A DNA stretch of 64,000 nucleotides from an uncultured Acidobacteriota bacterium (GTDB lineage: Bacteria > Acidobacteriota > Vicinamibacteria > Vicinamibacterales > SCN-69-37), in contig CAWAEG010000007.1 in assembly GCA_963780895.1 (NCBI GenBank), forward strand, positions 128,289-192,288. The letters run 5' to 3'. The notes beneath the pieces are model-generated. The model was not told the origin of the DNA. It was given only the letters and a program-made list of their open reading frames with translations, and ran no database searches. How positions within the stretch are numbered: position 1 is the first letter of the stretch; each line of letters begins with the position of its first letter. Shown here piece after piece: positions 1-64,000 of this stretch. The position numbers and the translations under genes were made by a program.

Positions 1-166
1 CGATGCGCATGATCTGCGACCGGTCGAAGCCCTCGGCCTTGATCCTGGCGTTCATCGCGGTGTCGATCTTTTCCGGTGGCAACGGCGCGCCTGCCTGCTG
101 CTGGGCGGCCGGCAGCGCGACCACGAACGCGAGCATCAGAAGCGGCGCGAACATCCTGCGGAACAT
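1..166 (-). CDS. secreted protein, N-terminal fragment (gene continues past the left edge); possibly M28-type peptidase
   Basis: It runs off the window, so it is absent from the ORF track. The reverse complement from CAT 164-166 reads MFRRMFAPLLMLAFVVALPAAQQQAGAPLPPEKIDTAMNARIKAEGFDRSQIMRI (signal peptide), with GGAG 6 nt upstream. The function guess rests only on resemblance to N-termini of M28-like peptidases. Confidence 0.55.
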   Translation of the reverse strand, partial: MFRRMFAPLLMLAFVVALPAAQQQAGAPLPPEKIDTAMNARIKAEGFDRSQIMRI

Positions 167-206
167 GGGAGACTCCTTGAAGCAGGTAGACTGCGCCGGA
201 TCATAC

Positions 207-479
207 ATGAGTCATGAACGGTGGATGTATCCCGACGAGCTCGGCGAAGCACTCCTGACGCTCGGCTTGCGACCACTGGAGTCGACGCCGCCCACCGTCG
301 TCCGCGACGCGCTGAACGATCTGTACCGCTTCGAGTTGCGGCGCATGCGCGATCGTCTGCGGTCCGGCGGCATGGAGAAGCCCGAGTACCTCGACCGCGT
401 CGTGGCGATTCGGAAGAAGTACTGGCCGCTCACGTTGCCGCTGCCGGCGTGGGAGAGAATTTGTCGCAGCGAGGCGTAA
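207..479 (+). CDS. hypothetical protein (90 aa)
   Basis: In-frame ATG at 207 inside track ORF 3..479. The upstream part of that ORF is antisense to the 1..166 gene. MSHERWMYPDELGEALL... has ordinary composition and no recognised motif. Confidence 0.4.
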   Translation: MSHERWMYPDELGEALLTLGLRPLESTPPTVVRDALNDLYRFELRRMRDRLRSGGMEKPEYLDRVVAIRKKYWPLTLPLPAWERICRSEA

Positions 480-482
480 GGT

Positions 483-540
483 GAAAGGCAAAAGGCAGAA
501 GGCAAAAGGCAAAAGGGGAAAGGCCGAGGGCGGAAGGGAT
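483..540. repeat. purine-rich imperfect tandem repeat (AAAAGGC/AGAAGGC units)
   Basis: The sequence gaaaggcaaaaggcagaaggcaaaaggcaaaaggggaaagg lies between two + strand genes and is strongly strand-asymmetric. Confidence 0.7.
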
Positions 541-567
541 TCGGGCTCATCAGGAGATGAGTAACAA

Positions 568-1395
568 GTGAGAGTTGCTCTCATTCAACAACACGCGAGT
601 GACGATCTTCGCGGTAACGTCCGGCGAGGACTCGAGGCGGCGCGCGCCGCGGCGGCGGAAGGCGCGCAGCTGGTCGGGTTCGCAGAGCTGGCGTTTTCGC
701 GCTTCTATCCGCAGCATCCGCCCGATCGCGATCCGCGTTCGTTGGCGGAGCCGGTACCGGGTCCGACGACGGACGCGTTTGCCGCGCTCGCGCGCGAGCT
801 GGAGATTGTCATCGTTCTCAATGTGTTCGAACGCGCAGGCGAGGCGACGTACGACTGCTCACCGGTGATCGATGCCGACGGCACGGTGCTCGGCAGGACG
901 CGCATGGTGCACATCACCGAATACCCCTGTTTTCACGAGCGGCAGTATTACGCTCCGGGCGATCTCGGCGCGCCCGTGTACGACACGCGCGTCGGCCGCG
1001 TGGGCGTTGCCATCTGCTACGACCGTCACTTTCCCGAATACATGCGCGCGCTTGCGCTGGGCGGCGCCGATCTCGTCGTCGTCCCGCAGGCCGGCGTGGT
1101 GGACGAGTGGCCGGACGGGTTTTTCGAGGCCGAGCTGTGCACGGCCGCGTTCCAGAACGGCTACTTCGTCGCGCTCTGTAATCGTGTGGGCCTCGAGGAC
1201 CGTCTGCATTTCGCGGGCGAGTCGTTCGTGTGCGGACCGGAAGGCGCCGTCCGCGCGCGAGCTCCGCGCGGTGAAGATCACATCCTCATCGCGGACGTCG
1301 ATCTCGCGGATGCCGCGCGATCACACGGGCGGCAAATCCTGATGAAGGACCGGCGGCCGGAGTTGTATGAGCGCTGGTTTGCGGTGAAAGACTGA
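568..1395 (+). CDS. carbon-nitrogen hydrolase (nitrilase superfamily) amidohydrolase
   Basis: 275 aa with the nitrilase-fold layout: Glu in GFAELAF and Cys in VAICYDRHFPE. The overall length is typical. Confidence 0.85.
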   Translation: MRVALIQQHASDDLRGNVRRGLEAARAAAAEGAQLVGFAELAFSRFYPQHPPDRDPRSLAEPVPGPTTDAFAALARELEIVIVLNVFERAGEATYDCSPVIDADGTVLGRTRMVHITEYPCFHERQYYAPGDLGAPVYDTRVGRVGVAICYDRHFPEYMRALALGGADLVVVPQAGVVDEWPDGFFEAELCTAAFQNGYFVALCNRVGLEDRLHFAGESFVCGPEGAVRARAPRGEDHILIADVDLADAARSHGRQILMKDRRPELYERWFAVKD

Positions 1396-1412
1396 GGTGT
1401 TGCCCGTCGACG

Positions 1413-2219
1413 TTACGGACCGATGGTGGACGCCGCCTCGATGCGTCCCGACTTGTCGTTCTGCACGAACACGACGACGCGCACGTTCGGACGATTCCAC
1501 GCTGACGCGATCGGCACGGGCACCACACCTTCGAATCCGCCGTCTTTGTCGGTCTTGCCGATCTGAATCAGCCGTCGCGCGACCGCCGCATGGTCGAGCA
1601 TCCGGCCCGAGTTCTCGCCGCGTTTGACCGACGTGCGGAGCCCGTCTTCGGTGACCGCGAGAAACACAGTCGCGTTGGCGGTTCGCGGTGACCGGTCCAC
1701 AGCCACCGAGAGTCGAGACACGTCGGCCGACCACTCGAGCGTGACGGGTCGTTTCTCGCGGCCCGCCGCGCGGCGAATGGCGTCGAGCACTGCGGGCCGG
1801 TCGTGGCCGATGACGAGATCGACGCCGTCGACGATGATCTGCGGCGTGTAGATGTCGTTGGCGCCCGCCAGCTTCGCGTATGCCGACTGGCGCTGGGTGA
1901 AGAGCCGGTCCGAAAATGGATCCTTCCAGCCCTGGCGATCCCAGTAGTCCACGTGCTCACTGAGACCGATGACGGTCGCGCCCTTCACCGGCTGCTCGCG
2001 AATGAGCTCGATCAACAACGTGTCGGCCGGCGGACAGCTCGAACAGCCTTCGGACGTGAACAGCTCGACGATGACCGGTATCGAGCTTTGGGCCGAGCGT
2101 CTATTGGCGCTCGTCCCCGTCGCGGACGTCGACGGTAGCCCCCCGCCGAGACCCACGAGACCGATGATGGCCGCAGCCCTGATCCACATCGTTGTTGACC
2201 GCCGGACGCCGGTGTTCAT
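1413..2219 (-). CDS. DUF1223 thioredoxin-like secreted protein
   Basis: Carries the hallmark VELFTSEGCSSCPPAD motif after a signal peptide. Its ATG overlaps the stop of the upstream ATP-grasp gene (ATGA at 2216-2219). Confidence 0.85.
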   Translation of the reverse strand: MNTGVRRSTTMWIRAAAIIGLVGLGGGLPSTSATGTSANRRSAQSSIPVIVELFTSEGCSSCPPADTLLIELIREQPVKGATVIGLSEHVDYWDRQGWKDPFSDRLFTQRQSAYAKLAGANDIYTPQIIVDGVDLVIGHDRPAVLDAIRRAAGREKRPVTLEWSADVSRLSVAVDRSPRTANATVFLAVTEDGLRTSVKRGENSGRMLDHAAVARRLIQIGKTDKDGGFEGVVPVPIASAWNRPNVRVVVFVQNDKSGRIEAASTIGP

Positions 2220-3241
2220 CCCAGTCTATCCGGCTCCCATCGGATTCCCGTGGTCAGAATGCGTTGCAGCAGGGCGGGATACGGAATCCCGGCCTTGGCC
2301 GCCGATTCCGCAAAGTCTTCAATTCTCGCGATTTGCGGATTCGGGTTCGCCTCGAGGACGTAGACCCGCCCGGTCTCGTCCAGCCTGAGATCGATGCGGG
2401 CGTATCCGCTGAGTTCAAGAATCTTGTACACGCGTCGCGAGATGTGCTGGATTTTTTCGGGCAGCCCTTCCGGCAGGCCCTTCGCCAGGCCCGTATCGAT
2501 GCCCATCTTCTTCTGATACTTCGAACTCCACTTCACGCGTTCGGTCGCGATCCGATGCTGGGTGTCGGGCATGTTCGCGAACGTCATCTCCCAGACAGGC
2601 AGGATCTGCACGCGCTGGTTGCCGATGATGCCGCAGTAGAGCTCGCGGCCGTCGACGAACTGCTCGATGATCGCGTCGGTGCGGATCGAGTCGTGGATGA
2701 ACTGCACGCGCTCACGGAGCTTCGCGTCGTCCGGCACGACGGACGCCTGCGCGATGCCGATCGACGACTCCTGGGTGAGCGGCTTGACGATGAGCGGGAA
2801 CGTCAGACGCTTGGGCAGCTTCGGTTTCCGGCCGCGCGCGACGACCGTGAACTCGGGCAGCGGGACGCGGTGATAGTGCAGGAGCTTCTTCGAGAGCGCC
2901 TTGTCGCGCGCGAGCAGCATGCCGCGCGGGTTGCAGCCCGTATACGAGAGTCTGATGAGCTCGAGATAGCTGACGACGTTCTGATCGAAGGTCCCGATTT
3001 CGTGGAACGCTTCGAGCATGTTGAACGCAATGTGCGGCTTGAGCTCTTCGTTGGCCTGCCGGATGCCCGCGAGATCGTCCTTGATGCCGAGCGGATGCAC
3101 CTCGTGACCGAGCTCGTCACGCAGCGTGCGCAACACGTCGTATTCGGTTCGCCAGGACGCGGTCTCGAGATCGTGGCCGGTGACGTCGGCCGGCGGGACT
3201 TGATAGTCGTGCATCAAGACGAGCACGCGCAGCTTGCGCAT
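2216..3241 (-). CDS. ATP-grasp enzyme, D-alanine--D-alanine ligase-like
   Basis: 341 aa. The N-terminus LRVLVLMHDYQVPP and the ATP-grasp core (PLIVKPLTQESSIGI, YVLEANPNP) are typical of the Ddl-like family. Confidence 0.8.
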   Translation of the reverse strand: MRKLRVLVLMHDYQVPPADVTGHDLETASWRTEYDVLRTLRDELGHEVHPLGIKDDLAGIRQANEELKPHIAFNMLEAFHEIGTFDQNVVSYLELIRLSYTGCNPRGMLLARDKALSKKLLHYHRVPLPEFTVVARGRKPKLPKRLTFPLIVKPLTQESSIGIAQASVVPDDAKLRERVQFIHDSIRTDAIIEQFVDGRELYCGIIGNQRVQILPVWEMTFANMPDTQHRIATERVKWSSKYQKKMGIDTGLAKGLPEGLPEKIQHISRRVYKILELSGYARIDLRLDETGRVYVLEANPNPQIARIEDFAESAAKAGIPYPALLQRILTTGIRWEPDRLG

Positions 3242-3265
3242 CGGGGCGCGATCATACCGCAGTGC

Positions 3266-4141
3266 TTATCGGTACGGATCGCGCGGCGGCACGAATCGCG
3301 ACGCGTGCGCGGACGCCGCCGGAAGAATCTCGCGCAGGTACCAGCCGATGCCGCGCTCGTGCCGCCAGTCGCGCGGATAGCCGAGCGAGACTTCTTCATA
3401 GCGCACGCCGTGCCGCCAGAGCGTCGTCCGCAGGTGCAGATGACCGGAGACGACGGCGCGCGCGCGGAAGCGGCGCGGCCAGTCCTCCGTGCGCCGCGTG
3501 CCGCACCAGATGGAGAAGCGCGGCACGCGTGGCGCCCGGGCGAGATCGTAGCGAAGCGGCCAGTGATTGATGAGCACGGTCTCGGCAGTGGGCGGCAGCG
3601 CGTCGAGGCGGGCCTCGGTGGTCTCGCATCGCGCGTGACACCACGCGGCGCGTGACGGCCACGGCGACGGGTCGAGCATCTGCTCGTCGGTGCTCACGAC
3701 GGCGCTCGCGCGCGCCCACGCGACCGCGTCCTGTTCAGCCACCTCAGGAGGCCGGAAGCTGTAGTCGAAGAGCAGGAACATCGGGACCACGACGACCGAC
3801 GGCTCGGGCGGCCAGACGACATACGGATCTTCGGGCGTGAGCACGCCGAACTGACGACAGATCGCGACGAGCTCGTCGTAGCGGGCCTGTCCGCGCGTCC
3901 GGTCGGGTGCGTCACGCGGACACCAGAGATCGTGATTCCCCGGCGTCCAGACCACCCGCGCGAATCGGGGAACCAGCGCCTGAAGCGCGATCACGAGATG
4001 TTCGGGCCGTTCGCCGACGTCGCCCGCGATCGCGAGCCAGTCGTGCGGGTATTCGCCGAGATGCGCGAGGGCCTCGCGGTTGGCTTTGTGGGCCAGGTGG
4101 AGATCGCTTGTCGCGAGCAGGCGCGGGGATGACAGGCTCAT
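3266..4141 (-). CDS. metallophosphoesterase
   Basis: The start is moved to the ATG at 4141 (MSLSSPRLLATSDLHLAH...). Motifs are SDLHL, IAGDVGE, TPGNHDLW and VSGHLH. The longer track ORF (to 4501) reads through an intergenic repeat. Confidence 0.85.
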   Translation of the reverse strand: MSLSSPRLLATSDLHLAHKANREALAHLGEYPHDWLAIAGDVGERPEHLVIALQALVPRFARVVWTPGNHDLWCPRDAPDRTRGQARYDELVAICRQFGVLTPEDPYVVWPPEPSVVVVPMFLLFDYSFRPPEVAEQDAVAWARASAVVSTDEQMLDPSPWPSRAAWCHARCETTEARLDALPPTAETVLINHWPLRYDLARAPRVPRFSIWCGTRRTEDWPRRFRARAVVSGHLHLRTTLWRHGVRYEEVSLGYPRDWRHERGIGWYLREILPAASAHASRFVPPRDPYR

Positions 4142-4227
4142 GTCAGGAGTGCTCGATGGGCGCGCTGGCGAAGGGGGTGCTCGGCAAGAGCTTGCTGGCC
4201 GCGTCTGGTGCGGTGCGAGGAGATTTC

Positions 4228-4572
4228 TGGCCGCGTCTGGTGACGTGCCAAGAGCGATGAACCACGAAGGACACGAAGGACACGAAGACGGCGCTGACCT
4301 GGCGGCCGCCTGCGGCGGCGTGGCGATCTGTGAGCGGCAGCGACCGACAAGACGCAGACCTCGGGTTTCGTTTTGGAGACCGAGAGCGAAAACGAAACCC
4401 GAGGTCTTAGATCCCGTCTTGTCGGGTCGCTGCCGCTCACAGATCACGCCCGGCGAAGCCGGGCTCGCCAGGTCAGCGGGTGTCTCAAATCCTTCTTCCA
4501 CTTGTCGGGTTTTCCTTCGTGGCCTTCGTGAGCTTCGTGGTCAACTTGACACGTCACCAGACGCGGCCAGCG
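4228..4572. repeat. long structured palindromic intergenic element, family A copy 1 (CACGAAGG tandem heptamer/octamer arms)
   Basis: Nested inverted repeats: ctggccgcgtctggtgacgtg (4228-) pairs with cacgtcaccagacgcggccag (-4572). accacgaaggacacgaaggacacgaag (4261-) pairs with cttcgtggccttcgtgagcttcgtggt (-4541). The inner stem 4326-4353 pairs with 4416-4444, and the central hairpin is about 4357-4406. A second copy in opposite orientation lies at 49655-49925. Confidence 0.85.
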
Positions 4573-5299
4573 AACCTGCTGCGTACGGCTGGATCCTGAT
4601 GTCCGGGACCACGCCATCGACGGTTGATGCCGCGATCGCGACGAGGTGCCGATGTGTGGGCTGCGACAACTGAAACGTCCAGTCGGTTGACGCGGCCGCC
4701 AGCGACCCGAGAAACGTGATCCGCACGTGGGGATCGAGATCGAAGCTGATTTCCCGAAGCGGCAACGAGATGCCGAGGCCACGCGCCTTCAGATACGCCT
4801 CCTTGAGCGTCCAGTACCGCAGGAAGCGATCGCGCCAGTTCGACCCGTGCGCATCGATGTCGGCGGCCTCTGCGGGCGCACAATACCGCTGAATCAGTCC
4901 TGGATCGATCGGCGGCCGATCGAGGTCTTCGACATCGACGCCCACTTCGCGGCCGGTGCTGAGCGCGCAGACGACCAGGCCCGCGCTATGGGCCAGGTTG
5001 AAATGGACGGCGGTCGGCGGGTTCGCGATTTCCGGCCGCCCATGTACGCCTTCGCGCCATTGCCAGTCAGCGGGTGCGACGCCGAGCGCCCGTCCGACCA
5101 GCTCGCGCGACATCACGCGGCCGAGGAGGAACATCCGGCGATCGCGATCGGCATGAAACCGCTCGAAGCGGTCCTGCTCCGCGCCCGAGAGCAACGCACG
5201 CGCGCGCGCGATCGCGTCCGGGCTCGTGAGGACATCGTCCACGTGCGCATGCCAGGCGCGCACGTCGTCACGGCCCGGATGTGACGCCGGTTCCGGCAT
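4541..5299 (-). CDS. 4'-phosphopantetheinyl transferase (Sfp-type)
   Basis: 252 aa. DRFERFHADRDRRMFLLGR, VGVDVE and WTLKEAYLKARGLG are PPTase superfamily motifs. The last ~10 codons lie inside the outer arm of repeat A1. Confidence 0.85.
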   Translation of the reverse strand: MPEPASHPGRDDVRAWHAHVDDVLTSPDAIARARALLSGAEQDRFERFHADRDRRMFLLGRVMSRELVGRALGVAPADWQWREGVHGRPEIANPPTAVHFNLAHSAGLVVCALSTGREVGVDVEDLDRPPIDPGLIQRYCAPAEAADIDAHGSNWRDRFLRYWTLKEAYLKARGLGISLPLREISFDLDPHVRITFLGSLAAASTDWTFQLSQPTHRHLVAIAASTVDGVVPDIRIQPYAAGSLAASGDVSS

Positions 5300-5320
5300 T
5301 GCGATAGTATGGCCCGGCTC

Positions 5321-5419
5321 GAGCCGTTCTTACTTTCCTGCACCGAGCGACGCGACCGAATTCGGCCGACTGTCTGGCGATGCATGCAGGTGATGTCGAC
5401 GCGGAAGTGAGAACGGCTC
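5321..5419. repeat. ~100-nt inverted-repeat element, copy 1 (arms gagccgttcttactttcc / ggaagtgagaacggctc)
   Basis: 17-18 nt arms at 5321-5338 and 5403-5419 enclose a 64-nt spacer. A colinear second copy at 34721-34821 shares spacer motifs (cgagc, aattc, gccga, gtct, gcga). Confidence 0.7.
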
Positions 5420-5444
5420 TCGCCGCACGCCACGTTCCTGCCCA

Positions 5445-6308
5445 ATGTCCATCGCGTGTCTCTTTCCCGGTCAAGGCTCACAGTCGAAGGGCATGGGACG
5501 CGATCTGTTCGACCAGTTCGACGACTGGACACGAGAGGCTGACGCGATCCTCGGTTACTCGATCCGGGATCTCTGCGTCGAGGACGCGGAGGGCAGACTC
5601 GGACGAACCGAGTTCACACAGCCCGCGCTGTTCGTCGTCAATGCGATGACGTATCGCGCGCGTCAGGAGAGCGGCCGGCCGGCGCCGGCGTTCGTGGCCG
5701 GTCACAGCCTCGGGGAATACAACGCGCTTCTCGCCGCCCGGGTCTTCGACTTCGCAACGGGCCTGAAGCTCGTGCAGGAACGCGGCCGGCTGATGGAAGA
5801 GGTGCACGGAGCCGGGATGAGCGCCGTGATCGGTCTCGACCCGCCGACGATTCAGGCGGTCCTCGAGGCGAGTCTGGCCGGGCGTCTTCTCGACGTCGCG
5901 AACTTCAATTCCTTCGAGCAGACGGTCATTGCCGGGCCGAAGCCGGAACTGGCGGAGATCAAGGCGGCGCTTCAGGAAGCCGGCGCGCGGACCGTGATTC
6001 CTCTGAACGTGAGCGCCCCGTTTCACTCTCGCTATATGCGTCCGGTGCAACTGGCGTTCGAGACGTTTCTGACGCCGTTCAGTTTTCGAACGCCGGAGAT
6101 GCCGGTCGTCGCGAACCTGACGGCGGCGCCCTACGTTCCCGGCACGATTCCAGAAACGCTGGCCGGACAGATCGCCAGCTCGGTTCGCTGGCTCGACTCG
6201 ATCCTGTACCTCTTGCGCGAAGGCGTGGACGAGTTCGAAGAAGTGGGACCGGGCACAGTCCTCACCAAACTCGCCGCCCAGATCCGGAAGCGCGCTAGCG
6301 CCCCTTAA
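5445..6308 (+). CDS. fabD: malonyl-CoA:ACP transacylase
   Basis: 287 aa with FPGQGSQSKGMG and the GHSLGEYNAL active-site motif. Confidence 0.9.
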   Translation: MSIACLFPGQGSQSKGMGRDLFDQFDDWTREADAILGYSIRDLCVEDAEGRLGRTEFTQPALFVVNAMTYRARQESGRPAPAFVAGHSLGEYNALLAARVFDFATGLKLVQERGRLMEEVHGAGMSAVIGLDPPTIQAVLEASLAGRLLDVANFNSFEQTVIAGPKPELAEIKAALQEAGARTVIPLNVSAPFHSRYMRPVQLAFETFLTPFSFRTPEMPVVANLTAAPYVPGTIPETLAGQIASSVRWLDSILYLLREGVDEFEEVGPGTVLTKLAAQIRKRASAP

Positions 6309-7101
6309 TCGTGATCGATCCGTTCGTGGTCTCGAGCTTGATGGGCGGTCCGCCGCCGCCAATCGAGGCGTCGAGACTCCGCCGCGTTTGAGAGGGCCCC
6401 GTGAGCTGCAGATCGCTCGTGTGGATGTCACCGTTGGTCACTCGTGCCGAAATGCGCGCTCCGGTGTCGCGCGGCACCGTGACGCTGATGGTGCCGTTGG
6501 TGGTCTCGCAGGTCACGCCGGGTTCGCCGAGCTTCGCAAAATCCAGATTGATGACCCCGTTCGTCGTCTCGACCGTGGCACCGCCTTCGAGCGCCGAGCC
6601 GACGATGCGGCCGTTGGTGGTTGCGGCGCGCAAGGCGCCCTTGAGCCCCGTGACGTCGATGTCGCTGTTCGTCGCATCGAGCCTGACGTCCAGCCCACGC
6701 GGGACCCGGACTTCGAAATCCACGCGGCGATGAAGGCTGGAAATGAACCCCATCCCGCGGGACGTGGCGTCGATCGCCACGCTCTTCGGCAACACGCTTT
6801 CCGCGATTTCGAACCGCTTGAGCGCGTCCTTGGCCGACTCCTCCGTCCCGGCCTTGACGACGCGGTCCGCCTTCACCTCGACGGTGTCGCCGTCGACCGA
6901 GACGATGCGTATCTTGCCGTTCGTGTTCTTGAGCTCGAAAGAAGACCCGGGTGGGAGTGTGTACGTGCGCTTCCATTCGTCGCGGGCTTCGACGCCGGAG
7001 GAGAAATCGAGGTTGCAGGCGCCAGCGGCCAGGGCCAGGACGAGCGTGAGCAGGTGACCGGCGAGACTCCAGGGGCGTCGGCGGACGCGCACATCAGACA
7101 T
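6295..7101 (-). CDS. DUF4097-type beta-strand-repeat lipoprotein (putative adhesin)
   Basis: Lipobox LAAGAC. Repeated TNG-I/V-xx strands (KNTNGKIRI, TTNGRIVG, ETTNGVINL, ETTNGTISV, VTNGDIHT, ETTNGSITI). Confidence 0.8.
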   Translation of the reverse strand: MSDVRVRRRPWSLAGHLLTLVLALAAGACNLDFSSGVEARDEWKRTYTLPPGSSFELKNTNGKIRIVSVDGDTVEVKADRVVKAGTEESAKDALKRFEIAESVLPKSVAIDATSRGMGFISSLHRRVDFEVRVPRGLDVRLDATNSDIDVTGLKGALRAATTNGRIVGSALEGGATVETTNGVINLDFAKLGEPGVTCETTNGTISVTVPRDTGARISARVTNGDIHTSDLQLTGPSQTRRSLDASIGGGGPPIKLETTNGSITIKGR

Positions 7102-7200
7102 GGCGGGGCTCCTCCCATAATCATACGAGTCGCTCCTGCGCCGTGTTCGCTGTGGTACGATCCCGCCCCTTCAGAAGCGTTTGGCCCGGAGTTTTGATCC

Positions 7201-8232
7201 ATGCGAATCCGCGTGCGTACCGTATTTCTCGGCCTCGTCGTGGTTCTCATCGTGCTCGTGGCGGCCGCCATGACGTCGGTCGGGTGGGAAGTCGTGCTGG
7301 GGCCCAAATCGCGACCCGCGACGGACCGGAAGTTCGACGTGACGGACGCGCGCCTCGCGCGGGGGAAATACCTCGTTGAGGGGCCGGCGTCCTGTTTCCA
7401 CTGCCACAGCGACCACGACCTCAGCACGCCGACCTATCCGGTTGTCGAAGCGAAGAAGGGCGCGGGTTGGGTGATGCCGATCCCCGAGCTCAACAACATC
7501 GCCGCGCGCAACATCACGCCCGACCCGGAGACGGGCCTGGGCGCGTGGACCGACGACGAGATCGCACGGGCGATCCGCGAAGGCGTGAGAAAAGACGGCA
7601 CCGCGCTCTTTCCGGTGATGCCGTATCTGAGCTACGCGTCGATGGACGATGAGGACGTCGCATCGGTCGTCGTGTACCTGCGGACGATTCCCGCCGTTCG
7701 CAACACGGTGCCTCCCCGGCAGCTCCCGTTTCCCCTCGAGCACATCGTCAAGACGATCCCGAAGCCGATCGCGCAGCCGCAACCGTCACATCCGTCGGCG
7801 ACGCCGGAAGATCGCGGGAAGTACCTTGTGGCCCTCGCGGAATGCCAGAGCTGCCACACACCGACCGAGCAGGGGATCCCGCTTCCGGGTCTGGAATTCG
7901 GCGGCGGCGCGAAGTTCAACGATCCCGGCAACAACGGCCGGCCGGTCTTCAGCATGAACGTCACGCAGGATCCGTCCGGGCTCACCCACTACGACGAATC
8001 GCTGTTCATCGAAGTGATCCGCTCGGGCACGATCAAGGGGCGGACGCTGAGCCACATCATGCCGTTCAACGACCTCCGGAACATGACCGACGACGATCTT
8101 CGGGACATCTGGGCGTACATCAAGTCGCGGCCGCCCGTGAAGCATCGCATCAGCAATGCCGAGCCGCCAACGCAGTGCCCGCTCTGCAACCAACTACACG
8201 GGTTCGGGGATCTGAATGTGAAGAAGGGCTGA
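7201..8232 (+). CDS. membrane-anchored dihaem c-type cytochrome
   Basis: N-terminal TM helix and two CXXCH motifs (CFHCH, CQSCH). Confidence 0.85.
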   Translation: MRIRVRTVFLGLVVVLIVLVAAAMTSVGWEVVLGPKSRPATDRKFDVTDARLARGKYLVEGPASCFHCHSDHDLSTPTYPVVEAKKGAGWVMPIPELNNIAARNITPDPETGLGAWTDDEIARAIREGVRKDGTALFPVMPYLSYASMDDEDVASVVVYLRTIPAVRNTVPPRQLPFPLEHIVKTIPKPIAQPQPSHPSATPEDRGKYLVALAECQSCHTPTEQGIPLPGLEFGGGAKFNDPGNNGRPVFSMNVTQDPSGLTHYDESLFIEVIRSGTIKGRTLSHIMPFNDLRNMTDDDLRDIWAYIKSRPPVKHRISNAEPPTQCPLCNQLHGFGDLNVKKG

Positions 8233-8290
8233 GGAAGAGGCCCAGAGGCTCGAGGGCGTACAAAAGAAAAGGGGGATACTGGACGAGACG

Positions 8291-9001
8291 ATGTCCAATC
8301 TTCACGATCCAGTACTCCCAGGGACGGCCAGGACCGACTACGAGCGGTATCTGCGGACGGATGAGCTCCTTGCGCTGCAGAAGGATCCCGGCACGGCCGC
8401 GCATCGCGATGAAATTCTCTTTCAGGTCATCCATCAATCCTCGGAGCTGTGGCTGAAGCTCGCCTGTTTCGAGGTCGAGACGGCCATCGGCTTGATCGAT
8501 GGCGACGAACTCTGGAGCGCGGTGCGGTTGCTGCGACGCGCATCGGACGCGCTGGATCTCGTGCAGGCCAACACCCGGATGCTCGAGCACCTGGCGCCAT
8601 GGGATTACCACGGCGTCCGTCCGTCCCTCGGTCACGGGAGCGGGTTCGACTCGCCGGGGTTTCGTCGCACGCACGAGCTGTCGCCCAAGCTCGGCGAAGC
8701 CTTCGACCGCCTGCTCGTCCGGCGCCGCGTGAGCCTCGCGGACCTGTACAAGAAGTCACACGAACATGAGGACCTGTTCCAGACGGCCGAGCGGCTGGTG
8801 GACTGGGACCAGCGGCTCGTGCTCTGGCGCGACCTGCACCTCAAGCTCGTCGAGCGCATCATCGGAGGCCAGGTGATCGGCACGCAGGGGACGCCGGTCG
8901 AGGTCCTGGGCCGGCGGATCGACGTCCGGTATTTCGAGCCGCTCTGGAACGTCAGAAATGCGCTGACGGACGAGGCGCAAACGAGTCCCGAGGCCGGGTG
9001 A
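8291..9001 (+). CDS. kynA: tryptophan 2,3-dioxygenase
   Basis: 236 aa. YERYLRTDELLALQK, EILFQVIHQSSELWLK and GSGFDSPGFR are characteristic of TDO. Confidence 0.8.
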   Translation: MSNLHDPVLPGTARTDYERYLRTDELLALQKDPGTAAHRDEILFQVIHQSSELWLKLACFEVETAIGLIDGDELWSAVRLLRRASDALDLVQANTRMLEHLAPWDYHGVRPSLGHGSGFDSPGFRRTHELSPKLGEAFDRLLVRRRVSLADLYKKSHEHEDLFQTAERLVDWDQRLVLWRDLHLKLVERIIGGQVIGTQGTPVEVLGRRIDVRYFEPLWNVRNALTDEAQTSPEAG

Positions 9002-9120
9002 GCGAGCCGGCTCCGGCCCTTCGAGGCCCAGCCGGAAGCGTTCCCGCGTCGACGCGATCAGACGTGTGACCTTCCCTGTCATGGCCAGCGCGTACCGTGT
9101 CGATAAGACGGGAGGCGCTC

Positions 9121-9327
9121 ATGGCTGGAGGGAAGGAGACCAAAGTCGTCGACCTGCTGCGGTACCGCAATGACCGGCACACGAATCCGCTGCCGTTGTT
9201 CGATACGCCAACAAATCCGCCCCTTCACGTGACGATCGAGCCGTTTCGCGTGCTGTCCGAGCGAGAGGTATCCCACCGCGCGCGTATGCTGTCGCACCTG
9301 AGGGCGGTGCCCGCCGTCCGGCCATAG
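9121..9327 (+). CDS. hypothetical small protein (68 aa)
   Basis: ATG at 9121 preceded by GGGAGG 6 nt upstream. Sits inside track ORF 9097..9327. No recognised motif. Confidence 0.4.
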   Translation: MAGGKETKVVDLLRYRNDRHTNPLPLFDTPTNPPLHVTIEPFRVLSEREVSHRARMLSHLRAVPAVRP

Positions 9328-9333
9328 CGGGCC

Positions 9334-10113
9334 CTACAGGCCTAAGGCTTTTCGATAGATCGCGCCATAACCCTCACGTAACGTGTCGATCCTCGCCGAG
9401 GGCAATCCATAGGTCGAGAGCCAGAACCCGGCCCGGCACCCGGCGGGATCCGGCTCCATTTCGAGGAACAGGATCGCCTCGTTGGCCTCGGCGATCGTGA
9501 ATCCCATCTGCCCCGTGCCATCACTCCTGGCGACCACGGTGCCGGAGATCGCGTCGCCGGCCGAGGTCCGATCGCTGAAGGCGCCGTCCGCGCCCGCGGA
9601 GGAGAGCGCTCCGCGCGTCGAAAAGCCTTCGGGCCCCATCAGTCGCGCAAAGGCACGGGCGCGTGACAGCGGCACGCGCTCGCGAAACGAGATCACGTCG
9701 CGCGGTGTGCCGCGATGCCGTTCCAGATACCACCGGAGGTGCTGCACGAAGTAAGCCCAGCCGCCGTCCACCATATGAAACTCATCGTCCCAATCGGGGC
9801 CGGCGCCGAAGCCCGACTGGACGAGCCGGACCACCGTCTTTCCGCCCTGCGCTTCGAGGTGGAAATCGATCGCGAGCTTCACCGGCCCGCGCTCCTCGGT
9901 CCACTGAAAGTGCCGGTTCGGTTCCCACGCCGTGATCGGGGCCTTGCCTTCCGCGCCGCTGCCCCAGGAAATCCAGATCGATCCGCCAAGACCGGGCTCG
10001 ACGCGCGCGTCGATGGGAAACCAGCGCTTGAGTTCTTCAGCGTCCGTGAGCGCGCGCCACACGACGTCGGGCGGCGCGTCGATGACGACCTCCTTTCGGA
10101 TTGCGCGGCTCAT
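9334..10113 (-). CDS. SRPBCC (AHSA1/START-like) domain protein
   Basis: The N-terminus IRKEVVIDAPPDVVWRALTDAEELKRWFP is the classic AHSA1/SRPBCC opening. ATGA overlap with the upstream small gene. Confidence 0.8.
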   Translation of the reverse strand: MSRAIRKEVVIDAPPDVVWRALTDAEELKRWFPIDARVEPGLGGSIWISWGSGAEGKAPITAWEPNRHFQWTEERGPVKLAIDFHLEAQGGKTVVRLVQSGFGAGPDWDDEFHMVDGGWAYFVQHLRWYLERHRGTPRDVISFRERVPLSRARAFARLMGPEGFSTRGALSSAGADGAFSDRTSAGDAISGTVVARSDGTGQMGFTIAEANEAILFLEMEPDPAGCRAGFWLSTYGLPSARIDTLREGYGAIYRKALGL

Positions 10114-10325
10114 TTCATCCTCCGGTGCGTGACGTCGCCCATCCGGTAGAGCCCGTCCATCGACCCCTTGCCTTCGCGCGCCGCCAGCATCTTGTGTTCA
10201 GCCGCCGGCTGCATCTTCTCCAGCATGGCCTGCTGCATGGCCTTCTTCTGCTCCGGGGTCGGCTGCTGGGCACTGGCGACCGTGCCGCCGGATATCAGGG
10301 ACAGAATCAACAGCACGCGAGTCAT
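10110..10325 (-). CDS. small secreted protein (71 aa)
   Basis: Start chosen at ATG 10325 (MTRVLLILSLISGGTVASAQ signal peptide), with GGAGG 7 nt upstream. Lies between the ArsR and SRPBCC genes on the same strand. Confidence 0.55.
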   Translation of the reverse strand: MTRVLLILSLISGGTVASAQQPTPEQKKAMQQAMLEKMQPAAEHKMLAAREGKGSMDGLYRMGDVTHRRMK

Positions 10326-10366
10326 CGAGTTCCTCCTACGAGCCATTTCCATCGATCCTTCCTGGG

Positions 10367-11068
10367 TTATTTCGACCGCCGGGATTTCGGCCGGGCCGGC
10401 GGCTGGGCCTTTCCGCGTGCCGGCGCGCCGACCGGGTGCGCGCCGACGAACAGCCGGTAGGCGCGCCCGTCTTCCGCCAGACCGTCGTGATACTTCGAGA
10501 CCAGCCGGTTGACGGTCTCGATGAGCTCGTTGGCGAAGCGCTCGCGATTGGCCGGCGTCGCGAAGCGGATTTCGGTGTCGAGTGTGAGGGTCGTCAGCCG
10601 TTTCCCGGCGAGATGGGCCTGCTCGGCGAGATCGGCGACTTCACGAATCGTCCGCGCCGCGACTGCCACCTGGTACGTCGCCGAGAACTTGTCGGTGATC
10701 TCTGTGGGGCCGGGACTCGTCAACCCCAACGCGTCGGGGGAGAGCAGGTAGTGCGCGGCGGTGGCCCGGACGAGGCGTTCCTCGAGTCCGCGCCGCTGCC
10801 GGCGCTCGACCTCCTCGACGAGGCCGGCGGTTTCCAGCGCGCGGATGTGGTAGTTGGCGAGCTGGCGCGACAACCCGAGCCGGCCGGCGATCGTGGTGGC
10901 GGACCCCGGCGTCTGCAGCAGGCCGAGGATCCGCCGGCGCGTCGGGGCCACGAGCGCGCCGGCGGCCCGGTCGCGCGTGACGACGGCGACGCCCGACGAT
11001 GGCGACGCGGGCGTGGTGTCCGACGCGGCCTGGTCGATCGGGGCGAGGCGGGCCTGACGGCGAGCCAT
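10367..11068 (-). CDS. ArsR-family winged-helix transcriptional regulator with C-terminal extension
   Basis: RRRILGLLQTPGSATTIAGRLGLSRQLANYHIRALETAGLV is an ArsR-type HTH. It is the first gene of the ArsR / small protein / SRPBCC operon. Confidence 0.85.
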   Translation of the reverse strand: MARRQARLAPIDQAASDTTPASPSSGVAVVTRDRAAGALVAPTRRRILGLLQTPGSATTIAGRLGLSRQLANYHIRALETAGLVEEVERRQRRGLEERLVRATAAHYLLSPDALGLTSPGPTEITDKFSATYQVAVAARTIREVADLAEQAHLAGKRLTTLTLDTEIRFATPANRERFANELIETVNRLVSKYHDGLAEDGRAYRLFVGAHPVGAPARGKAQPPARPKSRRSK

Positions 11069-11102
11069 GCGGCATCCTATATTTGAAAATTTATTTTGTC
11101 AA
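11069..11102 (-). promoter_or_regulatory. sigma70-like promoter TTGACA-N17-TAGGAT predicting a leaderless arsR-family mRNA
   Basis: On the minus strand, TTGACA (11102-11097), a 17-nt AT-rich spacer, TAGGAT (11079-11074), then 5 nt and the ATG at 11068. This is the only strongly AT-rich patch nearby, and there is no SD. Confidence 0.45.
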
Positions 11103-11372
11103 ATCGAATCGTCGGGATCCCCGGCCGGGTCCGATCGCAGTCGCATGCGCCGCGGCGGCCGGGCGCCACTCCTTCGCACCGTGCACACGCGCGGCACGTC
11201 CGCCATCTGACACGCCGGCTGTGTAAGAACCTCCGCACTGTGTAGAAGTGCGCGACGACCCCTCGGCCGCTTCGCGCACATTTCTTCCAGAACTTGCTGC
11301 TCGCGACTGGCATGGGGCGTGCTACTTTGGAAGAGCGACCGATGTCCATCGGGACGCGAAAGCGAGGCGGTC

Positions 11373-11693
11373 ATGGAGTCCTATTCGGAACCCGGCTTCA
11401 ATGAACGGGACAACAGCCGGTTGTTCTTTTACGGATTGTTGTTCGGTGCCGCGCTGGGCGCGGCGGCGGGGATGCTCCTCGCGCCCAGGGCGGGCGCGGA
11501 GCTGCGGCACGAGATGACGGATTCGGCCCGGCGCCTACGGCGCAAGGCCGGGGAAGTGTACGACGAGGCGTCGCATGTCGTCGGCGATGTGGCGGCCCGA
11601 AGCCGCCGCGCATTCGAGGCGGGGCGGGAGGCTCTTCAGACTGCGCGCCCATCGAGCGGCCGAACGTCTTCCGTCGATTCCCCGGTGTCTTGA
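11373..11693 (+). CDS. YtxH-domain protein
   Basis: Start at ATG 11373 (MESYSEP...). GLLFGAALGAAAGMLLAPRAGAELR followed by a helical tail is the YtxH pattern. Confidence 0.75.
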   Translation: MESYSEPGFNERDNSRLFFYGLLFGAALGAAAGMLLAPRAGAELRHEMTDSARRLRRKAGEVYDEASHVVGDVAARSRRAFEAGREALQTARPSSGRTSSVDSPVS

Positions 11694-11842
11694 CGCCCCC
11701 GCCGTCGCCATGCGGTGGCGGTTAATCGCGCGGGGGATTGGCGCACAGGGCTGAAGCGGCAGGAGCGCGGGTGGCGCCTTCCGGGAGGGGAGGGTGACAT
11801 TCCGCCTCCTGCCGCAATTATTTTTCAGCTATCCTTCGACCC

Positions 11843-13189
11843 GTGCGGCGGGCCATCGCCATCGTCGCCTGTCTCCTCGCCGGGTTCGCGAGCGCGCCGG
11901 CCAGTCCCGCTCTGTCCTCCTCGCCTCGCCCCGCCCAGACCAGGCCGCTCCAGGACGAAGCCCGCAACGTCGCCCGATGGCTCCGCGCCGTCGCGCTGCC
12001 ACAAGGCACGACCCTCGCCTGGGCCGGAACGCCCGGGCCTTCCGCGAAACCGATCGCCAATCTGTATTCAGGGTCCGCCGGCGTCGTCCTGTTCTTTCTC
12101 GAGCTCCATCACGCGACTGGCGATCCGCGCGACCTCGCGACCGCGCGGTCGGGCGCGGACTGGCTGCTGACCCAGATCGAGACGGAGACAGAGACCGGGC
12201 TCTACACCGGCCTCGCGGGACTCGGATTCACGCTGACCGAAACCTGGAAAGCGACCCAAGACCAGAAATACCGTGACGGCGCCAACCGGGTCGTCGATCG
12301 GCTGAAGACGATGGCCAAGCCCGCCGGCGACGCCGTCGAATGGTCACCGGTGAGCGACATCATCTCCGGCACGGCCGGCGTCGGTCTCGCGCTCCTCTCG
12401 GCGAGCCGCGATCTCGACCGCGCGGATGCGCGTGATCTGGCGGCCGCGGCAGGCCGCCGGCTGATTTCACAGCAGATCGCCGCCGACGGCGGCACGAAGT
12501 GGGCGATGACGCCCGCGAACCCCACGCGCCTCTATCCGAACTTTTCTCACGGCACCGCCGGGGTGGCCTATTTCCTCGTGGCGCTGCACCAGGCGACGGG
12601 CGAGCGCCGGTTCCTGGACGCCGGTCTTTCGGGCGCGCGGTATCTCGTCAAGACGGCGAAGACAGACGGCGACGTCTGCCTCGTGTTTCACCATGAGCCT
12701 GAGGCGGACGGCCTGGACCTGTTCTATCTCGGCTGGTGCCACGGTCCGGCGGGCACGGGACGGCTGTTCCATCGGCTCGCGGCGGTGACCGGCGATCGCG
12801 AGTGGCGCACCTGGTTCACGCGGGCGGCCAACGGCATCCGTCAGAGCGGAATACCTGAGCGCGAGACGCCGGGCTTCTGGAACAACGTGGGACAGTGCTG
12901 CGGATCGGCGAGCGTCGCCGATTTTTTCCTCTCCTATCACCAGGTCACGCGTGACGCGTCCGCGCTCGCGTTCGCGCGCCGCGTGACGGATCAGATTCTC
13001 GCGAAAGCCACCCGCGACGAGACGGGTACGCGGTGGACGCACGCCGAGCACCGCGTTCAGCCCGGGAATCTCGCCGCGCAGACCGGATGGATGCAGGGCG
13101 CGGCCGGCATCGGCGCGTGGCTGCTGCGCCTCGACGGCGTCGATCGAGGCCGCGACGTGTTCGTGAAGTTTCCCGACTCGCCCTTCTAG
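11843..13189 (+). CDS. secreted LanC-like (lanthionine synthetase C family) protein
   Basis: Signal peptide. Repeated GxAG motifs (GSAGVVLF, GLAGLGF, GTAGVGLAL, SHGTAGVAYF, GWCHGPAGTG, CCGSAS, GAAGIGAWL) fit the LanC alpha-toroid and its Zn ligands. Confidence 0.8.
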   Translation: MRRAIAIVACLLAGFASAPASPALSSSPRPAQTRPLQDEARNVARWLRAVALPQGTTLAWAGTPGPSAKPIANLYSGSAGVVLFFLELHHATGDPRDLATARSGADWLLTQIETETETGLYTGLAGLGFTLTETWKATQDQKYRDGANRVVDRLKTMAKPAGDAVEWSPVSDIISGTAGVGLALLSASRDLDRADARDLAAAAGRRLISQQIAADGGTKWAMTPANPTRLYPNFSHGTAGVAYFLVALHQATGERRFLDAGLSGARYLVKTAKTDGDVCLVFHHEPEADGLDLFYLGWCHGPAGTGRLFHRLAAVTGDREWRTWFTRAANGIRQSGIPERETPGFWNNVGQCCGSASVADFFLSYHQVTRDASALAFARRVTDQILAKATRDETGTRWTHAEHRVQPGNLAAQTGWMQGAAGIGAWLLRLDGVDRGRDVFVKFPDSPF

Positions 13190-13191
13190 CG

Positions 13192-13656
13192 CTACCGCGG
13201 TTTTCGCTTCGATACGTCCGGGACCTCTACGCCCAGCGCAGTGGCCAGATCGATCTGGTGTTCCTGTTCCTGTCGAAGGATTTCGCGGATGTCTTCGGCG
13301 ATCGCGTACTCCTGAAGTTCCTCGCACTCGCGCAGACGCTCGCGATAGTTGCGCACCGTGTCGTTCTCGTTCTCGAGGTCGGCGCGCAGCATGACCTTCG
13401 GATCGTCCGAGAGCTTGACGGCCTTCGCCGTCGCCGTCGGCATGCCGCCGAGATAGTCGATGTGCTTGGCGATGGTCAGCGCGTGCTGCAGCTCCTGGGC
13501 GGCGTGGAGCTCGAGCTCGCTCGCGATGCTCATGTACTGGGCGCCCTTGAGCACCTGCGAGTACACGACGTACGCGATGATCGCCTGGTATTCGCGTGAA
13601 AGATCTTCGTTCAGCTTTTCAGCAAGCTGCTTCCGGGTGATGGTCGTGTCGGCCAT
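13192..13656 (-). CDS. ferritin-like (bacterioferritin/Dps-like) protein
   Basis: Start at the second ATG (13656), with GGAG 8 nt upstream. EYQAIIAY..., ELELHAAQELQHA and ENENDTVRNYRERL form a four-helix ferritin-like pattern. Confidence 0.75.
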   Translation of the reverse strand: MADTTITRKQLAEKLNEDLSREYQAIIAYVVYSQVLKGAQYMSIASELELHAAQELQHALTIAKHIDYLGGMPTATAKAVKLSDDPKVMLRADLENENDTVRNYRERLRECEELQEYAIAEDIREILRQEQEHQIDLATALGVEVPDVSKRKPR

Positions 13657-13706
13657 GATCTGCTCCAGGTACATTGCTAGCAGGATTCATGCCGAAATGC
13701 GAGCGT

Positions 13707-15069
13707 TTATCCCGCCGGTTGTGTAACCGGACCGAAATCGAGACGCACCCGGAACTCCCTCCTGAGCAGCAGGAGGTTCAGGCACAGCTGAATCATCACC
13801 GACGCGACCGAGAGGTACCACACCCAACGAAGCTGGAACCCGGGCTGTCCCGACAGGATGATCACCGGGATCGCGACGAGCAGGATGCGCGTGAACGACG
13901 TGGCGACTGCGGGGAGCGTGTTGCCCATCGCCTGGAACATGCTCGAGCTCACGAAGATGATCCCCGACGCCAGGAAGGACCACGAGATGATCCCCAGATA
14001 TTCGGCGCCTGTGGCGATGACGGCCGGATCGCTCGAGAAGAAGCGGATCACGGCGGCCGGAGCCATCTGCAGAACCAGCACGGCGCCCACCATGGCGGCG
14101 AACGCCATGCTGGCCGCGGACCGGAAGGTATCGCGCACGCGCGAGGCCTGGCGTGCGCCGAAGTTCTGGCCCGCCACGGGCGCGACGGCGAAGCCCAGCG
14201 CGACGATCGGAAGGAACAGCGCCTGCACGATTCGCGTGCCCATCCCGAACCCGGCCTGCGCGGCCGCGCCGAACCGCCGGCTGACCACGTAAACGAGGAT
14301 GAGGTACGCGGCCATCAGCGCGAATTCGGTCCCCGCCGGAATGCCGATCTTGAGAATCCGCCCCCAGGTGGAAAGCGACGGGCGCCAACTCGAGGGCCGG
14401 AATTTCAGATAGGCCTCCGCCGGCAGGAAATACAGTGCGAGACCGGCGGTGCCCGCCAGGACCGCGATGAACGTCGCGAGCGCCGCGCCGGCGACGCCGA
14501 GCGGATAGCCGGTGACCCAGCCGAAGATCAGGAACGGCGCCAGAATGATGTTGAGGATCACCGTGCTCGTCTGAATGACCATGCTGGGCTTGAACTGCCC
14601 CGTTCCGCGCATCGCGGATCCCATGGCCACCAGCGCGAACTGCACGGCCATCGCGGGAATGAACCAGCCGAGATACTCGGACGCCAGCCGGGCCGTGATC
14701 GCGTCGGCGCTGAGACTCCGGGTATAGGACGCACGCAGCGCCATCGCGACGACGAAGAACAGCGCGCCGGCGACGATCGAGAGGACGTGCGACTGGTTGA
14801 AGACGAACAGCGCCTGTTCGCGGTCCTTGCGTCCCACCGCGTGCGAGACGAGCGTCGTCGTGCCGACGCCGAGCATCTGCGTCAGGGCCAGCACCATGAA
14901 CATCAGATTGGTACTCGAGCGCGACCGCCGCGACCGGCTCCGTGCCGAGCCGCGCGACCCAGTACAAGTCCACCAACACATAGAGCGTCTGGAAGACCAT
15001 CCCCACGAGCATGAAGCTCGTGGTCTTGACCAGATGTCCCGCGATCGAGCCGGTGGTGAGATCCTGCAT
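13707..15069 (-). pseudogene. MATE-family efflux transporter with an apparent +1 frame disruption near 14905-14925
   Basis: The N-terminus MQDLTTGSIAGHLVKTTSFMLVGMVFQTLYVLVDLYWVARLGTEPVAAVAL is in the frame of track ORF 13687..15069. The rest (SSTNLMFMVLALTQMLGVGTTTLVSHAVGRKD... through 12 TM segments) is in the frame of ORF 13707..15323. Confidence 0.65.
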
Positions 15070-15088
15070 GAGACGCCAGAGGTCCGGC

Positions 15089-15343
15089 TCAGTGGTCCTC
15101 GTGGCGGTGCTCGTTGATTTCCCGCTCCATGGCTTCGTTGTCGCGACGCGCGGTCGTGGCCGCTTTCGTCCGGGCTTTCGTCGCGGCGGCCTGGGTTTTT
15201 TCCGCGGAGCTCACCGCGAAGCTCGAGAACCGGCGCTCGAGATCGCGGCCGTGACACGACGGGCACTCGGCGACGGTGTTGTGAAGCACCAGCGCCTCGA
15301 ACTCGTGACCGCACGACCGGCACTCGAAATCAAAGATGGGCAC
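15089..15343 (-). CDS. FmdB-family zinc-ribbon protein
   Basis: GTG start at 15343 (VPIFDFECRSCGHEFEALV...CPSCHG), with GGAGG upstream. Classic CxxC...CxxC FmdB opening. Confidence 0.75.
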   Translation of the reverse strand: MPIFDFECRSCGHEFEALVLHNTVAECPSCHGRDLERRFSSFAVSSAEKTQAAATKARTKAATTARRDNEAMEREINEHRHEDH

Positions 15344-15698
15344 GGGCTGCCTCCGATCGGGGAGTTCTAGGATACCTCCTCGTGCCGGTCTCACGGCAGC
15401 GTGTTACCCAGACTGGCCAACCGGCTACCGTGAGGCCGTGGTCCGGCAGCCGGCATCGGATGAACCCGCTCGGCCCGGCATTTGCGCTGATTCGGGGGCG
15501 CGCGCTCGCGCGTGATCAGGTGACGCGTGGCATCAACCGCTCTCGAAGATATCTGCGAGCGGCCGGCCACGACGTGTCAAACCGCCATTCGTCGGCGGCG
15601 TGCTGACCGCCGGGTGTGTCACGCTCGCCTGGCCTCGGCGATGAGGCGAGCGGCGGGCGATAGAATCCGTCCGACGACCAGACGGTCAGGAGGAGCTC

Positions 15699-16067
15699 AT
15701 GCGAAAGATCTTCGGAATCGCCGCCATCCTTGCCTGTGTGACGCAGCTCGGCGCGCAGACGCCGCCGGCTGCGCAGACCGGCACGCGACGCATTCCTCAA
15801 TTCGAAAACGATCACGTGCGGGTGTGGAAGAGCATCATCGAGCCCAACCAGCCGCTGACTCAGCACCGGCACGAGCAGGGCCGCACGCTCATCGCCCTCA
15901 CCGGCGGCACGATGAAGATCGTCCAGGCCAACGGGTCGTCGAAAAACGTGGTCTGGGAGACGGGGAAGGCCTACTGGCTGGACGCCGACCCGCCCGGCCA
16001 GACGCACGCCGACGTCAACGAAGGGCCGCGGGCGATCGAGGTGATTGTCGTGGAGATGAAGAAGTGA
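15699..16067 (+). CDS. secreted small cupin-like protein
   Basis: Signal peptide MRKIFGIAAILACVTQLGAQ. The beta-rich body with HRHEQGRTLIALTGG resembles a cupin metal motif (by eye only). Confidence 0.55.
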   Translation: MRKIFGIAAILACVTQLGAQTPPAAQTGTRRIPQFENDHVRVWKSIIEPNQPLTQHRHEQGRTLIALTGGTMKIVQANGSSKNVVWETGKAYWLDADPPGQTHADVNEGPRAIEVIVVEMKK

Positions 16068-16068
16068 C

Positions 16069-16281
16069 TTACCAGAGGTGAAGCGCCGAAAGGGCGCGCC
16101 TCAGCAGCTTCACTTTGACCTTGGCTTCGTCGAGCCGATCCAGCGCCCCGAGCGGCCGGTTCTTCCAGTCGCTGTCGCGCCGGCCGCCACGCCAGGCCTT
16201 CCGGCGGTCGGGCACCTGACGGCGATCCAGCGTCGGGACCGGTGGGGGAACGTCACCAAGTTCGCTGACGATGTGTTTCAT
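16069..16281 (-). CDS. hypothetical small basic protein
   Basis: 70-aa ORF convergent with the cupin gene. No recognised motif, and coding status is uncertain. Confidence 0.3.
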   Translation of the reverse strand: MKHIVSELGDVPPPVPTLDRRQVPDRRKAWRGGRRDSDWKNRPLGALDRLDEAKVKVKLLRRALSALHLW

Positions 16282-16353
16282 GACCCGTGTATCGGCACAA
16301 GTCTGAACAACAGCAGCGGATGATCGTGTGAAAACGTAGCCCGAGCGCCTTCG

Positions 16354-16737
16354 ATGCTGTTCGCCCGTGCCCTCGTGTCGTTCCTCGTGCTCCCCGGCGT
16401 GGTCGCCGGATTGATCCCGTGGCTCATCGTTTCGGCGAACCGTTTCGAGCCCACCAATGGCTGGTTCTGGCCGGGGCTGGGCGTTCTTTCAACGGGACTC
16501 GCCATCCTGCTCTGGTGCGTACGGGACTTCTACGTCACCGGGAAAGGCACGCTCGCGCCGTGGGATCCGCCGCTGGCTCTGATCGTCATTTTCCATCTTC
16601 GCGTGGTCTTTTTTGAAGAAGCCTGGCTGGCAAAGTCGTTTCCAGCGGAATGGAACGCGTACCGCGCCGCGGTTCCGCGCTGGCTGCCGCGCATCAGTAC
16701 AGGAACGCGGGCGGAGAGACGCGACGGAGAACGATAA
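16354..16737 (+). CDS. isoprenylcysteine carboxyl methyltransferase (ICMT/PEMT)-like membrane protein, apparently internally deleted
   Basis: The family-typical ends are present (LWCVRDFYVTGKGTLAPWDPP ... FHLRVVFFEEAWLAKSFPAEWNAYRAAVPRWLPR). The central RNPMY-containing segment I expect between them is missing. Confidence 0.5.
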   Translation: MLFARALVSFLVLPGVVAGLIPWLIVSANRFEPTNGWFWPGLGVLSTGLAILLWCVRDFYVTGKGTLAPWDPPLALIVIFHLRVVFFEEAWLAKSFPAEWNAYRAAVPRWLPRISTGTRAERRDGER

Positions 16738-17068
16738 GGCCGTCGTACTGGTCGGCGGCAACAAGGCGCTGCTCGAGCCGGCCATCGAAGCGCGCCGGAA
16801 CCGGTGAGCGAAGCCACTTCATCCCCGCACTCACACCGGTGTCGATGTCGAGGAAGAGCGCCGCCGCTTCCGTAGCGCCCATCCCATGACCTGCTTCGCC
16901 AAGCTGGACGATGCGTACGCCGTCGAGCAGCGGCTTCAGGAACGCGAGATCCTGGTTGTCGGTCGCGACGAGCGACATGATGGGGCGAATCGGCGACGAC
17001 TGGGCCCACGGGGTCGTCGACGAGACGAGCGCGGCGATCGCAAAGGCGACGGATCGCATCGAGCGCAA
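16694..17068 (-). CDS. erythromycin-esterase-family remnant (N- and C-terminal ends only)
   Basis: Signal peptide plus VRIVQLGEAGHG (an Ere-type N-terminal motif), joined directly to a C-terminal-like ALFLDIDTG...YDGLIVLRRVSPP. It is 124 aa, whereas I recall several hundred aa for the family. Confidence 0.45.
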   Translation of the reverse strand: MRSMRSVAFAIAALVSSTTPWAQSSPIRPIMSLVATDNQDLAFLKPLLDGVRIVQLGEAGHGMGATEAAALFLDIDTGVSAGMKWLRSPVPARFDGRLEQRLVAADQYDGLIVLRRVSPPAFLY

Positions 17069-17104
17069 CGATACACTCGGAATCTCAACTTCATTTTTCG
17101 CTTA

Positions 17105-17197
17105 ATGAAAGATGGCGGGCGTCAGCTCGTTCCTTGGACCCGACGTACCCGTCGTACCTGATGTACCCGACGTACCGACAAGCGCTTTTCAGAATCT
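17105..17197. repeat. family B dispersed repeat, half copy (GTACCGAC-RAGCGCTTTTCAG units)
   Basis: aaagatggcgggcgtcagctcgttccttggacccgacgtacc...cgtaccgacaagcgcttttcagaatc matches the right half of the 23963-24271 palindrome. The track ORF N-terminus MAGVSSFLGPDVP... is a translation of it. Confidence 0.75.
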
Positions 17198-17237
17198 ATG
17201 TTATAGAGGCGTGCACATCTTCGATGAGAGGTCTGTC

Positions 17238-18596
17238 ATGAGCAAGCCACACGCGTCATCAGATCCGAGCCGCCGGGATTTCCTGCGTATCGGCAGTGCC
17301 GGTGTCATCGCCGGTGTCGCCCAGGCCCGTACCGACGCGGCCGCCGCCGAGCAGGCAGGCGCCGGCGCGACCGGCGGCGCCCCACCGATTGAGACAGTCC
17401 GCGTCGGCTACGTCGGCGTTGGATTGCAGGGCTCGAGCCACGTGCGCAATCTGCTCAGGATTCCGGGCTGCCGCGTGACGGCTGTCTGCGACGTGCGCGA
17501 GGAGCGAACGGACTGGGCGATCAAGGCCATCACCGAGGCCGGCCAGACGGCGCCCACCGCGTACTCACGTGGCGTGCGCGACTTCGAGCGGATGTGCGAG
17601 ACGGAGGAACTGGATCTCGTCTACAACGCCACGCCGTGGGAATGGCACGTCCCGGTGATGCTGGCGGCGATGAAGAACGGCAAACACACCGCCACCGAGG
17701 TGCCCGCGGCGATGACGCTCGACGACTGCTGGGCCCTGGTCGAGGCCGCCGACAAGTACAAGAAGCACTGCGTGATGATGGAGAACTGCAACTACGACCG
17801 GATGGAGATGATGGCCTTCAACCTCGTCCGGCAGGGCCTCTTCGGCGAGGTCCTGCACGCCGAGGGCGGCTACCTCCACGATCTGCGCGGCATCAAGTTC
17901 GAGAATCGGAACGAAGGCCTGTGGCGTCGCGCCTGGTCGATGAAGCTCGATGGCAATCCGTATCCGACGCATGGTCTGGGCCCGATCGCCAATTGCCTCG
18001 ACATCAATCGCGGTGACCGGTTCGACTATCTGACCTCGATGAGCTCGCCATCGCGCGGTCTTCAGGACTGGGCCGCCGAACACTTTCCCGCGGACGCGCC
18101 GCAGCGCAGGGAGACGTTCGTGCTCGGCGACGTCAACACCAGCCTGATCAAGACGGCGCGCGGCCGCACCATCATGGTGCAGCACTGCACGAATCTGCCG
18201 CGCCCGTACAGCCGCATCCACGTGGTGCAGGGCACCAAGGGCTTGTTTCAGGGTTATCCCCATCGCGTCTACATCGAAGGCCGCGGCAAAAACGACCAGT
18301 GGGTGCAGGCGAGCGAGATGCTCGCGGAGTTCGAGCATCCCCTGTGGAAGGAGATCGCGGCCCAGGCGGCCGGCGCCGGTCACGGCGGCATGGACTTCAT
18401 CGAGGACTATCGATTGATCAAATGTCTGCGTGAGGGCACGCCGACCGACATGGATGTGTACGACGCCGCCGCGTTGAGCGCGATTGTCGAGCTCAGCTGC
18501 CAGTCGGTCGCCCGACGCGGACGGCCCGTGGAGTGCCCGGACTTCACGCGCGGGAAGTGGCGCAATCGTCCGCCGCTGCCGATCGTGCACATGTGA
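17238..18596 (+). CDS. Tat-exported Gfo/Idh/MocA oxidoreductase (GH109-like)
   Basis: Start at ATG 17238. Twin-arginine signal SRRDFLRIGSAGV, a Rossmann VRVGYVGVGLQGSSH, and the long C-terminal domain typical of the GH109-like family. Confidence 0.85.
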   Translation: MSKPHASSDPSRRDFLRIGSAGVIAGVAQARTDAAAAEQAGAGATGGAPPIETVRVGYVGVGLQGSSHVRNLLRIPGCRVTAVCDVREERTDWAIKAITEAGQTAPTAYSRGVRDFERMCETEELDLVYNATPWEWHVPVMLAAMKNGKHTATEVPAAMTLDDCWALVEAADKYKKHCVMMENCNYDRMEMMAFNLVRQGLFGEVLHAEGGYLHDLRGIKFENRNEGLWRRAWSMKLDGNPYPTHGLGPIANCLDINRGDRFDYLTSMSSPSRGLQDWAAEHFPADAPQRRETFVLGDVNTSLIKTARGRTIMVQHCTNLPRPYSRIHVVQGTKGLFQGYPHRVYIEGRGKNDQWVQASEMLAEFEHPLWKEIAAQAAGAGHGGMDFIEDYRLIKCLREGTPTDMDVYDAAALSAIVELSCQSVARRGRPVECPDFTRGKWRNRPPLPIVHM

Positions 18597-19930
18597 CCCG
18601 CTTCGATCTGGGATTCGACCGCGTCACGCAACTCTTTTCGGACGCGGGCTTCGACGCGCCCGACGCCGAGGGTCGCGCACGCCTGCTCGTCCAGGCGTTC
18701 GACGCCTTCAGGCGATCGACGGAACGGGATCCCGCCTGGAGCTCGTTCGTGCCGGGGCGCATCGAGATCTTCGGCAAACACACCGACTATGCGGGCGGGC
18801 GATCGCTCACGTGTACGGTGCCGCGCGGCTTCCTGCTGATCGCGGCGCCGCGGGAGGATCGGCGCGTACGTGTGATCGACGCGCGCCTTGGCGAGGAAGC
18901 GGTCGTGGATCTCGACGCCCCGGCCGGCGGCGTCAGTGGGTGGTCGAGATACGCCGAGGTCGTGGCCCGTCGTCTCGCGGCTGATTTTCCCGGTGCGCCG
19001 CTGGGTGTGGAGGTCGCGCTTGCGAGCGACCTGCCTCGCGCCGCCGGGCTCAGCAGTTCGAGCGCCCTCGTCGTCGGGCTCGCAACAGCCCTGGTGCATC
19101 GCGGTCGTCTGCACATGCGGCCGGAATGGCAGGCGGCTCTGAAGACGCTGCAGGATCTGGCCGGCTACCTGGGCGCGGTCGAAAACGGCCTCACGTTCAA
19201 GACGTTCACGGGCGCGCCCGGCGTCGGCACGGACGGCGGGAGCGAGGATCACACCGCCATCCTGATGGCCCGCCGTCACGCCGTCAGCGCGTACTCATAC
19301 CTCCCGGTGCGCCGGCACGCCGATGCGGAGATGCCGCCCGACTGGCGCTTCGTGGTGGCGACGAGCGGCGTCGAAGCCGACAAGGCCGGCTCGGCGCGCG
19401 ATCAATACAACCGGGCTTCGCGCGCGACACGCGAGCTGCTCGGGCACCTGAATGCAAAGACGGGGAACGCGCACCCGCACCTGGCGGCTGCGCTCGAGGC
19501 AATCGACGACGACACGTTCGCCCGATTCCGGGCTGGTCTCGACGGAACGCTGGCTGCCAGGCTCACGCATTTCATGGCGGAAGACGCGCGCGTGTCCCAG
19601 GCGCTCGAGGCGTTTCGGCGAGCGGACCAGCCCAGCATGGAGGATCTCTCTGAGCGCTCGCAGGAGGACGCTGAGACCTTGCTCGGCAACCAGACTCCCG
19701 AGACCGTCGCGCTGGCGCGACTGGCCCGCGCGAATGGCGCCTTCGCCGCCTCCAGCTTCGGCGCCGGATTTGGCGGCAGCGTCTGGGCACTCGTCAAGGA
19801 GTCGGATGCGGCCGCGTTTGCGAGCCGGTGGGTCAAGGCCTACGCCGAGGTGTTTCCCGCGATCGCGGGTGCCATGTCCTTTGTCTGCCGGCCCGCGCCC
19901 GCCGCCATCGAGATCGTGATTGATGAGTGA
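18593..19930 (+). CDS. galactokinase-like GHMP kinase
   Basis: The GTG at 18593 overlaps the upstream TGA (GTGA). Carries GRIEIFGKHTDYAGG (galactokinase signature-like) and DLPRAAGLSSSSALVV (GHMP motif). Confidence 0.8.
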   Translation: MTRFDLGFDRVTQLFSDAGFDAPDAEGRARLLVQAFDAFRRSTERDPAWSSFVPGRIEIFGKHTDYAGGRSLTCTVPRGFLLIAAPREDRRVRVIDARLGEEAVVDLDAPAGGVSGWSRYAEVVARRLAADFPGAPLGVEVALASDLPRAAGLSSSSALVVGLATALVHRGRLHMRPEWQAALKTLQDLAGYLGAVENGLTFKTFTGAPGVGTDGGSEDHTAILMARRHAVSAYSYLPVRRHADAEMPPDWRFVVATSGVEADKAGSARDQYNRASRATRELLGHLNAKTGNAHPHLAAALEAIDDDTFARFRAGLDGTLAARLTHFMAEDARVSQALEAFRRADQPSMEDLSERSQEDAETLLGNQTPETVALARLARANGAFAASSFGAGFGGSVWALVKESDAAAFASRWVKAYAEVFPAIAGAMSFVCRPAPAAIEIVIDE

Positions 19931-21050
19931 GGTCTTGATGCGCCTGTCAGATAGGATGCCCGGCGTGATCGGACGACGGCTCGTGATCGCGCTGGGCGCC
20001 GCGCTGCTAATCCACGCGCCAGCCGAGCCCGCCGCTGCGCACCCCGTCCCGTTCAGCTACTTCGATCTTCGGCTCCACCCAGGCGCGCTCGAGGGCTCGC
20101 TCGTCGTCCACATTCTCGACGTCGCGCACGATCTGAATCTTCCGGCCGCCGATCGGCTGCTCGATCCGGCGTTTGCGGCGCAGCAGGCCGACGCGATCGC
20201 GAAACTGTTCCAGGGCCGGCTCTCTGTGAGGTCTGGCGGCGCCGAGCTGAACCCGCAGTGGACGGGACTCGAAGTCTTACCCGATCGCCAGTCGGTGCGG
20301 CTGCGCCTTCGATTCCCGATGGCCCAGGCGGCCGCGGCCGTGACGATCGACGCGCACCTCTTTCCGTACGATCCCAATCACAAGACGTTCGTGAACGTCT
20401 ACGAAGGCGGGGAACTCACGCAGGCGATCCTCGATCGCGGCCGGACGCGCTTCGAGTACTTCGCAGGCACGCGGCAGGGAGTCTGGGCGGTCGCTCAACG
20501 TTTCGGGGCGTCCGGAGTGCACCACATCCTGATCGGCCCCGACCATCTCCTGTTTCTCGTCGGTCTGTTGCTTCCGGGCGGATCGATCAAGCGATTGGCC
20601 CTGATTGTCACCGCGTTCACGGTCGCGCACAGCGTCACGCTCTCGCTGGCGGTCCTGCGCGTCGTGACCCCACCGGAGCGGATCATCGAACCGGCAATCG
20701 CGCTGAGCATCGTCTATGTCGGGCTCGACAACCTGCTGGTCCGGTCCGGCCGCGATCTGCGAGTCTGGATTGCGTTCGCATTCGGCTTCATCCATGGGTT
20801 CGGCTTCGCCAACGTATTGAGCGACATGGACTTGCCCTCGCGTGCGCTCGGGTGGACGCTGGGATCGTTCAACCTGGGGGTGGAAGCGGGGCAGTTGCTG
20901 GTGGTCGTCTGTGCCGCGAGCGCGCTCGCGGCGCTCCGGTCCTGGAACGCGAAACTGGGCCGCCAGATCGCGGTGGCCGGGTCGGTCGTCGTGATGGCGG
21001 CAGGTGCGTTTTGGTTCGTGGAACGGCTATTCTTTCCCGGGGGGATCTGA
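19923..21050 (+). CDS. HupE/UreJ-family membrane protein
   Basis: Signal peptide, then GVHHILIGPDHLLFLVGLLL, FTVAHSVTLSLA and FGFIHGFGFANVL. The start is uncertain (ATG 19923, 19938 or 19956). Confidence 0.8.
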   Translation: MSEVLMRLSDRMPGVIGRRLVIALGAALLIHAPAEPAAAHPVPFSYFDLRLHPGALEGSLVVHILDVAHDLNLPAADRLLDPAFAAQQADAIAKLFQGRLSVRSGGAELNPQWTGLEVLPDRQSVRLRLRFPMAQAAAAVTIDAHLFPYDPNHKTFVNVYEGGELTQAILDRGRTRFEYFAGTRQGVWAVAQRFGASGVHHILIGPDHLLFLVGLLLPGGSIKRLALIVTAFTVAHSVTLSLAVLRVVTPPERIIEPAIALSIVYVGLDNLLVRSGRDLRVWIAFAFGFIHGFGFANVLSDMDLPSRALGWTLGSFNLGVEAGQLLVVVCAASALAALRSWNAKLGRQIAVAGSVVVMAAGAFWFVERLFFPGGI

Positions 21051-21943
21051 TGAAGCGCGCAGTGATTCTCGGCACGGTGCTGGCTGTGGGCACCCTCTCC
21101 ATTGGGGTCTCGGCGATCCGCGCGCAGCAGCAGCCGGGCGTGATCACCGTGGACAAGATCAAGGACAACCTGTTCGTCTTGAGGGGCGGCGGCGGCAACA
21201 CAGCCGTGTTCGTCGCGGCGGACGGGGTCGTGGTCGTGGATGCGAAGAATCCGGGCTGGGGCGCACGCATCCTCGAGAAGGTGAAAGAGCTCACGCCCAA
21301 GCCGGTCACGCTCGTGATCAACACCCACACCCACGGCGATCACGTGAGCGGCAACGTCGAGTTCCCGGCGACGGTCGACGTGGTGACGCACGAGAACACG
21401 AAAGTCAACATGGAGAAGCTCGACATCTTCAAGCAGAACAACAACCAGGGGATGGCGAAGCGGACCTTCAAGGATCGAATGACGATCGGGAAGGGCGCCG
21501 ATCAGATCGATCTCTACTATTTCGGCCCGGGCCACACGAACGGCGACGCGTGGGTCGTCTTCACCGCCCTCGGAACGGTTCACGCGGGCGACATCTTCGC
21601 GAACAAAGGGCTCCCGAACGTCGATGGGGCCAACGGCGGCAGCGTGCTGCAGTATCCGAGCACATTGAACAAAGCGCATGCCGGCATCAAAGGCGTCGAC
21701 ATCGTGATCAACGGCCACGCACCGACGCAGTCGACGTGGGCGGATCTGAAAACGTTCGCCGAATTCAATCAGGACTTCCTGACGTGGGCCCAGGCCGAAC
21801 TGAAGTCCGGTAAGACGCCCGAAGATGCGGCCGCCGGATGGAAGGTGCCGGAAAAATACACGGGCTACTCGAGCCAGGCCCCGACGATCTTCGGCGGGCT
21901 GGCCGGACGACTGACGCTGCTGGCCCAGGAAATGAAAAAGTAA
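21050..21943 (+). CDS. secreted MBL-fold metallo-hydrolase
   Basis: The ATG at 21050 overlaps the hupE-like stop (ATGA). Signal peptide MKRAVILGTVLAVG and an HxHxDH motif in NTHTHGDHVSGN. The upstream part of track ORF 20258..21943 is out of frame over hupE. Confidence 0.85.
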   Translation: MKRAVILGTVLAVGTLSIGVSAIRAQQQPGVITVDKIKDNLFVLRGGGGNTAVFVAADGVVVVDAKNPGWGARILEKVKELTPKPVTLVINTHTHGDHVSGNVEFPATVDVVTHENTKVNMEKLDIFKQNNNQGMAKRTFKDRMTIGKGADQIDLYYFGPGHTNGDAWVVFTALGTVHAGDIFANKGLPNVDGANGGSVLQYPSTLNKAHAGIKGVDIVINGHAPTQSTWADLKTFAEFNQDFLTWAQAELKSGKTPEDAAAGWKVPEKYTGYSSQAPTIFGGLAGRLTLLAQEMKK

Positions 21944-21968
21944 CGCGCATTCATCACGGAGAGACGCG

Positions 21969-23963
21969 ATGGGTCGAACGACACGGTCGGCGGGATTCGT
22001 CATCATCGTTGGCGCGCTGGTGGTCGTGGCGGGATGGGCGGCCGCGGCCCGGCAGTCGGCCCCGCCGAACGGCGGATGGCCGTCGATCGGCGGCGACGCC
22101 GCCAACCAGCGCTACACGCGGTTCAATCAGATCACGCCGCAGAACTTCGACAAGCTCGAAGTCGCGTGGGAGTGGAACGGCGCGAGCTTCGGCGACGTGC
22201 TCGCGCGGCCGATCCCGATTTACGTCGACGGGATGCTCATCACGGTCGCAGGCGATCGCCGGTACGTCGTCGCGATGGACGCCGGCACCGGTGAAACGCT
22301 CTGGACGTTCCGGGAGCCGTCCACCTTCCGCTGGGAATACTCGATGCGGAAGAATCACGGCAAGGGCGTGGCCTACGCCAACATCGGCGCCCGCGACGTC
22401 GTGTACGTCGTCACGCCGGCGTTCTTCCTGCACGCGCTCGACGCGCATACCGGCCAGCCGCTCGAGGGCTTCGGCGGCGCGGTGCCACTGAAGGGATTTC
22501 CGAAAACCGGGACGGTCGATCTGTTGAAGGACCTCGGTCACCCGTACGATCCGGACAAAGGCATCCCGCTCGAGAAGGGCTACATCACGAGCTCGTCGCC
22601 GGCTATCGTCGTCAACGGCGTCATCATCGTCGGCAACTCCGCCGAGCAGGGCTACAATCAGTCGCGGCACGAAAACGTGCCGGGCGACATCCTCGCCTAC
22701 GACGCGCGGACCGGGAAGTTCCTCTGGAAGTTCCGCGTGCTGCCGCGGCCGGGCGAGTTCGGCCACGACACGTGGGAAAACGACGCCTGGAAAACGACCG
22801 GCGATATTTCGTCCTGGGCGCCGCTCGCGGCCGACGCCGAACGGGGACTGGTCTTCGTCCCGACCAACGGCGCGACGATGGACTTCTGGGGCGGATTCCG
22901 GCCGGGCCACAACCTCTTCAGCACGAGCCTGATCGCGCTCGACGTGAAGACCGGCAAACGCGTCTGGCACTATCAGCTCGTCCACCACGACATCTGGAAC
23001 TACGACACGTCCACCGCGCCGGTGCTGATGGACGTCACCGTCAACGGACGGCGCATTCCGGCGGTCGCGCAGGTCACCAAGCAGGCGTGGGTCTACGCGT
23101 TCAACCGCGCGACGGGCGATCCGCTGTGGCCGATCGAAGAGCGTCCGGTCCCACAGTCGAAGATTCCCGGCGAACAGCTCGCCAAGACGCAGCCGCACCC
23201 GACGAAGCCAGCCGCGTACGACATGCAGGGGCTGAGCGTGAACGACCTGATCGATTACACGCCGGCGCTCCGGGCCGAGGCGTTGAAGGTGCTGGAGAAG
23301 TTCGACTACGGTCCGATGTTCTACCCGCCGCTGCACCGGGACAACGATCTCGGGAAAGTCGCCGCGGTCTGGTGTCCGGGCGATGTGGGCGGGACGAACA
23401 TTGACGGCACGCCGGCGGTCGATCCCGAAGCCGGGATTCTCTATGTCCCCTCACAGAAGGGCTGCTCGTCACGCCTGATGGTGCCTGGCGCCGAGCGCGA
23501 CAAGCAGGTCCAGCTGCCGACCGGTACCACGATCGCGAAGTACGCGGCCGCCGGCTCCGCCGGCGCCTTGACCGTGCAGGGCCTCCCGATCTACAAACCG
23601 CCGTACAGCAAGATCACCGCGATCGACATGAACACCGGTGAACATCTGTGGTCGATTCCGATTGGGTACACACCTGACCGGATCCTCAAACACGCAGCGC
23701 TCAAGGGTGCCGAGCTCCCCAACACCGGCACGGGCCGGCAGTCACCGATCATCGTGACGCCGACGATGCTGTTGTATTCGGGCGAAACGAGCGACGGCAC
23801 GCCGCACGTCTTTGCCGTCGACAAGCGGACGGGCAAGGAGCTTGGGAGGGTGAAAGTGCCGCGCCAGGTGCGCTACGGGATGATGACCTACATGCACGCC
23901 GGCAAGCAGTATCTCGTCGTGCAGATGAATGGCGGGATCGCGGCGTTACGACTCAAACAATAA
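21969..23963 (+). CDS. PQQ-dependent dehydrogenase (quinoprotein beta-propeller)
   Basis: 664 aa. The N-terminus GGDAANQRYTRFNQITPQNFDKLEVAWEW and repeated W-rich propeller blades are typical of the quinoprotein glucose/alcohol dehydrogenase family. Confidence 0.85.
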   Translation: MGRTTRSAGFVIIVGALVVVAGWAAAARQSAPPNGGWPSIGGDAANQRYTRFNQITPQNFDKLEVAWEWNGASFGDVLARPIPIYVDGMLITVAGDRRYVVAMDAGTGETLWTFREPSTFRWEYSMRKNHGKGVAYANIGARDVVYVVTPAFFLHALDAHTGQPLEGFGGAVPLKGFPKTGTVDLLKDLGHPYDPDKGIPLEKGYITSSSPAIVVNGVIIVGNSAEQGYNQSRHENVPGDILAYDARTGKFLWKFRVLPRPGEFGHDTWENDAWKTTGDISSWAPLAADAERGLVFVPTNGATMDFWGGFRPGHNLFSTSLIALDVKTGKRVWHYQLVHHDIWNYDTSTAPVLMDVTVNGRRIPAVAQVTKQAWVYAFNRATGDPLWPIEERPVPQSKIPGEQLAKTQPHPTKPAAYDMQGLSVNDLIDYTPALRAEALKVLEKFDYGPMFYPPLHRDNDLGKVAAVWCPGDVGGTNIDGTPAVDPEAGILYVPSQKGCSSRLMVPGAERDKQVQLPTGTTIAKYAAAGSAGALTVQGLPIYKPPYSKITAIDMNTGEHLWSIPIGYTPDRILKHAALKGAELPNTGTGRQSPIIVTPTMLLYSGETSDGTPHVFAVDKRTGKELGRVKVPRQVRYGMMTYMHAGKQYLVVQMNGGIAALRLKQ

Positions 23964-24271
23964 AGCGCTTCTGAAAAGCTTGGGTCGGTACGACCGGTCT
24001 GGAAAGCGCTCGTCGGTACGACGGGACCTGAAAAGCGCCCGTCGGTACGGCGGGTACGCGGAACCTGAAGCTTGTCATCTTCTTTGGTTGGATTCTGACG
24101 CGCCCGTCGAGCGGGCCTTAAGTCCTGCGTGTGAAGACGAACCAACCCAAAAAAAGATGACGAGCGTCAGTTCATTCCTGGGACCCGCCGTACCGACGAG
24201 CGCTTTTCAGACCCGTCGTACCGACATGTGCTTTCCAGACCCATCGTACCGACGAGCGCTTTTTAGAAGCG
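23963..24271. repeat. family B long palindrome (~310 bp, three ~30-bp units per arm), between convergent genes
   Basis: The left arm gcgcttctgaaaagc..ggtcggtacgaccggtctggaaagcgctcgtcggtacgacgggacctgaaaagcgcccgtcggtacggcgggt mirrors the right arm acccgccgtaccgacgagcgcttttcagacccgtcgtaccgacatgtgctttccagacccatcgtaccgacgagcgctttttagaagcg. Inner arms (cttgtcatcttctttggttgg / ccaacccaaaaaaagatgacgag) are also paired. Confidence 0.85.
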
Positions 24272-24275
24272 TTTC

Positions 24276-24752
24276 TTACCCAGCGAACCGCCGCCGCTCG
24301 AGGAACCCCATCTCCTGGCGGAATCGCTCGATGCGAGCGCGTTCGGCTCTCAGGTACTCGCACGCCTCGTGGATCTTCTGCGGCGACATCCCCGGCCGGC
24401 GGGCGATGTCCTCGCCCCACGCGATCAGGTTCTCATAGCCCGAGACAATGGCGAGGACCTCGCGACGTTCGATCTCCGTCAGGCCGCGCCAGCGTTCGTC
24501 ATCGGGGCCGTCGCCGGGCTGCCATTCGCTGATAGGCGACGGGATCGCAGTCAGGATTCGCGCGTGCTCGGTCAGCTCATCGACGAGCTCGCAGATGGCC
24601 TCCCCAAGCGTCGAGTCGTGTCGCTCGTCGCCCGTGTCGAGCAACGGAACGCCATCCGGGTCGCCGGGAGACTGAAGAAGACGCTGCAGGAGCAGCAACC
24701 GCCGATGCATCCGCCCGACGCGGTCCTTCAGACTCGGATCGGCGCTCCTCAT
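24276..24752 (-). CDS. hypothetical protein (158 aa)
   Basis: Ordinary composition and acidic. No recognised motif and no SD. Lies downstream of the haem peroxidase gene on the same strand. Confidence 0.5.
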   Translation of the reverse strand: MRSADPSLKDRVGRMHRRLLLLQRLLQSPGDPDGVPLLDTGDERHDSTLGEAICELVDELTEHARILTAIPSPISEWQPGDGPDDERWRGLTEIERREVLAIVSGYENLIAWGEDIARRPGMSPQKIHEACEYLRAERARIERFRQEMGFLERRRFAG

Positions 24753-24832
24753 TTTTTTAGGGCGTGCTGCACCGGCGTCCGACGAGCGGTCACAGAGGCC
24801 GCCGGCGAGAGCCGGACGCGGGGATTATACGC

Positions 24833-24900
24833 TCATCCTCGCGGTTTCCACGTCTGAAACGCGTTTTCGACGCCAGCAGCGGAAGACACGTTCAGGCAGG
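24833..24900 (-). pseudogene. duplicated 3'-end stub of the adjacent haem peroxidase gene
   Basis: The minus-strand translation ...LNVSSAAGVENAFQTWKPRG* parallels the true C-terminus ...VKPALQGVENAFAPWKPRG* (24922-). DNA identity is visible in ctcgcggtttcca..g.aaacgc.tt.tcgac. Confidence 0.55.
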
Positions 24901-24921
24901 CGAGCCCGCCGATGGTACCCG

Positions 24922-26709
24922 TCACCCTCGCGGTTTCCATGGCGCAAACGCATTCTCGACACCCTGCAGCGCCGGTTTGACCTCCGGGACGTGCCTCGCG
25001 AGCAGCGCCAGCATCGTCGTCTTCGTGATGTAGTCGGTGCCGAACTCCGTGTAGAGCCTGGCGCCGTAGTCGTCTGTGAAGAAGCGGTCGCTCTTCAGGC
25101 GGCGTGACGCCATCAGGACGAAGATCCGAAACGCCGTGTCGCTGAAGCCGAAGCCATCCGGCAGCGGCTCGGCGAAGAGCCCGGTCATCAGGTCCACCAT
25201 CTCGATGTTGTTCTCGTAGACCTTCTTGATCTGCTTGCGCCACTCCGGGTTGTCGGTGATCTCGTCGAACGACGCCAGCGGCTCCTTGTGCACCAGGCGG
25301 CGGAACTGGTTGTAGCGGGGCACGCCGCGCTCGCGGTCTCGGAGGATGTCCACCGCCGCCAGATCGAAACGCTCGCCGTTGTCACGCGTCAGGTTCTGCA
25401 GGTGCTTCGGATAGTTGTGAAGCGTGATGGCGCCGGGGTGTGACACGCCGAACGTATAGAACAGGTCCGCCATCGAGTGCCGCTCGACGACCGCCCGCGT
25501 CTTGCGCCCGGCGATGTCCGGCAGCGACCGGCGGTCGATTTCGCCGCCGGTCGCGTTCGATCGGAACACCACTTCGTCCGGGATGAGCGGGTGCATGCGA
25601 TAGACGGCGACGAATTCCTCGGTCAGCGAGTAGGGCGCCGTGTGATGGTCGGCTTTCGATCCGATGATGCCGCCCAGCAGCTCGTCGTCGCCGATGAAGG
25701 CGAAGACCTCCTGCAGGTCCGGGTTCACCAGCCCGTTCCAATTCGTATTCATCGCCATCTTCACGACGGGGTGGGGAAGGATCGCGGGCGTCCATTCGAC
25801 GGTGTGAATCTTGGCCATCAGCGCCGAGTTGATGAGCTTCGCCGTCGCGAAGAGCTGGTTGTCGGTCCAGCCGCGATTGAGCTTCGCCAGCTCGTCGCAC
25901 AGGTAGTTGTGCTCGAGCGCGAAGAGCGTGTGCAGCATCGACAGGCCAATCCACCAGTTGTCGGTGAAGCCGGTGCAGTCGAGCCCGGTGGCCGGATCGA
26001 CCGGGAGCAGCTTCCCGGACGCTTCCATCATCAGCTTGCCGCCCTGGCCGCTGCGGAGGCTGGCGGCCACAGCGGTCTCGCAGCCGTACACCTGCGACGC
26101 GTCCCACCAGTGGCTGTTGCTGTTGGTGTACGCGGGCGGACGCGTGGAGCCGGCCGGCCCCGGATCGGGCACGCTCCGACCGACCTGCATTTTGCCGCCC
26201 TGCCAGTCGTCGCCTGGCGCCAGCGGGATCTCAATCCCATCGGCGGGCGCGGACTTCTTGTGCACGAACCAGTCGTGGACCATGAACTGAATCCACGACG
26301 CGGCCATCAGGTTGAGGATGGTCGCGGGCTTGAACTCGTCGCGCGTCATCAGCTCACGGCTCACGATGCGCGGATTCGGAACCAGCAGGTTGGCGGTATC
26401 GGGGAAGACATGCTCGAGCGGGACGTTCCGCCCGAACCGCCGGCCCGCACTGCCCATCGCCGGATACTGCAGGTCGTTGTGTGTCCCCTCGATCGTGCGC
26501 TCGTTGCGCAACGCCGGATCGAGATCGGCGGGGATCGGCTTTTTCTCGAGCGCCGGCTCCTCAGTGTCGTGCAGATTCTTGGCGCGAAGCTCGTTGCGGA
26601 TCTCGATGAGCCTGGGCATCGCGAGCAGATCCGGCAGCTTGTACCAGGGTCGGCGATTCTGCAGGAAGCTTCCGATACGGCCGAGCAGCGTCTCGTCGGG
26701 CATGGGCAT
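24922..26709 (-). CDS. haem peroxidase-cyclooxygenase superfamily protein, alpha-dioxygenase-like fatty-acid dioxygenase
   Basis: 595 aa. WIQFMVHDWFVH (distal His region) and EEFVAVYRMHPLIPDE (the YRMH Tyr/His pair) match motifs I recall from plant alpha-DOX and bacterial homologues. Confidence 0.8.
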   Translation of the reverse strand: MPMPDETLLGRIGSFLQNRRPWYKLPDLLAMPRLIEIRNELRAKNLHDTEEPALEKKPIPADLDPALRNERTIEGTHNDLQYPAMGSAGRRFGRNVPLEHVFPDTANLLVPNPRIVSRELMTRDEFKPATILNLMAASWIQFMVHDWFVHKKSAPADGIEIPLAPGDDWQGGKMQVGRSVPDPGPAGSTRPPAYTNSNSHWWDASQVYGCETAVAASLRSGQGGKLMMEASGKLLPVDPATGLDCTGFTDNWWIGLSMLHTLFALEHNYLCDELAKLNRGWTDNQLFATAKLINSALMAKIHTVEWTPAILPHPVVKMAMNTNWNGLVNPDLQEVFAFIGDDELLGGIIGSKADHHTAPYSLTEEFVAVYRMHPLIPDEVVFRSNATGGEIDRRSLPDIAGRKTRAVVERHSMADLFYTFGVSHPGAITLHNYPKHLQNLTRDNGERFDLAAVDILRDRERGVPRYNQFRRLVHKEPLASFDEITDNPEWRKQIKKVYENNIEMVDLMTGLFAEPLPDGFGFSDTAFRIFVLMASRRLKSDRFFTDDYGARLYTEFGTDYITKTTMLALLARHVPEVKPALQGVENAFAPWKPRG

Positions 26710-26774
26710 CCCTCGAATTGCGCCGCGAAGAGCTGAGAAGGGAGGCGGAAAAGTCTGGCACGCAAACGCAGCAG

Positions 26775-26830
26775 AGTCAAAGGGTGATGTCGTACCGACA
26801 AGTGCTTTCCACTCCTATCGTACCGACTGC
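26775..26830. repeat. family B dispersed repeat, short copy
   Basis: gtcgtaccgacaagtgctttccactcctatcgtaccgac lies in the divergent region between the peroxidase and CHAT genes. Confidence 0.65.
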
Positions 26831-26887
26831 GGCCTCACGTCCGACGCTGCCAGTCTGTTCCCGAAACCGTGGGAGAATGCCGCCGCA

Positions 26888-28702
26888 ATGGCCAAGAAGT
26901 CACGCCCCACCTCGAGTCCGACCGAGCCTCCCGTTCAATCAGCGTCGACCACTGTTGAAGCCGAGCGGGCGATCGTTGTCGCCCGCGGAGGCCAACGCCG
27001 GATCGACGTCACGCTCGTGCACGGCAGCATCCTCGACGTGCCGACACGCGCGATCGTGCTCGGACTGTTTCGAAACGTCGATCCCGGCGGCGCGGCGAAG
27101 GCGATCGACAATCGTCTCGGCGGCGCGCTGACCGAGCTGATGCGATCGCGGACGGTGTCGGCCGAGGCCGGCACGGTCTTCGTTCTTCCCACGGCACGCA
27201 CCGGCCTCCTCGCCGAGATGGTCGTCTTCGCCGGCCTCGGGCCGTTCGATCGATTCAATTCGAGCGTGATCCAGCTCGTCTCCTCGAACCTCGTCCGGAC
27301 GCTCGTGCGGGGCAACGTCGAGGAATTCTCGGCGGTGCTCTTCGGCGGCGGCTCCGGTTTCGACGTGCGCGAATGCGCGCAGCACCTGCTCCGCGGCGTC
27401 CTCGGCAGCTTGCGCGACGTCGATCCGAGTCACCGGTTTCGCGGCATCACGATCTGCGAGCTGGACGCGGCGAAGTTCGATCAAATCCGCGACGAGATCT
27501 ACAAAGGCTGCCGGGACGAGTTCTGCCGCGACGTCGACGTGGTCGTGCGCGAACGGCGGCTGCCGGTCCCCGAACGCACGCCGGTCCGGACAGGCGCCCC
27601 GGCGGTCAAGCCGAAGCCGGGCGAAGGCGAGCCGCTGTACCTGCTCGTGCGCACCGATGCCGCGACGAGCACGAAGCTGACGCTTCGGTGTGCCGTGTTG
27701 ACGTCGGGCAGCAAGGCCGCGGTGCTCGAGGGCGTGTGCGAGGTCCCGCGGCGTGCGCTCGATTCGGAACTGGGCGCGATCGAGGACCTGAGCTTCAATA
27801 CGGCGGTGCTCACGAAGCTCGGCCAGCGGCTGGCGCGCCTCGCGCTGCCCGAGTCCGTCAGGACCGAGCTGGCCAAGTCCAAACCGCGGCACGTCGCGGT
27901 CGTGCACGATTTGGAATCCGCGCGTCTGCCGTGGGAATGCCTCGACCTCGACGGTTGGATTCCCGCGCTGACCGGCGGCATGAGCCGCCGCTACGTCGCG
28001 AACAACCTGGCGGTCGGCCGGTGGTCGGAACATCGCGTCACCGACCGCGAGCTGGCCTTGCTGCTCATCGTCGATCCGACGAGCGATTTGCCGGGTGCAG
28101 TGGTCGAATCCGAGGGCATTCGCAAGCTCGTCGCGGCCGACCCGCGCGTCCGCGTGACCACGCTCGTGAAGGGCGAGGCGACGCGGGACGCCGTGCTGCA
28201 CCACTTCCGCTCAGAACGCTTCGACGCCATTCACTACGCCGGCCATGCCCATTTCGATCCGCAGGTGGTGGGTGAGAGCGGGATCCGCTGTGCGGACGGC
28301 CCGTTGCGCGCGCTCGATCTCCTGAACCTGCGCAGCCTGCCGCCGTTGCTCTTCTTCAACGCGTGCGAGTCCGGCCGGTTGAGGAAGCTGAGGAAGCTGC
28401 GGTCCGACCGCAGCGAGCCGTCGCGGAAAGCCGCGCGGAAGACGCTTTCGGATACGGTCGGATTCGCCGAGGCGTTCATGAGATACGGCGTCATGAATTA
28501 CGTGGGGACCTACTGGCCGGTCGGCGACGACTCGGCGGCCGGCTTCGCGCGCGCGTTCTACAGCGCGCTGCTCGACGGACAGGCGATAGGCCCGGCGCTC
28601 ATCAGCGGCCGGCAAGTGGTGCAGAAGACGGACTCAGTGGACTGGGCGGATTACATCCATTACGGGGATCCGCGGTTCACGCTCAAGAAATCCACATCGT
28701 GA
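26888..28702 (+). CDS. CHAT-domain (caspase-fold) protease with N-terminal macro-like / LAP-N-like domain
   Basis: Start at ATG 26888 (MAKKSRP...). C-terminal His/Cys dyad in IHYAGHAHFD and LLFFNACESG. The N-terminal ~170 aa (IVLGLF...AAKAIDNRLGGALTEL...VVFAGLGP) resembles the macro-like N-domain of M17 aminopeptidases. Confidence 0.8.
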   Translation: MAKKSRPTSSPTEPPVQSASTTVEAERAIVVARGGQRRIDVTLVHGSILDVPTRAIVLGLFRNVDPGGAAKAIDNRLGGALTELMRSRTVSAEAGTVFVLPTARTGLLAEMVVFAGLGPFDRFNSSVIQLVSSNLVRTLVRGNVEEFSAVLFGGGSGFDVRECAQHLLRGVLGSLRDVDPSHRFRGITICELDAAKFDQIRDEIYKGCRDEFCRDVDVVVRERRLPVPERTPVRTGAPAVKPKPGEGEPLYLLVRTDAATSTKLTLRCAVLTSGSKAAVLEGVCEVPRRALDSELGAIEDLSFNTAVLTKLGQRLARLALPESVRTELAKSKPRHVAVVHDLESARLPWECLDLDGWIPALTGGMSRRYVANNLAVGRWSEHRVTDRELALLLIVDPTSDLPGAVVESEGIRKLVAADPRVRVTTLVKGEATRDAVLHHFRSERFDAIHYAGHAHFDPQVVGESGIRCADGPLRALDLLNLRSLPPLLFFNACESGRLRKLRKLRSDRSEPSRKAARKTLSDTVGFAEAFMRYGVMNYVGTYWPVGDDSAAGFARAFYSALLDGQAIGPALISGRQVVQKTDSVDWADYIHYGDPRFTLKKSTS

Positions 28703-28713
28703 GCATCGTACGG

Positions 28714-31392
28714 TCAGCGAACGTTCAGGTGTCCTCTCAGCCGGATGTCCTTCGATGAGCTGCCAATCATGATGCGAAAGGATCCGGGTTCGACGACCCA
28801 GCGCAGATCGCGGTCGAGCATCCGCAGCTCGCGAGCGCCCAGCTCGAACGCCACCTCGCGGCGTTCGCCGGGCTCCAGGCGCACGCGCCTGAACGTCTTC
28901 AGCTCCATGACAGGGCGCGCGACCGTCGCGAGAACATCGCGCACGTACAGCTGCACGACCTCGTCGCCAGCCCGGCCGCCTGAATTCCTGACGGCGAACC
29001 GGATGGTCGCCGCCGTCGTCGGCGCGATGTCGGCCGGATCGATCGACAGGTCCGAATACTCGAACGTCGTGTAGCTCAACCCAAAGCCAAACGGAAACAG
29101 CGGCTGCCCCGTGAGGTCGACATAGTCGTCGCCCCGGCCGGTGGGCTTGTGGTTGTAGGACAGCGGCAACTGGCCTTCGGCGACCGGAAAGGTGATCGGC
29201 AGCCGGCCGCTCGGATTGGCGTCGCCGAACAGGATGTCGGCGACGGCGTCGCCGCCTGCTTCGCCCGGATACCAGGCGTCGAGCACGGCGCCGGCTCGAT
29301 CGAGCCACGACATCGTGATGGCGCTGCCCCCAATGAGCACGACGACGGTCGGCTTGCCCGTTGCGGCGACGGCCTCGATGAGCGCCGGCTGGCGGCCGGG
29401 CAGGCCCAGCAGAGCGCGATCGCGAAACTCGCCCTCCTCGACGCCAGCCACGACAATCGCGACATCGCTTTCCCTCGCGGCCGCGACCGCCTGATCGATC
29501 GCCGCGCGCGAGTCGTCGACGACGCCGGCATCCCACACCAGCCGCAGCCGCGCGTTGCCCGTGGTCTCGTAGTACTCCAACCGGATCCGGCGGCTCATTC
29601 CCGGCCCCAGGGCAACGTCGGCGATGCGTCTGCCGAACGACTGCTTTTTCCAGTTGTCGATGACGAGCTGTTCATCGAGGTAGAGCCGGTACCCATCATT
29701 GCCTTCGACGCCAATCCGCGCGACACCGGCGGCTGGCGCCGTGAGTGTGCCGGTCCATCGGGCCGAGTACCAGTCGAATGGAATGCCGCGGCCGGGCGAG
29801 TTGAGGGTCCAGCGAAAGTCCATGCGCGTGTCGGTGCGCGTCAGTCGAGGCGGCCCCTGGAGCGCCGGGTTGTCGAAGTATTCGCCGGCGAGACCGCGCG
29901 CCTCCTGCCCTGCGGAAACCGACGCAAGCGCCGAGGCTGGAACCGTCTCGAACTCGCGGATCGTTCGGCCCGGGCCTGGCGCAAAACGGACCGTCGCCGA
30001 CGGCCCGAGCGCACGACGAATGCCCTCGAGAATCGAGACGCTCCCGTTGCCGGGACCGCTGTACCCGCCAAGGCGTGCTTCGGTGGCATCGGAGCCGATC
30101 ACGGCGACCGACTTCACGGGCCTGGCGATCGGCAGCAGGTGCGCATCGTTCTTGAGCAGGACGATCGATGCCCGGGCGGCCTCACGCGCCAGCGCGCGAT
30201 GGTCGGCGTGACCATTGATCACTGCGGCCGCCTCGACATCGACGTACGGCTGCTCGAACAGGCCCAGCTCGAACTTCACGCGGAGCACCCGCGAGACCGC
30301 CGCGTCGATCGTCGCGATCGGGATGAGGCCGCGCTGGAACGCGTCGAGGTACGGCCGCTGCTGGCCGTACGACGACTGAAAGACGACGTCCAGCCCGGCT
30401 TCGAAGGCGTGCGCGGCCGCCGTGCCCGTGTTCGCCTCGGTCATGTGCAGAACCGTCGCGCCGCTCGTGGCCGAGGCGTCCGAGATCACGAACCCCTTGA
30501 ATCCCCAGTCGCGCTTCAGGATGTCCGTCAGGAGCCGCCGATTTTGTGTTGCCGGCGATCCGTCGATGGAGTTGTAGGCCGTCATGACCGAGCGTGCGCC
30601 GGCCTCCAGGGCCGCCACGAACGGTGGGAAGTACCGTTCGGCCAGCGCACGTTCACTGTGATCGATCGGATAGCTGTCGCGGCCGCCCTCGCCGACGTTG
30701 GCCACGAAATGTTTCGGCGTCGCGACGACGCCCGCCCGCTCGAAGGCGTTGACGTAGGTGCGGCCCATCGCGGCGGAAAGCACGGGATCCTCTCCATACG
30801 TTTCCTCGACGCGTCCCCATCGCACGTCGTCCGCGATGTTGACGACCGGCGACAGCACCTGGCGAATGCCCCGGCTCCGAGTCTCGCGGGCGATGGCATC
30901 CGCGACACGCGCGACGACAGATTCGTCCCAGGTCGCCGCGAGCGCGATGGCCGATGGGAACATCGTCGCGCCTTCGCGGGTCAGGCCGTGAACGGCTTCC
31001 TCGAACGGAATGATCGGGATCCCGAGGCGTGTTTTCTCGACGAAGTACCGCTGGATCGTGTTGATTCGCTGAGCGTGAGCACGCGCGAGCGCAGCCGGCG
31101 TTGCGGCGCCTGATCGATCGGGAGATCGGTCCCCTTGCGACCCGGTCGAAATCTGCAGTCCAAAAATGCCGTGAGAGTAGTCGTTGGCCGGCGTATCGAG
31201 ATCGCCGGGGATCATGAACAGCTGCCAGAATTTCTCTTCGAGGGTCATCCGCGCGAGGAGGTCGCGCACACGCTCGTCGATCGGCAGGCTCGCGTTCCGA
31301 TATTGCGGCGTCGGCTCCTGAAACGCCCAGGTCGAGGCCGCCAGCAGCAGCGGACCCAGCAACGCCAGGCGCCGTGTGCCCCAGATCACCAT
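28714..31392 (-). CDS. GH3 beta-glucosidase with inserted PA14 domain
   Basis: 892 aa. Signal peptide and the GH3 opening LTLEEKFWQLFMIPG. The PA14-like segment is GLAGEYFDNPALQG...YSARWTGTL...GNDGYRLYLD. Confidence 0.9.
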   Translation of the reverse strand: MVIWGTRRLALLGPLLLAASTWAFQEPTPQYRNASLPIDERVRDLLARMTLEEKFWQLFMIPGDLDTPANDYSHGIFGLQISTGSQGDRSPDRSGAATPAALARAHAQRINTIQRYFVEKTRLGIPIIPFEEAVHGLTREGATMFPSAIALAATWDESVVARVADAIARETRSRGIRQVLSPVVNIADDVRWGRVEETYGEDPVLSAAMGRTYVNAFERAGVVATPKHFVANVGEGGRDSYPIDHSERALAERYFPPFVAALEAGARSVMTAYNSIDGSPATQNRRLLTDILKRDWGFKGFVISDASATSGATVLHMTEANTGTAAAHAFEAGLDVVFQSSYGQQRPYLDAFQRGLIPIATIDAAVSRVLRVKFELGLFEQPYVDVEAAAVINGHADHRALAREAARASIVLLKNDAHLLPIARPVKSVAVIGSDATEARLGGYSGPGNGSVSILEGIRRALGPSATVRFAPGPGRTIREFETVPASALASVSAGQEARGLAGEYFDNPALQGPPRLTRTDTRMDFRWTLNSPGRGIPFDWYSARWTGTLTAPAAGVARIGVEGNDGYRLYLDEQLVIDNWKKQSFGRRIADVALGPGMSRRIRLEYYETTGNARLRLVWDAGVVDDSRAAIDQAVAAARESDVAIVVAGVEEGEFRDRALLGLPGRQPALIEAVAATGKPTVVVLIGGSAITMSWLDRAGAVLDAWYPGEAGGDAVADILFGDANPSGRLPITFPVAEGQLPLSYNHKPTGRGDDYVDLTGQPLFPFGFGLSYTTFEYSDLSIDPADIAPTTAATIRFAVRNSGGRAGDEVVQLYVRDVLATVARPVMELKTFRRVRLEPGERREVAFELGARELRMLDRDLRWVVEPGSFRIMIGSSSKDIRLRGHLNVR

Positions 31393-31544
31393 CGGTCGTA
31401 CACCGCGATGAGTCTATGTCGAAGGGCCGCCGCTTGCCGCAAGGCAGCGTGATCGGCCGCCTGCCTCGCGGCGCTCGCAAAGGTCGGTCACCGGAACACG
31501 CGACACCGATCTGGAAAACGCTGTAGGGGGCCGCAATCCACCGG

Positions 31545-33711
31545 TCACTTGCCGCAGGCGTCGCGTTCCCGCTGCAGCGTCCGGTGCTGACCCGTCCGTT
31601 GAATGGCGCCATCCTTTTCTGACTGGGCGAACGCATTCAGCGCGCCCGGACAGTCGCCCAGATTCCTGAGCGCGACGCCGAGGAAATACTTCGGGAGGTA
31701 TTGCTCCGTGTTGCCGAAGCCGCTGATCGTGATTCGCTCGGTGCTCTCGGTGCCGTTGAGCGCAATCGCCTCGGTCAGGAGCCGGCGCACCTCCGGCCAC
31801 TGCCGTTTGTCCCGTGCAAGCATCGCCTTTCTGAAGGTCTCACGGTAATCGCCGCCCTTGGGCGGCGACGGCGGCGGTTCTTTCTCCGGTGGCTTCTTGT
31901 CCACCGGTTTGGGCTCGTCCGGCGGTGGTGGCAGCGTGTACCCGCTTGTCGGCATTCCGGCGCCACCGGTCGGTAGCTTCTTGCTGAGATCTTCGGCCTT
32001 GGCCTGCACGACGGCGGCCTTCTGCTGTTCCTGGACGACCGCCTGGTTCAGATCGGTGTACTGGTCCTGAGCGGCTTTTGCCTTTGCCGTGGCGACGTTG
32101 GCCTTGGCCTCGGTGGCCGCGGCGCCCGTCGTATCACCTGCGCGCGCCAGCACACCGGCTTGCTGGAAAAGCGTCTGGGCTTCCTCGAATCCGGAGATGG
32201 CTGACGCCTGCGCCAGCTTCGCCTTCTCCTGCAGGTCCTTCACGCGGGCGTCCGCGGCAAAAAATTCTTCCTGCAGTGCCTTGAGCTCGAGTGCTGTGGC
32301 TTGCAGGCGGCGGCGCTGCTGCTGAGCGAAGAATGAGAGCACGAGCACCGCGAAGAGCAGCACCCCTGTGACGCTCAGCAGGCCGAACAGCAGCCGGCGC
32401 TGTTTGCGAAGCCGCGTCGCGGCCTGCGCTTCGTGCTCGGCCCGCTGCCGCTGCTCCTCGGCGCGCGCTTCGGCCTCGGCCCGCTCCGCGGCCGACGTGT
32501 ACCGATTGCGCCACTCCAGAACCGCGCCGGCCAGCACGTCATGAAAAATCTGATAACACTCGAGCGACGGCTGGTCTGGCGGCGGCGCGACGGGGACGAG
32601 GATGCGGTTTTCGCCGCTCGAGAGCCGGACGAGTAATGGCTGAATCCGCTCTGGCTGGCGCTTGGCGTAGTGCGCGAGATCGTCGAGGCTCAGCGCGATC
32701 TTCGTCCCTGACGGCGTCACCAGGAACTGGAAGATCGCCGCGGCGGCCTTGCGCTCTTCTTCGGTCAGGGCATCGAGCGCCGCGTCGAGATGCGTGGCGA
32801 CGATGTGCCCCGCGCCGCCGAGCCGTTCGAGCGTGGACGCGCGCAGCTCACGCGATCCGGCGGCCGTCTCTTCCTGCCAGAGCCGGGTGAGAACAAGCTG
32901 CAGGTACGGGGTCTCGACGCGGTCCTCGTGCGTGCGGCCGTCGCCTGACATGCCCAGCCGGCCTTTGCCCGTCCCCGCGATCGCCACGCGGCCTGTCGTC
33001 ACCTGGTTCAGCACCAGCTCGACCAGCTTGGGATCCATCTTCATCGGCGGCGTGCCCGGCGGCAGCCGTTTGTTGAACTGGTCGATAGGCTTGACGATGG
33101 CGTCGCGCGCCTGGGTGCGCTCGAGGTGATCGATCCGGAGATAGTTGTCGAAGAGATTCGGAATCCGGCCTTTGAAGAAATCGAGCTTCGCGATCGAGTC
33201 CTCGCGCATCGAGACGAGGAAGCTCACGCGGAGGTCGCTCCGGTTGACGACGCGCGGGAACTCGACCGCGAAGGTGCCAGGGCCGTCGGCGGTGCTGTGG
33301 TAGAGGAAATACTCCTCGAACTGATCGAGGATGATCAGCAAATCGCTTTCGACGGCCTCGGTCGCGTTCACCAATCGATCGGCGAACGTGTTCCCGGCGG
33401 CCGCGCGTCCGATCTCGCGTCCAAGCGCGCGTTCGAGGCCCGCGAGCGGATCGTCCCGCCACGTCCGGAAGATGACGATGCCGAATTCGGGTTTGCCTCG
33501 GGTCGGTTCGCGCCTGGTCCTCGCGCAGGTGGTGCGCGACGCCGGCGTTCAGGACGGAGCTCTTGCCGACGCCGCTCGGGCCGTAGAGCAGCGTCAGGCG
33601 CGACGCCATCAGGTTGGCGGTGATGATTTCCCGTTCGGCTTCGCGTCCAAAGAAGAAGTCAGCCTGTTCCTCGGTGAACGGCATCAGCCCGGCGTACGGG
33701 CATTCAGGCAT
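31545..33711 (-). pseudogene. nSTAND-type P-loop NTPase with TM helix and extracytoplasmic coiled-coil/Pro-rich/TPR-like tail; apparent +1 frame disruption near 33505-33548
   Basis: The N-terminus MPECPYAGLMPFTEEQADFFFGREAEREI...LLYGPSGVGKSSVLNAGVAHHLRED is in the frame of track ORF 32848..33711. The continuation EPTRGKPEFGIVIFRTWRDDPL...ESDLLIILDQFEEYF (Walker B) is in the frame of ORF 31545..33374. The TM helix LLFGLLSVTGVLLFAVLVLSFFA is encoded at 32325-32393. Confidence 0.65.
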
Positions 33712-34684
33712 GCGGCGCCGCCTCGGCCTGCGGGAGGAGCCGCAAGCGGCCGCGCACGGCCGCGATGTAGCGCGCCAGGTCGATGTCCAGGATGTCCACG
33801 TCGCGGCGGCCCCAGAACTTCTCGTCGAGCGTCGTCGGATGCCGCTGGATCGCCCAGGACTGATAGTTCAGCCGCTGTTCGCCGGCGATCCGGTGCAGGA
33901 TGACGCGCAGGTTCCAGTCGCGGAGGCCGTATCCGAGAAACAGAAAGTGGCTCTTGCGCAGCTTGGCGGTGAGCGTCACCGGAATCAGGTTCGCGAGATC
34001 CGTGCGCGTCAGGTAGTCGATGTAGTGGTCTTCGGTGATGACGTAGCTGTCGGCCTCGCCGTCGGCGACCGAGCGGTTGATCGCGCCGTGAATCTTCAGA
34101 ATGATCGTGCGCTTCTCGAGCGAGAGATCGCGGTACTGGTTCGGGATGTCGATCACGCGGGAGTTGCCGTCGGGATCCGTGTGCTGGAACTTGCCCTTGG
34201 TCTCGCCTTCGGAGATGTACGTCACCAGGTCGAACGGTTCCTTTGCATCCTGAAACGCCCGCTCCAGCACGTCGTCGTAATTCGTGCTCACGATCAGCTG
34301 GTGCCGGGAGGGGTGGCCTTTGTCGCGCAGTAGCGAAGGAAGCTCCGCGAGCAGCCGGTGCAGGGCGGTCGGCGGGTAGTCGTGATCGAAGACGTCGTGG
34401 AGCGACCCGAAGAGCCCGCCGGTGCCGGTGGTGAGCGCGACGAACTGCGACACGCGTGTCAGGTCGGCTTCGCCCGAGAACTTGAATTCCTTCGCGAGGT
34501 GGGCGGACAGCTCGCTGCCGCTCGGCAGGTACGCCCTCGTCGGATGGGGCCAGGCCACGTCCGGCGGCCGGCCGCACAGGTTCGCGCCGGCGCCGAGGAA
34601 CGGCACGACCCGGCCGTCGAGCAGGAACGTGATCAGGTTCCCGTAGTGCTGCTGAAGCGTTGCGTCGATGGGCTGGCAGCGCAT
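33704..34684 (-). CDS. SIR2-like (SIR2_2 family) protein, putative NADase effector
   Basis: 326 aa with the motif order VPFLGAGAN, IVSTNYDDVLE, LKIHGAI and FLFLGYGLRDWN. Its TGA overlaps the ATG of the NTPase gene (ATGCCTGA, 33704-33711). Confidence 0.75.
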   Translation of the reverse strand: MRCQPIDATLQQHYGNLITFLLDGRVVPFLGAGANLCGRPPDVAWPHPTRAYLPSGSELSAHLAKEFKFSGEADLTRVSQFVALTTGTGGLFGSLHDVFDHDYPPTALHRLLAELPSLLRDKGHPSRHQLIVSTNYDDVLERAFQDAKEPFDLVTYISEGETKGKFQHTDPDGNSRVIDIPNQYRDLSLEKRTIILKIHGAINRSVADGEADSYVITEDHYIDYLTRTDLANLIPVTLTAKLRKSHFLFLGYGLRDWNLRVILHRIAGEQRLNYQSWAIQRHPTTLDEKFWGRRDVDILDIDLARYIAAVRGRLRLLPQAEAAPHA

Positions 34685-34720
34685 GATGCGGCGTCGTCCT
34701 CCGCTGAAACTCGTGACCCT

Positions 34721-34821
34721 AGGGCCGTTCTCACTTTCCTGTAGCGAGCTAATTGCTCAATTCTGCCGAAAGTCTCGCGACCCTTGTCGATTTTGCTCTA
34801 CGAGGAAGTGAGAACAGCCCT
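34721..34821. repeat. ~100-nt inverted-repeat element, copy 2 (arms agggccgttctcactttcc / ggaagtgagaacagccct)
   Basis: Arms at 34721-34739 and 34804-34821. It starts 36 nt upstream of the SIR2 ATG, and its distal arm covers the stop codon of the FadL-like gene. Colinear with the 5321-5419 copy. Confidence 0.7.
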
Positions 34822-36169
34822 AGTATCGGATCACAACGGAAAACGTTACGTACTTGGTCTGGGCGGCCAGGTCGGCCGCGCCGTTGATTTCCAGCCAGCG
34901 GGCCGGCGCCAGTCCGGCCCCGAAGGTGTAGTGGGCCTGCGAGGAGCCGCCGGGCAGGGTGGCCATGAACAGCCGATCGACGTCGTCGAGCGCCGGTGAA
35001 GGGTCGTAACGGACGGTGTGATCGGGGTCGTGCCAGAACCCGCCGCGAAGGGCGAGCGGGATGGGCGCGTTCGGAAACAGGTACTCGGCGCCGACGTGGA
35101 ACTCGTTGCCGTCGTCCAGCAGGAGCCGCTCGGGCCGCTGGCTGATGAGCGACTGGAAGAAGATGAAGTCTTCCTTGAGCTGGCCGTACTGCACGCGGTC
35201 GTAGTCCATCACCAGGCGGAGCGCGTCGGTCGCGCGCCACTCCACGCCCAATCCGAACACGTCCGGAACCTTGAATTTGCCGACTCTAAGCAGGTCGAGG
35301 CCGATCGAGGGCGCGAGATCCTCCTGCGTGAACGTGAACGCCGGTCCGCGACGGTAGGTTGCGCCGACTTTGACGCGCGGCACGACATCGAAGAGGACGC
35401 CGGCGTTGACGCCGGCCGTCCAGTCGTCTGCTCGCTGAGTGGCGGTGGCGGTGGTCAGATTCAAATTCGGCACGCCCGCGAAGTTGCCCTCAACCCCGAA
35501 CCGTGCGAAATCAGCCTCCAGGTCGAACCGGTACAAGGCAAGCCCACCGCCAACCGACAATCGCTCAGACACTTTGTAGCCGACCGAGCCACCGTAGTTA
35601 CGGATCCGCACGGCCCTCGTGCCGCCGACGGGGGTGGTCCGCGTGCGATCGTCGACGACGCCCAGCTCGACGGCGCGCTCAAAGACGCCTTGACTGAAGT
35701 ACGTGTTCTCGATCGTCGCGACCTCATGGCGATAGCCGATCACGCTCGCCTTGGCGCCGATTGGCCAGAGAAACGAGACAAACGCGGGGCCGAACTGATC
35801 GTCGATGTCTTCCCGGTACACAGGGGTCGGGATGGTGTCGAGCCCGATATTGGTCACGGTGCCGGTGATTCGGCCGCCGAACAGAAACGGCGTTTCCAGC
35901 CGCTTGAATCGCAGTTCCGCCGAGATCTCCCGGCGTCCGAGCCGCGCCAGACCCGCCGGATTCGTGAACGCGGCGGTCGCATCGTCGGCGGCCGCGATGA
36001 ACGCGCTGCCCATGCCCACGCTGCGAGCGCCGGGTGGCAGGAAGTCGAACTGCAGCGGCAACTGCACCGTGTTCTGGGCAAAGGCCGGCTGCGCGGCCGT
36101 GATCGCGACAGTCGTCGCGACTGCCGCTGCCAGGCGTCCGTACCCAGCCCGCCGGGCCATCAACCGCAT
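34820..36169 (-). CDS. outer-membrane transport protein, FadL/OmpP1/TodX-like
   Basis: Start at ATG 36169 (MRLMARRAGYG...AFAQ signal). GARSVGMGSAFIAAADDATAAFTNPAGLARL is the family's N-terminal hatch motif. Beta-barrel-type alternation, ending ...TFSVVIRY. Confidence 0.7.
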   Translation of the reverse strand: MRLMARRAGYGRLAAAVATTVAITAAQPAFAQNTVQLPLQFDFLPPGARSVGMGSAFIAAADDATAAFTNPAGLARLGRREISAELRFKRLETPFLFGGRITGTVTNIGLDTIPTPVYREDIDDQFGPAFVSFLWPIGAKASVIGYRHEVATIENTYFSQGVFERAVELGVVDDRTRTTPVGGTRAVRIRNYGGSVGYKVSERLSVGGGLALYRFDLEADFARFGVEGNFAGVPNLNLTTATATQRADDWTAGVNAGVLFDVVPRVKVGATYRRGPAFTFTQEDLAPSIGLDLLRVGKFKVPDVFGLGVEWRATDALRLVMDYDRVQYGQLKEDFIFFQSLISQRPERLLLDDGNEFHVGAEYLFPNAPIPLALRGGFWHDPDHTVRYDPSPALDDVDRLFMATLPGGSSQAHYTFGAGLAPARWLEINGAADLAAQTKYVTFSVVIRY

Positions 36170-37209
36170 GGCCCGTTTCGAATGAATGTCACTCGGATAG
36201 TCACTTCGGCATTCCCGTTTGGAGTGACGACCTCCAGCGTGACGTCTCGGTCCGTGACCGTCCCGACGTTGCCGGATCCAAAACTGCCGCACCCGAGTCC
36301 GAGGCCAGACAGCGTCGGACTTGTGCGTGACACCGTGAGGACGTTATTCGACTGTGGAAATCTCCAGATGTAGTTGGTGATCCCGCCCTGTGGCGTCGAC
36401 GCGCCCGCGTCAAACGTACATTTCATGAGGTTCGTTGAGCCTCCCCCGGGCGCGGGAATCGACTGCACTTCGCATTGTTGACCCGTCGCGATCGTGTTGG
36501 GGTCAGGGATCACTCGGAACGTGGCGACGATCGGCACGGCGTTGATCGCGAGATTGGCAGTACGCGTCGTAGCCCCGAGTGTTCCTGTAATGGTGACGTT
36601 CGCCGCCGCGGCGGTCGTGACGGTCACCGTGAATGCCGCCGTCGTATTGCCCTGGGTGACGGTGACGCTCGTCGGCACCGTCGCGGCGCCGCTATTGCTC
36701 GACAAGCCGACCGTGGTCCCGCCCGATGGCGCTGGCCCCGAAATCGTCACGGTGCCCTGGACGGTACCGATGCCGCTCACCGCCATCTGCGCCAGCGTGA
36801 CCGACACCAAATCGATGGGCGCGGCGGTGACGTTGAGGTTCGCCGTCTGCGCTCCGCCAAAGTTCCCGGTAATCGTCGCCGTGCCGGCCGAGACTCCCGT
36901 CACCGCGAAGTTGGCCGATTGAGATCCTTCTGGAATCGACACCGTGCCGGGTACGGTCGCAACGCTGGTATTACTGCTCGACAGCGTCACACCCGCGCCG
37001 CCGGTTCTGGCCGCGGCCGAGAGTGTTGCGGTTCCCTGAATCGTCTGCCCGGCGACGACCGAACCGCCTGACGCGAGCGTGATCGACTGCAGCACCGGTG
37101 TCGGCGCGTTGTTGCCGCCGTTGCCGTTACCGCCGCAGGCGGACAGCCCGCCGAAGGTCACGAACGCAGTGACGAACCCCACGATGCGGGAACGTTGGAT
37201 GTGAGACAT
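36160..37209 (-). CDS. lipoprotein with three Ig-like (Big-type) repeats and a Cys-containing C-terminal domain
   Basis: Start at ATG 37209. Lipobox GGLSAC. Three ~70-aa repeats of the form V..G.T.QGT.T.S......G..V.LSS.N..VATVP..V....G...A.F.V.......TITG......TANL.V.A. Confidence 0.7.
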   Translation of the reverse strand: MSHIQRSRIVGFVTAFVTFGGLSACGGNGNGGNNAPTPVLQSITLASGGSVVAGQTIQGTATLSAAARTGGAGVTLSSSNTSVATVPGTVSIPEGSQSANFAVTGVSAGTATITGNFGGAQTANLNVTAAPIDLVSVTLAQMAVSGIGTVQGTVTISGPAPSGGTTVGLSSNSGAATVPTSVTVTQGNTTAAFTVTVTTAAAANVTITGTLGATTRTANLAINAVPIVATFRVIPDPNTIATGQQCEVQSIPAPGGGSTNLMKCTFDAGASTPQGGITNYIWRFPQSNNVLTVSRTSPTLSGLGLGCGSFGSGNVGTVTDRDVTLEVVTPNGNAEVTIRVTFIRNGPCG

Positions 37210-37341
37210 GTCAACCTTCCTGGCCGAAACCTTCACGAGAAACGCCCGCTGGGGAGTTGCAGGGCGCGAAAACAGGCGTGGGGAGCTGGAATCTTAGCAG
37301 ACTCCCCGTTTGGTGAGGATGAAGCAGACTGGCCGCCCTCG

Positions 37342-38742
37342 TTACGACCCGGGCGTGAACAGCCGCTGCAGGGCGGAGAAATCGTAGCTGAGCCCGATCT
37401 GTCCGCGGACGAACCGCTCCTTCGTCAACGAATTCGGATCATTTGTGTAGATGATGGAAACCGGGATCCGTCCCCCGCCTTTCACGGGCACTTCGACGCT
37501 GGTGAAGATCTTCCAGGTGTCTTCGGCCGGCACCGGCAGAGAGGCCGTATCGGTGAACATCGCCAGACTCCCGCCGACACTCCAGTCGAGCGTCCGGCCA
37601 GCCACGATGGCGTTCGGCACCAGGTGCAACGTCACGCCGCCGGACACCGTCCAGATCTTCGTCTGGAACAACTGGTCGACGCCGAGCCGGATGTCGTCGG
37701 TCAACGCGTACTGCGCGTTCAGCGTGAGGTCCGACGGGCCGAGGCCGATGTCGAAGAGCGCGGCGAACGCGTATTTGTTCCGGCCGGCTTCCTGTGTCAG
37801 GTGCGTGCCCGCTACCTTCACGCTCAATTGCGGCGCTTTGGCGAGGCGCGACTTGATCGCGGCGAGACCTTCGCCGACCTGCTTCGCCAAGAGACTCTGC
37901 ACGATGGCGGCGTCTTCGAGCGCCTGCTGCGGCGGCTCGCCGGCGCGTGGCGCCGTTCCGACAAGAGAGAGCAGCACCGCGGCCTTTTGCGTCAGCAGGC
38001 CGCCGGCCCGGACGGTCGTCGGCGACCATCGTGCGCTCCGGGGATCCTTGTCGCCCCACACCCGGACCTTGACGTCCCATCCGAACGTGTCGAGCAGCCG
38101 GTCGAAGTCGGGGAAGCCGCTGAACCCCGTGATTTCGCTTTCCGGGATTTCCGCGCCGAAGACGACGGTGCCGCTGAACCGGCGCGCGAGCGAGTGCCGC
38201 TGGTAATCGGCGATCGACGAATAGAGATCGGAGTCCTTCAGTGTGACCAGCGCGAGCGCGTTCACGTTGAGGCTGATGGCCGTCTTGTCGGCGCTCGCCA
38301 CACTCGCCAGATCGGCGGCCAGCGCCAGGAGCGACGTCGAACCGCTGCGCTCCGGGAGACCGGACGTCATGGGATTCGTGCTCGTGGCGTTCACCGACGT
38401 CGGGACTCGAGACTCGACCTGTTCGTCGATGAGTGCCTGCACGTATGCCGGCGTGAACAGCGCCAGCAGCTCCGCATCGTCGCGCAGCCGCTCGAGGACT
38501 TTCGTGTAGACCGCGACTTTGGCGTCCCGCGCGCCGGTCAGACGGCGGTCGGCGACGGTGAGGCCCGCATCACGCGCCGCCTCCGCGAGGAATCTCGTCC
38601 ATAACTCCGCGAGCCGTGCGTCCACGGCCGCATCGATTTCCGAGCGGGACGCGCGCTGCGCGTTGGCTGGCGTCGCGGACGCCAGAACGGCAAGCGCCAC
38701 GGCAAGGCCGGCGACGGCACGGCGACAGGTCACGGCGGTCAC
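37342..38742 (-). CDS. secreted hypothetical protein (~467 aa)
   Basis: GTG start at 38742 (VTAVTCRRAVAGLAVALAVLASATPANAQ signal peptide), directly after the TGA of the upstream gene at 38745-38747. The C-terminal half alternates like a beta-barrel. No recognised family. Confidence 0.6.
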   Translation of the reverse strand: MTAVTCRRAVAGLAVALAVLASATPANAQRASRSEIDAAVDARLAELWTRFLAEAARDAGLTVADRRLTGARDAKVAVYTKVLERLRDDAELLALFTPAYVQALIDEQVESRVPTSVNATSTNPMTSGLPERSGSTSLLALAADLASVASADKTAISLNVNALALVTLKDSDLYSSIADYQRHSLARRFSGTVVFGAEIPESEITGFSGFPDFDRLLDTFGWDVKVRVWGDKDPRSARWSPTTVRAGGLLTQKAAVLLSLVGTAPRAGEPPQQALEDAAIVQSLLAKQVGEGLAAIKSRLAKAPQLSVKVAGTHLTQEAGRNKYAFAALFDIGLGPSDLTLNAQYALTDDIRLGVDQLFQTKIWTVSGGVTLHLVPNAIVAGRTLDWSVGGSLAMFTDTASLPVPAEDTWKIFTSVEVPVKGGGRIPVSIIYTNDPNSLTKERFVRGQIGLSYDFSALQRLFTPGS

Positions 38743-38744
38743 GC

Positions 38745-39137
38745 TCAGGCCCGGACGAGAGCGAATCCGACGCTGTGATCGGGATCCTTTTTCGCTTCGG
38801 ATCGCTTTTCGAGGATGTGGACCGGCCCGCCGTCGATCGAGTAGGCGACGCTGTGGCTCCACTCCTTGACGGCATGCGCAAACGCCCAGGCGAGGATGAA
38901 GTCGCCGGGCTTCACGGCGACGGGCTCCAATCGGTCGACGAGCGACTTGATCACTGTCCGGCCGTCGTAGGCGATCGTGTAGGGCACGACCATCGGGCCG
39001 ACGTCCACGATGACGTCGAGGGTTGCGCCGGCCGGCACGACGATGATCGGTACGGCCGCAGCCTGCGCGGCTTCCGCGGCGGGCACCGTCGCAACTTGCC
39101 GCGTGACTCGCTTTCGGGTGCGCGTTCTCCTGGCCAT
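38745..39137 (-). CDS. hypothetical protein with basic N-terminus (130 aa)
   Basis: ATG at 39137 with GGAGG upstream (MARRTRTRKRVTRQ...). First gene of the minus-strand run 39137->34820. Confidence 0.55.
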   Translation of the reverse strand: MARRTRTRKRVTRQVATVPAAEAAQAAAVPIIVVPAGATLDVIVDVGPMVVPYTIAYDGRTVIKSLVDRLEPVAVKPGDFILAWAFAHAVKEWSHSVAYSIDGGPVHILEKRSEAKKDPDHSVGFALVRA

Positions 39138-39235
39138 GCGTGCCTCCGCCGCGCGCGGGAAACCGGCCTGGAACTGTCTCTGGGGAGGCAGGAAAATGTA
39201 GCACACTACAGGCCGCGCCGCGGCTTGGAGGTTCC

Positions 39236-39766
39236 ATGAGTCTGAATGCTCTCAGCAGTCAGGAGATGGTCCGGCGGGGCCTCGCGCCGTGGGCGCGCCG
39301 GCCGCGATCGGGCAACCTCGAAAGCGCCGGCGACTGGGAGCCGCGCCCGATCGCCGACGACAACCGCGTGACGAATGCGCTGAACGCGCTCGTCGGATAC
39401 ATCCCGACCGAGGTCATCACGCTCTACGTCGCCGCGCTCTCAGCCGAAGCGGCGTTCCATGCCACGTTCCCGGTTATCGACGCGGCGGCGATTCTCTGGT
39501 TCTTCGTGGTCCTCACGCCGCTGCTCCTGCTTCTGATTTATCTGAGCAAGGTCGCCGCGACCGGCGACAAGCTCCCGGGGCCGCGGCTCTGGCCGTGGTG
39601 GAAGATGGTCGCGGCGACGATCGCGTTTTTCGTCTGGGCGCTGGCGGTGCCAGGCAATCCGTACTTGAAAGACGCGGCGGCGGCCGCGGCCGGCTTCGGC
39701 GCGATGTTCACCTCGACGCTGCTCAGCGTGATGACGCCGATCTTCGAGCGGCCGGCGCCTGGGTGA
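39236..39766 (+). CDS. integral membrane protein (3-4 TM), unknown family
   Basis: ATG at 39236 with GGAG upstream. Hydrophobic segments ILWFFVVLTPLLLLLIYL, MVAATIAFFVWALAV and GFGAMFTSTLLSVM. Confidence 0.6.
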   Translation: MSLNALSSQEMVRRGLAPWARRPRSGNLESAGDWEPRPIADDNRVTNALNALVGYIPTEVITLYVAALSAEAAFHATFPVIDAAAILWFFVVLTPLLLLLIYLSKVAATGDKLPGPRLWPWWKMVAATIAFFVWALAVPGNPYLKDAAAAAAGFGAMFTSTLLSVMTPIFERPAPG

Positions 39767-39828
39767 AATGACCTCGGAGGTCATTTCCGCGGAAAACCGC
39801 GGCAGGAAATGACCTCCGAGGTCATTTC
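39765..39828. terminator. triple-hairpin bidirectional terminator between convergent genes
   Basis: gaaatgacctcggaggtcatttc (39765-39787), ccgcggaaaaccgcgg (about 39787-39802) and gaaatgacctccgaggtcatttc (39806-39828). The outer palindromes contain the TGA of the + gene (39764-39766) and of the - gene (39822-39824). Confidence 0.7.
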
Positions 39829-41114
39829 AACCCCCTCCACATCGTCCACGGCCCGCGAAACACCAGCGCTTCGGCGGGCGGCAGACCGGCACGCTTCGGC
39901 ATCAGGTTCAGCGCCTGGAAGCCGTCGAGCAGGAGCGGCGGCGAAGCCGGCATGGAGGGTTTGAGTCCTGCCAGCTTCGCGAGCGCCTCCGCGTCGGGCA
40001 ATTGCTTGAAGTAGCCTCGCAGGTTGCCGACCACCGTCCGCAGATCCTGCACCTCGCCCCGCCGCGCCAGCTCGTAGGCGGAGAGCAACGCGACGATCGG
40101 CTCGAACCATTTGAAGTAAAGCAGGAACTGGAGCTCGTTGGCGGTGAGCAGCGTCTTCAAGTCTTCGGCGCGCGCAAAGGCCCGCTGGACTTCGACGCAC
40201 CGGCGGACGAGCCGCAGCGGTCCGCTCACTTCCTTCAGGCCCTCGGTGCTCTGATCGAGCCACAGCCCGCTGCCCTCGGGAAGGGTATTGAGGAACCTCC
40301 GCAGCGGCAGGATGAACTGCTGGATCTGCAGCGGACCTTTGGCCTCTTGCGCGAGCGTCACCAGCGTCCCGCGGCCGTGGAGCAGGCACACGCCGAACGT
40401 GACCGGCGCGTTGCCGTCTACCTGCACTGTCAGGTACCGGTAACCCACCGGGCCGCCCGGAGCGGAGATCTCGAAGAGGCCAGGAAACGCCGAGTGCGGC
40501 GTGACGGGTTGGAGCGGCGTCCGCCAGTCCTTGCTCAATGCGGCGCGTAGCCGGACGTTCGGTTGCTCGAAGCCAGCCAGCGCATAGAAGGCGGTCTCGA
40601 TCTTCGGGCCGTCGAAGCTCGCGAGGGGCAAGGAACCCAGCTTCGAAAAATCACCGGGCCCGCCGGTGATTCGCGCCGCCCCGATCAAGGCGAGCCACAG
40701 GTCGAGGCCCTGATCCGGCGTCGGGCCGAGCGACTCGGAAAAATCGACGGCGCCACTCCCATGCGACCCGTGAATTCCACCGAGCAGCGCGTGGCGCAGC
40801 GGGCTGTCTGGCATCTGCGTGAGATCCATCACCCGCGGACCGGCCTCGAGCGTGACTTCACGGCGATCGATGACGACGCCCCGGTCGTTGTGGGTCTCCA
40901 TCCGGTAGGTGCCGGGCGCGAGCTCGACGGTGCTGGATGCGGTCAGGTGCTCGGTCCTGTCCTTGCCGCCTCGGACGACGACCTGCGCGCCGGCGGGCAC
41001 GACGATGTCGACGACCGCGGTCGGCAGCGGGGCAGCCGCTCCGCCGCCTCCACGTGTGGGGCCGCGACCGGTCCCGGTTCCACCCGTTTCAGCGGCGCGA
41101 CCGAGAGACTGCAC
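39822..41114 (-). CDS. hypothetical protein: beta-rich segment plus ~300-aa helical module (may be the frame-shifted continuation of the caspase-like gene)
   Basis: The track ORF has a GTG start at 41114 and overlaps the upstream gene by 172 nt. An alternative ATG is at 40901. VDIVVPAGAQVVVRGGKD...VELAPGTYRMETHN resembles the beta segment at the end of the caspase-like protein. No recognised family. Confidence 0.55.
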   Translation of the reverse strand: MQSLGRAAETGGTGTGRGPTRGGGGAAAPLPTAVVDIVVPAGAQVVVRGGKDRTEHLTASSTVELAPGTYRMETHNDRGVVIDRREVTLEAGPRVMDLTQMPDSPLRHALLGGIHGSHGSGAVDFSESLGPTPDQGLDLWLALIGAARITGGPGDFSKLGSLPLASFDGPKIETAFYALAGFEQPNVRLRAALSKDWRTPLQPVTPHSAFPGLFEISAPGGPVGYRYLTVQVDGNAPVTFGVCLLHGRGTLVTLAQEAKGPLQIQQFILPLRRFLNTLPEGSGLWLDQSTEGLKEVSGPLRLVRRCVEVQRAFARAEDLKTLLTANELQFLLYFKWFEPIVALLSAYELARRGEVQDLRTVVGNLRGYFKQLPDAEALAKLAGLKPSMPASPPLLLDGFQALNLMPKRAGLPPAEALVFRGPWTMWRGLK

Positions 41115-42154
41115 CTCGAACTGGAGGGCGCAGTCGTCGTAGAGATCTGCCGGAACGGGTCCGTCCGGGCCGGACGATTGTCCGCGCCGGCCTTCTTGGG
41201 CTGCACCTGGACGAAGTAGTCGTCGGGCGGCGCCTGGAACGTGCGTGTCGGACCGGTGAACGTGAAACGGTCAACGACCTGACCCAGGTCGTTCTTCACC
41301 TGCACCTGGAATGCGTCCGTTGCACCCGCGTTCTCGACGTTGACCGAGCAGGTGTACTTGAGCGACGGATCCAGCTTTCGGATGACGCCATCGCCGCCTT
41401 CGCTCCGCGGGTCGACCTCCGTGTCGAGCCGCCGCTCGATGTAGCCCCGAAGAGAGTCGAACAGCACGGTAAACGTCCCTTCGAAGAAACGCTTGGCTTT
41501 GCCCTTGCCGTTCAGCCCGTCGATCAGCGCCTCGGGAAAGCCGCCGGCGACGTTCGCGACAGCCCCGACGGTCGTCGAGCACAGCGTGTAGACCGGCGCC
41601 TTTTTCCGGACGGATGGATCGAAGACGAGACCGAGCGGCGCGACCTTGATGTCTTTTTCGGTGATCTTGTTCCGGCACGCGTCGATGAAGTAGAAGTGCC
41701 CGCACCGCGTCGAGCCCGGCGCCGTGACAGATCCGAGACACATCTTCAGCCATTTCTGGATCTCGTCGAGCTTGAGGCAGGCGTCGCCCGATTCGTCCCG
41801 CTTGACGAAATCAGCGGCGATCAGCACGTCGGCCGTCGGCACGTCGTCCACGTCCACGTACGAAAATCCGTGGCCGCTGAAGTAGAAGAACAGATCATCG
41901 GTCGTGTCTTTCGCGATGTCCTTGAAGCGCTTCAGCTCCTGCTTGATGGCCGGCCGCGTCGCGTCGCTCGTCCGTCCCGTCAGCGCCGGATCTTCCGCGC
42001 AGAAGAAGATGTCCGCGGCCGCCAGCTTCTGAGTGCCGATCAGCCAGTCCCGAAACGCCAGCGCGTATTTGTGGGTGCCGGGAAGCGTGCTGTTGAGCCC
42101 CTCCTGCATGTGGGCGTAGTGTTCGATCGCGATGATGAACGCGCGTTTGGCCAT
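40943..42154 (-). CDS. caspase-like (peptidase C14 fold) protease
   Basis: RAFIIAIEHY..., the His in LFFYFSGHGF and the Cys in HFYFIDACRNK (compare QACRG). The last ~65 aa (RQISTTTAPSSSRCS...SSTSSCPPARRSSS) look like out-of-frame translation. Confidence 0.7.
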   Translation of the reverse strand: MAKRAFIIAIEHYAHMQEGLNSTLPGTHKYALAFRDWLIGTQKLAAADIFFCAEDPALTGRTSDATRPAIKQELKRFKDIAKDTTDDLFFYFSGHGFSYVDVDDVPTADVLIAADFVKRDESGDACLKLDEIQKWLKMCLGSVTAPGSTRCGHFYFIDACRNKITEKDIKVAPLGLVFDPSVRKKAPVYTLCSTTVGAVANVAGGFPEALIDGLNGKGKAKRFFEGTFTVLFDSLRGYIERRLDTEVDPRSEGGDGVIRKLDPSLKYTCSVNVENAGATDAFQVQVKNDLGQVVDRFTFTGPTRTFQAPPDDYFVQVQPKKAGADNRPARTDPFRQISTTTAPSSSRCSLSVAPLKRVEPGPVAAPHVEAAERLPRCRPRSSTSSCPPARRSSSEAARTGPST

Positions 42155-42174
42155 GAGGTGTCTTGGGCGGGCGG

Positions 42175-43134
42175 CTACGGCGTACGGGTCGCGTCCGCGA
42201 CGAACTCGGCGGCCGCCGCAGCCGACACCGCGCCGTTCCGGTACATGAACTCACCGGTGAAGTGGAGGCCCACGACCGCGCCCGTCTCGAGCGCCATGAC
42301 GGGCGAGCCCGAGTTGCCGCCGAGCGTCGAGCAGTCGTGAAAAACCAGATCGCCGCGCGCGGCGATGAGCTCGCCGACCGCACCGCGCTTGACGCCGTAG
42401 CGGTCCTGGTAAATCGCGTCGACGAAGAGGGGATTGCGGTCGTCTTTGTACGGGTACCCGAGCGTCCCGACCATCAGGTGGGCCGGCAGCGCGCCCGCGT
42501 CGAATTGCAGTACCGGACGCGTGTCGGGTACCTGCACCTGCAGGAGCGCCATGTCCAGCGCCGGGTGAATCGCCACGACCTTCAGGATCGGACACGCCGG
42601 CACGGGTTCGGGTCCGTCGTATTCCTGATAGAAGCGAATCACCGCCATTCCCGAATCGAGCTCATCCGCCCCGTGCGAGAGCACAGAGACCACATGGTGG
42701 TTCGTCAGCACGAGATCGGGAGCGACCAGGAACCCTGTGCCGACGTGCGGATTGGACCCGGCGGTGCGATCGAGACGGCCGACCGAATACAGAATCGGCG
42801 CGCTGTTCGTGCAGAACCGATCCCAGGCGGCCGAGACCTGCGGCTGGTAGACGCTGCTGCCACGCTCGGCCGGCAGGGGCTGCAGGCGGCCGCGGATCGA
42901 GAGCGGAGCCGGGCGCATCATCCGGATGACGAACTCGAGCGCGGCAAGCTCGGTCGCCGTCGGCCGCTCACGTCCCGATCGCAGCTTGTCCAGCGCGGCC
43001 TGCGCCGCCTGTTCGCTGTCAGGCACCTTCGGCAGGCCGACAATGGCCCGGACTTTCGCGACCGCCTCGTCAACGCGGAGTTGACCGAACGTCCGCTGGG
43101 CCCGGCCGTAGAGATTCTGGTCGTCGGTCGCCAT
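42175..43134 (-). CDS. trypsin-like (chymotrypsin-fold) serine protease with N-terminal extension
   Basis: Start at ATG 43134. Triad context GTGFLVAPDLVLTNHHV, DMALLQV and STLGGNSGSPV. The ~120-aa N-terminal region is unassigned. Confidence 0.8.
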   Translation of the reverse strand: MATDDQNLYGRAQRTFGQLRVDEAVAKVRAIVGLPKVPDSEQAAQAALDKLRSGRERPTATELAALEFVIRMMRPAPLSIRGRLQPLPAERGSSVYQPQVSAAWDRFCTNSAPILYSVGRLDRTAGSNPHVGTGFLVAPDLVLTNHHVVSVLSHGADELDSGMAVIRFYQEYDGPEPVPACPILKVVAIHPALDMALLQVQVPDTRPVLQFDAGALPAHLMVGTLGYPYKDDRNPLFVDAIYQDRYGVKRGAVGELIAARGDLVFHDCSTLGGNSGSPVMALETGAVVGLHFTGEFMYRNGAVSAAAAAEFVADATRTP

Positions 43135-43141
43135 CGCGCGT

Positions 43142-44428
43142 TCAGGAGATCGTGTTCTCGAAGATCTTCGTGCCGTCCGGCAGCAGGACACGTTCGGTCA
43201 GCTTCGGTCCGTCGAAGTGGAGCGTCATGTACGCGTGCGGGACGAAGTCGTTCTCCCGACCCTTGATGTCGGGGTTCGGTCCGTCGAGCGCCAGGCAGCG
43301 GGGGCTCCACGGCTTTTGCGGATTGACTTCGAGCCGCTTCCACGTGACGTAGGTTTCAGTTCGCTCCGTCGGCGCGCTCCGCACTTCGCGCTTGCGCGCT
43401 TCGGGGATGCCCCCGTTGCCGAGGCACCTCGCGAACAGTCCCCAGTCCGTGTGTTTGTCGTACAGCACGCACTGGTGCTCGTGCCCCCAGTACCATGCGG
43501 TGATCGTTCGGCCCGCGAGCAACACGTCGAGCTTCGCCTTGAGGCCCGTCCCCTGGTTGTCGAGCCTCGAGAACAGTTGCTGGTGTGAGAACAGGACAAC
43601 TTTCCGCTGCCCTCGGCCGTTCACCAGCTGCTCCAGCCACGTCACCTGCTTGGGATCCATGTCGTGGTCGACATACGCCGTGTCGAGCCCGACGATCAGC
43701 CAGTCTTTGTTCTGCATCGCGAAATAGCTGGCCGCCTGGTTGAATCGCGGCAGCACGATGTCGAAGTAGCCGTACCCGCCGGAATACATCTCGTGATTCG
43801 AGTTGATCGCGCGGTGCAGGCGGCCGGCGCCGAACGGCCAGAGTTTCAGAAACCGTTCTTTGACTTCCTCCGCGGTTCCCGAGTAGTAGACGTCGCCCAG
43901 GTGCAGCACGAGGTCGAATCCGCCGGTCGCGGAGATGTGCTGCGCGATTCGGGGCGCGCCGTACAGGCCCGTGCCCCAGTCGCCGGCCATGGCCACCTTG
44001 AATGAATCCGGCACGGTCTCGGGCGGCGCCGTCGACCACACGAACGGATGCGCCTCGTCCCGCTTGACCCAGTCGAGCGTGCTCTTGAGCCATCCGAACC
44101 AATCGCGCCCTTCGAACCCTGTGCCGAACTTGACCTCCTGTCCGCCCGGGCCGAGCGGCTTGCCGTCGAGCGCGAGCTGCGCGAGCCGGCTCTGCAGTCG
44201 CGAGACTTCGGCGTCGGGTGCCGTCACCATCACGTCGTCGCCGGATTCGGCCGCTTCCTCTTCGAGACGATCGCGGAGCCGGCGGTACTGGCTGAGGAGC
44301 ATCGCCCGCTCGACCTGATCGACTTCGGCTTTGACGTTTGTTGCTTCGGCCGCTTCGATGCGGCTCGGTTCAGGAAGGCTGCGCACCGTGACGATCGCGT
44401 CGCGTGCAGAAAGGGACTGGTCGGCCAT
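43142..44428 (-). CDS. calcineurin-like metallophosphoesterase with N-terminal coiled-coil extension
   Basis: Motif series AMAGDWGTG, HLGDVYYSG, NSNHEMY, VLFSHQQ and WYWGHEHQ. The ~130-aa charged N-terminal region is unassigned. Confidence 0.8.
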   Translation of the reverse strand: MADQSLSARDAIVTVRSLPEPSRIEAAEATNVKAEVDQVERAMLLSQYRRLRDRLEEEAAESGDDVMVTAPDAEVSRLQSRLAQLALDGKPLGPGGQEVKFGTGFEGRDWFGWLKSTLDWVKRDEAHPFVWSTAPPETVPDSFKVAMAGDWGTGLYGAPRIAQHISATGGFDLVLHLGDVYYSGTAEEVKERFLKLWPFGAGRLHRAINSNHEMYSGGYGYFDIVLPRFNQAASYFAMQNKDWLIVGLDTAYVDHDMDPKQVTWLEQLVNGRGQRKVVLFSHQQLFSRLDNQGTGLKAKLDVLLAGRTITAWYWGHEHQCVLYDKHTDWGLFARCLGNGGIPEARKREVRSAPTERTETYVTWKRLEVNPQKPWSPRCLALDGPNPDIKGRENDFVPHAYMTLHFDGPKLTERVLLPDGTKIFENTIS

Positions 44429-44587
44429 TCCGTGCTCCCGTCTGGTTGTCGGCTGGGGTAGGCCATTTTAAGGGAATCTTCGCTTGGCCAATCGCGGGAC
44501 GTCGTGTAGCGTATCGAAACCCCAGCAGTCGCTCTCCAATATTCATTTTCGGGTACCGGTCCGGGTGTTTCCACGAAGGAGTGACGT

Positions 44588-45481
44588 ATGGCGAAGCGGA
44601 GAACGAGGCGTGCGGGCGATGAGCTGCGTCGATCATGCGGCGCGATGGCGTCACACATGGCGCTGCTCGAACAGGTGCCATCGTTTCGCGTGAATCAGGC
44701 GCGGCTCGAAAACGCCACGACCCGACGCCGTGAGGCGCCGATCAATCTGAAGAAGGCCAAGGTCGTCACCGTCAAGACCGTCGTCCACGTCGTCTACAAG
44801 ACCGACGACCAGAATATTTCCCAGGCGCAGATCGAGAGCCAGATCAAGGCGCTGAACAAGGACTTTCGCGCGACGAATCCCGATCGCAAGCAGACGCCGG
44901 AACCCTGGAAGGGCCTGGTGACCGACACACGGGTTCAGTTCAGGCTCGCCAAAGTGATACGAACCAAAACGAGCAAGAACGGGTTCAGCTTCGACGACGG
45001 CGTGAAGTCCACGGCCACCGGCGGAATCCCGCCTCAGGATCCGACGACCCACCTCAACATGTGGGTGTGCGCGCTCACCGGCGGACTGCTGGGCTATGCG
45101 CAGTTTCCCGGCGGTCCCGCCGCGACCGACGGCGTCGTGATCAACTACCGGGCGTTCGGCACGACCGGGACGGCGCAGGCGCCCTTCGACAAGGGCCGCA
45201 CCGCCACGCACGAGGTCGGCCATTACTTCAACCTGCGGCACATCTGGGGCGACACGCCCGACTGCAGCGGCTCCGACATGGCCAGCGACACCCCAAACTG
45301 CGCCGGACCCAACACCGGCACGCCGGCGTGGCCGGTCGTCACGTGCAACAACAGTCCGAACGGCGACATGTTCATGAACTACATGGATTACACCGACGAC
45401 GCGGCGATGTACATGTTCACGGCGCAGCAGGTTCTTCGCATGCGGACCGCGCTCGAGAGTCTCCGAAGCGGTCTGATGTAA
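44588..45481 (+). CDS. metzincin zinc metalloprotease, M43 (pappalysin/ulilysin-like)
   Basis: AAGGAG SD before ATG 44588. HEVGHYFNLRH zinc motif, a Cys-containing pro-region (RRSCGAM), and conserved Cys residues downstream. Confidence 0.8.
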   Translation: MAKRRTRRAGDELRRSCGAMASHMALLEQVPSFRVNQARLENATTRRREAPINLKKAKVVTVKTVVHVVYKTDDQNISQAQIESQIKALNKDFRATNPDRKQTPEPWKGLVTDTRVQFRLAKVIRTKTSKNGFSFDDGVKSTATGGIPPQDPTTHLNMWVCALTGGLLGYAQFPGGPAATDGVVINYRAFGTTGTAQAPFDKGRTATHEVGHYFNLRHIWGDTPDCSGSDMASDTPNCAGPNTGTPAWPVVTCNNSPNGDMFMNYMDYTDDAAMYMFTAQQVLRMRTALESLRSGLM

Positions 45482-45482
45482 G

Positions 45483-45818
45483 GTGGTGAGAGCGACCCTG
45501 ATGACCGCGAAACGCCGGTCCGGCGATCTGTTTTCGACGAGATGGGTGCACGTGTTCGAAGAGGACACCCCCGAGGGCGCGGTCTATCGTCCCGACGACG
45601 AGCACGTGCCGCTGTCGAGGAAGCCGCGCGGCTGGCTGGAGTTCCACGAGGATGGATCCGCGACGATCTTCGCGCCGGGGCCCGACGATCGTCCCGTCGA
45701 GCGTGCGACCACGTGGCAGGACGCGGGCCAGGCGCGGCGCACCCGTGGCGCAAACCCGGCTGAGCTCGAAATCGTCGGTCGCTCGCCTTCGCGGGTCGTC
45801 GTCAAGCACCAGCCGTAA
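45483..45818 (+). CDS. hypothetical protein (111 aa)
   Basis: GTG 1 nt after the M43 stop (alternative ATG at 45501). Ordinary composition and no recognised motif. Confidence 0.45.
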   Translation: MVRATLMTAKRRSGDLFSTRWVHVFEEDTPEGAVYRPDDEHVPLSRKPRGWLEFHEDGSATIFAPGPDDRPVERATTWQDAGQARRTRGANPAELEIVGRSPSRVVVKHQP

Positions 45819-45824
45819 GCGGCG

Positions 45825-48737
45825 CTACCGCCGGCCTTTGACCTGCCAGACCCCGACGTCGGCCGGGTAGAACATGTCGAAACTGGTGGGCTGGCCTGCG
45901 CTGTTCATGATCCAGACGGCGACGAATGTCGAGACCGTGTCCTGGAGCAGGAGGTCGAGAATGCCGTCGCCATTCAGATCTTCGCTGCCCACCACGCGCC
46001 AGCTGCCGGTGCTGGCGAAGTACACGGGCACGAAGCTGATCGGCTGACCCGAGCTGTTCATGATCCACCCGCCGACCAGGGTCGAACTCGACTCCTGCAG
46101 CACGATGTCCAGGATCCCGTCCTGGTTGAGGTCCGCCGTCGCCACGACACGCCAGCCATTGACGTTGTCGAAGTAGACGGGGATGAAGCTCGTCGCCTGA
46201 CCGGCGCTGTTCATGAGCCAGGCCGCGACGTAGGTTGTCGCCGTATCCTGCAGCAGGATGTCGGCGATGCCGTCGGCATTGAGATCCAACGTGCCGACGA
46301 CCCGCCAATTTGCGACGTCGGCCGGATACACGAGCACGAAGCTCACGGGCTGACCGGAGGCGTTCATCAGCCACGCGCCGACGTACGTCGACTGGGGGTC
46401 CTGCAGCAGGATGTCACCGATGCCGTCGGCGTTCAGGTCGACGCGGCCGACGACTCTAAAACCCAGCGTATCGGCGGGGTACACGTCCACGAAGCTCGCC
46501 GTCTGTCCGGCGCCGTTCATGAGCCACGCGCTGACGTGGCTCGACGACTGGTTCTGCAGCAGGATGTCGCCGATGCCATCGCCGTTGAGATCCGTGATCG
46601 GGCGAGTCGTGAAGCTCCACCATTCGCCGCCGTTGGCTGTCGTCGTGCCCGATATACTGACGGCGCGAACCTGCCAGCGATACGTCGTGTTGGACCTGAG
46701 GCCCAACGCCGACGCGGTTGTGGCGACGCCGACGTTGATCCAGCTCGTGTCACACGCGTTGTTGGGCGTGGTATCCACGCAATACTCATAGCTGCTCGCG
46801 CCGCTGCTCGTGGCCCACGAGAGCGTCACGTTCGCCGGTTGCCCGGCGGCGCCGTTCGGCGGACTGATCTTGAAGAGCGCCCCGGGCACGGGCGTGTTGA
46901 AAACGACCGTTGCCGTCGTGCCGCTCCACGTGACGTACCCGCCTTCGAAGTCCGAACGGCGAAGCGCGCCCCACTGGTATTCATCGGACATCGGATGCCC
47001 GAGCGCGCTCGCGGAAGTTCCCAGCTCCTGCCACTTGTCCAGGATGGCGCCCCAGACGCCGAAGGTGCCGAGCTGGCTGTGATGCAGCACACCACGCCGG
47101 CTCGTGCCGTTGCCGAAGTTCTGGAATCTGCCCGGAAGGCCCGAGACGCCCGATGGGACCGCGGAAATCACCTCACTCTGCGGGAAGGCGAGGCACGTCG
47201 CGAACGATCCGGGCCAGCCCGTCCAAGTTGTCGTCCCGCAGGTGGCGGCATTCATGACGCGCGTATACGCGGCCACGAAGCTTTGCCGAATCGTCGGGTT
47301 CGTCTCGCCCTCCCCAACGGCGTGCACCGCGATGCCGACGCCGTTCGTGAAGGACGTCAGCAGCGTGAACGACACGTCGATCACATCCGGCACCCAGTTC
47401 GCGCCATTCCACTGGAGCGCTTCCAGCGATGGGAACGGACGCCGCCAGCCGTTCTGAACGAGATAGACGGTAGAGGTTCCCAGCTGCTTGACCAGCAAAC
47501 CGTTCGAGTTGGCATCGAGCGTGATGAATAGCGGCGCGGGCGCGCCGGGGAGGACGAACACCGTCGTGATCGACGACAGACTCCAGCCTGGAACGCTGCC
47601 GTCCGCCATCGCCGCGATCACCGCCGGCGAGACCACGGCATACCGGCGATCGTTCTGCAGCCAGTACACGGTGGAGTCGTTTTGGGTCTTGATGAGCCCG
47701 CCGGCCGACACCCAGCCGGAGTCGCCTAGCAGGCCGATCGTCACCAGGCCGGGATCGTGGATGGCCTCGGCCTGCGCGATCGCGTACGTCATGAGGGAGT
47801 CCGGACTTCCGGCGGGATAGGTGTGCTCGTCGAGATGTGAATAGCTCGATCCCGGCGACCAGGTTGACGGTGTGTACAGCCGGGCACTGAGGCCGCCGTT
47901 GGCCGTGCGGCCCGTCGAGCCGCCCCAGTAGGCTCCGGGCCCTCGGGGATTGCCCGGGTTGTATCCGCTCGTGAGCTGAATGCCCAGCGCGACCGATGGG
48001 TTGACGAAGCCGAGAAGGGGAGCGTCGGTTTCGGTGACCACGAACCGATCGAAGACCGCCGGGAACCCCGACAGGCCGATCGATCCGACGCCGCCACTGA
48101 CGTTCGCGGCCCCGCTGAAGCCGAGGCCGTGTCCGAGTTCGTGGAGCACGACCGTCATGAAATCGTACCGGTTGGCGGGTGTCGCGCCGTCCGTGCCGAA
48201 GTACCAGTTGGCGAACGAGCTGTTGAAATTCGCAACGATGTCGAAGCTCGAGGGATTCCCGGCGTTGAGGTCTGCGCCCGTGACGCGATCCGCGAGCGCA
48301 TCGACGTACCAGCTACCGCTCATGGGAGCGCCCGGAAAGTCGCGCCACACGAGTTGTCCTCCGGCGCTGCCGAGGACGTTCGCGCCGAGCGGCTTGAACT
48401 CCGCGCGGACCTTGATCGGCACCGGACTCGCGACGAGCGTCGACCAGACGTCGACGGCGGCTTGAAACGCAGCCTGCGCGACCGGTACGCCGCCGAACCC
48501 GACGTACGTCACCTCGAATGACGACGTCGGCGCCTGCCCGATCAGGAATTGCCGCAGCGCCGGATTGGGTGGACCTACGAAGGTGAAGGCGTTGCCGGGA
48601 AGCGCGATGAGCCTGCACTCGACTGGCGCGGGTTGCAGGGCGAGCCGTCGCAGGGCAGGGGACACCCCGGCATACGCCAGGATCAGCCCTGCAGCAACGA
48701 CGCTGGCGAGCGGGTGCACGAGCCGTAGTCTACGCAC
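45825..48737 (-). CDS. large secreted multidomain protein: zinc metalloprotease domain, LGFP-like and FN3-like segments, six FG-GAP/VCBS repeats
   Basis: 970 aa. VVLHELGHGLGF, and the FN3-like LSWATSSGASSYEYCV...YRWQVRAV. The C-terminal repeats are DLNxDGIxDILLQ...AWLMN.aGQ. Confidence 0.8.
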   Translation of the reverse strand: MRRLRLVHPLASVVAAGLILAYAGVSPALRRLALQPAPVECRLIALPGNAFTFVGPPNPALRQFLIGQAPTSSFEVTYVGFGGVPVAQAAFQAAVDVWSTLVASPVPIKVRAEFKPLGANVLGSAGGQLVWRDFPGAPMSGSWYVDALADRVTGADLNAGNPSSFDIVANFNSSFANWYFGTDGATPANRYDFMTVVLHELGHGLGFSGAANVSGGVGSIGLSGFPAVFDRFVVTETDAPLLGFVNPSVALGIQLTSGYNPGNPRGPGAYWGGSTGRTANGGLSARLYTPSTWSPGSSYSHLDEHTYPAGSPDSLMTYAIAQAEAIHDPGLVTIGLLGDSGWVSAGGLIKTQNDSTVYWLQNDRRYAVVSPAVIAAMADGSVPGWSLSSITTVFVLPGAPAPLFITLDANSNGLLVKQLGTSTVYLVQNGWRRPFPSLEALQWNGANWVPDVIDVSFTLLTSFTNGVGIAVHAVGEGETNPTIRQSFVAAYTRVMNAATCGTTTWTGWPGSFATCLAFPQSEVISAVPSGVSGLPGRFQNFGNGTSRRGVLHHSQLGTFGVWGAILDKWQELGTSASALGHPMSDEYQWGALRRSDFEGGYVTWSGTTATVVFNTPVPGALFKISPPNGAAGQPANVTLSWATSSGASSYEYCVDTTPNNACDTSWINVGVATTASALGLRSNTTYRWQVRAVSISGTTTANGGEWWSFTTRPITDLNGDGIGDILLQNQSSSHVSAWLMNGAGQTASFVDVYPADTLGFRVVGRVDLNADGIGDILLQDPQSTYVGAWLMNASGQPVSFVLVYPADVANWRVVGTLDLNADGIADILLQDTATTYVAAWLMNSAGQATSFIPVYFDNVNGWRVVATADLNQDGILDIVLQESSSTLVGGWIMNSSGQPISFVPVYFASTGSWRVVGSEDLNGDGILDLLLQDTVSTFVAVWIMNSAGQPTSFDMFYPADVGVWQVKGRR

Positions 48738-48838
48738 TTTTCGACGGTCTGGTTGGCGCCGACGCTGAGCGGTTTACCCGGTTGCCTGAAGTTGTACCGG
48801 TAGGTGGGTCGTGGACCGCTGGCCGGGTGGCGCGGCCG

Positions 48839-49246
48839 TCACGAATCGACCGTGATCTGTCCGGACGCGACCGAACGCTGAAACTTGAGCCGGGCGACGT
48901 GTACGGTCACCGACACCGCGATCAGCAACAGGACGCCGCGCAACCACCACGACGTGACGCTCCAGATCATCGTGACGCCGATGCCAATCCAGAGAAGGCC
49001 GATCGTGATCGCCTTTTCACGCGGCGCCATCCCGCGCCCGTTCCGGTAGTTGCGGATGTACGCCCCGAGAAACCGGTGGTTCACGAGTTTCTGATGGAAG
49101 CGCTCCGAGCTGCGCGCGTAACAGGCGGCGGCCAGCAGCAGAAACACCGTGGTCGGCAGAAGAGGCAGAAAAATGCCGAGGATGCCGAGCCCGACGCACA
49201 ATGTGCCGCAGGTGACGAGCAGAGCCTGCAACAGCTTCTGACTCAT
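48839..49246 (-). CDS. YbaN-family (DUF454) inner-membrane protein
   Basis: GILGIFLPLLPTTVFLLLAAACYARSSERFHQKLVNHRFLGAYIRNY is the family signature. Confidence 0.85.
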   Translation of the reverse strand: MSQKLLQALLVTCGTLCVGLGILGIFLPLLPTTVFLLLAAACYARSSERFHQKLVNHRFLGAYIRNYRNGRGMAPREKAITIGLLWIGIGVTMIWSVTSWWLRGVLLLIAVSVTVHVARLKFQRSVASGQITVDS

Positions 49247-49514
49247 GCAGGCCCGATCATCTCACGAATGCCGCCGGCCACTCCCGCCTTCGCGGTTACC
49301 CGAGTCCACCCGCGCCAGCACTAGAACGAGCAGCGATTGTCCGCCGCGCATAGATCACGAACGCCTTGAGAACGACGACGCCAAAATCACTCGTCTCAAA
49401 GCTTGGACATGGCCTTCATGTTTAACGCTTTGAGACCAGAGACCAGCGTTTGTCACGACGCAGCACTCATCGCCGCTTCCGGGTCCTGACGCCAGCCGAT
49501 CGATCTCCGTTCTC

Positions 49515-49653
49515 TTGTTCGAGGTTCCCGCGATAGATGCTGTGGCGTACCTCGTCGCCGGCGGGACGCTCGGGCTGACGGCGTGTCTCGCGATCTGGCT
49601 GCCCGCGCCGGGCCGCGCGCGCCGATCCTGTCGAAACGCTGCGCAATCAGTGA
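49515..49653 (+). pseudogene. C-terminal remnant of an FtsX/ADOP-type ABC permease, frame-disrupted
   Basis: IDAVAYLVAGGTLGLTACLAIWLP (last TM) is in one frame. The family-typical tail PRRAARADPVETLRNQ*, ending at TGA 49651-49653, is in another. No upstream body of the gene is visible. Confidence 0.45.
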
Positions 49654-49654
49654 C

Positions 49655-49925
49655 GCTTCCCAAGAGCGGTCACCACGAAGCTCACGAAGACCACGAAGGA
49701 AAACCCGACAAGTGGGAAGAGATTTGAGACACCGGCTGATCTGGCGGGCCCGGCTTCGCCGGGCCGCGGTGTGAGAGAGACGCGCGACCGACAAGACTGG
49801 GCTGCTTTTTCTTGGTCTTGTCGGGTCGCGCGTCTCTCTCACACCGCCTCGCCGCCGCAGGCGGCCGCCAGATCAGCGCTGTCTTCGTGCCCTTCGTGCC
49901 CTTCGTGGTTGATGCTCTTGGGCAG
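49655..49925. repeat. family A structured palindromic element, copy 2 (inverted relative to copy 1)
   Basis: accacgaagctcacgaagaccacgaagg (49672-) pairs with cttcgtgcccttcgtgcccttcgtggt (-49909). The inner stem 49769-49797 pairs with 49815-49844. Colinear with the reverse complement of 4228-4572. Confidence 0.85.
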
Positions 49926-49929
49926 CGGA

Positions 49930-50586
49930 TTACCGCGCGAAGCAGTAGAAGCGGCCCGAGCCGCCCAGAGGTACGGTGTTCGAGCAGTTCTGGTTGTCGT
50001 GCGCCGAGTTCCAGGACGCGAGGGCGCCCGACGTGCTCTGACCGGGTCCGAGGCCGTCAGAGTGCCCGACCCGCGCCTTGACGTCCGTCGAGCTCGAGGT
50101 CCAGTCGGAACACGTCAACCCGGTCGCGACCGTGCCGTCGGCGTTCGATCCCGTGAGGATGTCGTGCTGGTTCGGCGTCGGCGATCCGGTCCATTGTCCG
50201 TTGATACGCGTCCCGCGTTCGTCGAGAAAGAGCGCGGCGTCGCCCGCGCGCGCGTGAAGCTCGGTCAGGTTGTTCGCGACGAGCACAAGGCTGGCGTTGT
50301 ACCAGGGACCGGTGCCGATCCGATTGCGCGCGTGCGTCGGCAGGTTGTTGTTCGACGCGTCCCGTTCGACGCTGAGATAGGCGCGCCAGGTGCGCGAGCC
50401 GTGGCCGGCCGCGGTGGCCAGCTGCTGACAAGTGGCGTCGGCGCCCGCGAGGCCGCCGAGGTTGCCGGTCGAGTTCGTCGCGCTCGTCACGAAGAAGGTA
50501 ACCGATGGATCCGACGGGCTCGCCGGACCATCGTCGTCGCAGCCGGCGGAAATCAGAAGCGCGCACACCAACAGGCGGAGTTTCAT
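49930..50586 (-). CDS. Cys-rich lipoprotein (DUF1554-like by recollection)
   Basis: Start at ATG 50586. Lipobox LISAGC. VTFFVTSATNSTGNLGGLAGADATCQ and several conserved-looking Cys residues. Confidence 0.6.
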   Translation of the reverse strand: MKLRLLVCALLISAGCDDDGPASPSDPSVTFFVTSATNSTGNLGGLAGADATCQQLATAAGHGSRTWRAYLSVERDASNNNLPTHARNRIGTGPWYNASLVLVANNLTELHARAGDAALFLDERGTRINGQWTGSPTPNQHDILTGSNADGTVATGLTCSDWTSSSTDVKARVGHSDGLGPGQSTSGALASWNSAHDNQNCSNTVPLGGSGRFYCFAR

Positions 50587-50688
50587 CGTTCTTACCCTTT
50601 CAGTTGGGCAGGACGCCGGAGGCGTCACACGGCCGCTGGTGGGGGACGCGTCGCGGCCGCGTTGGAGCTTCAGACGATTCTATCGCCC

Positions 50689-51885
50689 TCACCGGGACAG
50701 GTCCACCGCATCCGCGCGCGGCATCGCCCAGTCTGGAACGTAGTCGGGACATCCGAATCGTCCATCGCCCGGCACGTGGTGCATGGACGTGAAGTTCCCG
50801 CGCGTGTCGTTCTCGAAGCGCAAATCGAAGAGGCGATTCTGCTGGACGACCGGCGCGCGAACAAACCGGAGCCACGCCGCGGCGCGGCAATCGCCGGCGA
50901 GCCCACGCAGGGTCTCGAGCGAGACCCGGTATTGATCCACCCACGCGAACCGCGGGTTCGTGGAATCGAGCGGTCGTGACGTCGCAAAGCGGTTCAGAGG
51001 GCACGCGTCAGCCGGCCGCCAGCCGGGTATCAGCGACAGGCTGCCGCGGCGCAGGACGAGCATGCCGGCGCGATCGTCGCGTTCGATCAGGATCACGGCC
51101 CAGCAGACCGGAAATGCCGGATTCGGCGTCATCACGACATCGAGGACGCGCGCCGGCGGCGGAAGCCCGAGATCCGCGCGCACTTCCGCACGCGCCACGC
51201 GCGAGAGTACGAGCATCGCCGCCGCGAACATCAGGCAGACCAAGAGAGCCGCGATCGCTCGTGTCGCAGGCGAGTGGCCGCGAAGGCTCCAGCCCAGGAC
51301 GAACGTCAGCGCGCCGAGGATCGCGAGCGCGTCCCACGGGACAAGCCCCACGACGACGCTCGATACCGGCAGGATGACGAGGAACGCGACGAGCAGCGCG
51401 CGGCCGATGCGGGTCGTCGCATTCGCCGCCGCGGTCGCGGCGAGGACGAGCCAGAGCCAGGGCTCGAAGATAAAAAAAGTGTCGCCGTAATACCAGCGGC
51501 TATCGATGGGGAAAAACGGGTGGACACCGTACGTGTTCGCGGCGTCGAGCGCCAGATGCGAGAAGAGTCCGATCGCGATCGCGACGCACACGCGGACGAA
51601 GGGGAACGGATCGGCCCGCGACAACCGTCTCACGGTCGCCGCCATCGCCGTCAGGATCGCAAATTGCGCGAGCAGTCCAGCCACCGTGTGCGTATGACCG
51701 CGATGGTGAAGCAGGTACCCGATCGGCATCGGCGTGATCGAGGTATAGAGCAGATCCAGGTCGGGGGCGTTGGCGGCGATGACACTGGCGGCGAGAAACA
51801 CGCGCCGGGTCCGCAGCGTGGCGTTTCCGCCGAGTGCGGCGTCCGCGATTACCGCGCCGGCGAGAGAATGAGTGAGGTTTTCCAA
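50689..51885 (-). CDS. YdjM/DUF457-family membrane-bound metal-dependent hydrolase with C-terminal extension
   Basis: MENLTHSLAGAVIADA...APDLDLL...LLHHRGHTHTVAG is the LexA-regulon YdjM-type signature. Multiple TM segments. Confidence 0.75.
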   Translation of the reverse strand: MENLTHSLAGAVIADAALGGNATLRTRRVFLAASVIAANAPDLDLLYTSITPMPIGYLLHHRGHTHTVAGLLAQFAILTAMAATVRRLSRADPFPFVRVCVAIAIGLFSHLALDAANTYGVHPFFPIDSRWYYGDTFFIFEPWLWLVLAATAAANATTRIGRALLVAFLVILPVSSVVVGLVPWDALAILGALTFVLGWSLRGHSPATRAIAALLVCLMFAAAMLVLSRVARAEVRADLGLPPPARVLDVVMTPNPAFPVCWAVILIERDDRAGMLVLRRGSLSLIPGWRPADACPLNRFATSRPLDSTNPRFAWVDQYRVSLETLRGLAGDCRAAAWLRFVRAPVVQQNRLFDLRFENDTRGNFTSMHHVPGDGRFGCPDYVPDWAMPRADAVDLSR

Positions 51886-51960
51886 CGCACCGTGCGGCGC
51901 GGCGGTTCGACGCCGGTGTGGCGCCGGATGCGCCGCGGGTCTCGCCCGCGGGCCGACGCC

Positions 51961-52824
51961 TTATTTGATCCCGCGCGCGACTGTCCAGTTCCGGCGGGTA
52001 TTCCCTGGCCCGGTGGCCGTGCCGGTCATGCGGTCGACGGTCACCTGGCCGCTGTACGAGATACCGCCGGCGGAAAAGGTGATCTGATCGCCGCGCAGAG
52101 CGGCGTTTTCGATGTTCACTCCCGCGCCCCCGACGGTGGCTGTTCCTGTGAACCTCTGGAACGTCTGCGTCAGCGCGAGCTCCAGACCACCGCCGCGCCA
52201 GGTCCCGTCGACTTTGGCCGGGACGATGTGCAGCAGGACGTCGCACCAGCTCCCGCATTCACCTTCCATGCGGACTCGCTCATCAGGTTCCCACCCGGTC
52301 GCCGTGAACGTATTCAGGACAACGCGCGTGCCGGGCTTGAGAGAGAGAATCTTGTCCTTCAACTTGTCGAGGTTCGACGGCAGAAGGAACAGCGCCAGCA
52401 CAGTGGCTTCCTGGAACTCCGCCTCGTACATGTCGCCCTGGACGAAGGTCGCCTTCTCCGCGACGCCGGCTTCTTTGGCCATCCTCCGGGACAGCTCGAC
52501 CATCTCCGGGTTGTATTCGAAACCGACCGCCTTCGCGCCTCGTCTGGCCGCCGCGATGACGTTCCGGCCGTCTCCCGATCCCAGATCGACCACGAAGTCC
52601 TTATCGGTGACTTTCGCCATGTCGAGCATTTTCTCGACGACCGTTGGATGCGTCGGCACCCAGACGACGTCCTTGCCCGACATGCCGACGGTCGGCTCGA
52701 AACGCGGCTGCTGCGGTGGCGGCTGTGGTGGTGGCGCTTGCTGACGCGCGGCCAGAGGCGAGGCCAGAAGACAGACCGCGAATGCGGCGCTCAGGCCAGA
52801 CAGAAAGCGACTTCGCGTGAACAT
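51961..52824 (-). CDS. secreted class I SAM-dependent methyltransferase with C-terminal beta domain
   Basis: Signal peptide. Motif I is VVDLGSGDGRNVIAAARRG, with post-I GFEYNPEMV. Confidence 0.8.
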   Translation of the reverse strand: MFTRSRFLSGLSAAFAVCLLASPLAARQQAPPPQPPPQQPRFEPTVGMSGKDVVWVPTHPTVVEKMLDMAKVTDKDFVVDLGSGDGRNVIAAARRGAKAVGFEYNPEMVELSRRMAKEAGVAEKATFVQGDMYEAEFQEATVLALFLLPSNLDKLKDKILSLKPGTRVVLNTFTATGWEPDERVRMEGECGSWCDVLLHIVPAKVDGTWRGGGLELALTQTFQRFTGTATVGGAGVNIENAALRGDQITFSAGGISYSGQVTVDRMTGTATGPGNTRRNWTVARGIK

Positions 52825-52983
52825 GGCGCGGCCTCCTGCAGGGGGAAATCCAGTATGTCACGCGGATCGATCAAGGAGAGCACAAGCTTGCCGTCCTGGT
52901 CGCCTCGATGCCGCGACGCACGGAGCTCACCAACTGCCGCCTTCGGGGCAAGAGCGGGGGAGTAGACTTCGATCGCAGAGACC

Positions 52984-53193
52984 ATGAGCCGGCAACGCAT
53001 CTGGCGTGTGCGGAAGCGCTACGACCACATCGATGCCGAGATCCAGCGCCTGAGCTCGGACTGGGAGCTGCGGATCACTCGCAACGGCCGTCGCTTGCTC
53101 TCCTGGCGCTTTCCCACTCGCGCGGCGGCGTCCGCCGACGCCGCGTCACGCCTGCGGGAGCTCGAGCGATCGGGATGGCAGAGCCACTGGTAG
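52984..53193 (+). CDS. hypothetical small protein (69 aa)
   Basis: ORF only, with a weak RBS and no motif. Confidence 0.3.
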   Translation: MSRQRIWRVRKRYDHIDAEIQRLSSDWELRITRNGRRLLSWRFPTRAAASADAASRLRELERSGWQSHW

Positions 53194-53445
53194 CGTGATC
53201 GTGTCAGTCTTCGACCGGCGCCAATAGAGTGGAGCGCAAGTCATGCGCTCTTCCGAAACCACCGCCAGATGGCAATGGGCTCACCAAATGTCGTGACCCT
53301 GTCGCGCCGCCCATGACTTCTCTCTGGCGCCTCTCAATTGACGCCAGTTTCACAGCAAATCCTCGGCCGCCGTCCGCGCCTGCTTGGCGCGTTCCTTGCG
53401 AAGAAGACGTCGCGCAAGGACGACGTTCGTTTGAAGGAGGGACAG

Positions 53446-54414
53446 TTGTCACGTTTCCTAAACACGCGTGTGCTCGTCGGATCGCTGATGCTCCTCGCCA
53501 TGCTTGCCGGCAGTCCGCGAGCCGCGCTGGCGCAACTCAGCGGGTTCAACATCAAAGGTGATATGGGCCTCAAGTCCGGTTCTCAGGCGCCCCCCGGCGG
53601 ATACATCGCCCTGTTCCTGTACCGGTACGGCGCGGATGAAATCCGGAATCGCTCGGGGGATCGATTGCTCCCGAACGCCGACGGCGATATCACGGTGGGG
53701 CTTGGCGCCGGACTGATCAGCGTCGTCACCACGAAGAAGCTCCTTGGAGCCAACTACGGCTTCGCTGCGGGGCCGCTCGTGTTCCTCAACAGCTCGCTCG
53801 AATCGCCGACGTTCAATCAGGATCCGTCAGCGGGCTTCGGCGACATTTTCTTCATGCCGATCAGCCTCGGCTGGCACGCGACGCGCGCGGACGTAACCAC
53901 CAGCTACAGCATTTTCCTGCCCACCGGCCGCTATGAGGCCGGTGCCGACGACAACACCGGTCTGGGTATGACGGGCCACGAGCTGGCGCTCGGCACGACG
54001 GTGTTCCTGACCGAGAACAAGGCCTTTCACGCCGCCACGAACGCGGCGTTCGAGTTTCACTCGGGCAAGGAGGACTCCGACGCCAAGGTGGGAACGATGC
54101 TGACGCTCGAGGGCGGAATTGGTCGCGACATCTTCAAGGGTGCCGGCAGCGTCGGCTTGATTTACTACGCGCAGTGGAAGCTGACCGACGACACGATCAC
54201 GGGACTTCCTGGCCTGCTCGTGGAGGGGAAGAATCGCGTCTTTGCGCTCGGTCCGGAAGTGACGATCCCCCTCGCGACGAAAGCGAAGCTCTTCGGGTTC
54301 TTCACGTTTCGTTACGAGTGGGAGACGTACGCCCGGACGTCGCTGAAGGGAAACGCGCTAGCGGTCATGTTCACGTTCCTGATGAAACCGATGAGCCTCT
54401 CGCCGGCGAAGTAG
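53446..54414 (+). CDS. outer-membrane beta-barrel 'transporter' (MetA-pathway/phenol-degradation-like) protein
   Basis: TTG start at 53446, 5 nt after GGAGG. Signal peptide ...LAGSPRAALAQ. Beta-strand alternation with the family-typical FGDIFFMPISLGW. Confidence 0.65.
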   Translation: MSRFLNTRVLVGSLMLLAMLAGSPRAALAQLSGFNIKGDMGLKSGSQAPPGGYIALFLYRYGADEIRNRSGDRLLPNADGDITVGLGAGLISVVTTKKLLGANYGFAAGPLVFLNSSLESPTFNQDPSAGFGDIFFMPISLGWHATRADVTTSYSIFLPTGRYEAGADDNTGLGMTGHELALGTTVFLTENKAFHAATNAAFEFHSGKEDSDAKVGTMLTLEGGIGRDIFKGAGSVGLIYYAQWKLTDDTITGLPGLLVEGKNRVFALGPEVTIPLATKAKLFGFFTFRYEWETYARTSLKGNALAVMFTFLMKPMSLSPAK

Positions 54415-54447
54415 CCAAGTCAGACCAGACAAGCGAGGACCCACAAC

Positions 54448-55326
54448 TCATGACCACCAGTCCGCCAGGATCGCCGCCCAGGGCATCTCGGTGTACAGCA
54501 AGATCAAAATGAAGACCGCGACGTAGGCGCCGCGCAAGGCCCTCTGATCCGTACCACACTGCGTCAGGCCCATGGTGGCGAGAAGCCACCCAAACCCGGC
54601 GACCGGCGCGAGAGCGTACGTCGTCGCACAAAACGCGAGCAGCGCTGCGTGGCGCGCGACCTGAATTCGTCCCTCTGACGGGATCAGAAACGTCAGGGCG
54701 ATCAGCGCCTCGAGGACGAGTCCGCCCCACGTGGCGATCGCGGCAAATGCGCGAAGACGTGGCGGCTCGACGAATGCCGGCGGATGGAGGAGCTCGGCGC
54801 CTTCCGGCAGCGGCTCCAGAAACTTGCGATTCTCCGCCATCTGGTCCCGGGAGAGCCCGCCGAACACCAGCGACGCGTCGGCGAACCGCTCGTCGGTGAG
54901 CAGCGCCACCCTGAAGAACCGGCCATCGACGTAGTCAGCCGACAACACCGCTTTCCACACGACCGCCATCGCGAACATCGCGCCCAGGAGCCATCGACTG
55001 CTCGTTGACAGCGTTGCCGCAGGCAAGGGACTCGAGAGCGCGAGGCCGATCGCCAGACACCAGTACGCGAGCAGGTAGATGTGGTTGTCGGACAGCGGCC
55101 AGACCGCCACGATCCTGGCCGCAACGAGTGCGGCCACAACCATCCAGGTGATCGGTGCGCGCCTCACCGCTCGAAAGACCAGCGACAGGCAGGCCGCTGC
55201 CAGGACGAACGGCGCCACCCACCAGACGTCGAAAGGCCGCAGCAGCAGGATGATGGCGGTCAACGTGAGGACGACGTCGGGAACCCCGCCGTCGTCAACG
55301 GATGGGCGCAGGAGGTGAGTCCACAC
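54448..55326 (-). CDS. polytopic membrane protein, unknown family
   Basis: GTG start at 55326 chosen just upstream of the stop of the preceding gene (short overlap). About 8 hydrophobic segments. The upstream part of the track ORF is out of frame over that gene. Confidence 0.55.
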   Translation of the reverse strand: MWTHLLRPSVDDGGVPDVVLTLTAIILLLRPFDVWWVAPFVLAAACLSLVFRAVRRAPITWMVVAALVAARIVAVWPLSDNHIYLLAYWCLAIGLALSSPLPAATLSTSSRWLLGAMFAMAVVWKAVLSADYVDGRFFRVALLTDERFADASLVFGGLSRDQMAENRKFLEPLPEGAELLHPPAFVEPPRLRAFAAIATWGGLVLEALIALTFLIPSEGRIQVARHAALLAFCATTYALAPVAGFGWLLATMGLTQCGTDQRALRGAYVAVFILILLYTEMPWAAILADWWS

Positions 55327-55777
55327 GGTAGACGAATTCACGGATGAGATGAGTCGTCGCCGCGAGGGTGTCGGGTGCGTACTCGATTCGCCATGCCTCG
55401 ATGCGAACGGTCTCCACCGCACGCCGGTACCTGCGCTCGCGGGCGACGACCCCGCGGGCCAGGCGCGACAGCATGACGTCTCCCGGCAGCACCGCCGCGC
55501 GGGTGGCCGCGTCCTCGAGAGATGGCGGAATCGCGATCTCCTCCGATCGGTCGGGCGCGGTGACGAACACCCGCACGTGTCGCCGGCCGACATCGTCCGT
55601 CGTGGAGAACATGCCGAAGCCGCCGCCCTTCCACGGACTCAAGTTGGCGGTTCTGGAAAGCGTCACCTGCGTACATGCCACGGCGACCAGCAGCCCGACG
55701 GGGAGCACGGCGCGCCAGGCGATCCGGGTCACTTCAGCACGACCACGAGCCCTGACGCGTCGCAAGACGCGGGCCAC
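55295..55777 (-). CDS. membrane-anchored hypothetical protein
   Basis: Single TM segment AWRAVLPVGLLVAVAC followed by a soluble domain. The start is uncertain (GTG 55777 or 55732). Overlaps the downstream membrane-protein gene. Confidence 0.5.
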   Translation of the reverse strand: MARVLRRVRARGRAEVTRIAWRAVLPVGLLVAVACTQVTLSRTANLSPWKGGGFGMFSTTDDVGRRHVRVFVTAPDRSEEIAIPPSLEDAATRAAVLPGDVMLSRLARGVVARERRYRRAVETVRIEAWRIEYAPDTLAATTHLIREFVYRVDSPPAPIR

Positions 55778-55916
55778 TTCCTCCTCGCCCGAGCGTGGAA
55801 CAGCCGTTTGGCCGCGAGCCGTCAGCGCACCGGGCACAGGCAGCCATCCACGACATTCCGTGGAAGCCGGCGCTGACTTGCCAACCGATGCCAGAAGGCG
55901 CAAGACTCAGCCAGGC

Positions 55917-56885
55917 ATGCGACTACGACGCGCGATTGTGCTCGCAGCCGGAGCCGTTCTGCTGCCAGCCATCGCCTCCGGCCAGACTTGAGCAGGTTGA
56001 AGCAATCCCTACCTCCCAGGTTGGCGAGGTGTGCTCACGGATGGCATGGCGACGGGCCGGCTGCAATTGAGCGGTTGGTTCCTGGCCGAAGACCGCGATA
56101 CGCCATATGAGGGGTCGGACAAGACTCCCAATCCGCTCGAGGAGCGGACGCGCGTGCGCGTGTGGCTGCTGACAGGTGATCTCCGTCTGACGAAAGCCTT
56201 CGGCGTCCAGGTGACAGCCACCGTTCCTGACGTGACACGCTCCGCCGTCGTGGAGCGGTCAGCCTCGACGTTCGATTTCAGCGAGACGTTCTACGGCACA
56301 GGCGATACGTCCGTGATTGCCTGGCGCCGATACGCGACCTTCGGCTGGAATCTCACGGTGAACGGTGGAGTGTCGCTTCCCACCGGCAAAACCGAACGTC
56401 CGCGCTTCCGAACGGAGCTGGACGACGGCAGTCTGGTGCCGACGTCGCGGCTGCAACGCGGGACCGGCACGTTCGATCCGATCGTCGGCATGAGCATGAA
56501 CAAGCTCATCGGCCAGATTTTTCCACCGGGCCTGCGCGTCTTCATGAGTAGCGCCGCCCGCGCGCCGCTCGTGGAAAACGAGTTTGGCTTGCGCACCGGC
56601 GCGTCGTGGGAAATCGGCGCGGGCGCGTCCCGCGAAGTGAAATGGCACCCGCTCATCGCCATCGGCCGGATCAGCTGGCTGCATCGCGAGCGCGATGTGT
56701 TCGAAGACACGCCGGTGCTCGTCGGCGGCGGGAATTGGCTGTACCTCGCGCCCGCGGTCGCACTCGCTCTCGGCAAGGTGACGATACAGGCTGAACTCAA
56801 GGTGCCGGTGTATCGCGATCTCGCCAATCGGCAGTTGGACGCGGCGCGCAGCGTTCAGGTCGGCGTCGTCTGGCAGCCGTTCTAG
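55917..56885 (+). pseudogene. outer-membrane beta-barrel 'transporter'-family gene whose signal peptide is cut off by two in-frame TGA codons
   Basis: MRLRRAIVLAAGAVLLPAIASGQT (55917-55988), then TGA at 55989 and TGA at 55998. The same frame continues as the barrel body (track ORF 56031..56885, ending ...VQVGVVWQPF). Confidence 0.55.
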
Positions 56886-57031
56886 CTTCTGAAAGATCCC
56901 GAACGGCATCACCGGCTGGATGTTGAGCTGCGTGCCGGTCGCGTCGCGATCGCCCAGTCCGAAATCCCAATTGCCCTGGAGGCAAGGTAATAACAACACC
57001 TGGACGTTCCGAAACAACCGAACAGGAGTGG

Positions 57032-57616
57032 CTACTTCGGCGGGCGCTTCTGCAGTGAGACGGCAAGTGCCTCCGCGTAGGTGACGACGATGGTGTCTCC
57101 GAGACGGAGCTTCGCCAGGTTGGCGACGTCGTCCACCTGGACCGTCACGAGGTTGCCTTTCGGGCCCGCGAGCGTCACGGACTTGGTTGGCTGGTCGAGA
57201 CCCTGCACGGTGGCCACGATTTTCAGGATGCGCAGGGCACCCCCCGCTGGCTCGGTTCCGGCCGGCGCCTTGGCGGTTTCCTTGAGCACCTGGATGGGAT
57301 TGGCTTTCTCCTGCTCGGTCGGCGGCCGCAATTCGGCCGCATAGGCGACGTAGTAGTCAGCAGTCACTTCGTCGCCGACCTTGACTTCGTTGAGCCGCGT
57401 GACGCGCTTGTCCACGGTGAAGGTGACGACGTTGCCGAGCGGTCCTCTGAGCGTCACCTCGCGCGTCGCGAGGTCGATGGCCTCGACTTTTGCAGTGACG
57501 GAGACTTGAACGGCGTCTTTCTTGGTCAGTGGTGCCTGCGCCTGCGCCAAGACAGAAGCGGGGACGATCAGGCCAAGAACGAGGGTACACAACAGGCGGT
57601 GGAAGGTAGTTGTCAT
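57032..57616 (-). CDS. secreted protein with two similar beta-rich repeats
   Basis: Start at ATG 57616 (MTTTFHRLLCTLVLGLIVPASVLAQA). The repeated pattern is V..ID...R.VTL.GP.GN.VT..V.D......K.GD.V...Y. The upstream track ORF part translates a tandem repeat. Confidence 0.65.
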   Translation of the reverse strand: MTTTFHRLLCTLVLGLIVPASVLAQAQAPLTKKDAVQVSVTAKVEAIDLATREVTLRGPLGNVVTFTVDKRVTRLNEVKVGDEVTADYYVAYAAELRPPTEQEKANPIQVLKETAKAPAGTEPAGGALRILKIVATVQGLDQPTKSVTLAGPKGNLVTVQVDDVANLAKLRLGDTIVVTYAEALAVSLQKRPPK

Positions 57617-57703
57617 GTCCCGGACTATCGCTGAGAACTCGCGCAGTTTCAAGGCTTTGATCACGGCAGGCAGTGAGGGCCACGGCAGGCTGCTGCGCAG
57701 CCT

Positions 57704-57943
57704 GAACTTTAAACTTCGAACTTCAAACTTCGAACTGAAAACCCGACTCGTGGAAGGGTTGACCGAGGCAACCTCGACTCCACCCATCCCGCAGACGTCC
57801 CGGGTCTTCAGTTCGAAGTTTCCGTTACTCCTGTTCGTGGAAGGGTTGACTGAGGTCCAACCTCGACTCCACCCATCCCGCACACGTCCCGGGTTTTCAG
57901 TTCGAAGTTCGAAGTTCAAAGTTCGAAGTTTCCGTTACTCCTG
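57704..57943. repeat. family C composite repeat: two tandem ~87-110-bp units flanked by inverted TTCGAAG/TTCAAAG short tandem repeats
   Basis: Unit 1 is 57747-57833 and unit 2 is 57834-57943 (..cgtggaagggttgac.gagg..aacctcgactccacccatcccgca.acgtcccggg.tttcagttcgaag..tttccgttactcctg). gaactttaaacttcgaacttcaaacttcgaactgaaaacccg (57704-57745) is the inverse of cgggttttcagttcgaagttcgaagttcaaagttc (about 57890-57925). Confidence 0.8.
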
Positions 57944-58696
57944 CCCCAGGTTTTCGAGGGCGTACCTCAACGGCACACTCGAAACCTTGATGACTCCGTC
58001 GAACGGACCGTCGAGCTCGAGGATCAAGAACACGGCGCCGGCGACCGACATCGCCGAGACCGCGAGCACCGCAACGACTGTGGCGTTGCGGGGCGCGAAA
58101 AGGCCGAAGCTCGTGAACGTCACCGTCAGCCAGAAGATCACGACGACCAGAAAAGGAAACGGCACCGCGCCGCCGCTGCTCAGAATCCGCCAGCGTGCCT
58201 TGACAATCTCCTCGCTGAGCTTCAGCGCCTCGGCTTTGAACCAGCGCTGAGCGTCGTTCTGCGGCGACAGGCTCAGAATCTGGTTCTCGATCTCTTCGAT
58301 CGGCGGCGTGGCCCCCGGCGCGTCAAGGCCTGTCCCGGCGGCGGCGTTGGCGGGCCAGATCGCCTCGATGCGGAAAGCGACCGCGCGGCGAATCAGATCC
58401 CGCGTCGGTCTGGTCTCGGGACCAAAGCGCGCAAGGTGACGGTCGAGCGTGAGAATGTTGGCGGCGCTGTTCCGGAGCGCGACGTCGTGTGCGTCGAACG
58501 CGCTTCTCGCCGCGGCCGTGACGAGGCCCAGCAGGAGCGCGGTCATCGTGGCCACCAGCCCGATCCCGAGCCGCACGACATCCTGCGACTCTTTGCTGAG
58601 GTGCGTTGGCGGCAGCCAGTTCCGCACGAACGTCGCGGCGACAGCCGAGCCGAAGGTGCAGACGAACGTGATCGACGCGATCAGGAGAGGAGGCAT
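57935..58696 (-). CDS. membrane protein, DUF4239-like (by recollection)
   Basis: Start at ATG 58696 (MPPLLIASITFVCTFGSAVA), with GGAGAGGAGG upstream. One N-terminal and two C-terminal TM helices. The upstream track ORF part overlaps the sulfatase 3' end out of frame. Confidence 0.6.
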   Translation of the reverse strand: MPPLLIASITFVCTFGSAVAATFVRNWLPPTHLSKESQDVVRLGIGLVATMTALLLGLVTAAARSAFDAHDVALRNSAANILTLDRHLARFGPETRPTRDLIRRAVAFRIEAIWPANAAAGTGLDAPGATPPIEEIENQILSLSPQNDAQRWFKAEALKLSEEIVKARWRILSSGGAVPFPFLVVVIFWLTVTFTSFGLFAPRNATVVAVLAVSAMSVAGAVFLILELDGPFDGVIKVSSVPLRYALENLGQE

Positions 58697-58749
58697 CGTC
58701 TTACATCGCGGACGGCGCAGGCGGATCGAGACACCGCCCTCCGGCGACG

Positions 58750-61131
58750 CTACTGCCGGGCCATCGCGATACGGACCGCCTCCTCCGGTGAAATCAGGTG
58801 GTCGGCGTCCTCGGCGGCCTCGTCGATGGCGAGCTGCACGCCGCGGACGGTGCCGGTGAATTCGGTTGTTGGACCGTAGTCCTCGGCTACCGCCGATCCG
58901 GTGTCCATTCCGACATCGCAGCCGTCGTCGCACGAGAAGATCATCGGAGCTGTGGCTCGGACGGAACCCCCTCCGACCTTCTGGCCGTCGACGAACAGCG
59001 ACACGTCCCCGCCCTTGGACAGGCCACCACCCTCGTACTTGAACTCCATCCGCACCTGGTGGCGCCCCGACGGGATCGCGCTGGTCGCTTCGGCATAGAA
59101 GTACTCGATGCCGAGCAGGTTGTAGCAATACTTCAGCTTGCCGCCCTTGCAGTAGAGCGCCCAGCCGCCGATGTTGCCGCCCTGCGCGATGATCACGCCT
59201 TCGGCCCCCGGCTTCGGAACTTCGATCTCCGCCGTGACTGAGTGCGACTTGTTCTTGATGCTGATCACCGAGTTCTCGGACAGACGGCCCATGCCGCCGA
59301 AGAGAATCTGGGTCTTGCCTCGAACGAGCACGGGCCGGCCGGCCAAATCCGGGTTGAATCGTTCGGCGCCCCGGTCGTCGAGGGGCAGGACGTTGTAGCG
59401 CATCGCCTCGAGCAACCAGAGGCGCTGCAGCTGGTGCAGTTTGTCGGGGAACTCCCGTGAGAGATCGCGTGCCTGCGACCAGTCCTTGTTGGTGTCGTAG
59501 AGCTCCCACACGTCGTCGTCAAACTGCGGTGTCTTCTCGCCGACGAGCAGCCACGGGGTCTTGTGACGTGTGACCGCCGTCCATCCCTTGTGGTAGATCC
59601 CGCGATTGCCGAACATCTCGAAGTACTGCGTCTCGTGCCGCTCTTCGGCTTTTGCGCCGTCGAACGAGTACAGCATGCTGACGCCTTCGATCGGTTTTTG
59701 CTGAACGCCGTTGACCGAGATGGGCTCGGGCAGACCGGCCGCTTCGAGGATGGTCGGCGCGACGTCGATGACATGACAGAACTGCGAGCGGATCTCGCCC
59801 TTGGCCTTGATGCCGTTGGGCCAGGAGATGACCGTGCCGTTGCGCGTGCCGCCCCAGTGCGACGCCACCTGCTTCGTCCACTGATACGGCGTGTTCATTG
59901 CGTGGGCCCAGCCGACCGCGTAGTGGTTGTAGGATTCAGGGCCGCCGAGCTGGTCGATCCGCGCATTCAGGAACTCGGGCGTCTCGAGCGCGGCCATGCC
60001 GTTGAAGTTGATCATCTCGTTGAAGGTGCCCTGCAGGGTCCCTTCCGCGGAGGCGCCGTTGTCCCCGAAGATGTAGTAGATGAGCGTGTCGTCGAAGATC
60101 GTCATCTGCTTCAGCGTCTCGAACAGACGACCGACGTGATGATCGGTGTAGTCGAGGAAGCCCGCGTAGACTTCCATCTGGCGCCGCAGGATCGGCTTCA
60201 TGTTCTCCGGCATCTCGTCCCACGCTGGAATCTGCTCGTGTCGCTTCGTCAGCTCGCAGTCGGCCGGGATCACGCCGAGCTTCTTCTGCCGGGCAAACGT
60301 CTCTTCCCGCAGCTTGTCCCAGCCGCCATCGAACTGACCCCTGTACTTGTCGGCCCATTCCTTCGGCACGTGATGCGGGGCGTGTGTTGCGCCCGGCGCG
60401 AAGTAGATGAAGAACGGCTTGTCAGGGATGAGCGCCTTCTGCTGACCGATCCAGGCGATCGCCTTGTCGGTCATGTCTTCCATGAAGTGATATCCCTGCT
60501 CGGGCGTCTTTTTCACTTCGATCGGCGTCGTGCCCTCGTAGAGCGAGGGATACCACTGGTGCGCTTCGCCGCCGATGAAGCCATAGAAGTACTCGAACCC
60601 GCCACCGCCGGTCGGCCAGGCGTCAAACGGACCCGCCGGGCTCGTCTCCCACACCGGCACTTCGTGGCACTTGCCGAACTGGGCGGTCGCGTACCCGTTC
60701 AGCTTCAGCGTTCTGGCAAGGGGCGATGCGGTATTCGGCAGGACTGAGCAATAGCCCGGAGCGCCGGTGGCAATCTCCGTGATCCCGCCCATCCCGACCG
60801 AGTGGTGGTTGCGGCCGGTCAGCAGCGCCTGACGCGTTGGTGAGCAGAGTGCCGTCGTGTGAAAGCGGTTGTACTTCAGGCCGCCGGCAGCGAGTTTCTC
60901 GGCGTTGGGCGTCTGGCACGGGCCGCCGAACGCGCTCGACGCGCCGAACCCGACATCGTCAATCAGGATCACGAGGACATTCGGCGCGTCCTTGGGCGGG
61001 CGCAGCAGTTCGATCTTCGGGTTCTTCGTATCGGGATCTTTCGCGTCGTAAGTGACCAGACCCTTTCGAGGCCCATCGGGGATCGGAAGGATGGTTCGTG
61101 GACGACTATCGGGCTGTCCGGTCTTCGCCAT
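58750..61131 (-). CDS. arylsulfatase (Cys-type formylglycine sulfatase)
   Basis: 793 aa. NVLVILIDDVGFG and the FGly motif ALCSPTRQALLTGRNHH. Confidence 0.9.
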   Translation of the reverse strand: MAKTGQPDSRPRTILPIPDGPRKGLVTYDAKDPDTKNPKIELLRPPKDAPNVLVILIDDVGFGASSAFGGPCQTPNAEKLAAGGLKYNRFHTTALCSPTRQALLTGRNHHSVGMGGITEIATGAPGYCSVLPNTASPLARTLKLNGYATAQFGKCHEVPVWETSPAGPFDAWPTGGGGFEYFYGFIGGEAHQWYPSLYEGTTPIEVKKTPEQGYHFMEDMTDKAIAWIGQQKALIPDKPFFIYFAPGATHAPHHVPKEWADKYRGQFDGGWDKLREETFARQKKLGVIPADCELTKRHEQIPAWDEMPENMKPILRRQMEVYAGFLDYTDHHVGRLFETLKQMTIFDDTLIYYIFGDNGASAEGTLQGTFNEMINFNGMAALETPEFLNARIDQLGGPESYNHYAVGWAHAMNTPYQWTKQVASHWGGTRNGTVISWPNGIKAKGEIRSQFCHVIDVAPTILEAAGLPEPISVNGVQQKPIEGVSMLYSFDGAKAEERHETQYFEMFGNRGIYHKGWTAVTRHKTPWLLVGEKTPQFDDDVWELYDTNKDWSQARDLSREFPDKLHQLQRLWLLEAMRYNVLPLDDRGAERFNPDLAGRPVLVRGKTQILFGGMGRLSENSVISIKNKSHSVTAEIEVPKPGAEGVIIAQGGNIGGWALYCKGGKLKYCYNLLGIEYFYAEATSAIPSGRHQVRMEFKYEGGGLSKGGDVSLFVDGQKVGGGSVRATAPMIFSCDDGCDVGMDTGSAVAEDYGPTTEFTGTVRGVQLAIDEAAEDADHLISPEEAVRIAMARQ

Positions 61132-61177
61132 CGTTACACCTCACTGAAACTGACCGCTGTCGCTTGGATTGCTTCGT

Positions 61178-62452
61178 TCAGGAAAGCATCGCCATCGCCT
61201 CGTCGGCATAGCGGCCCTGCCGGAGCAGGTCAGCCATCAGCCGCATGGGGCGATCGACATGAGTAAAAAACGCTTTGTAGCCGGCGCAGAGATAGTTCAA
61301 GCCCGGCTCGCCGTCCGGCGTCGAGATGAACCGGTTCCGCGGGCACTCGCCGTTGCAGGCGAACTTCACGGCGCATTCGCGGCAGTACTTTGGGAGCGTA
61401 TCGCGCTTGGCGCGCCCGAACTCGAGCTGCTGCTTCGACGAGACGAGCTGAAGCATGTGGACTTCCTGGATGTTGCCGAGCTTGTACTTCGGCTCCACGA
61501 AGTGGTCGCACGAATAGAGATCGCCGTTGTGCTCGAGCGCGAGCGCGGTGCCGCAGGTTTCCGAGAAGATGCACATGGAGGCGGGCAGGCCCAGCCACGA
61601 CGCGAGCGCCGCGTCGAACATCTGCACGTAGACCTTGCCGACATCGCGCTTGACCCATTCGTCGAAGACGCCGATCAGGAATCGGCCCCACTGCTCGGAC
61701 CCGACCGAGCGGTCCGTCACCAGGCTGCCTTCGAGCGTGTACAGAGGACGCGGGTCGCTCCCGCGTTCGCTCCAACCGCCATTGGCCACAGGAAGCGTCT
61801 CGGGCGTCGCGCGCTCGACGATCGGGATGAACTGGATGAAATTGGTTCGGAGCGCGTCGCGAAAGAAACGATAGACCTCGACCGGGTGACCGGCGTTCCC
61901 GGCGTGTACCGTACATAAGATGTTGACGTCGACACCGTGCCGGTTGAGACACTCCCAGCCGCGCATCACGTCGTCGAACGTGCCTTGGCCGCCCTTGTCC
62001 ACACGATAGGCATCGTGCATTTGGCGCGGGCCGTCGACGCTCAACCCCACGAGGACTTCGTGCTTCTTGAGGAACGCGCACCAATCGTCGTTGAGCCGCG
62101 TGCCGTTGGTCTGGACGGTGTAGGTGACCTTCTGCCCCGGGCGCTGGTACTTCCGGACGTACTCGACCGAGCGCTCGAAGAACTCGAGGCCCATCAGCGT
62201 CGGCTCGCCGCCCTGCCAGCCGACGATGATCTCGGGTCCGGGCTGCGACTCGATGAGCTGGCGAATGTACGTGTCGAGCAGCTCGTCCGCCATCCGGAAC
62301 CGGCTGCCCGGGTACAGCAGCTCCTTTGAAAGAAAAAAGCAGTATTTGCAGTCGAGGTTGCAGATAGCCCCGGTCGGCTTGGCCAGCAGATGAAACGGCG
62401 TCGGGGCGAGCGCAGGTCTCGTCGGCATTGTGGTGACGGCCGTCAGGGGCAA
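61178..62452 (-). CDS. anaerobic sulfatase-maturating enzyme (radical SAM/SPASM)
   Basis: CNLDCKYCF radical-SAM cluster motif, and C-terminal SPASM Cys clusters (CDHF..., CRECAVKFACNGECP). Immediately upstream of the sulfatase. Confidence 0.9.
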   Translation of the reverse strand: MPLTAVTTMPTRPALAPTPFHLLAKPTGAICNLDCKYCFFLSKELLYPGSRFRMADELLDTYIRQLIESQPGPEIIVGWQGGEPTLMGLEFFERSVEYVRKYQRPGQKVTYTVQTNGTRLNDDWCAFLKKHEVLVGLSVDGPRQMHDAYRVDKGGQGTFDDVMRGWECLNRHGVDVNILCTVHAGNAGHPVEVYRFFRDALRTNFIQFIPIVERATPETLPVANGGWSERGSDPRPLYTLEGSLVTDRSVGSEQWGRFLIGVFDEWVKRDVGKVYVQMFDAALASWLGLPASMCIFSETCGTALALEHNGDLYSCDHFVEPKYKLGNIQEVHMLQLVSSKQQLEFGRAKRDTLPKYCRECAVKFACNGECPRNRFISTPDGEPGLNYLCAGYKAFFTHVDRPMRLMADLLRQGRYADEAMAMLS

Positions 62453-62511
62453 GACGCGGGCCAGCCCCTGATGCCCGACCGCCGCGGCTCCGCGACCTGC
62501 CGGCGCCGGCC

Positions 62512-62529
62512 GTCACGACATGTCGTGAC
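62512..62529. promoter_or_regulatory. 18-bp perfect palindrome gtcacgacatgtcgtgac in a divergent intergenic region (candidate operator)
   Basis: Perfect dyad between the anSME gene (-) and the DUF4136 gene (+). No cognate regulator is identified in the window. Confidence 0.3.
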
Positions 62530-62616
62530 CGAATGCCGTTCGGCAGTTACCGCCAGTGGGGACACGGCGCGAAGAAGTCGGTGGGCGTCGGCCGGAGACT
62601 TGCTTTACCCTAGGGC

Positions 62617-63204
62617 ATGACCCATCTGAACCGCATCGCCCTGATGACCTTGCTGATGGCGGTGTCCGTCACGACCGTGTTCGCCGTCAGCACGAAGATC
62701 CAGCGCGACCCGAAGTTCGATTTCTCCAAGTTGAAGACCTGGTCCTGGAATCCGTCCGGGCCGGGGGACGTGAAGGTCATTCTGACGGCCGACTCGAAGT
62801 CGGAGCCGGTCAAGCGGCAGTACGAGCCGGCGCTGATGCAGGCGGTCGAGGAGCAGCTGAGTGCGCGAGGGTACACGCGCGCCCCCGCAGCCCCGGCCGA
62901 CTTCGTCGTGACGTATTACGTCTTCGTGACCGCCGGAACCTCCTCGAGTTACGCGGGCCAGGACCTTCCGTCCAATGCGAACTACGGGATCCCGCCGTTT
63001 GCCCCGCAAACCACGAACGTCTCGATGTATCCCAAGGGGACGCTCGTGCTCGACGTGGCGTCGCCCACGCCGACGACTCCGGTTTGGCGCGGGATTGCCG
63101 AGGCGAAGATCGAGGAAGCGAAGACCGACGCCGAGCGTGAGACGCGCCTCCGGGGCATCATCAAGGACCTGGTGTCGAAGTTCCCGAAGAGGACAGGAAG
63201 CTAG
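62617..63204 (+). CDS. DUF4136-like secreted/lipoprotein
   Basis: Signal peptide. FDFSKLKTWSW..., DFVVTYYV and GTLVLDV...VWRGIAEA follow the pattern I associate with DUF4136. Confidence 0.6.
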   Translation: MTHLNRIALMTLLMAVSVTTVFAVSTKIQRDPKFDFSKLKTWSWNPSGPGDVKVILTADSKSEPVKRQYEPALMQAVEEQLSARGYTRAPAAPADFVVTYYVFVTAGTSSSYAGQDLPSNANYGIPPFAPQTTNVSMYPKGTLVLDVASPTPTTPVWRGIAEAKIEEAKTDAERETRLRGIIKDLVSKFPKRTGS

Positions 63205-63410
63205 CTAGATTCCGACCCGGCGTTCGGCTGTCGTTTGAAGGCCGCCGCATGCTCGTCGCACAGTACGACAGCGCCCCCGATTTCTCTCACGAACCCGGCA
63301 ACCGATGTCGCGATGTTCGGACAATCGGGTGCATCGCACATGAACTCTGCGAGTTTTTCTTCCCGGCCATCCGGCGCGACGAACCCTGTTCGTATCGCCA
63401 CCCGAGGCAT
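63201..63410 (-). CDS. hypothetical small Cys-containing protein (69 aa)
   Basis: ATG at 63410 with GGAGGTGG 9 nt upstream (MPRVAIRTGF...CDAPDCPN...LCDEH). The longer track ORF would run into the divergent promoter of the next gene. Confidence 0.45.
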   Translation of the reverse strand: MPRVAIRTGFVAPDGREEKLAEFMCDAPDCPNIATSVAGFVREIGGAVVLCDEHAAAFKRQPNAGSESS

Positions 63411-63602
63411 AGGCACCACCTCCGTGGTGTACGGCTTCAAGAGTCGATCCAATAACGCCTTGGGTAGTTTTGGGCGTAAATCCGCCCATTCCCAGCCGGA
63501 GGGCAGCACCCGGACATTTTTGTGGGCATCGGCAGCATCGGATTTCGTCCTCCGGATGCGAAGCCTGAACCGAGCCTGCACGGTTGGTAGAATCGCGTCT
63601 CC

Positions 63603-64000
63603 ATGAAATCCACGTTCCTGCCCGCTTGTCTTCTGGCCGCGGCCGTTGCCGCCGCTGCGCAATCACCGGACCTGGCGTCGGAAGGGAAGAGCTGGTGGGC
63701 GCACGTCCAGTTTCTCGCCGACGACAAACTCGAGGGCCGGAACGTCGGGACACCGGGTCTCGACAAAGCCGTCGAGTACGTCGAGAGTCAGTTCCAGGCG
63801 ATTGGGTTGAAGCCGGCCGGCACGACGGGATTCCGACAGCCGGTGAAACTCGACAGCCGGTTGCTCGTGCCGGATCAGTCGAGTATTGCGCTGGTGCGCG
63901 AGGGCAAAGAAGTGCCGCTCGTCATCGGCCAGGACGCCTCGCTCAGCGCTCGGGCCGAGCTGGACGGATCGATGGAAGCGCCCATGGTGTTCGTCGGCTA
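63603..64000 (+). CDS. M28-family peptidase (PA-domain type), N-terminal part; continues past the right edge
   Basis: Not in the ORF track because it has no stop. The ATG at 63603 gives MKSTFLPACLLAAAVAAAAQSPDLASEGKSWWAHVQFLADDKLEGRNVGTPGLDKAVEYVESQFQAIGLKPAG..., a typical M28 opening. Confidence 0.65.
   Translation, partial: MKSTFLPACLLAAAVAAAAQSPDLASEGKSWWAHVQFLADDKLEGRNVGTPGLDKAVEYVESQFQAIGLKPAGTTGFRQPVKLDSRLLVPDQSSIALVREGKEVPLVIGQDASLSARAELDGSMEAPMVFVG

Follow-up and report, generated by a model that had tools for sequence, protein, structure and literature searches.

The 20-kb block at positions 24276-44428 of the window, by which we mean the whole 64,000-nucleotide stretch that was analysed, belongs to a soil Vicinamibacterales (Acidobacteriota) and is a real cluster of genes of defence or cell-death type, fixed in the chromosome. 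The reading that we favour, by a little more than an even chance, is an accessory block, specific to the genus and held in a fixed chromosomal position, of individually rare, horizontally scattered conflict-system cassettes, which may act as abortive-infection or regulated-cell-death modules; the putative defence function is drawn from homology and neighbourhood. The features of the block are as follows.

23963-24274, no strand: Family B palindrome of ~310 bp, three ~28-nt units per arm (repeat search)
24276-24752, minus: 158-aa helical protein of no family, co-directional with and downstream of the alpha-dioxygenase
24922-26709, minus: plant-type fatty-acid alpha-dioxygenase, haem peroxidase-cyclooxygenase superfamily (Pfam An_peroxidase, E 1e-107)
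26888-28702, plus: macro-fold and CHAT (caspase-family) protease, 604 aa (Pfam Peptidase_M17_N and CHAT)
28714-31392, minus: GH3 beta-glucosidase with PA14 insert (Pfam GH3 and PA14)
31545-33711, minus: nSTAND1-clade STAND NTPase, ~725 aa, frame broken (Pfam nSTAND1)
33704-34684, minus: SIR2_2 NADase-type effector, 326 aa (Pfam SIR2_2, 5e-23)
34719-34824, no strand: inverted-repeat (MITE/REP-like) element of ~105 bp, between SIR2 and the envelope operon
34820-39206, minus: four-gene envelope operon, genus-specific, made up of the next four entries
34820-36292, minus: FadL/PorV-like outer-membrane barrel (Pfam Toluene_X match; sub-threshold PorV/FadL matches)
36160-37236, minus: lipoprotein with Ig-like repeats
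37342-38889, minus: secreted beta-rich protein
38745-39206, minus: small protein
39140-39766, plus: small multi-pass membrane protein of no family (hydropathy)
39822-42154, minus: MALT1-like caspase with two Ig-like beta-sandwiches and a ~330-aa C-terminal domain, ~775 aa (Pfam Peptidase_C14 at 40943-42154)
42175 to about 43134-43191, minus: standalone trypsin-like serine protease, ~319 aa (Pfam Trypsin_2, 1e-18)
43142-44428, minus: metallophosphoesterase (MPE) with a purple-acid-phosphatase motif set (Pfam Metallophos PF00149, 4e-9)

A Pfam search located the domains where the initial annotation had placed them, and the block has retained its gene content and its catalytic motifs (Pfam, motif inspection). 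The non-random clustering of conflict- and cell-death-type genes that had been proposed is supported: three families, none of them present in more than 1% of the 400 phylum genomes sampled, lie within 17 kb, and the enrichment of immunity- and cell-death-type families in the span is far above chance, as expected of a defence island. The PADLOC run suggested at that time returned partial, domain-level matches; neither PADLOC v2 nor NCBIfam recognised a complete system in the block, and no catalogued or experimentally validated defence system was found there.

The SIR2 and STAND genes form an obligate, translationally coupled two-gene unit. The SIR2 stop overlaps the STAND start, and SIR2 precedes nSTAND1 in all cases examined (L021-L026, L028, L057, L111, G012, G164 with three copies, G015 and the sister species G001). 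The SIR2 protein, whose subfamily occurs in 1 of the 400 phylum genomes, carries the motifs GAGAN, NYDD and KIHG and gives partial matches to the ThsA/SIR2 models of PADLOC (ThsA-like, 4e-15). Its partner falls in the nSTAND1 clade, which was defined in conflict systems (PMC8195603): the Walker A and B motifs GPSGVGKSS and LLIILDQFEE are present, and PF20703, with a cut-off of 27.1 bits, scores 71 bits on the window fragment and 155 bits on the G001 ortholog. The protein has one transmembrane (TM) helix and a coiled-coil/helical tail predicted to be extracytoplasmic; STAND gave zero PADLOC matches, the intact G001 ortholog P0001 included. The pair shares with Avs5 and other SIR2-STAND proteins a SIR2 NADase-type effector, a STAND NTPase and a C-terminal region that varies, but it is encoded by two translationally coupled genes rather than as one polypeptide, and its NTPase belongs to the nSTAND1 clade and has the TM helix and predicted extracytoplasmic tail at the C-terminus. 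Identity with Avs or Avs5 was rejected on the separate genes and the lack of any match to the Avs profile models (PADLOC). Thoeris (types I-IV) was also rejected, no TIR domain being found in any ORF of the block and SIR2 covering only part of the ThsA models.

The macro-CHAT gene, divergent from that of the alpha-dioxygenase, encodes a member of a conserved caspase-family protease family with a macro-fold N-domain, present in 3/400 genomes of the phylum. The CHAT domain (Pfam CHAT, 2e-26) has a His/Cys dyad, H453 and C493, that is invariant in the family alignment, as in CHAT proteases, and Foldseek matched the AlphaFold (AF2) model of the protein (pLDDT 82.7) to Craspase Csx29, separase and SAVED-CHAT. 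The same model supports the earlier "macro-like" call, since its N-domain superposes on the macro domains of macroH2A1.1 (2fxk, 1zr3) with a TM-score of 0.71-0.74 and an rmsd of ~3 A. Conserved Gly-rich loops (G68, G79, G116-G118 and G153 in the family alignment) are suggestive of ADP-ribose, or a derivative of it, as the putative ligand, and two homologs carry the JGI name O-acetyl-ADP-ribose deacetylase; such binding is only putative because the N-domain superposes about equally well on M17 N-domains, which do not bind ADP-ribose, as on true macro domains. A CHAT protease with a nucleotide-binding-type domain beside an NAD-consuming enzyme suggests second-messenger-gated proteolysis, in the manner of type IV Thoeris and SAVED-CHAT, and a caspase-like protease activated by a TIR signal has been described (10.1101/2024.10.24.620036). 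The window differs from these systems in that the producer would be SIR2 rather than a TIR protein or a cyclase, the putative sensor domain has a macro fold rather than SAVED, and the association is facultative, being seen in one of eight contexts outside the genus (L111).

The MPE, the trypsin-like protease and the MALT1-like caspase, with its Ig-like and C-terminal domains, make up a three-gene operon of strict order, present in seven phyla or more. MPE is the first gene, followed by trypsin and caspase, and this order is kept in 34-35 of the 38 loci with room upstream, the taxa being Acidobacteriota, Alphaproteobacteria, Planctomycetota, Gemmatimonadota, Nitrospira, Myxococcota, Verrucomicrobiota and Actinomycetota. 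The GHG...DACR dyad of the caspase is invariant, the AF2 model of the protein (pLDDT 83) has MALT1 and metacaspases as its top fold matches, and its C-terminal domain occurs in 0/400 sampled genomes of the phylum. The trypsin-like protease presents the H, D and GNSGSP triad, and where related loci leave room upstream, the caspase gene is almost always immediately preceded by the gene of this protease; PADLOC matched both proteases at domain level only ("caspase" 4e-13, trypsin 4e-11). MPE has a ~140-aa N-terminal extension and the motifs GDWG, GDVYY, SNHE, FSH and GHEH, with no sequence relative in the PDB, and this purple-acid-phosphatase set need not imply a nuclease activity or a nucleotide target.

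As in the protease-effector zymogen modules (trypsin-MBL pro-nuclease pairs of Avs, Hachiman and Lamassu; caspase-hydrolase; CanABC of canu), the putative effector gene of the trio lies immediately upstream of the trypsin-like protease gene, with which it is co-inherited, and the caspase with its Ig-like domains is similar to MALT1, a feature shared with CanA (PMC12799240). Protease-activated effectors are established, and metallophosphoesterases are listed as protease-associated, uncharacterised effectors (10.1101/2025.11.14.688446; PMC12799240). Unlike those modules, the trio has a purple-acid-phosphatase-type MPE (PF00149) as its putative effector in place of an MBL-fold nuclease or alpha/beta-hydrolase zymogen, a standalone rather than sensor-fused trypsin, and two protease classes in one operon. 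The EACC1-caspase two-gene system, in which the caspase gene has on its 5' side a gene for a small EACC1 protein with a single TM segment (PMC7159879), was rejected as an identity, the gene upstream of the caspase encoding a 319-aa trypsin-like protease without a TM segment. More broadly, the block shares its domain vocabulary (nSTAND1, caspase, trypsin, SIR2/TIR, calcineurin-like phosphoesterase) and combinatorial logic with the conflict systems of Kaur, Burroughs, Iyer and Aravind (2020, 2021; nSTAND1, EACC1-caspase, NucA-trypsin); it differs from them in that the caspase is not preceded by an EACC1 TM protein, neither an EAD nor a Death-like adaptor can be recognised, a MoxR-vWA or GTPase core is missing and the host is not known to be multicellular.

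By analogy with these systems, two arms can be proposed. In the first, the membrane-anchored nSTAND1 NTPase would sense a trigger, oligomerise and switch on the SIR2 NADase, which would deplete NAD+ and release ADP-ribose-type products; the macro domain of the CHAT protease would probably bind such a nucleotide and so license proteolysis, comparable to the routes from TIR through N7-cADPR to caspase (type IV Thoeris) and from cA3 to SAVED-CHAT. In the second, the caspase could serve as sensor and initiator, the trypsin-like protease as intermediate and the upstream metallophosphoesterase as a latent effector activated by cleavage, a logic that would match the demonstrated behaviour of the trypsin-MBL, caspase-hydrolase and canu modules.

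A plant-type fatty-acid alpha-dioxygenase accompanies these cassettes. The An_peroxidase protein is homologous over its whole length to the plant enzymes, rice and Arabidopsis alpha-DOX (4kvj, 4hhr; E~1e-100), as expected of a fatty-acid alpha-dioxygenase, and carries the motifs WIQFMVHDW and EEFVAVYRMHPLIPD, which we assign to the catalytic Tyr, proximal His and distal His of plant alpha-DOX. It thus resembles plant alpha-DOX1 and rice alpha-oxidase in both homology and motifs; unlike them it is bacterial and encoded beside STAND, NADase or caspase modules, a setting seen on three separate occasions (the window genus, L038 and G015) for a gene of patchy distribution among relatives. The 158-aa protein encoded next to it (24276-24752), which has no Pfam, PADLOC or NCBIfam match, is kept at the same position in L110, a relative with 96% nucleotide identity.

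The cassettes are found adjacent to or fused with one another in unrelated genomes, far beyond chance. One locus (L028) holds trypsin, caspase, a CHAT+SIR2 fusion and nSTAND1 in a single overlapping co-directional array; in L057 a SIR2-nSTAND1 pair lies 3.4 kb from the trio; and in L111 a divergent subfamily of SIR2-nSTAND1 (WD40) adjoins macro-CHAT. The order in L038 is trio, an unknown gene, lipase and alpha-dioxygenase, and in G015 the alpha-dioxygenase is divergent from TIR-nSTAND1-WD40. Two or more SIR2-STAND co-locations among 41 loci would arise by chance with a probability no greater than 3e-5. Because the cassettes recur side by side in unrelated bacteria, they are probably anti-virus or cell-death systems. 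Plain co-location, in which independent defence systems share one permissive chromosomal spot with no signalling or proteolytic cross-talk, is the least unlikely of the alternatives, though clearly less probable than our reading. Coupling between the cassettes is facultative, as this account would have it: most trio loci are without SIR2, STAND, CHAT and alpha-dioxygenase, macro-CHAT stands alone in 7/8 contexts outside the genus, SIR2-nSTAND1 occurs without the other cassettes in L021-L026, and in the window itself the cassettes lie on different strands, split by the envelope operon and the GH3 gene. The CHAT-SIR2 fusion of L028, however, is not easily accounted for unless the parts are functionally coupled, and the pairing in L111 of macro-CHAT with a divergent SIR2-nSTAND1 subfamily also speaks against it.

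A non-immune role, in the remodelling of envelope or lipids, in dormancy induced by stress or in cell death during development, appears improbable. Under this explanation fatty acids would be dealt with by the alpha-dioxygenase and the FadL-like porin, and the regulation of host proteins would fall to the proteases and SIR2. The presence of a fatty-acid channel, a lipoprotein and the fatty-acid alpha-dioxygenase in one block is compatible with physiology, as are the stable inheritance of the block in the genus and its apparent expression in RNA from the rhizosphere with no phage challenge known; RNA-derived contigs, ~99% identical, span CHAT, the envelope genes, trypsin/caspase and MPE, DNA carry-over being possible. 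SIR2-macro pairs are also known from lipoylation-linked ADP-ribosylation, in the SirTM operons reportedly described by Rack et al. in 2015. Against this role, the envelope operon, which bears a lipobox and a signal peptide, travels with none of the cassettes in the other genomes examined; the families are extremely patchy, apparently horizontally spread, and adjoin transposases, toxin-antitoxin pairs (HepT/MNT, TumE), TIR proteins (TIR_2) and each other elsewhere; and combinations of STAND and NADase, caspase, CHAT and TIR are a hallmark of conflict systems (PMC7159879, PMC8195603). The interspersed envelope operon that had been reported is present, but it is genus-specific accessory DNA rather than housekeeping, env2 being restricted to the genus (0/28 other genera). 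The operon and the small multi-pass membrane protein sit mid-block with no evident link to the cassettes; the latter (39140-39766) has no family match in Pfam, PADLOC or NCBIfam and is conserved in G001.

Frame disruptions in the STAND and caspase-like genes, also noted in the initial annotation, are present in the deposited sequence. Aligned in two frames with the intact 727-aa G001 ortholog, STAND shows one extra base at ~33503, and comparison with the intact 774-aa ortholog of the same species locates extra bases in the caspase at 41166 and 41184. The STAND base is missing in X1, X7, RNA contig X10 and L110, and the caspase bases are missing in X2, X6 and G001, so that the three insertions are absent from the sister species, the 96%-identical relative, four metagenomes and RNA contigs; essential genes such as gyrB are broken by the same +1 errors in this assembly. 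For these reasons the breaks are probably assembly or sequencing errors and not pseudogenisation, and the real organism therefore most likely has all parts intact, which removes the earlier argument from pseudogenised defence genes. A dead defence island undergoing erosion, with STAND and caspase as true pseudogenes, would account for the breaks and for the GH3 gene and MITE-like repeats inserted between modules, but we hold it to be quite improbable given these comparisons and given that, on either side of the break, each gene has retained its catalytic motifs and sequence typical of its family.

GH3 is a passenger gene recently translocated into the CHAT/STAND junction, the sole such gene in the block. 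In G001 it adjoins a GH109 gene across the PQQ dehydrogenase, in G002 CHAT is joined directly to STAND with no GH3 between, and the insertion is common to the window and L110 (96% nt); macro-CHAT was ancestrally tail-to-tail with the STAND gene. The ~105-bp element at 34719-34824, of the same family as 5321-5419 and without an Rfam match, is missing at this site in G001 and has dozens of copies across G001 and G002.

The block is collinear with G001 at 75-86% nucleotide identity (70-82% for the flanks), has the same layout in L110 at 96% and is collinear in G002 too. The comparison with close relatives, proposed earlier as a check, thus showed a region conserved like its flanks within the genus, and its GC content equals that of the flanks. 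Its gene content varies at the family level only: the genes are lacking in 14-16 of 17 genera of the family, with CHAT, SIR2, alpha-dioxygenase and env2 each missing from most of them, which sets the block apart from a syntenic core genome. The island proposal accordingly stands as regards accessory genes within the family, but not as regards variability or mobility. Being stable in the genus and without mobility genes, the block is atypical of classical defence islands, whose content varies between close relatives or is linked to mobile elements. A mobile integrative element acquired recently in one piece, suggested by genus-restricted gene content and repeats at the left border, is already contradicted and highly improbable, with position, order and divergence matching the flanks in three species of the genus, no compositional deviation, no integrase or transposase domain in the block or 15 kb of either flank (Pfam), no tRNA in the window and, as reported before, no direct-repeat boundaries, and hence none of the marks of an integrative island, ICE or prophage.

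The multicellular-like or predatory lifestyle once invoked is not supported for the soil Vicinamibacterales host, and the caspase operon is found also in Bradyrhizobium and Afipia; none of the three is known to us to be multicellular or predatory. The Family B repeats lie at the left side as described, the palindrome of 28-nt units standing at the left border with the PQQ dehydrogenase on one side and the gene of the 158-aa protein on the other, with further unit copies at 17163-17198 and 26789-26827.

The window is contig C7, 128289-192288, of a 5.9-Mb source genome in 11 contigs, and the host is a soil acidobacterium, with metagenomes of soil and rhizosphere as the closest read sets. Gene order was established by GC3-guided gene calling combined with Pfam searches, and the block at 24276-44428 with its borders reads as follows.

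Left flank: PQQ dehydrogenase, then the Family B palindrome (23963-24274)
Right of the palindrome, minus strand: 158-aa protein of no known family
Next, minus strand: haem peroxidase, an alpha-dioxygenase (Pfam)
26888-28702, plus strand: M17_N+CHAT protein, here macro-CHAT (Pfam)
28714-31392, minus strand: GH3/PA14 beta-glucosidase (Pfam)
Next, minus strand: nSTAND1 NTPase (Pfam)
Next, minus strand: SIR2_2 protein (Pfam)
Next, minus strand: four envelope genes, the last a FadL-like barrel
Next, plus strand: small multi-TM protein
Next, minus strand: caspase-CTD, then trypsin-like protease, then metallophosphoesterase (MPE)
Right flank: M43 peptidase

Each island protein is encoded once in the source genome. 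Pfam bore out all domain calls of the initial annotation, a repeat search returned the Family B repeats as it had described them, and the mobility genes that it had reported as missing are absent from the island and from about 15 kb on either side. In addition, no tRNA was found in the window and no GC anomaly for the island. A mobile island, lacking integrase, transposase, tRNA, direct repeats and a GC shift, was therefore ruled out. Among the small open reading frames, neither a gasdermin nor another pore former was matched in Pfam, PADLOC or NCBIfam.

The block is conserved within the genus and rare beyond it. A 20-kb DNA query recovered the entire block, in unchanged order and at 75-86% nucleotide identity, from the sister species (G001), whose flanks are collinear at 70-82%; faster divergence of the block than of its flanks was thus ruled out, and the idea of an island that varies within the genus does not hold, as G001 is collinear across block and flanks with the GH3 gene as the only difference. 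Outside the genus, a close CHAT homolog occurs in one of 16 other genera of the family, the SIR2 gene in two other genera and the alpha-dioxygenase in five when 28 other genera of family and order were sampled, while env2, the secreted beta-rich protein of the envelope operon, was found in none of the other genera searched. The block genes are accessory beyond the genus. In an even sample of 400 genomes from the phylum, macro-CHAT was matched in three, this SIR2 subfamily in one and caspase-CTD in none, counts that serve only as base rates, as 0-3 matches per 400 are too few for co-localisation distances. As a side observation, the right flank is more plastic than the island: an FG-GAP/LGFP repeat protein gene (45825-48737) is non-syntenic in G001, where contig C39 carries its homolog, DUF454 and DUF1554 have exchanged places, and the gene order ceases to match near 52900.

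One unit is the operon MPE, trypsin, caspase-CTD. Full-length caspase-CTD members were collected from 43 loci in reference genomes and metagenomes, and the three genes stand in the same order at 34-35 of the 38 loci with upstream sequence. Carriers span at least seven phyla and include Acidobacteriota, Bradyrhizobium/Afipia and other Alphaproteobacteria, Planctomycetota, Gemmatimonadota, Nitrospira, Myxococcota, Verrucomicrobiota and Actinomycetota. The caspase dyad GHG...DACR is kept in the family alignment, the trypsin triad is whole, and the MPE motifs are of the purple-acid-phosphatase type, with no match to the MPE in a PDB sequence search. The AF2 model of caspase-CTD (pLDDT 83) consists of a caspase domain followed by two Ig-like domains with a linker between them, then an alpha/beta and a helical domain; its top fold match is the MALT1 paracaspase, a resemblance shared by CanA of the canu system (PMC12799240). 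This whole-chain Foldseek search was dominated by the caspase domain and gave no fold assignment for the C-terminal ~330 aa. Cleavage by trypsin or caspase proteases is known to unlock MBL nucleases and hydrolases (PMC12799240; 10.1101/2025.11.14.688446), and MPE has been listed as a protease-associated, uncharacterised effector (10.1101/2025.11.14.688446). The presence of the operon in cultured Bradyrhizobium and Afipia strains makes the proposed cascade, in which two proteases would act on a phosphoesterase, directly testable.

A second unit is the SIR2-nSTAND1 pair. An overlapping nSTAND1 gene directly follows the SIR2_2 gene in three unrelated metagenomic contexts, one of which has transposases and a HepT/MNT pair as neighbours and another a TIR protein close by, and the same order is kept in G001 and in genomes and metagenomic loci elsewhere (L057, L028, L111, G012, G015 and all three copies in G164). 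The nSTAND1 NTPase carries one TM helix and matches no PADLOC model. The three separate pairs in G164, an acidobacterial genome (C21:201299-203454, C44:26272-28328 and C31:28198-30374), have STAND open frames of 483-994 aa and look like paralogous sensors with differing C-terminal domains.

The macro-CHAT family is likewise conserved, and its distant members gain an N-terminal lipase-like alpha/beta-hydrolase. The AF2 model (pLDDT 82.7, pTM 0.83) folds into a macro domain, matching macroH2A1.1 and M17-N, and a CHAT domain, matching Csx29, separase and SAVED-CHAT. One homolog with 47% identity (L114, 2705-9458) has a subtilisin (S8) gene on its 5' side, across a 7-nt gap, and a tricorn-like protease on its 3' side, a further multi-protease arrangement. 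The haem peroxidase shows full-length homology to plant fatty-acid alpha-dioxygenases (E~1e-100), retains their haem and Tyr motifs, and has a small gene downstream.

Several loci bring these cassettes together. L028 carries a single array in which trypsin and caspase genes are joined by nSTAND1 and by a protein that fuses CHAT with SIR2; in L057, 3.4 kb separate the protease operon from the SIR2-nSTAND1 pair; in L111, a SIR2-nSTAND1(WD40) pair of a divergent subfamily adjoins a 62%-identical macro-CHAT. For 41 independent caspase loci, the probability that two or more would co-locate with SIR2-STAND by chance is no more than 3e-5, even with a 5% base rate. The links are nevertheless facultative: most protease operons stand alone, and macro-CHAT adjoins SIR2-nSTAND1 in just one of eight contexts outside the genus. 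Two related metagenomic contigs, L111 and L113, have NHL-repeat, NMO and macro-CHAT genes in common, whereas the SIR2-nSTAND1(WD40) pair lies beside CHAT in L111 only, a presence/absence polymorphism of that cassette. On three separate occasions the alpha-dioxygenase lies beside a STAND, NADase or caspase module, and this recurrent association is the most surprising element. In L038, the protease operon, a 738-aa protein of no known family, a lipase-like hydrolase, whose Pfam families are the ones that distant macro-CHATs carry as a fusion, and an alpha-dioxygenase are co-directional; in G015, the alpha-dioxygenase gene has a second copy, which is transcribed divergently from a TIR/DUF4062-nSTAND1-WD40 array.

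These results partly support the proposal of a defence or cell-death island of the kind described for multicellular-like or predatory bacteria: the block is a real cluster of defence- or cell-death-type cassettes and no random assemblage, yet it is chromosomally fixed rather than mobile and is not tied to a multicellular host. One defining feature was tested for each of Avs, Thoeris, EACC1, Craspase and canu, and the block lacks it in every case; membership of Thoeris or Avs was thereby ruled out, with PADLOC among the tests, as was an EACC1-caspase system, whose definition does not match the caspase locus. Domain vocabulary and logic are those of the conflict systems of Kaur et al. (PMC7159879, PMC8195603). 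Three units outside PADLOC and NCBIfam, the obligate SIR2-nSTAND1 pair, the macro+CHAT family and the protease operon, are uncharacterised but widespread.

By analogy, we propose a two-arm scheme. In the first arm, nSTAND1 would detect a trigger and switch on the SIR2 NADase, and ADPR-type products may then gate the macro-CHAT protease. In the second, caspase-Ig-CTD, as sensor and initiator, would act on trypsin, which would activate MPE as executioner, while the alpha-dioxygenase may contribute a lipid-oxidation output. Precedents are the activation of SIR2 by STAND oligomerisation in Avs5 (PMC11897194) and of a caspase-like protease by TIR-made N7-cADPR (10.1101/2024.10.24.620036). The SIR2/macro-CHAT link suggests a new path from NAD+ cleavage to caspase-family proteolysis. 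Plant-type alpha-dioxygenases beside immune-type modules are unexpected and hint that bacterial immunity may have lipid oxidation among its outputs. In plants, alpha-DOX1 is pathogen-induced and takes part in the hypersensitive response. A more ambitious reading, which we consider quite improbable, makes alpha-dioxygenase the effector or signal arm of NLR-like immunity: nSTAND1-NADase/caspase modules would sense the trigger, a lipase licensed by proteolysis (part of the macro-CHAT protein in distant homologs, a separate protein in L038) would free fatty acids, and their peroxidation by the alpha-dioxygenase would yield either an oxylipin signal or membrane death resembling ferroptosis, with ADP-ribose products from SIR2 gating macro-CHAT in parallel. 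If true, this arm would be a prokaryotic counterpart of plant alpha-DOX1 in the hypersensitive response. Contigs about 99% identical to CHAT, GH3, FadL, env2, trypsin/caspase and MPE were present in a rhizosphere metatranscriptome that may include DNA carry-over.

The deposited STAND and caspase genes do contain the frame disruptions reported initially (33505-33518 and 41168-41195 by tblastn), although pseudogenisation is not upheld. In G001, the two genes are single open reading frames of 727 and 774 aa, and a 96%-identical relative (L110) keeps frame through the STAND site. One base at 33503 is missing from two 99%-identical metagenome contigs and from RNA-derived contigs, and two ~90%-identical metagenomic contigs, like G001, are one base short at 41166 and again at 41184. 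A homopolymer cause was ruled out, as none of the three positions is a long homopolymer. In gyrB (contig C1, minus strand, around 1061885), the frame shifts between the KGKILNVE and YKGLGEMNPE motifs, and EGDSAGG is absent in every frame; this points to indels introduced into essential genes by the assembly. Because relatives lack them and gyrB is itself frame-broken, the three +1 insertions are most likely assembly artefacts, which underscores that, in long-read assemblies of the MAG type, defence genes that look pseudogenised can owe this to artefacts.

The GH3 gene is a passenger. Its counterpart in G001 adjoins a GH109 gene beyond the PQQ dehydrogenase (C22:235063-237690), and in a further congener (G002) CHAT directly abuts STAND with nothing between; the gene (stretch 28714-31526) was therefore translocated into the CHAT/STAND junction in the window lineage, moving without inversion from a GH109-galactokinase sugar cluster, and the insertion is shared with L110. 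Its 5' side carries a ~100-bp repeat; the ~100-bp repeat at 31428-31526, with copies on several G001 contigs, reached a summed contig depth of 209 in the rhizosphere metatranscriptome versus ~10 in adjoining genes (~20-fold). Distinct from it is a ~105-bp element (34719-34824 and 5321-5419) with terminal inverted arms of 17-19 nt, which recurs dozens of times in G001 and G002 and for which no Rfam match was found; it behaves like a recently inserted MITE/REP, because the SIR2/FadL site in G001 is empty of it. The intergenic repeats as a whole matched no known RNA family. The Family B 28-nt unit (…GTCGTACCGAC…GCGCTTTTCAG…) builds the 310-bp palindrome after the PQQ dehydrogenase, and its single copies in the alpha-dioxygenase/CHAT divergent promoter region (26789-26827) and at the GH109 5' end (17163-17198) suggest a common regulatory or REP-type site. 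Finally, where the membrane-protein and caspase genes converge, a near-perfect 28-nt inverted repeat (39761-39832; 96% complementary, 16-nt loop) separates them; it has multiple copies in G001 and G002 and looks like a bidirectional terminator.

Follow-up and report, generated by a model that had tools for sequence, protein, structure and literature searches.

A widespread gene pair encoding a predicted SIR2-type NAD+ hydrolase and a predicted membrane-anchored nSTAND1 NTPase, identified in an uncultured Acidobacteriota bacterium

Analysis of a 64,000-nucleotide stretch of DNA from an uncultured Acidobacteriota bacterium (the window) identified a gene for a SIR2_2-type protein with an nSTAND1 NTPase gene directly 3' of it on the same strand. 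The same arrangement was present in 87 of 88 related loci, which were drawn from many phyla, and the single locus without an adjacent nSTAND1 gene was at a contig edge; the co-occurrence that an initial annotation of the window had left to be checked thus extends to other genomes. Gene order and comparative sequence analysis indicate that the SIR2 gene and the gene for the membrane-anchored nSTAND1 NTPase are a real, widespread module without a name, of conflict type, conserved, and with two core genes that are inherited together. On balance, we favour the interpretation that this two-gene conflict-type module comprises an envelope-sensing STAND that would switch on a SIR2 NADase. The features of the core pair were as follows:

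33704–34684, reverse strand: SIR2_2-type protein of 326 aa, predicted NAD+ hydrolase (effector), from Pfam, profile alignment and an AF2 model.
33704–33711, reverse strand: SIR2/NTPase overlap ATGCCTGA, predicted from the sequence to couple translation.
31545–33711, reverse strand: nSTAND1 NTPase gene, 721 aa after repair and frame-broken in the window, from Pfam PF20703 and the orthologue P0122.

The SIR2 stop codon and the NTPase start codon overlap within the 8 nt of ATGCCTGA (ATG at 33711–33709 and TGA at 33706–33704), as had been read from the window initially, and an overlap of 8 nt or 4 nt was repeated in the gene calls of related loci L001, L004, L090, L093, L096, L097 and L098. The SIR2 protein and the NTPase were encoded by two genes in all 87 paired loci. 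The sole candidate for a SIR2-nSTAND1 fusion (L034) was rejected because the SIR2 gene in this long-read MAG is frameshifted at its 3' end, and other apparent fusions were rejected as stop-to-stop shadow ORFs in high-GC DNA. Pairwise identities of the SIR2 protein and the NTPase covaried (r 0.66, a value reached by 0 of 999 Mantel permutations). The cores of the pair showed mean pairwise identities of 56% and 51%, and the NTPase tails were hypervariable, with a mean column identity of 11%. Two pairs with different tails were present in one genome for L027/L051, L053/L082 and L059/L083. Hypervariable tails, several pairs per genome and a patchy spread give the family the look of a conflict system.

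At least 524 species genomes, spread over many phyla, encoded relatives of the window SIR2 protein, and cultured carriers of the pair were Actinoplanes sp. CA-054009 and Humibacillus xanthopallidus KV-663. No third gene was conserved across the family when all flank ORFs of 80 loci were clustered, the next cluster comprising only 9 loci. The contexts were mixed across loci; housekeeping genes flanked the pair in L090 and L093, and defence-like neighbours were seen in some loci only, including HepT/MNT and transposases (L004), TIR (L007), and caspase, trypsin and CHAT (the window). The viral contigs scanned contained no relatives. No Rfam families were found across 26–45 kb of the window, promoter and terminator scans showed nothing beyond the shuffled expectation, and there was no NCBIfam name for the SIR2 protein or the NTPase.

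The domain assignments made initially for both proteins were correct, and all of the quoted motifs were found in place. Pfam SIR2_2 (PF13289) matched the SIR2 protein with an E of 5.5e-23 (82.1 bits against a cut-off of 24.5), and the motifs comprised FLGAGAN at residues 29–35 (GAG at 31–33), STNYDDVLE at 133–141, KIHGAI at 197–202 and FLGYGLRD at 249–256. The presence of catalytic Asn and His had been raised as a check; profile alignment placed Asn135 (TNYDD) and His199 (KIHG) in register with N133 and H171 of DSR2, and both residues were invariant among 18 relatives. As there are only two cysteines, the protein is without a Zn module. The best Foldseek matches of the AF2 model (pLDDT 76.7) were KomC, ThsA, DSR2, EfAvs5 and SIR2-HerA (E 8.5e-12 to 1e-8, TM ~0.6); identity to ThsA, DSR2, KomC and SIR2-HerA was only 16–20%. 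By sequence profile and by fold alike, the nearest relatives were defence NADases throughout. These features and the start/stop overlap mark the SIR2 protein as a small enzyme of the cytoplasm that is translated from the message of the NTPase and is predicted to be an NAD+ hydrolase.

Pfam nSTAND1 (PF20703) matched residues 5–424 of the repaired NTPase with an E of 6.3e-46 (158.2 bits against a cut-off of 27.1). The N-terminal motif CPYAGLMPFTEEQADFFFGREAE was present at residues 4–26, Walker A (GPSGVGKSS) at 44–52 and Walker B (LLIILDQFEE) at 124–133. Walker A, Walker B and the other NTPase motifs were conserved in 68 loci and formed invariant columns in alignment A4. No solved nSTAND1 structure was found by single-sequence or profile search, which returned P-loop matches only (E ~0.1). 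Two features of this part of the gene are relevant to its reading frame:

32394–33711, reverse strand: NTPase module and charged helix, aa 1–439, with Walker A at 33556–33582 and Walker B at 33312–33341.
33503, reverse strand: one surplus A, in the coding-strand context GCGAACCG[A]CCCGAGGC, causing the NTPase frameshift, from alignments to L001–L003 and L089.

The NTPase is not encoded by a single ORF in the window. As assembled, the gene is split over two frames, A from 33711 to ~33505 and B from ~33500 to 31545, and the listed ORF at 31545–33374 (TTG start) represents only its 3' fragment. Removal of the A at 33503 gave one stop-free ORF of 721 aa with 96.5% identity to P0122, which is intact at 721 aa. 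Similar single-base frame breaks were present in related long-read assemblies (GH3 and barrel in L089, SIR2 in L096 and L034), at a rate of ~1 per 10 kb that fits consensus errors. Because related assemblies carry such frame-breaking indels, the extra A is likely to be an assembly error rather than a true pseudogene mutation. It is doubtful that a real 1-bp insertion has inactivated the sensor of a self-toxic system and left an orphan SIR2 gene. Such a pseudogene would be consistent with the presence of the break in the sequence as given, with the source's own gene call of a truncated 608-aa product (P0124), and with a second conflict-type gene nearby, a caspase at 39822–42154, that is also frame-broken in the window. 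However, relatives at 96–97% identity are intact and exactly 721 aa, no other damage was identified in the NTPase gene, and the breaks in the sister assemblies lie in unrelated genes.

The initial description of a membrane-anchored STAND was borne out by a helix that directly follows the NTPase module:

32325–32393, reverse strand: transmembrane helix LLFGLLSVTGVLLFAVLVLSFFA, aa 440–462, N-in/C-out, from the hydrophobic segment and the flank charges.

A transmembrane helix was present after the NTPase module in 67 of 73 family loci. Its flanks contained a mean of 5.2 K+R on the N side versus 2.4 on the C side, with N exceeding C in 66 of the 67 loci. Loci L036, L037, L057, L059 and L069 were without a transmembrane helix, and there was almost no tail beyond the helix in L029, L042, L054, L072 and L093 (the L093 NTPase is 486 aa); with such members, a large outside sensor is not obligatory. 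In most members the outside tail comprised 250–1000 residues, and the tail types varied (WD40, CHASE2 and others), with one family tail identified as a CHASE2 domain at E 2.7e-40. CHASE2 is an established extracytoplasmic sensor domain. The conserved features were the helix and the charged segment preceding it. By this predicted topology, the nSTAND1 NTPase is an inner-membrane protein whose ATPase switch is cytoplasmic and whose variable tail, beyond a single transmembrane helix, lies outside. The extracytoplasmic position of the tail was absent from the initial annotation.

The tail of the window NTPase comprised three parts:

31935–32324, reverse strand: Ala/Gln/Lys-rich helical stalk of ~130 aa, predicted periplasmic coiled coil, from 24 aligned orthologues and composition.
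31860–31934, reverse strand: Pro-rich linker (LPPPPDEPKPVDKKPPEKEPPPSPP), from orthologue alignment, differing in length between orthologues.
31548–31862, reverse strand: C-terminal domain of 105 aa, predicted periplasmic docking or sensor domain, from alignment A3 and AF2.

The coiled-coil character of the stalk is a putative assignment. The 105-aa domain was comprised of two TPR-like hairpins, a beta-hairpin insert and a capping helix, with two invariant cysteines (A3, AF2), and was modelled with a pLDDT of 91.8. A search of the PDB for its fold returned generic TPR matches only (E 0.04–0.1), and no Pfam family was found for it. The domain was represented by 1497 clusters in the representative library. 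It was N-terminal in 106 of the 148 best matches scanned, and in 101 of these 106 it came directly after a hydrophobic leader of the signal-peptide type. No second copy was present within the window, and a metagenome scan with the domain recovered NTPase-fused copies only. This TPR-like two-cysteine domain and its co-occurrence with an outer-membrane barrel are new here. The neighbouring genes were as follows:

34820–36169, reverse strand: outer-membrane beta-barrel of the FadL/Toluene_X type (Pfam PF03349, E 2.8e-16); it carries a signal peptide and ends in FSVVIRY.
36160–37236, reverse strand: repeat-rich lipoprotein with lipobox LSAC, from homologues beside the barrel; no Pfam match.
26894–28702, forward strand: CHAT protease (CHAT, E 1e-26) with a leucyl aminopeptidase-like N-domain (Peptidase_M17_N, E 1.6e-6).

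The FadL-like barrel occurred in all 14 loci with an A3-type tail and in none of the 58 with other tails, a link that represents one clade and two kinase-type loci, so that the 14 are not phylogenetically independent. Lipoprotein homologues were found beside the barrel in L001, L009, L089, L096, L099, L100, L101, L103 and L112, and fn3/BACON proteins occupied the same position in L097, L098 and L114; the lipoprotein itself may have an Ig-like fold. The gene set of the window occurred in two gene orders, that of L100 and L101 and that of the window. In L095 and L114, the triad of tail domain, Ig-like protein and barrel was joined to transmembrane Ser/Thr kinases, and the barrel adjoined signal-peptide A3 proteins; the evidence from signal-peptide-type loci consists of these two. 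The barrel and the lipoprotein are candidate outer-membrane partners of the tail domain. The initial view of a two-gene unit stands for the core pair, but in the clade of the window it is always accompanied by the barrel and the lipoprotein. The N-terminal part of the CHAT protein matched the leucyl aminopeptidase N-domain in the PDB (E 5e-4). A CHAT protease was adjacent in L009, L089, L097, L099 and L111, and not in L096, L098 and L100; it is a recurrent neighbour that is possibly linked to the pair, its membership being uncertain.

On its sequence features, the pair resembles Avs5 in logic and is not a member of that system. In both, a SIR2_2-type NADase would be controlled by a STAND NTPase whose sensor varies, with NAD+ depletion as the expected output, and the window SIR2 model matched the EfAvs5 structure 9jap. 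However, Avs5 is a single cytoplasmic polypeptide in which the NTPase is an nSTAND3 (PF20720) and the sensor is of TPR or Sel1 type; a hydrophobic segment at its N-terminus lets it act at entry sites associated with the membrane (PMC12931631). The window effector is instead a separate gene with no SIR2-STAND fusion, its NTPase is an nSTAND1 (PF20703) with no nSTAND3 match at E ≤ 0.01, and its N-in/C-out helix precedes the tail, which would place the sensor region outside the cytoplasm. PADLOC Avs models gave no match, no PADLOC model recognised the window NTPase, and the PADLOC ThsA models matched the window protein by their SIR2 part only. The SIR2_2 fold and the catalytic Asn/His are common to the window protein and ThsA, DSR2, KomC and SIR2-HerA, and SIR2-HerA is similarly a two-gene pair of SIR2 and NTPase, although the window partner is nSTAND1 and not HerA. 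Unlike ThsA, the 326-aa protein has a SIR2 domain only, without SLOG, and there is no TIR (ThsB) gene in the operon; it also differs from DSR2 in having no long C-terminal sensor and from KomC in having no KomA/B partners.

The nSTAND1 clade, to which the window NTPase also belongs, was defined in counter-invader systems by Kaur, Iyer, Burroughs and Aravind in 2021 (PMC8195603). Their supplementary table contains 278 listings of nSTAND1+TM+BetaPropeller, and CASPASE+nSTAND1+TM+BetaPropeller fusions, with N-terminal effectors, are also listed in the supplement (PMC8195603); membrane anchoring itself is not new, as it was already catalogued there. However, the text is without a stand-alone SIR2 partner, and in supplementary file 1 SIR2 occurs 7 times versus 1181 for nSTAND1, the two SIR2 occurrences examined being other than the pair (PMC8195603). 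The TPR/2-Cys tail domain and the barrel link are not described in that work (PMC8195603), and its effector-associated adaptor domains (EADs) are absent from the window pair. Kaur et al. 2020 contains neither SIR2 nor nSTAND (PMC7159879). The suggestion that the architecture is unnamed was supported in that PADLOC has no model for the NTPase and the pair differs from Avs5, but had to be qualified by the catalogued nSTAND1+TM+beta-propeller proteins.

In the mechanism that we propose, a signal at the outside tail would cause the NTPase modules to exchange nucleotide and oligomerise on the inner side of the membrane, and this assembly would recruit and activate the SIR2 protein, with NAD+ hydrolysis followed by growth stop or cell death. 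The defence SIR2 enzymes ThsA, KomC, Avs5 and DSR2 are switched on by assembly. In the clade of the window, the stalk, the Pro-rich linker and the disulfide-type TPR domain would most likely reach the FadL-like barrel and its lipoprotein, and the event reported at the outer membrane could be a phage attaching or entering, a toxin, or damage. A tentative extension is a trans-envelope immune receptor, in which the barrel and lipoprotein would be an exposed tripwire, the stalk and a new disulfide-bonded TPR domain the reader, the STAND an NLR-like switch, and the separate SIR2 protein the NADase. A barrel-tail interaction in the window is suggested by a single kind of evidence, gene co-occurrence. 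By analogy only, FecA-FecR-FecI is similar in that a single-pass inner-membrane protein spans the periplasm, reads an outer-membrane barrel and controls a cytoplasmic output; however, the window has no TonB-dependent transporter, no anti-sigma/sigma factor and no homology to that system, and its output would be a STAND NTPase and an NADase. An abortive-infection or anti-phage role of the pair is putative and draws on what is known of the family. More speculatively, the neighbouring CHAT protease could read released ADP-ribose through its macro-like domain, which is of the leucyl-aminopeptidase N-type.

A non-lethal role in envelope or nutrient signalling appears unlikely, in which the barrel would import or sense a hydrophobic compound or report the envelope state, the tail would relay inward, and the STAND-SIR2 pair would tune metabolism through the NAD+ level, protein de-acylation or ADP-ribosylation while the cell survives. 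FadL-family barrels do transport hydrophobic molecules, and the occurrence of the outer-membrane triad on ordinary transmembrane Ser/Thr kinases, the housekeeping neighbourhoods of L090 and L093, the lack of relatives in the viral contigs scanned and the lack of a PADLOC model that fits the NTPase are all consistent with such a role. It is opposed by the absence of a Zn module in the SIR2 protein, by the nearest relatives being defence NADases, by the definition of nSTAND1 in counter-invader systems, and by hypervariable tails on conserved cores, with multiple pairs per genome and a patchy distribution across phyla at 50–60% identity. We consider it improbable that sensing is cytoplasmic and performed by the NTPase module itself, with the helix as an anchor at phage entry sites or as a membrane-damaging second effector and the tail as an accessory. 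The retention of the helix in the near tail-less variants, the conservation of the helix and its charged segment, and the precedent of Avs5 at membrane-associated entry sites (PMC12931631) point in that direction, but 250–1000 outside-tail residues are present in most members, the CHASE2 tail is a genuine sensor domain of the extracytoplasmic kind, and the window-type tail is strictly accompanied by an outer-membrane barrel.

To our knowledge, the bacterial STAND or NLR-like receptors known so far (Avs, bNACHT) detect phage proteins within the cell. In the family described here, the variable receptor part would lie outside the cytoplasm, and the NADase would be a subunit of its own, co-translated with the receptor. 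If the envelope-sensing interpretation is true, NLR-like immunity logic would be extended to surveillance at the surface or in the periplasm, much as eukaryotes divide their receptors between surface and cytosol, and a trans-envelope receptor would be the first of the STAND type for which sensing outside the cytoplasm is shown. The outer-membrane sensing module would then represent a reusable cassette, plugged into Ser/Thr kinases as well. The analysis also defines an unannotated, predicted periplasmic domain family, with 1497 clusters and no Pfam model, that ties FadL-like barrels to inner-membrane signalling proteins. The module is a tractable two-gene system, for which cultured carriers exist.

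The initial annotation had proposed, from sequence motifs, a SIR2-like gene coupled to a STAND-type NTPase gene. Pfam profile searches bore out both identities and placed the NTPase in nSTAND1. The features of the pair, and of the NTPase beyond its catalytic module, are as follows:

33704-34684, minus strand: SIR2_2 protein gene, 326 aa (Pfam PF13289, E 5.5e-23)
31545-33711, minus strand: nSTAND1 NTPase gene (Pfam PF20703, E 6.3e-46, residues 5-424 of the repaired protein)
NTPase aa 440-462: transmembrane helix
NTPase tail, after the helix: Ala/Gln/Lys-rich helical stretch of ~130 residues
NTPase tail, second element: proline-rich linker
NTPase tail, third element: 105-aa domain with two invariant cysteines, conserved in orthologues down to 46% identity

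Every motif quoted earlier was found at the expected residues. The proposed overlap of the two genes was seen on reading the sequence, where the NTPase ATG (33711-33709) lies within ATGCCTGA and gives an 8-nt overlap with the SIR2 stop (33706-33704). PADLOC matched the 326-aa protein to the SIR2 part of ThsA-type models only, and returned no meaningful match for the NTPase. Neither protein had a model in NCBIfam.

More than 5900 homologues of the SIR2 protein were scored in a large protein collection, and the best matches were stand-alone proteins of ~320 aa. The GAG motif, N135 (TNYDD) and H199 (KIHG) were invariant in an alignment of 18 relatives with identities down to 59%. A profile built from this alignment placed N135 and H199 on N133 and H171 of DSR2, and also recovered KomC and ThsA. 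As the protein has just two cysteines, it lacks the sirtuin zinc module. The AlphaFold2 model (pLDDT 76.7) matched KomC, ThsA, DSR2, EfAvs5 and SIR2-HerA (E 8.5e-12 to 1e-8, TM ~0.6), which are defence effectors that degrade NAD+. The catalytic Asn and His, whose absence would have spoken against the original proposal, are thus present in the alignment, and the active site is intact by sequence.

Scanning a single genome for each species gave SIR2 relatives in at least 524 genomes. The matches listed included Acidobacteriota, Chloroflexota, Actinomycetota, Gemmatimonadota, Myxococcota, KSB1, Gammaproteobacteria, Rokubacteria and Firmicutes, the closest among them being from a Vicinamibacterales MAG. 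The co-occurrence anticipated for the pair was found in other genomes, with an nSTAND1 gene directly downstream of SIR2 on the same strand in 87/88 loci; at the sole exception (L063) the contig ends there. Carriers of the pair include Actinoplanes sp. CA-054009 and Humibacillus xanthopallidus. Start/stop overlaps of 4 or 8 nt were present in most contexts in independent gene calls. The pairwise identities of the two proteins were correlated across 68 loci (r 0.66, a value reached by 0/999 Mantel permutations). The two genes therefore share a co-translation geometry and are co-inherited. Clustering of all flank ORFs identified no third gene conserved family-wide. Mean pairwise identity was 56% for the SIR2 core and 51% for the NTPase core; the region after the NTPase had a mean column identity of 11%. 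Several genomes carried two pairs with different tails (L027/L051, L053/L082, L059/L083 and L063/L073), which looks like a receptor-like expansion of paralogues. Two pairs also share one 5.7-Mb Blastocatellia contig. The settings of the pair varied: in a soil contig (L004 1486-5867) it adjoins transposases (DDE_Tnp_1, rve) and a HepT/MNT toxin-antitoxin pair, a mobile, defence-island-like setting, and in L090 and L093 the setting is housekeeping.

In the window, the reading frame of the NTPase changes: 33711 to ~33505 lies in one frame, and ~33500 to 31545 in a second. Alignment to intact orthologues (L001-L003, 726 aa; L089, a syntenic sister assembly, 721 aa) showed that position 33503 holds one extra A (GCGAACCG[A]CCCGAGGC). 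Deletion of this base restored a single 721-aa ORF, 96.5% identical to the homologue P0122; three relatives at 96-97% identity were all intact at exactly 721 aa. The gene call of the source (P0124) is a truncated fragment of 608 aa. L089, with 95% DNA identity to the window, has single-base breaks of its own in two genes, GH3 and the outer-membrane barrel (L089 12389-15068 and 7552-8955); the barrel is broken at its C-terminus, where the window and L001 have the normal end ...FSVVIRY. The SIR2 gene is split in L096 (5027-6008), and its 3' end is frame-shifted in L034 (~6800-6950). The caspase gene of the window is broken as well. Frame-breaking indels thus occur about once per 10 kb across several related long-read-style assemblies, which points to a general error rate of these MAGs and makes an assembly artefact the more likely explanation. 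A real pseudogene in the source genome is the less likely reading of the window copy.

A hydrophobic helix followed the NTPase module in 67/73 loci. The 12 residues before it contained a mean of 5.2 Lys+Arg and those after it 2.4, with the excess on the N-terminal side in 66/67 loci. By the positive-inside rule, this charge bias predicts a cytoplasmic NTPase with its tail outside. Tails ranged from ~10 to ~1000 residues. WD40 propellers were present in 34/60, polytopic membrane regions formed the tails of L004 and L061, and others were unannotated; a few members had no tail or no helix. One member, from an Actinomycetota MAG (L086 5490-6638), carried a CHASE2 domain (E 2.7e-40) flanked by membrane helices. 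CHASE2 is a known extracytoplasmic sensor, so that here an nSTAND1 NTPase partnered by SIR2 clearly bears an extracytoplasmic sensor of the small-molecule type.

The 105-aa tail domain of the window protein matched no Pfam family. Its AlphaFold2 model (pLDDT 91.8) comprised two TPR-like hairpins, a beta-hairpin insert and a capping helix, and matched only generic TPR proteins in the PDB. A disulfide between C71 and C103 is possible. Searched against 1.84 billion representative proteins, a profile of the domain matched 1497 clusters. In 106 of the best 148 hits scanned, it started at approximately residue 23 of a ~380-aa protein; 101 of the 106 had a hydrophobic leader, and the start of the domain coincides with a site of signal-peptidase type (...A|DY[KR]). 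This position directly behind a leader independently supports a site of action outside the cytoplasm, and the domain is predicted to be extracytoplasmic. The ~380-aa proteins form a large unannotated secreted family (P0257-P0388; L095 2869-4056; L114 8001-9440) in which a signal peptide and the TPR/2-Cys domain are followed by a Pro-rich linker, a helical region and, at the C-terminus, a conserved ...FSPRF.xFF motif. For ten members, Pfam gave no match.

A FadL/Toluene_X-type barrel gene (34820-36169, minus strand, in the window) was present in 14/14 evaluable loci with the window-type tail domain, the window included, and in 0/58 loci with other tails (Fisher's exact test p 3e-15, for loci that are phylogenetically non-independent). 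The tail domain thus strictly co-occurs with the barrel. NTPase identity to the window was just 47-58% in three of the loci compared (L096-L098), and scores were lower still in L100 and L101. Beside the barrel there was usually a protein homologous to the repeat-rich lipoprotein of the window (36160-37236, minus strand) or an fn3/BACON protein. The order differs in L100, L101 and L112, a divergent subclade with the lipoprotein and barrel genes downstream of the NTPase and not upstream of SIR2; the gene set has therefore been retained through rearrangement. Two loci (L095, L114) have the tail domain in a signal-peptide-type protein, accompanied by a Toluene_X barrel and by a Ser/Thr kinase with a transmembrane segment; L114 additionally has a BACON (Ig-like) protein. 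One outer-membrane set thus appears, from these gene contents, to be wired to two different cytoplasmic outputs. The two kinases bear a small periplasmic C-terminal domain.

Several other genes in the window were noted. A 463-aa protein (37345-38733, minus strand) has a signal peptide (…ASATPANA|QRAS) and a strand-like alternating sequence but matches nothing in Pfam. Only close relatives (L001, L009, L089, L099) conserve it at this place, upstream of the lipoprotein, and it may be a further outer-membrane protein. The caspase (Peptidase_C14) gene at 39822-42154 (minus strand) consists of two overlapping ORFs (40943-42154 and 39822-41114) and is unsplit in L001 and L089 (770-772 aa); its break, near 41165-41184, makes it a second frame-disrupted conflict-type gene less than 10 kb from the NTPase. 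Directly upstream are a trypsin-like peptidase (42178-43191, minus strand) and a calcineurin-like phosphoesterase (43145-44428, minus strand). The trypsin and caspase genes also adjoin in L089, and this may be a separate conflict-type cluster. The N-terminal domain of a CHAT protease (26894-28702, plus strand) resembles the one in leucyl aminopeptidase (Peptidase_M17_N E 1.6e-6; PDB E 5e-4), and the protease recurs near the window-type cluster in varying relative positions (L009, L089, L097, L099, L111). We take this domain to have a macro-like fold, so that binding of ADP-ribose made by SIR2 is conceivable and might occur. The adjacent gene (24925-26709, minus strand) encodes a 593-595-aa protein, and its counterpart in L089 is an animal-haem-peroxidase (An_peroxidase) gene.

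The pair shares with Avs5 the logic of a SIR2 under control of a STAND. However, Avs5 is a single fused polypeptide with an nSTAND3 NTPase and a cytoplasmic sensor (PMC12931631), and the window pair differs in all three of these features. ThsA, DSR2 and SIR2-HerA were also rejected as the identity of the system. The NTPase falls in nSTAND1, a clade of predicted counter-invader NTPases that was named by Kaur et al. 2021 (PMC8195603). The suggestion that this is not a named system stands for the SIR2/nSTAND1 pair, but not for the architecture of its NTPase: nSTAND1+TM+BetaPropeller and CASPASE+nSTAND1+TM+BetaPropeller are already listed in the supplementary tables of that study. A SIR2 partner is not discussed in its text, and SIR2 occurs just seven times in supplementary file 1 (PMC8195603). 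Two elements are rated as new: the unnamed, widespread, split pair of SIR2 and membrane-anchored nSTAND1, and the link of a new periplasmic domain to an outer-membrane barrel.

With regard to how the pair might work, the sequence findings were considered together with what is established for both families. In STAND NTPases the switch consists of nucleotide exchange and oligomerisation, driven by a ligand; in the defence SIR2 enzymes (ThsA, KomC, Avs5, DSR2), assembly turns on the activity that depletes NAD+. By analogy, the most likely model is that an event sensed outside the cytoplasm would cluster the NTPase modules under the membrane, which would activate the separate SIR2 subunit and lower NAD+. 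A non-lethal signalling role would be consistent with the kinase-wired version of the outer-membrane module and with the housekeeping gene contexts; given the NAD+-degrading effectors that the SIR2 model resembles, we consider it unlikely. Sensing purely in the cytoplasm, with the helix serving as an anchor or membrane effector, would fit the tail-less variants; the CHASE2 tail and the strict co-occurrence of the window-type tail with the barrel speak against this alternative, and we regard it as quite improbable. Under the favoured model of outside sensing, the event in the window clade would occur at or under the outer-membrane barrel. If fully helical, the stalk could extend over ~20 nm; with the Pro-rich linker, this would fit a reach across the periplasm. 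Candidate triggers are the attachment or entry of a phage, a toxin, damage and a hydrophobic ligand.

Follow-up and report, generated by a model that had tools for sequence, protein, structure and literature searches.

In type III-B CRISPR immunity of bacteria, Steens et al. reportedly described in 2024 a two-tier cascade that leads from SAVED-CHAT to PCaspase, a caspase-fold protease, and that is said to be driven by the sensing of cyclic oligoadenylate from the CRISPR complex. Experiments have established that proteolysis gates effectors such as the MBL nucleases, alpha/beta-hydrolases, Pepco and EACC1 (PMC12642450), and likewise the effector of the caspase-nuclease system Canu (PMC12799240). 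In the 2025 preprint of Evans et al., citing Krishnan et al. 2020, metallophosphoesterases (MPEs) are listed as one of ten protease-associated families, a computational assignment that the listing leaves uncharacterised (PMC12642450). In addition, “System 3” of Kaur et al. 2020 couples multiple trypsin-like/S8 peptidases to a NucA endonuclease (PMC7159879).

Here we describe a locus, within a 64,000-nt stretch of DNA (the window), that encodes an MPE, a trypsin-like serine protease and a long caspase protein ending in the Pfam module Y4kD_C. Conserved and transferred together, the three genes make up a cassette, and we consider it rather probable that they work as an NTPase-free protease-effector module, as in prokaryotic conflict and anti-phage systems. 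The features are as follows.

44429..44587, no strand: divergent intergenic region of 159 nt from gene 1 to an M43 peptidase gene (ORF layout), presumed to be the promoter region of the cassette
43142..44428, minus strand: gene 1, 428-aa metallophosphoesterase, apparently of purple-acid-phosphatase type (Pfam, Foldseek)
about 44009-44428, minus strand: conserved N-terminal helical extension of gene 1, about 140 aa
about 43145-44002, minus strand: catalytic domain of gene 1
42175..43134, minus strand: gene 2, 319-aa trypsin-like serine protease (Pfam), starting 7 nt past the gene 1 stop
about 42760-43134, minus strand: conserved N-terminal extension of gene 2, about 125 aa
41171..42154, minus strand: gene 3, 5' part in frame -1, caspase (Peptidase_C14) and first beta-sandwich, starting 20 nt past the gene 2 stop
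41150..41195, minus strand: frame-change site in gene 3, from -1 to -3 (tblastn, DNA alignment)
40943..41170, minus strand: tail of the listed ORF3, its last ~75 residues, read through in frame -1
39822..41170, minus strand: gene 3, 3' part in frame -3, Gly/Pro-rich linker, further beta-sandwich and ~400-aa Y4kD_C module

Like the established proteolysis-gated modules, the cassette places its effector gene directly beside a protease gene in a conserved pairing (PMC12642450), its effector carries an extra conserved segment that is a putative pro-segment, partners recombine, and relatives lie near other defence genes. However, the characterised modules have a single protease fused to a recognised sensor (STAND, Hachiman or ABC3C), whereas the cassette pairs proteases of two catalytic classes and lacks a recognised sensor domain. 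With Canu (CanABC; Tuck et al. 2025, PMC12799240) it shares a compact, three-gene, NTPase-free make-up, a caspase-family protease that, like MALT1, continues into an Ig-like fold, and a separately encoded latent hydrolase effector; in Canu, however, the effector is an MBL-fold pro-nuclease rather than an MPE, the third gene, CanB, is a non-protease caspase partner rather than a trypsin-like protease, the gene order differs, and Y4kD_C is not described for CanA. The systems of Kaur et al. likewise combine several peptidase genes and a terminal hydrolase effector in one operon, a proteolytic cascade being predicted to replace an NTPase as the thresholding step (PMC7159879), and a trypsin-Endonuclease_NS gene of their type adjoins the cassette in locus L003 and probably in L006 and L007. 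Their effector, however, is an HNH/NucA nuclease, “System 3” has no caspase-Y4kD_C component, and their EAD1/Death-like adaptors are not detected in the cassette. Unlike the SAVED-CHAT/PCaspase cascade, the cassette has neither a SAVED domain nor a CRISPR component; its second tier would be a serine protease and its terminal effector a phosphoesterase. PADLOC matched the cassette to no named system, in agreement with the first-pass annotation, although a protease-associated MPE module, whose MPE may be of the cassette family, had already been catalogued, uncharacterised, by Evans et al. (PMC12642450).

The four listed minus-strand ORFs (43142-44428, 42175-43134 with its ATG at 43134, 40943-42154 and 39822-41114) are spaced by 7 and 20 nt, with a 172-nt overlap between the last two. 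The operon-like packing, every motif quoted (GDWG/GDVYY/NSNHE/SHQ/GHEH; TNHHV/DMALLQV/GGNSGSP; YFSGHGF/FIDACRN) and the three enzyme assignments of the first-pass annotation all held, the last being upheld by Pfam (Metallophos, Trypsin_2 and Peptidase_C14). Its count of four genes did not, since full-length homologues make ORF3 and ORF4 one gene. A sigma-70-type promoter consensus was not found in the intergenic region, an absence that is uninformative for the host phylum.

What had been taken for products 3 and 4 is thus one gene of ~775 aa, encoding a caspase, Ig-like beta-sandwiches and Y4kD_C, which a change of frame near 41168-41195 splits in the window. Homologues of ORF4 are mostly 741-753 aa long and carry a caspase domain; full-length homologues placed on the window by tblastn run in frame -1 to ~41180-41204 and in frame -3 from ~41177. 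The ORF4 frame is open upstream of its GTG, where it encodes the conserved P-ADLY-C segment, and DNA alignment with three relatives (L004, L017 and L001) gives the window a net +2 nt at the frame-change site. No slippery heptamer of the form X XXY YYZ is present there. We considered 40943..41170 as a real coding segment and rejected it as out-of-frame read-through, its R-, P-, S- and A-rich translation having no counterpart in homologues, which run on in frame -3.

An assembly indel is the likelier source of this frame change; a real mutation would leave the window copy inactive. Gene 3 is intact (774 aa) in the closest Illumina-assembled relative, MAG L004, and is split elsewhere in the ENA/MFD “contig_N” loci L001 and L013, which together with L005 are taken from their contig names to be long-read assemblies. 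DASQFI010000022.1 offers an example of an intact cassette. Alternatively, the frame changes in the caspase gene and in the nearby nSTAND1 gene could both be real inactivating mutations in a decaying pseudogene locus, a reading that we regard as possible but somewhat doubtful. Over the ~17 kb that the window shares with L004 no other frame change occurs; both genes hit are defence-like, and the indels, net +2 nt for the caspase gene and net -5 nt for nSTAND1 (33505-33518), are not clean one-base homopolymer errors. However, both sites lie in variable stretches, in which an in-frame indel plus a one-base error would appear identical; L001, L005 and L013 have their frame changes at other positions, while MAG L004 has none; and L001 carries at least 7 in 21 kb, FadL and FG-GAP genes included. 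Purifying selection on both halves of the caspase gene also argues against decay, although a very recent lesion would be compatible with it.

The gene 3 product matches Peptidase_C14 over residues 3-199 (E 1.5e-9) and, in PADLOC, only a generic “caspase” model (E 3e-13). The GHG histidine and the D-x-CRN cysteine are conserved among 15 full-length homologues, with GHA at the His motif in P0022. The C-terminal region of ~450 aa is non-catalytic, ends in GPWTMWRG, and belongs, over the ORF4 region, to PF27295 Y4kD_C (precomputed Pfam). A profile search for this module returned 580 representative clusters, in nearly all of which it is C-terminal in proteins of ~750-800 aa. In the AlphaFold (AF2) model of the ORF4-frame product (pLDDT 82.7) the module combines an alpha/beta part with a beta-sandwich at residues 196-292 and a helical bundle at 294-423, so that the ~300-aa helical region read initially is there in part but is not wholly helical. 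Foldseek gave this 3' part, whose dN/dS is 0.27, generic Ig-like matches only.

The gene 2 product matches Trypsin_2 over residues 132-290 (E 1.3e-18), leaving in front of it the ~125-aa extension noticed at first pass, and V8/glutamyl endopeptidases and Spl proteases are its nearest solved sequences. Among 17 orthologues the His/Asp/Ser triad is invariant and an N-terminal block, AAL-E-V-R--RP, is conserved; dN/dS is 0.11-0.14.

In the MPE, the Pfam limits (Metallophos, residues 143-320, E 4e-9) likewise leave the ~140-aa N-terminal extension. Across 43 homologues the metal ligands D150, D179, Y182, N211, H212, H282, H316 and H318 are invariant and the N-terminal segment F101-H127 nearly so; dN/dS is 0.11-0.13. 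Against the PDB, the AF2 model (pLDDT 79.5) was matched by Foldseek best to purple acid phosphatases (E 1e-12), then to GpdQ, Rv0805, acid sphingomyelinase and PhoD; 2bq8 is among the matches. E-values of 1e-12 to 1e-7 cover the purple acid phosphatases, GpdQ, Rv0805 and acid sphingomyelinase/SMPDL3A, target-normalised TM is 0.54-0.66 for the first three of these, and the five-block motif set with the GDxxY tyrosine ligand of purple acid phosphatases is invariant. Sequence identity to these enzymes is, however, only 10-17%, the cassette MPE family alone has the N-terminal extension and a beta-rich part at the C-terminus (residues ~354-427), and the cassette MPE, unlike these enzymes, appears to be cytoplasmic and is protease-linked. 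By its modelled fold it looks like a small-molecule or lipid phosphoesterase rather than a nuclease. Both fold and motifs are like those of purple acid phosphatases, GpdQ and sphingomyelinases and unlike those of Mre11-type nucleases. Residues 87-121 may be a gate or cleavage region, nominated because their conservation is high and their model confidence low. Since family members with no protease gene nearby (L010-L012; 14/48 informative loci) also have the N-terminal extension, it need not be a protease-removable pro-segment.

In each of the eight loci found via the caspase protein (L001-L008), the MPE, trypsin and caspase-Y4kD_C genes share one strand and follow one another in this order; percent identity declines in parallel for the three, from about 85/84/80% to 40/43/32%, and the tight spacing is retained. 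Among the 12 metagenome loci with MPE then trypsin and at least 2.2 kb downstream, found via the MPE, caspase-Y4kD_C follows in 8, so the syntenic co-occurrence proposed as a check at first pass is seen. The cassette occurs in Acidobacteriota, Deinococcota and Alphaproteobacteria but is rare and patchy: a scan of 185,579 species genomes gave at least 5 loci (Vicinamibacterales, Trueperaceae, and Hyphomicrobiales/other Alphaproteobacteria), a lower bound because a single peptide pattern was used. Its genes have dN/dS values of 0.11-0.27, and the triple is scattered across several clades of an MPE neighbour-joining tree, itself without support values.

The surroundings vary. CHAT, DndB and a recombinase lie near L002; TIR/ThsB_TIR, the trypsin-Endonuclease_NS protein and a second caspase near L003; transposases and patatin near L013; and nSTAND1, EAD1-trypsin, SIR2_2 and CHAT near the family loci L014 and L015. 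On the R. rhizogenes plasmid pC6.5d a caspase > MPE pair sits between TIR and SIR2 genes and IS elements. In the window lineage, on the other hand, the cassette keeps a stable chromosomal position, syntenic in three related Vicinamibacterales genomes, and ordinary genes (M19 dipeptidase, copper amine oxidase, sigma-54 activator) flank L005, L008 and L068. The defence neighbourhood looked for at first pass therefore holds for several relatives, near TIR, SIR2, CHAT, DndB, nSTAND1 or transposase genes, but not for others among ordinary metabolic genes. Cleavage of a repression loop is what activates the mammalian purple acid phosphatase. Together with the stable synteny and ordinary flanks, and with nearest folds drawn from the phosphatases and phosphodiesterases that act in phosphate and lipid metabolism, this recalls a module of the cell's own regulated proteolysis, serving a stress response, cell death that is developmental or induced by starvation, or the scavenging of phosphate by an acid-phosphatase-like enzyme that proteases activate; Evans et al. 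also raise stress-response roles for protease-effector modules (PMC12642450). We nevertheless think such a role improbable, given the very sparse, cross-phylum distribution, the repeated defence and transposase neighbours and the plasmid occurrence. None of the cassette proteins, as read from its sequence, starts with an obvious signal peptide, a poor fit to the scavenging of external phosphate, and in profile searches no curated NCBIfam or Pfam pathway family matched them, so that the housekeeping assignment weighed at first pass found no match.

The MPE family is far larger than the cassette. A trypsin-like gene is adjacent to the MPE in 34/48 informative loci, and at other loci a caspase or a subtilase takes its place (in L092 an S8 subtilase ~0.7 kb downstream on the same strand). 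This changing context, with the MPE alone beside patatin and EAD1/EAD7/nSTAND1 genes nearby, or adjoining Lipase_3, SIR2_2 or CHAT, would also suit three parallel, independent effectors, each latent via its own extension and activated by a sensor encoded elsewhere, for example of STAND/nSTAND1 or EAD type. The Y4kD_C region would then be a regulatory or oligomerisation scaffold, not a sensor. Stacking of several unlike effectors is known from conflict systems (PMC7159879), a SIR2_2 + nSTAND1 pair lies 5-8 kb from the cassette in the window, L001 and L004, and one family member has a TPR-S sensor domain fused after Y4kD_C, a sign that sensing may not be the role of Y4kD_C itself. We still judge parallel effectors unlikely: gene order is fixed and spacing tight in different phyla, and no NTPase is seen beside the cassette in L002 and L003 (Pfam neighbour lists) or among the neighbours sampled for L005, L008 and L068, all of which argues for a self-contained unit, and Pfam detects no EAD or Death-like adaptor domain in the three proteins at E <= 0.1. 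The initial statement that the operon has no sensor NTPase of its own is accurate for the cassette itself; the nSTAND1 gene lies 6.5 kb downstream in the window, set apart by envelope-protein genes.

Returning to the self-contained protease-effector module, a protease “cascade” is plausible, and we infer its order, substrate and trigger as follows. The long caspase protein, in which Ig-like domains and Y4kD_C follow the caspase domain in a MALT1- or CanA-like architecture, would be the sensor and initiator, and a trigger, probably an infection product, would turn on its protease activity. The trypsin-like protease and the MPE would then have their N-terminal extensions removed or rearranged by proteolysis, either directly by the caspase or with the trypsin-like protease as a second tier. 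The freed MPE would hydrolyse an abundant phosphorylated lipid or small molecule (nucleotides or phospholipid head groups, for example), which would bring about growth arrest or death of the infected cell.

The four minus-strand open reading frames (ORFs) proposed in the first-pass annotation lie exactly where it placed them, with gaps of 7 nt and 20 nt and a final pair overlapping by 172 nt, and all of the motifs that it quoted are found in their products. Pfam searches likewise agree with its assignment of the first three products.

43142-44428, minus strand: product 1, metallophosphoesterase (MPE; Pfam Metallophos, residues 143-320, E 4e-9)
42175-43134, minus strand: product 2, trypsin-like protease (Pfam Trypsin_2, residues 132-290, E 1.3e-18)
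40943-42154, minus strand: product 3 (ORF3), caspase-like protease (Pfam Peptidase_C14, residues 3-199, E 1.5e-9)
39822-41114, minus strand: product 4 (ORF4), putative Y4kD_C half of the caspase gene

The domain boundaries also bear out the N-terminal extensions of ~140 aa in the MPE and ~125 aa in the trypsin-like protein. What could not be sustained is the reading of products 3 and 4 as two genes, since the homologues of ORF4 are mostly single 741-753-aa proteins that start with a caspase domain. Aligned to the window, full-length homologues follow frame -1 from 42154 to ~41180-41204 and then, with no gap, frame -3 from ~41177 to 39828. The ORF4 frame is open upstream of its GTG, where the conserved segment ...PDGPVPADLYDDCALQFEV... 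aligns with all homologues, and the last ~75 residues of product 3 are an R/P/S-rich read-through with no counterpart in any of them. In the DNA alignment, the window carries a net +2 nt relative to three relatives within ~41150-41185, in a variable linker. Judged by these alignments, ORF3 and ORF4 are a single caspase-Y4kD_C gene split by a frame change, and the cassette thus comprises three genes in the order MPE, trypsin, caspase-Y4kD_C.

This frame change could have two origins. First, it may be an assembly indel, which we favor with fair confidence because the gene is intact (774 aa) in L004, the closest short-read-assembled relative (a Vicinamibacterales MAG); because the caspase or trypsin gene is split at positions other than the window's in the related loci L001, L013 and L005, taken as long-read assemblies from their 'contig_N' record names; and because a protein-against-DNA cross-check of ~17 kb (window ~31500-48700) detects no frame change in L004, two in the window and at least seven, including those in FadL, FG-GAP and a 513-aa gene, in L001 (ENA 'contig_4731', read as a long-read assembly). 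Second, independently of how the cassette itself is interpreted, the window copy could be a pseudogene and its frame change a real inactivation. The two window lesions measure net +2 nt (caspase) and -5 nt (an nSTAND1 NTPase gene) and are not clean one-base errors, and both sit in defence-like genes, for which reasons we retain inactivation as a possible, though not a probable, origin; against it stand the intact gene in L004 and the differently placed splits in the presumed long-read relatives. Programmed -1 frameshifting was rejected, as there is no slippery heptamer, the site falls in a variable linker and the relatives are intact or split elsewhere. A GC3-based frameshift heuristic over-called, in that the Sulfatase/bestrophin and HupE/MBL candidates proved to be separate adjoining genes and only nSTAND1 was confirmed. 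Comparing such counts between the window, L001 and L004 helps to judge assembly quality in this data source.

The surroundings of the cassette in the window contain the following features.

31545-33711, minus strand: nSTAND1 NTPase gene, split by a frame change at ~33505-33518
33704-34684, minus strand: SIR2_2 gene, followed by nSTAND1
37342-39251, minus strand: overlapping high-GC3 frames 38745-39206 and 37342-39237, neither with a Pfam match
44588-45481, plus strand: M43 (pappalysin-type) metallopeptidase gene, 297 aa, no obvious signal peptide, diverging from the cassette
45825-48737, minus strand: FG-GAP/LGFP repeat protein gene, 970 aa, beyond the M43 gene

ORF 32848-33711 holds the P-loop part of nSTAND1 (profile positions 1-69) and ORF 31545-33374 holds positions 113-372, and at the site of the frame change the window is 5 nt short with respect to L004. 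SIR2_2 and nSTAND1 make up a defence-like gene pair that is also conserved in L001 and L004. The two overlapping high-GC3 frames may represent a single gene that has another frame change near 38740. The cassette itself is flanked by the M43 gene and by a gene for a small membrane protein without a family match. The position of the M43 gene is kept in L001, with homologous DNA also in L004; L013, which is rich in transposases and in other respects unrelated, also has an M43 gene, ~4 kb from its cassette. A ~2.3-kb insert directly follows the caspase gene in L001 (11088-13290); it holds an unknown gene (331 aa) and, on the other strand, a gene for a CHAT protease of 300 aa, and its absence from the window and L004 marks a variable spot beside the cassette. 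A promoter scan of the region upstream of the cassette returned no sigma-70 consensus and was uninformative.

In precomputed Pfam, the C-terminal region of this caspase family is labelled Y4kD_C (PF27295), on the strength of two fragmentary homologues that carry the hit (P0003 and P0017, 68% and 52% identical to the window protein) and of the 384-aa gene beside a C14 gene in the related locus L009, which bears this label; ORF4 had no match in PADLOC, NCBIfam or the Pfam copy that we searched, which lacks PF27295. In a set of 1.84 billion proteins, a profile of this region matched 580 representative clusters, almost all of ~750-800 aa and with Y4kD_C at the C-terminus, implying that the caspase-Y4kD_C fusion is the rule. 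The AlphaFold model of the ORF4-frame product (pLDDT 82.7, pTM 0.83) has four parts.

Residues 55-119: beta-sandwich
Residues 127-172: alpha/beta part
Residues 196-292: second beta-sandwich
Residues 294-423: helical bundle

Foldseek searches of this model against PDB and BFVD matched nothing more specific than generic Ig-like beta-sandwiches, at low TM scores, and gave no match for the helical bundle. Two representative proteins depart from the usual layout: P0190 (1146 aa) has a caspase domain, Y4kD_C and then C-terminal TPR-S ('sensor') repeats, and P0199 (906 aa) carries Y4kD_C near its N-terminus and a Big_2 Ig-like domain after it, and gave no caspase match. The nearest solved relatives of the trypsin-like protein are V8/Spl-type enzymes, which need precise N-terminal processing for activity; in sequence searches of the PDB, none of the three proteins had a close relative of solved structure.

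The first-pass annotation had asked whether these genes stay together elsewhere. A single peptide pattern, seeded from alignment A1 (window 39825-41180 plus caspase-Y4kD_C homologues) and scanned against one genome per species for 185,579 species, yielded only five loci, from Vicinamibacterales, Trueperaceae, an unclassified alphaproteobacterium, Pseudolabrys and Hyphomicrobiales. In these five and in three contigs found by exact look-up (8/8 loci), MPE, trypsin and caspase-Y4kD_C follow one another in this order, on one strand and tightly spaced, and identity falls in step for the three proteins, from about 85/84/80% down to about 40/43/32%. The window, L001, L004 and a further locus, L017, are syntenic over the whole neighbourhood at 70-80% nucleotide identity, and within that lineage the cassette is accordingly inherited vertically; in L013 it is surrounded by transposases. 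In DASQFI010000022.1 the intact cassette occupies L004 coordinates 6745-11344. The cassette genes are under purifying selection.

dN/dS of the cassette genes, window versus L004 or L001
MPE: 0.11-0.13
Trypsin: 0.11-0.14
Caspase half: 0.14-0.16
Y4kD_C half: 0.27

The caspase His and Cys are conserved in 15 full-length sequences, the trypsin His/Asp/Ser triad in 17 orthologues and the eight MPE motif residues (seven metal ligands and H212) in 43 sequences, by which criterion the enzymes are predicted to be catalytically competent. The caspase protein was absent from the phage and viral collections searched, and the MPE was found in no GenBank phage record and in four IMG/VR contigs, arguing that the cassette is not phage-borne. 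A plasmid collection queried with the window protein or its Afipia homologue gave no match for the caspase protein, and a literature search on y4kD found nothing relevant. The family is rare among the one-per-species reference genomes scanned with the single pattern and more diverse in metagenomes, where the MPE-anchored loci mostly bear JGI (Ga…) record names; defence screens built around E. coli have therefore probably under-sampled it.

The MPE family is far larger than the caspase family, with 2,903 matches among the candidates scored, many of them 53-57% identical over the full length, N-terminal extension included. The metagenome scan collected 80 MPE loci, 48 of which have flanks long enough to judge.

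Neighbours of MPE in the 48 informative loci
MPE, trypsin, caspase-Y4kD_C: 8
MPE, trypsin, contig end thereafter: 10
MPE, trypsin, no caspase: 4
Trypsin, MPE: 12
No adjacent trypsin-like gene: 14

A trypsin-like gene thus adjoins MPE in 34/48 of these loci, as it does in all eight of the caspase-anchored loci described above. Among the 14 without it, L092 carries an S8 subtilase on the strand of MPE, about 0.7 kb downstream, L090 encodes a TIR-FGE protein immediately upstream, and others have unrelated neighbours. On the R. rhizogenes plasmid pC6.5d (NZ_MK318989.1, 51559-59003), a caspase (331 aa) and MPE (457 aa) pair is preceded by TIR, TIR and hypothetical genes and followed by a 1108-aa SIR2 protein, this small defence island being bracketed by IS110 and IS256 transposases. 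Conflict-type genes recur elsewhere: long contigs with trypsin followed by MPE carry nSTAND1, EAD1-trypsin, Lipase_3, SIR2_2, CHAT and trypsin-PLD genes nearby, and full cassettes adjoin CHAT, DndB and a recombinase (L002) or TIR/ThsB_TIR, trypsin-Endonuclease_NS and a second caspase (L003). Ralstonia megaplasmid homologues of MPE were set aside because their context differs and looks metabolic (choline dehydrogenase, cytochrome c). A rough neighbour-joining tree of MPE places the triple cassette in several clades, a spread that would fit an old or repeatedly reassembled module.

Two of these loci carry further observations. L009 (2526-13357) arranges the parts differently: Peptidase_C14 (392 aa) and Y4kD_C (384 aa) are neighbouring genes, a separation that may be an artefact of a presumed long-read assembly, and beyond them lie Amidase_3, Amidase_2, trypsin (365 aa), MPE (431 aa), a trypsin-PLD fusion (950 aa) and one more trypsin. 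In the Trueperaceae locus L005, where the trypsin gene is also frame-changed, a second, degraded MPE-like frame with internal stops (9143-11098, E 4e-32) lies directly downstream of the caspase gene.

What kind of enzyme is the MPE? Purple acid phosphatases are marked by the motif set GDxG / GDxxY / GNH(D/E) / VxxH / GHxH, with seven metal ligands including a tyrosine, the GDxxY ligand typical of this class. All five blocks are present in the window MPE (GDWG, GDVYY, SNHE, FSHQ, GHEH). When its AlphaFold model (pLDDT 79.5) is compared with the PDB by Foldseek, purple acid phosphatases of mammals and plants take the top 15 places (E 1e-12 to 2e-8; TM 0.61-0.66 on target for the mammalian ones), followed at lower rank by GpdQ, Rv0805, acid sphingomyelinase/SMPDL3A and PhoD, with no Mre11/SbcD-type nuclease in the top 50; the best phmmer matches in the PDB are also purple acid phosphatases, though weak (E 0.016). 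Given this ranking and the tyrosine ligand, the MPE reads as a putative phospho(mono/di)esterase of small molecules or lipids rather than a nuclease acting on DNA. In an alignment of 43 sequences the columns average 65% identity, and a near-invariant block, EVKFGTG..GGDWFGW...DHVDR..AHP (residues ~98-127), lies in the 140-aa extension. The N-terminal region is modelled as helical, and confidence is low at residues 87-121, exactly over this block.

Experiments have shown that effectors are gated by proteolysis in the case of MBL nucleases, alpha/beta-hydrolases, Pepco and EACC1 (PMC12642450), and that the Canu caspase-nuclease system follows a protease-effector logic (PMC12799240); in these systems a latent hydrolase is encoded beside its licensing protease. 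The cassette shares with such modules a conserved effector gene directly beside a protease gene, and it fits their general class on gene linkage only. Evans et al. (PMC12642450) named a protease-associated MPE-like enzyme as one of ten families of this kind and left it uncharacterised. With Canu the cassette has in common a caspase with a C-terminal Ig-like fold, here Peptidase_C14 followed by beta-sandwiches, a layout that recalls MALT1 and CanA (PMC12799240). However, the Canu effector CanC is an MBL-fold gated pro-nuclease, whereas that of the cassette is a Metallophos protein of predicted purple-acid-phosphatase-like fold; no Lactamase_B domain occurs in the cassette, and membership in Canu was ruled out accordingly. 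The cassette is not a bacterial gasdermin system, as its genes all belong to other families and no gasdermin gene lies in it or flanking it, nor an EACC1 system, as the score for caspase_w_EACC1 (NF047832), 18.7 bits, falls short of the cut-off of 140 and there is no extra small gene inside the cassette. Nor is it a CRISPR-linked cascade. A STAND/Avs system was likewise rejected, since the three proteins have no P-loop domain; Avs1b matches are weak and confined to the protease domain. Nor does Pfam find a STAND, ABC or any other known sensor in the cassette. The earlier failure to match this gene order to any named defence system was confirmed by PADLOC, which has no model for MPE or Y4kD_C, and by NCBIfam, both giving only generic protease-domain matches.

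We consider the best explanation, and a reasonably probable one, to be that the cassette is a proteolysis-gated module of the abortive-infection type, since its pattern matches the protease-effector logic of the systems described in PMC12642450 and PMC12799240. The caspase-Y4kD_C protein would serve as the sensing and initiating protease, the trypsin-like protein as a second tier or co-protease and the purple-acid-phosphatase-like enzyme as the executioner; in this scheme we infer the trigger, which protein cleaves which, the role of the N-terminal extensions as pro-segments and the substrate. The proposal draws its support from synteny, purifying selection, catalytic competence, linkage of MPE to proteases and the frequency of conflict-system neighbours. 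The main caveat to a gated MPE is that family members keep the extension even when no protease gene is nearby.

Alternatively, MPE and the proteases could be parallel effectors driven by a sensor encoded elsewhere, which we hold to be unlikely. The window nSTAND1 gene lies 6.5 kb from the cassette, and the Pfam neighbour lists of L002 and L003, like the sampled neighbours of L005, L008 and L068, show no NTPase gene adjoining it. Ordinary genes flank the cassette in the latter three loci, and a physiological, non-defence proteolysis module is a further alternative, a quite improbable one alongside the conflict-type neighbours of L002 and L003.

Returning to the gated module, the combination of a cysteine and a serine protease raises the possibility of a true two-step cascade. 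In its most specific form, to which we give a modest chance, the cassette would be a self-contained, NTPase-independent, two-tier heterologous cascade running from a MALT1-like caspase through a trypsin-fold zymogen to a purple-acid-phosphatase-like killer. The caspase with its Ig-like and Y4kD_C parts would detect infection and activate the zymogen, and the activated trypsin would unmask MPE, which would kill by stripping phosphate from nucleotides or membrane lipids.

The governing principle is established, the protease-MPE association has been catalogued and the window copy is interrupted; what is new in the cassette is the presence of two protease classes, an unrecognised candidate sensor and a purple-acid-phosphatase-type effector. 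Work in 2025 has described lethal bacterial enzymes that are kept latent and freed by site-specific proteolysis (MBL nucleases, alpha/beta-hydrolases and two pore formers) and has left the metallophosphoesterase class uncharacterised, for which the cassette offers a compact, clean and testable three-gene system. Its candidate sensor would be a large uncharacterised module, Y4kD_C, and not an NTPase, and an effector that is purple-acid-phosphatase-like and not a nuclease would point to killing by dephosphorylation of metabolites or lipids. If the two-tier reading is true, neither the initiator-executioner arrangement nor the effector chemistry of the cassette would have a demonstrated precedent in prokaryotic immunity.
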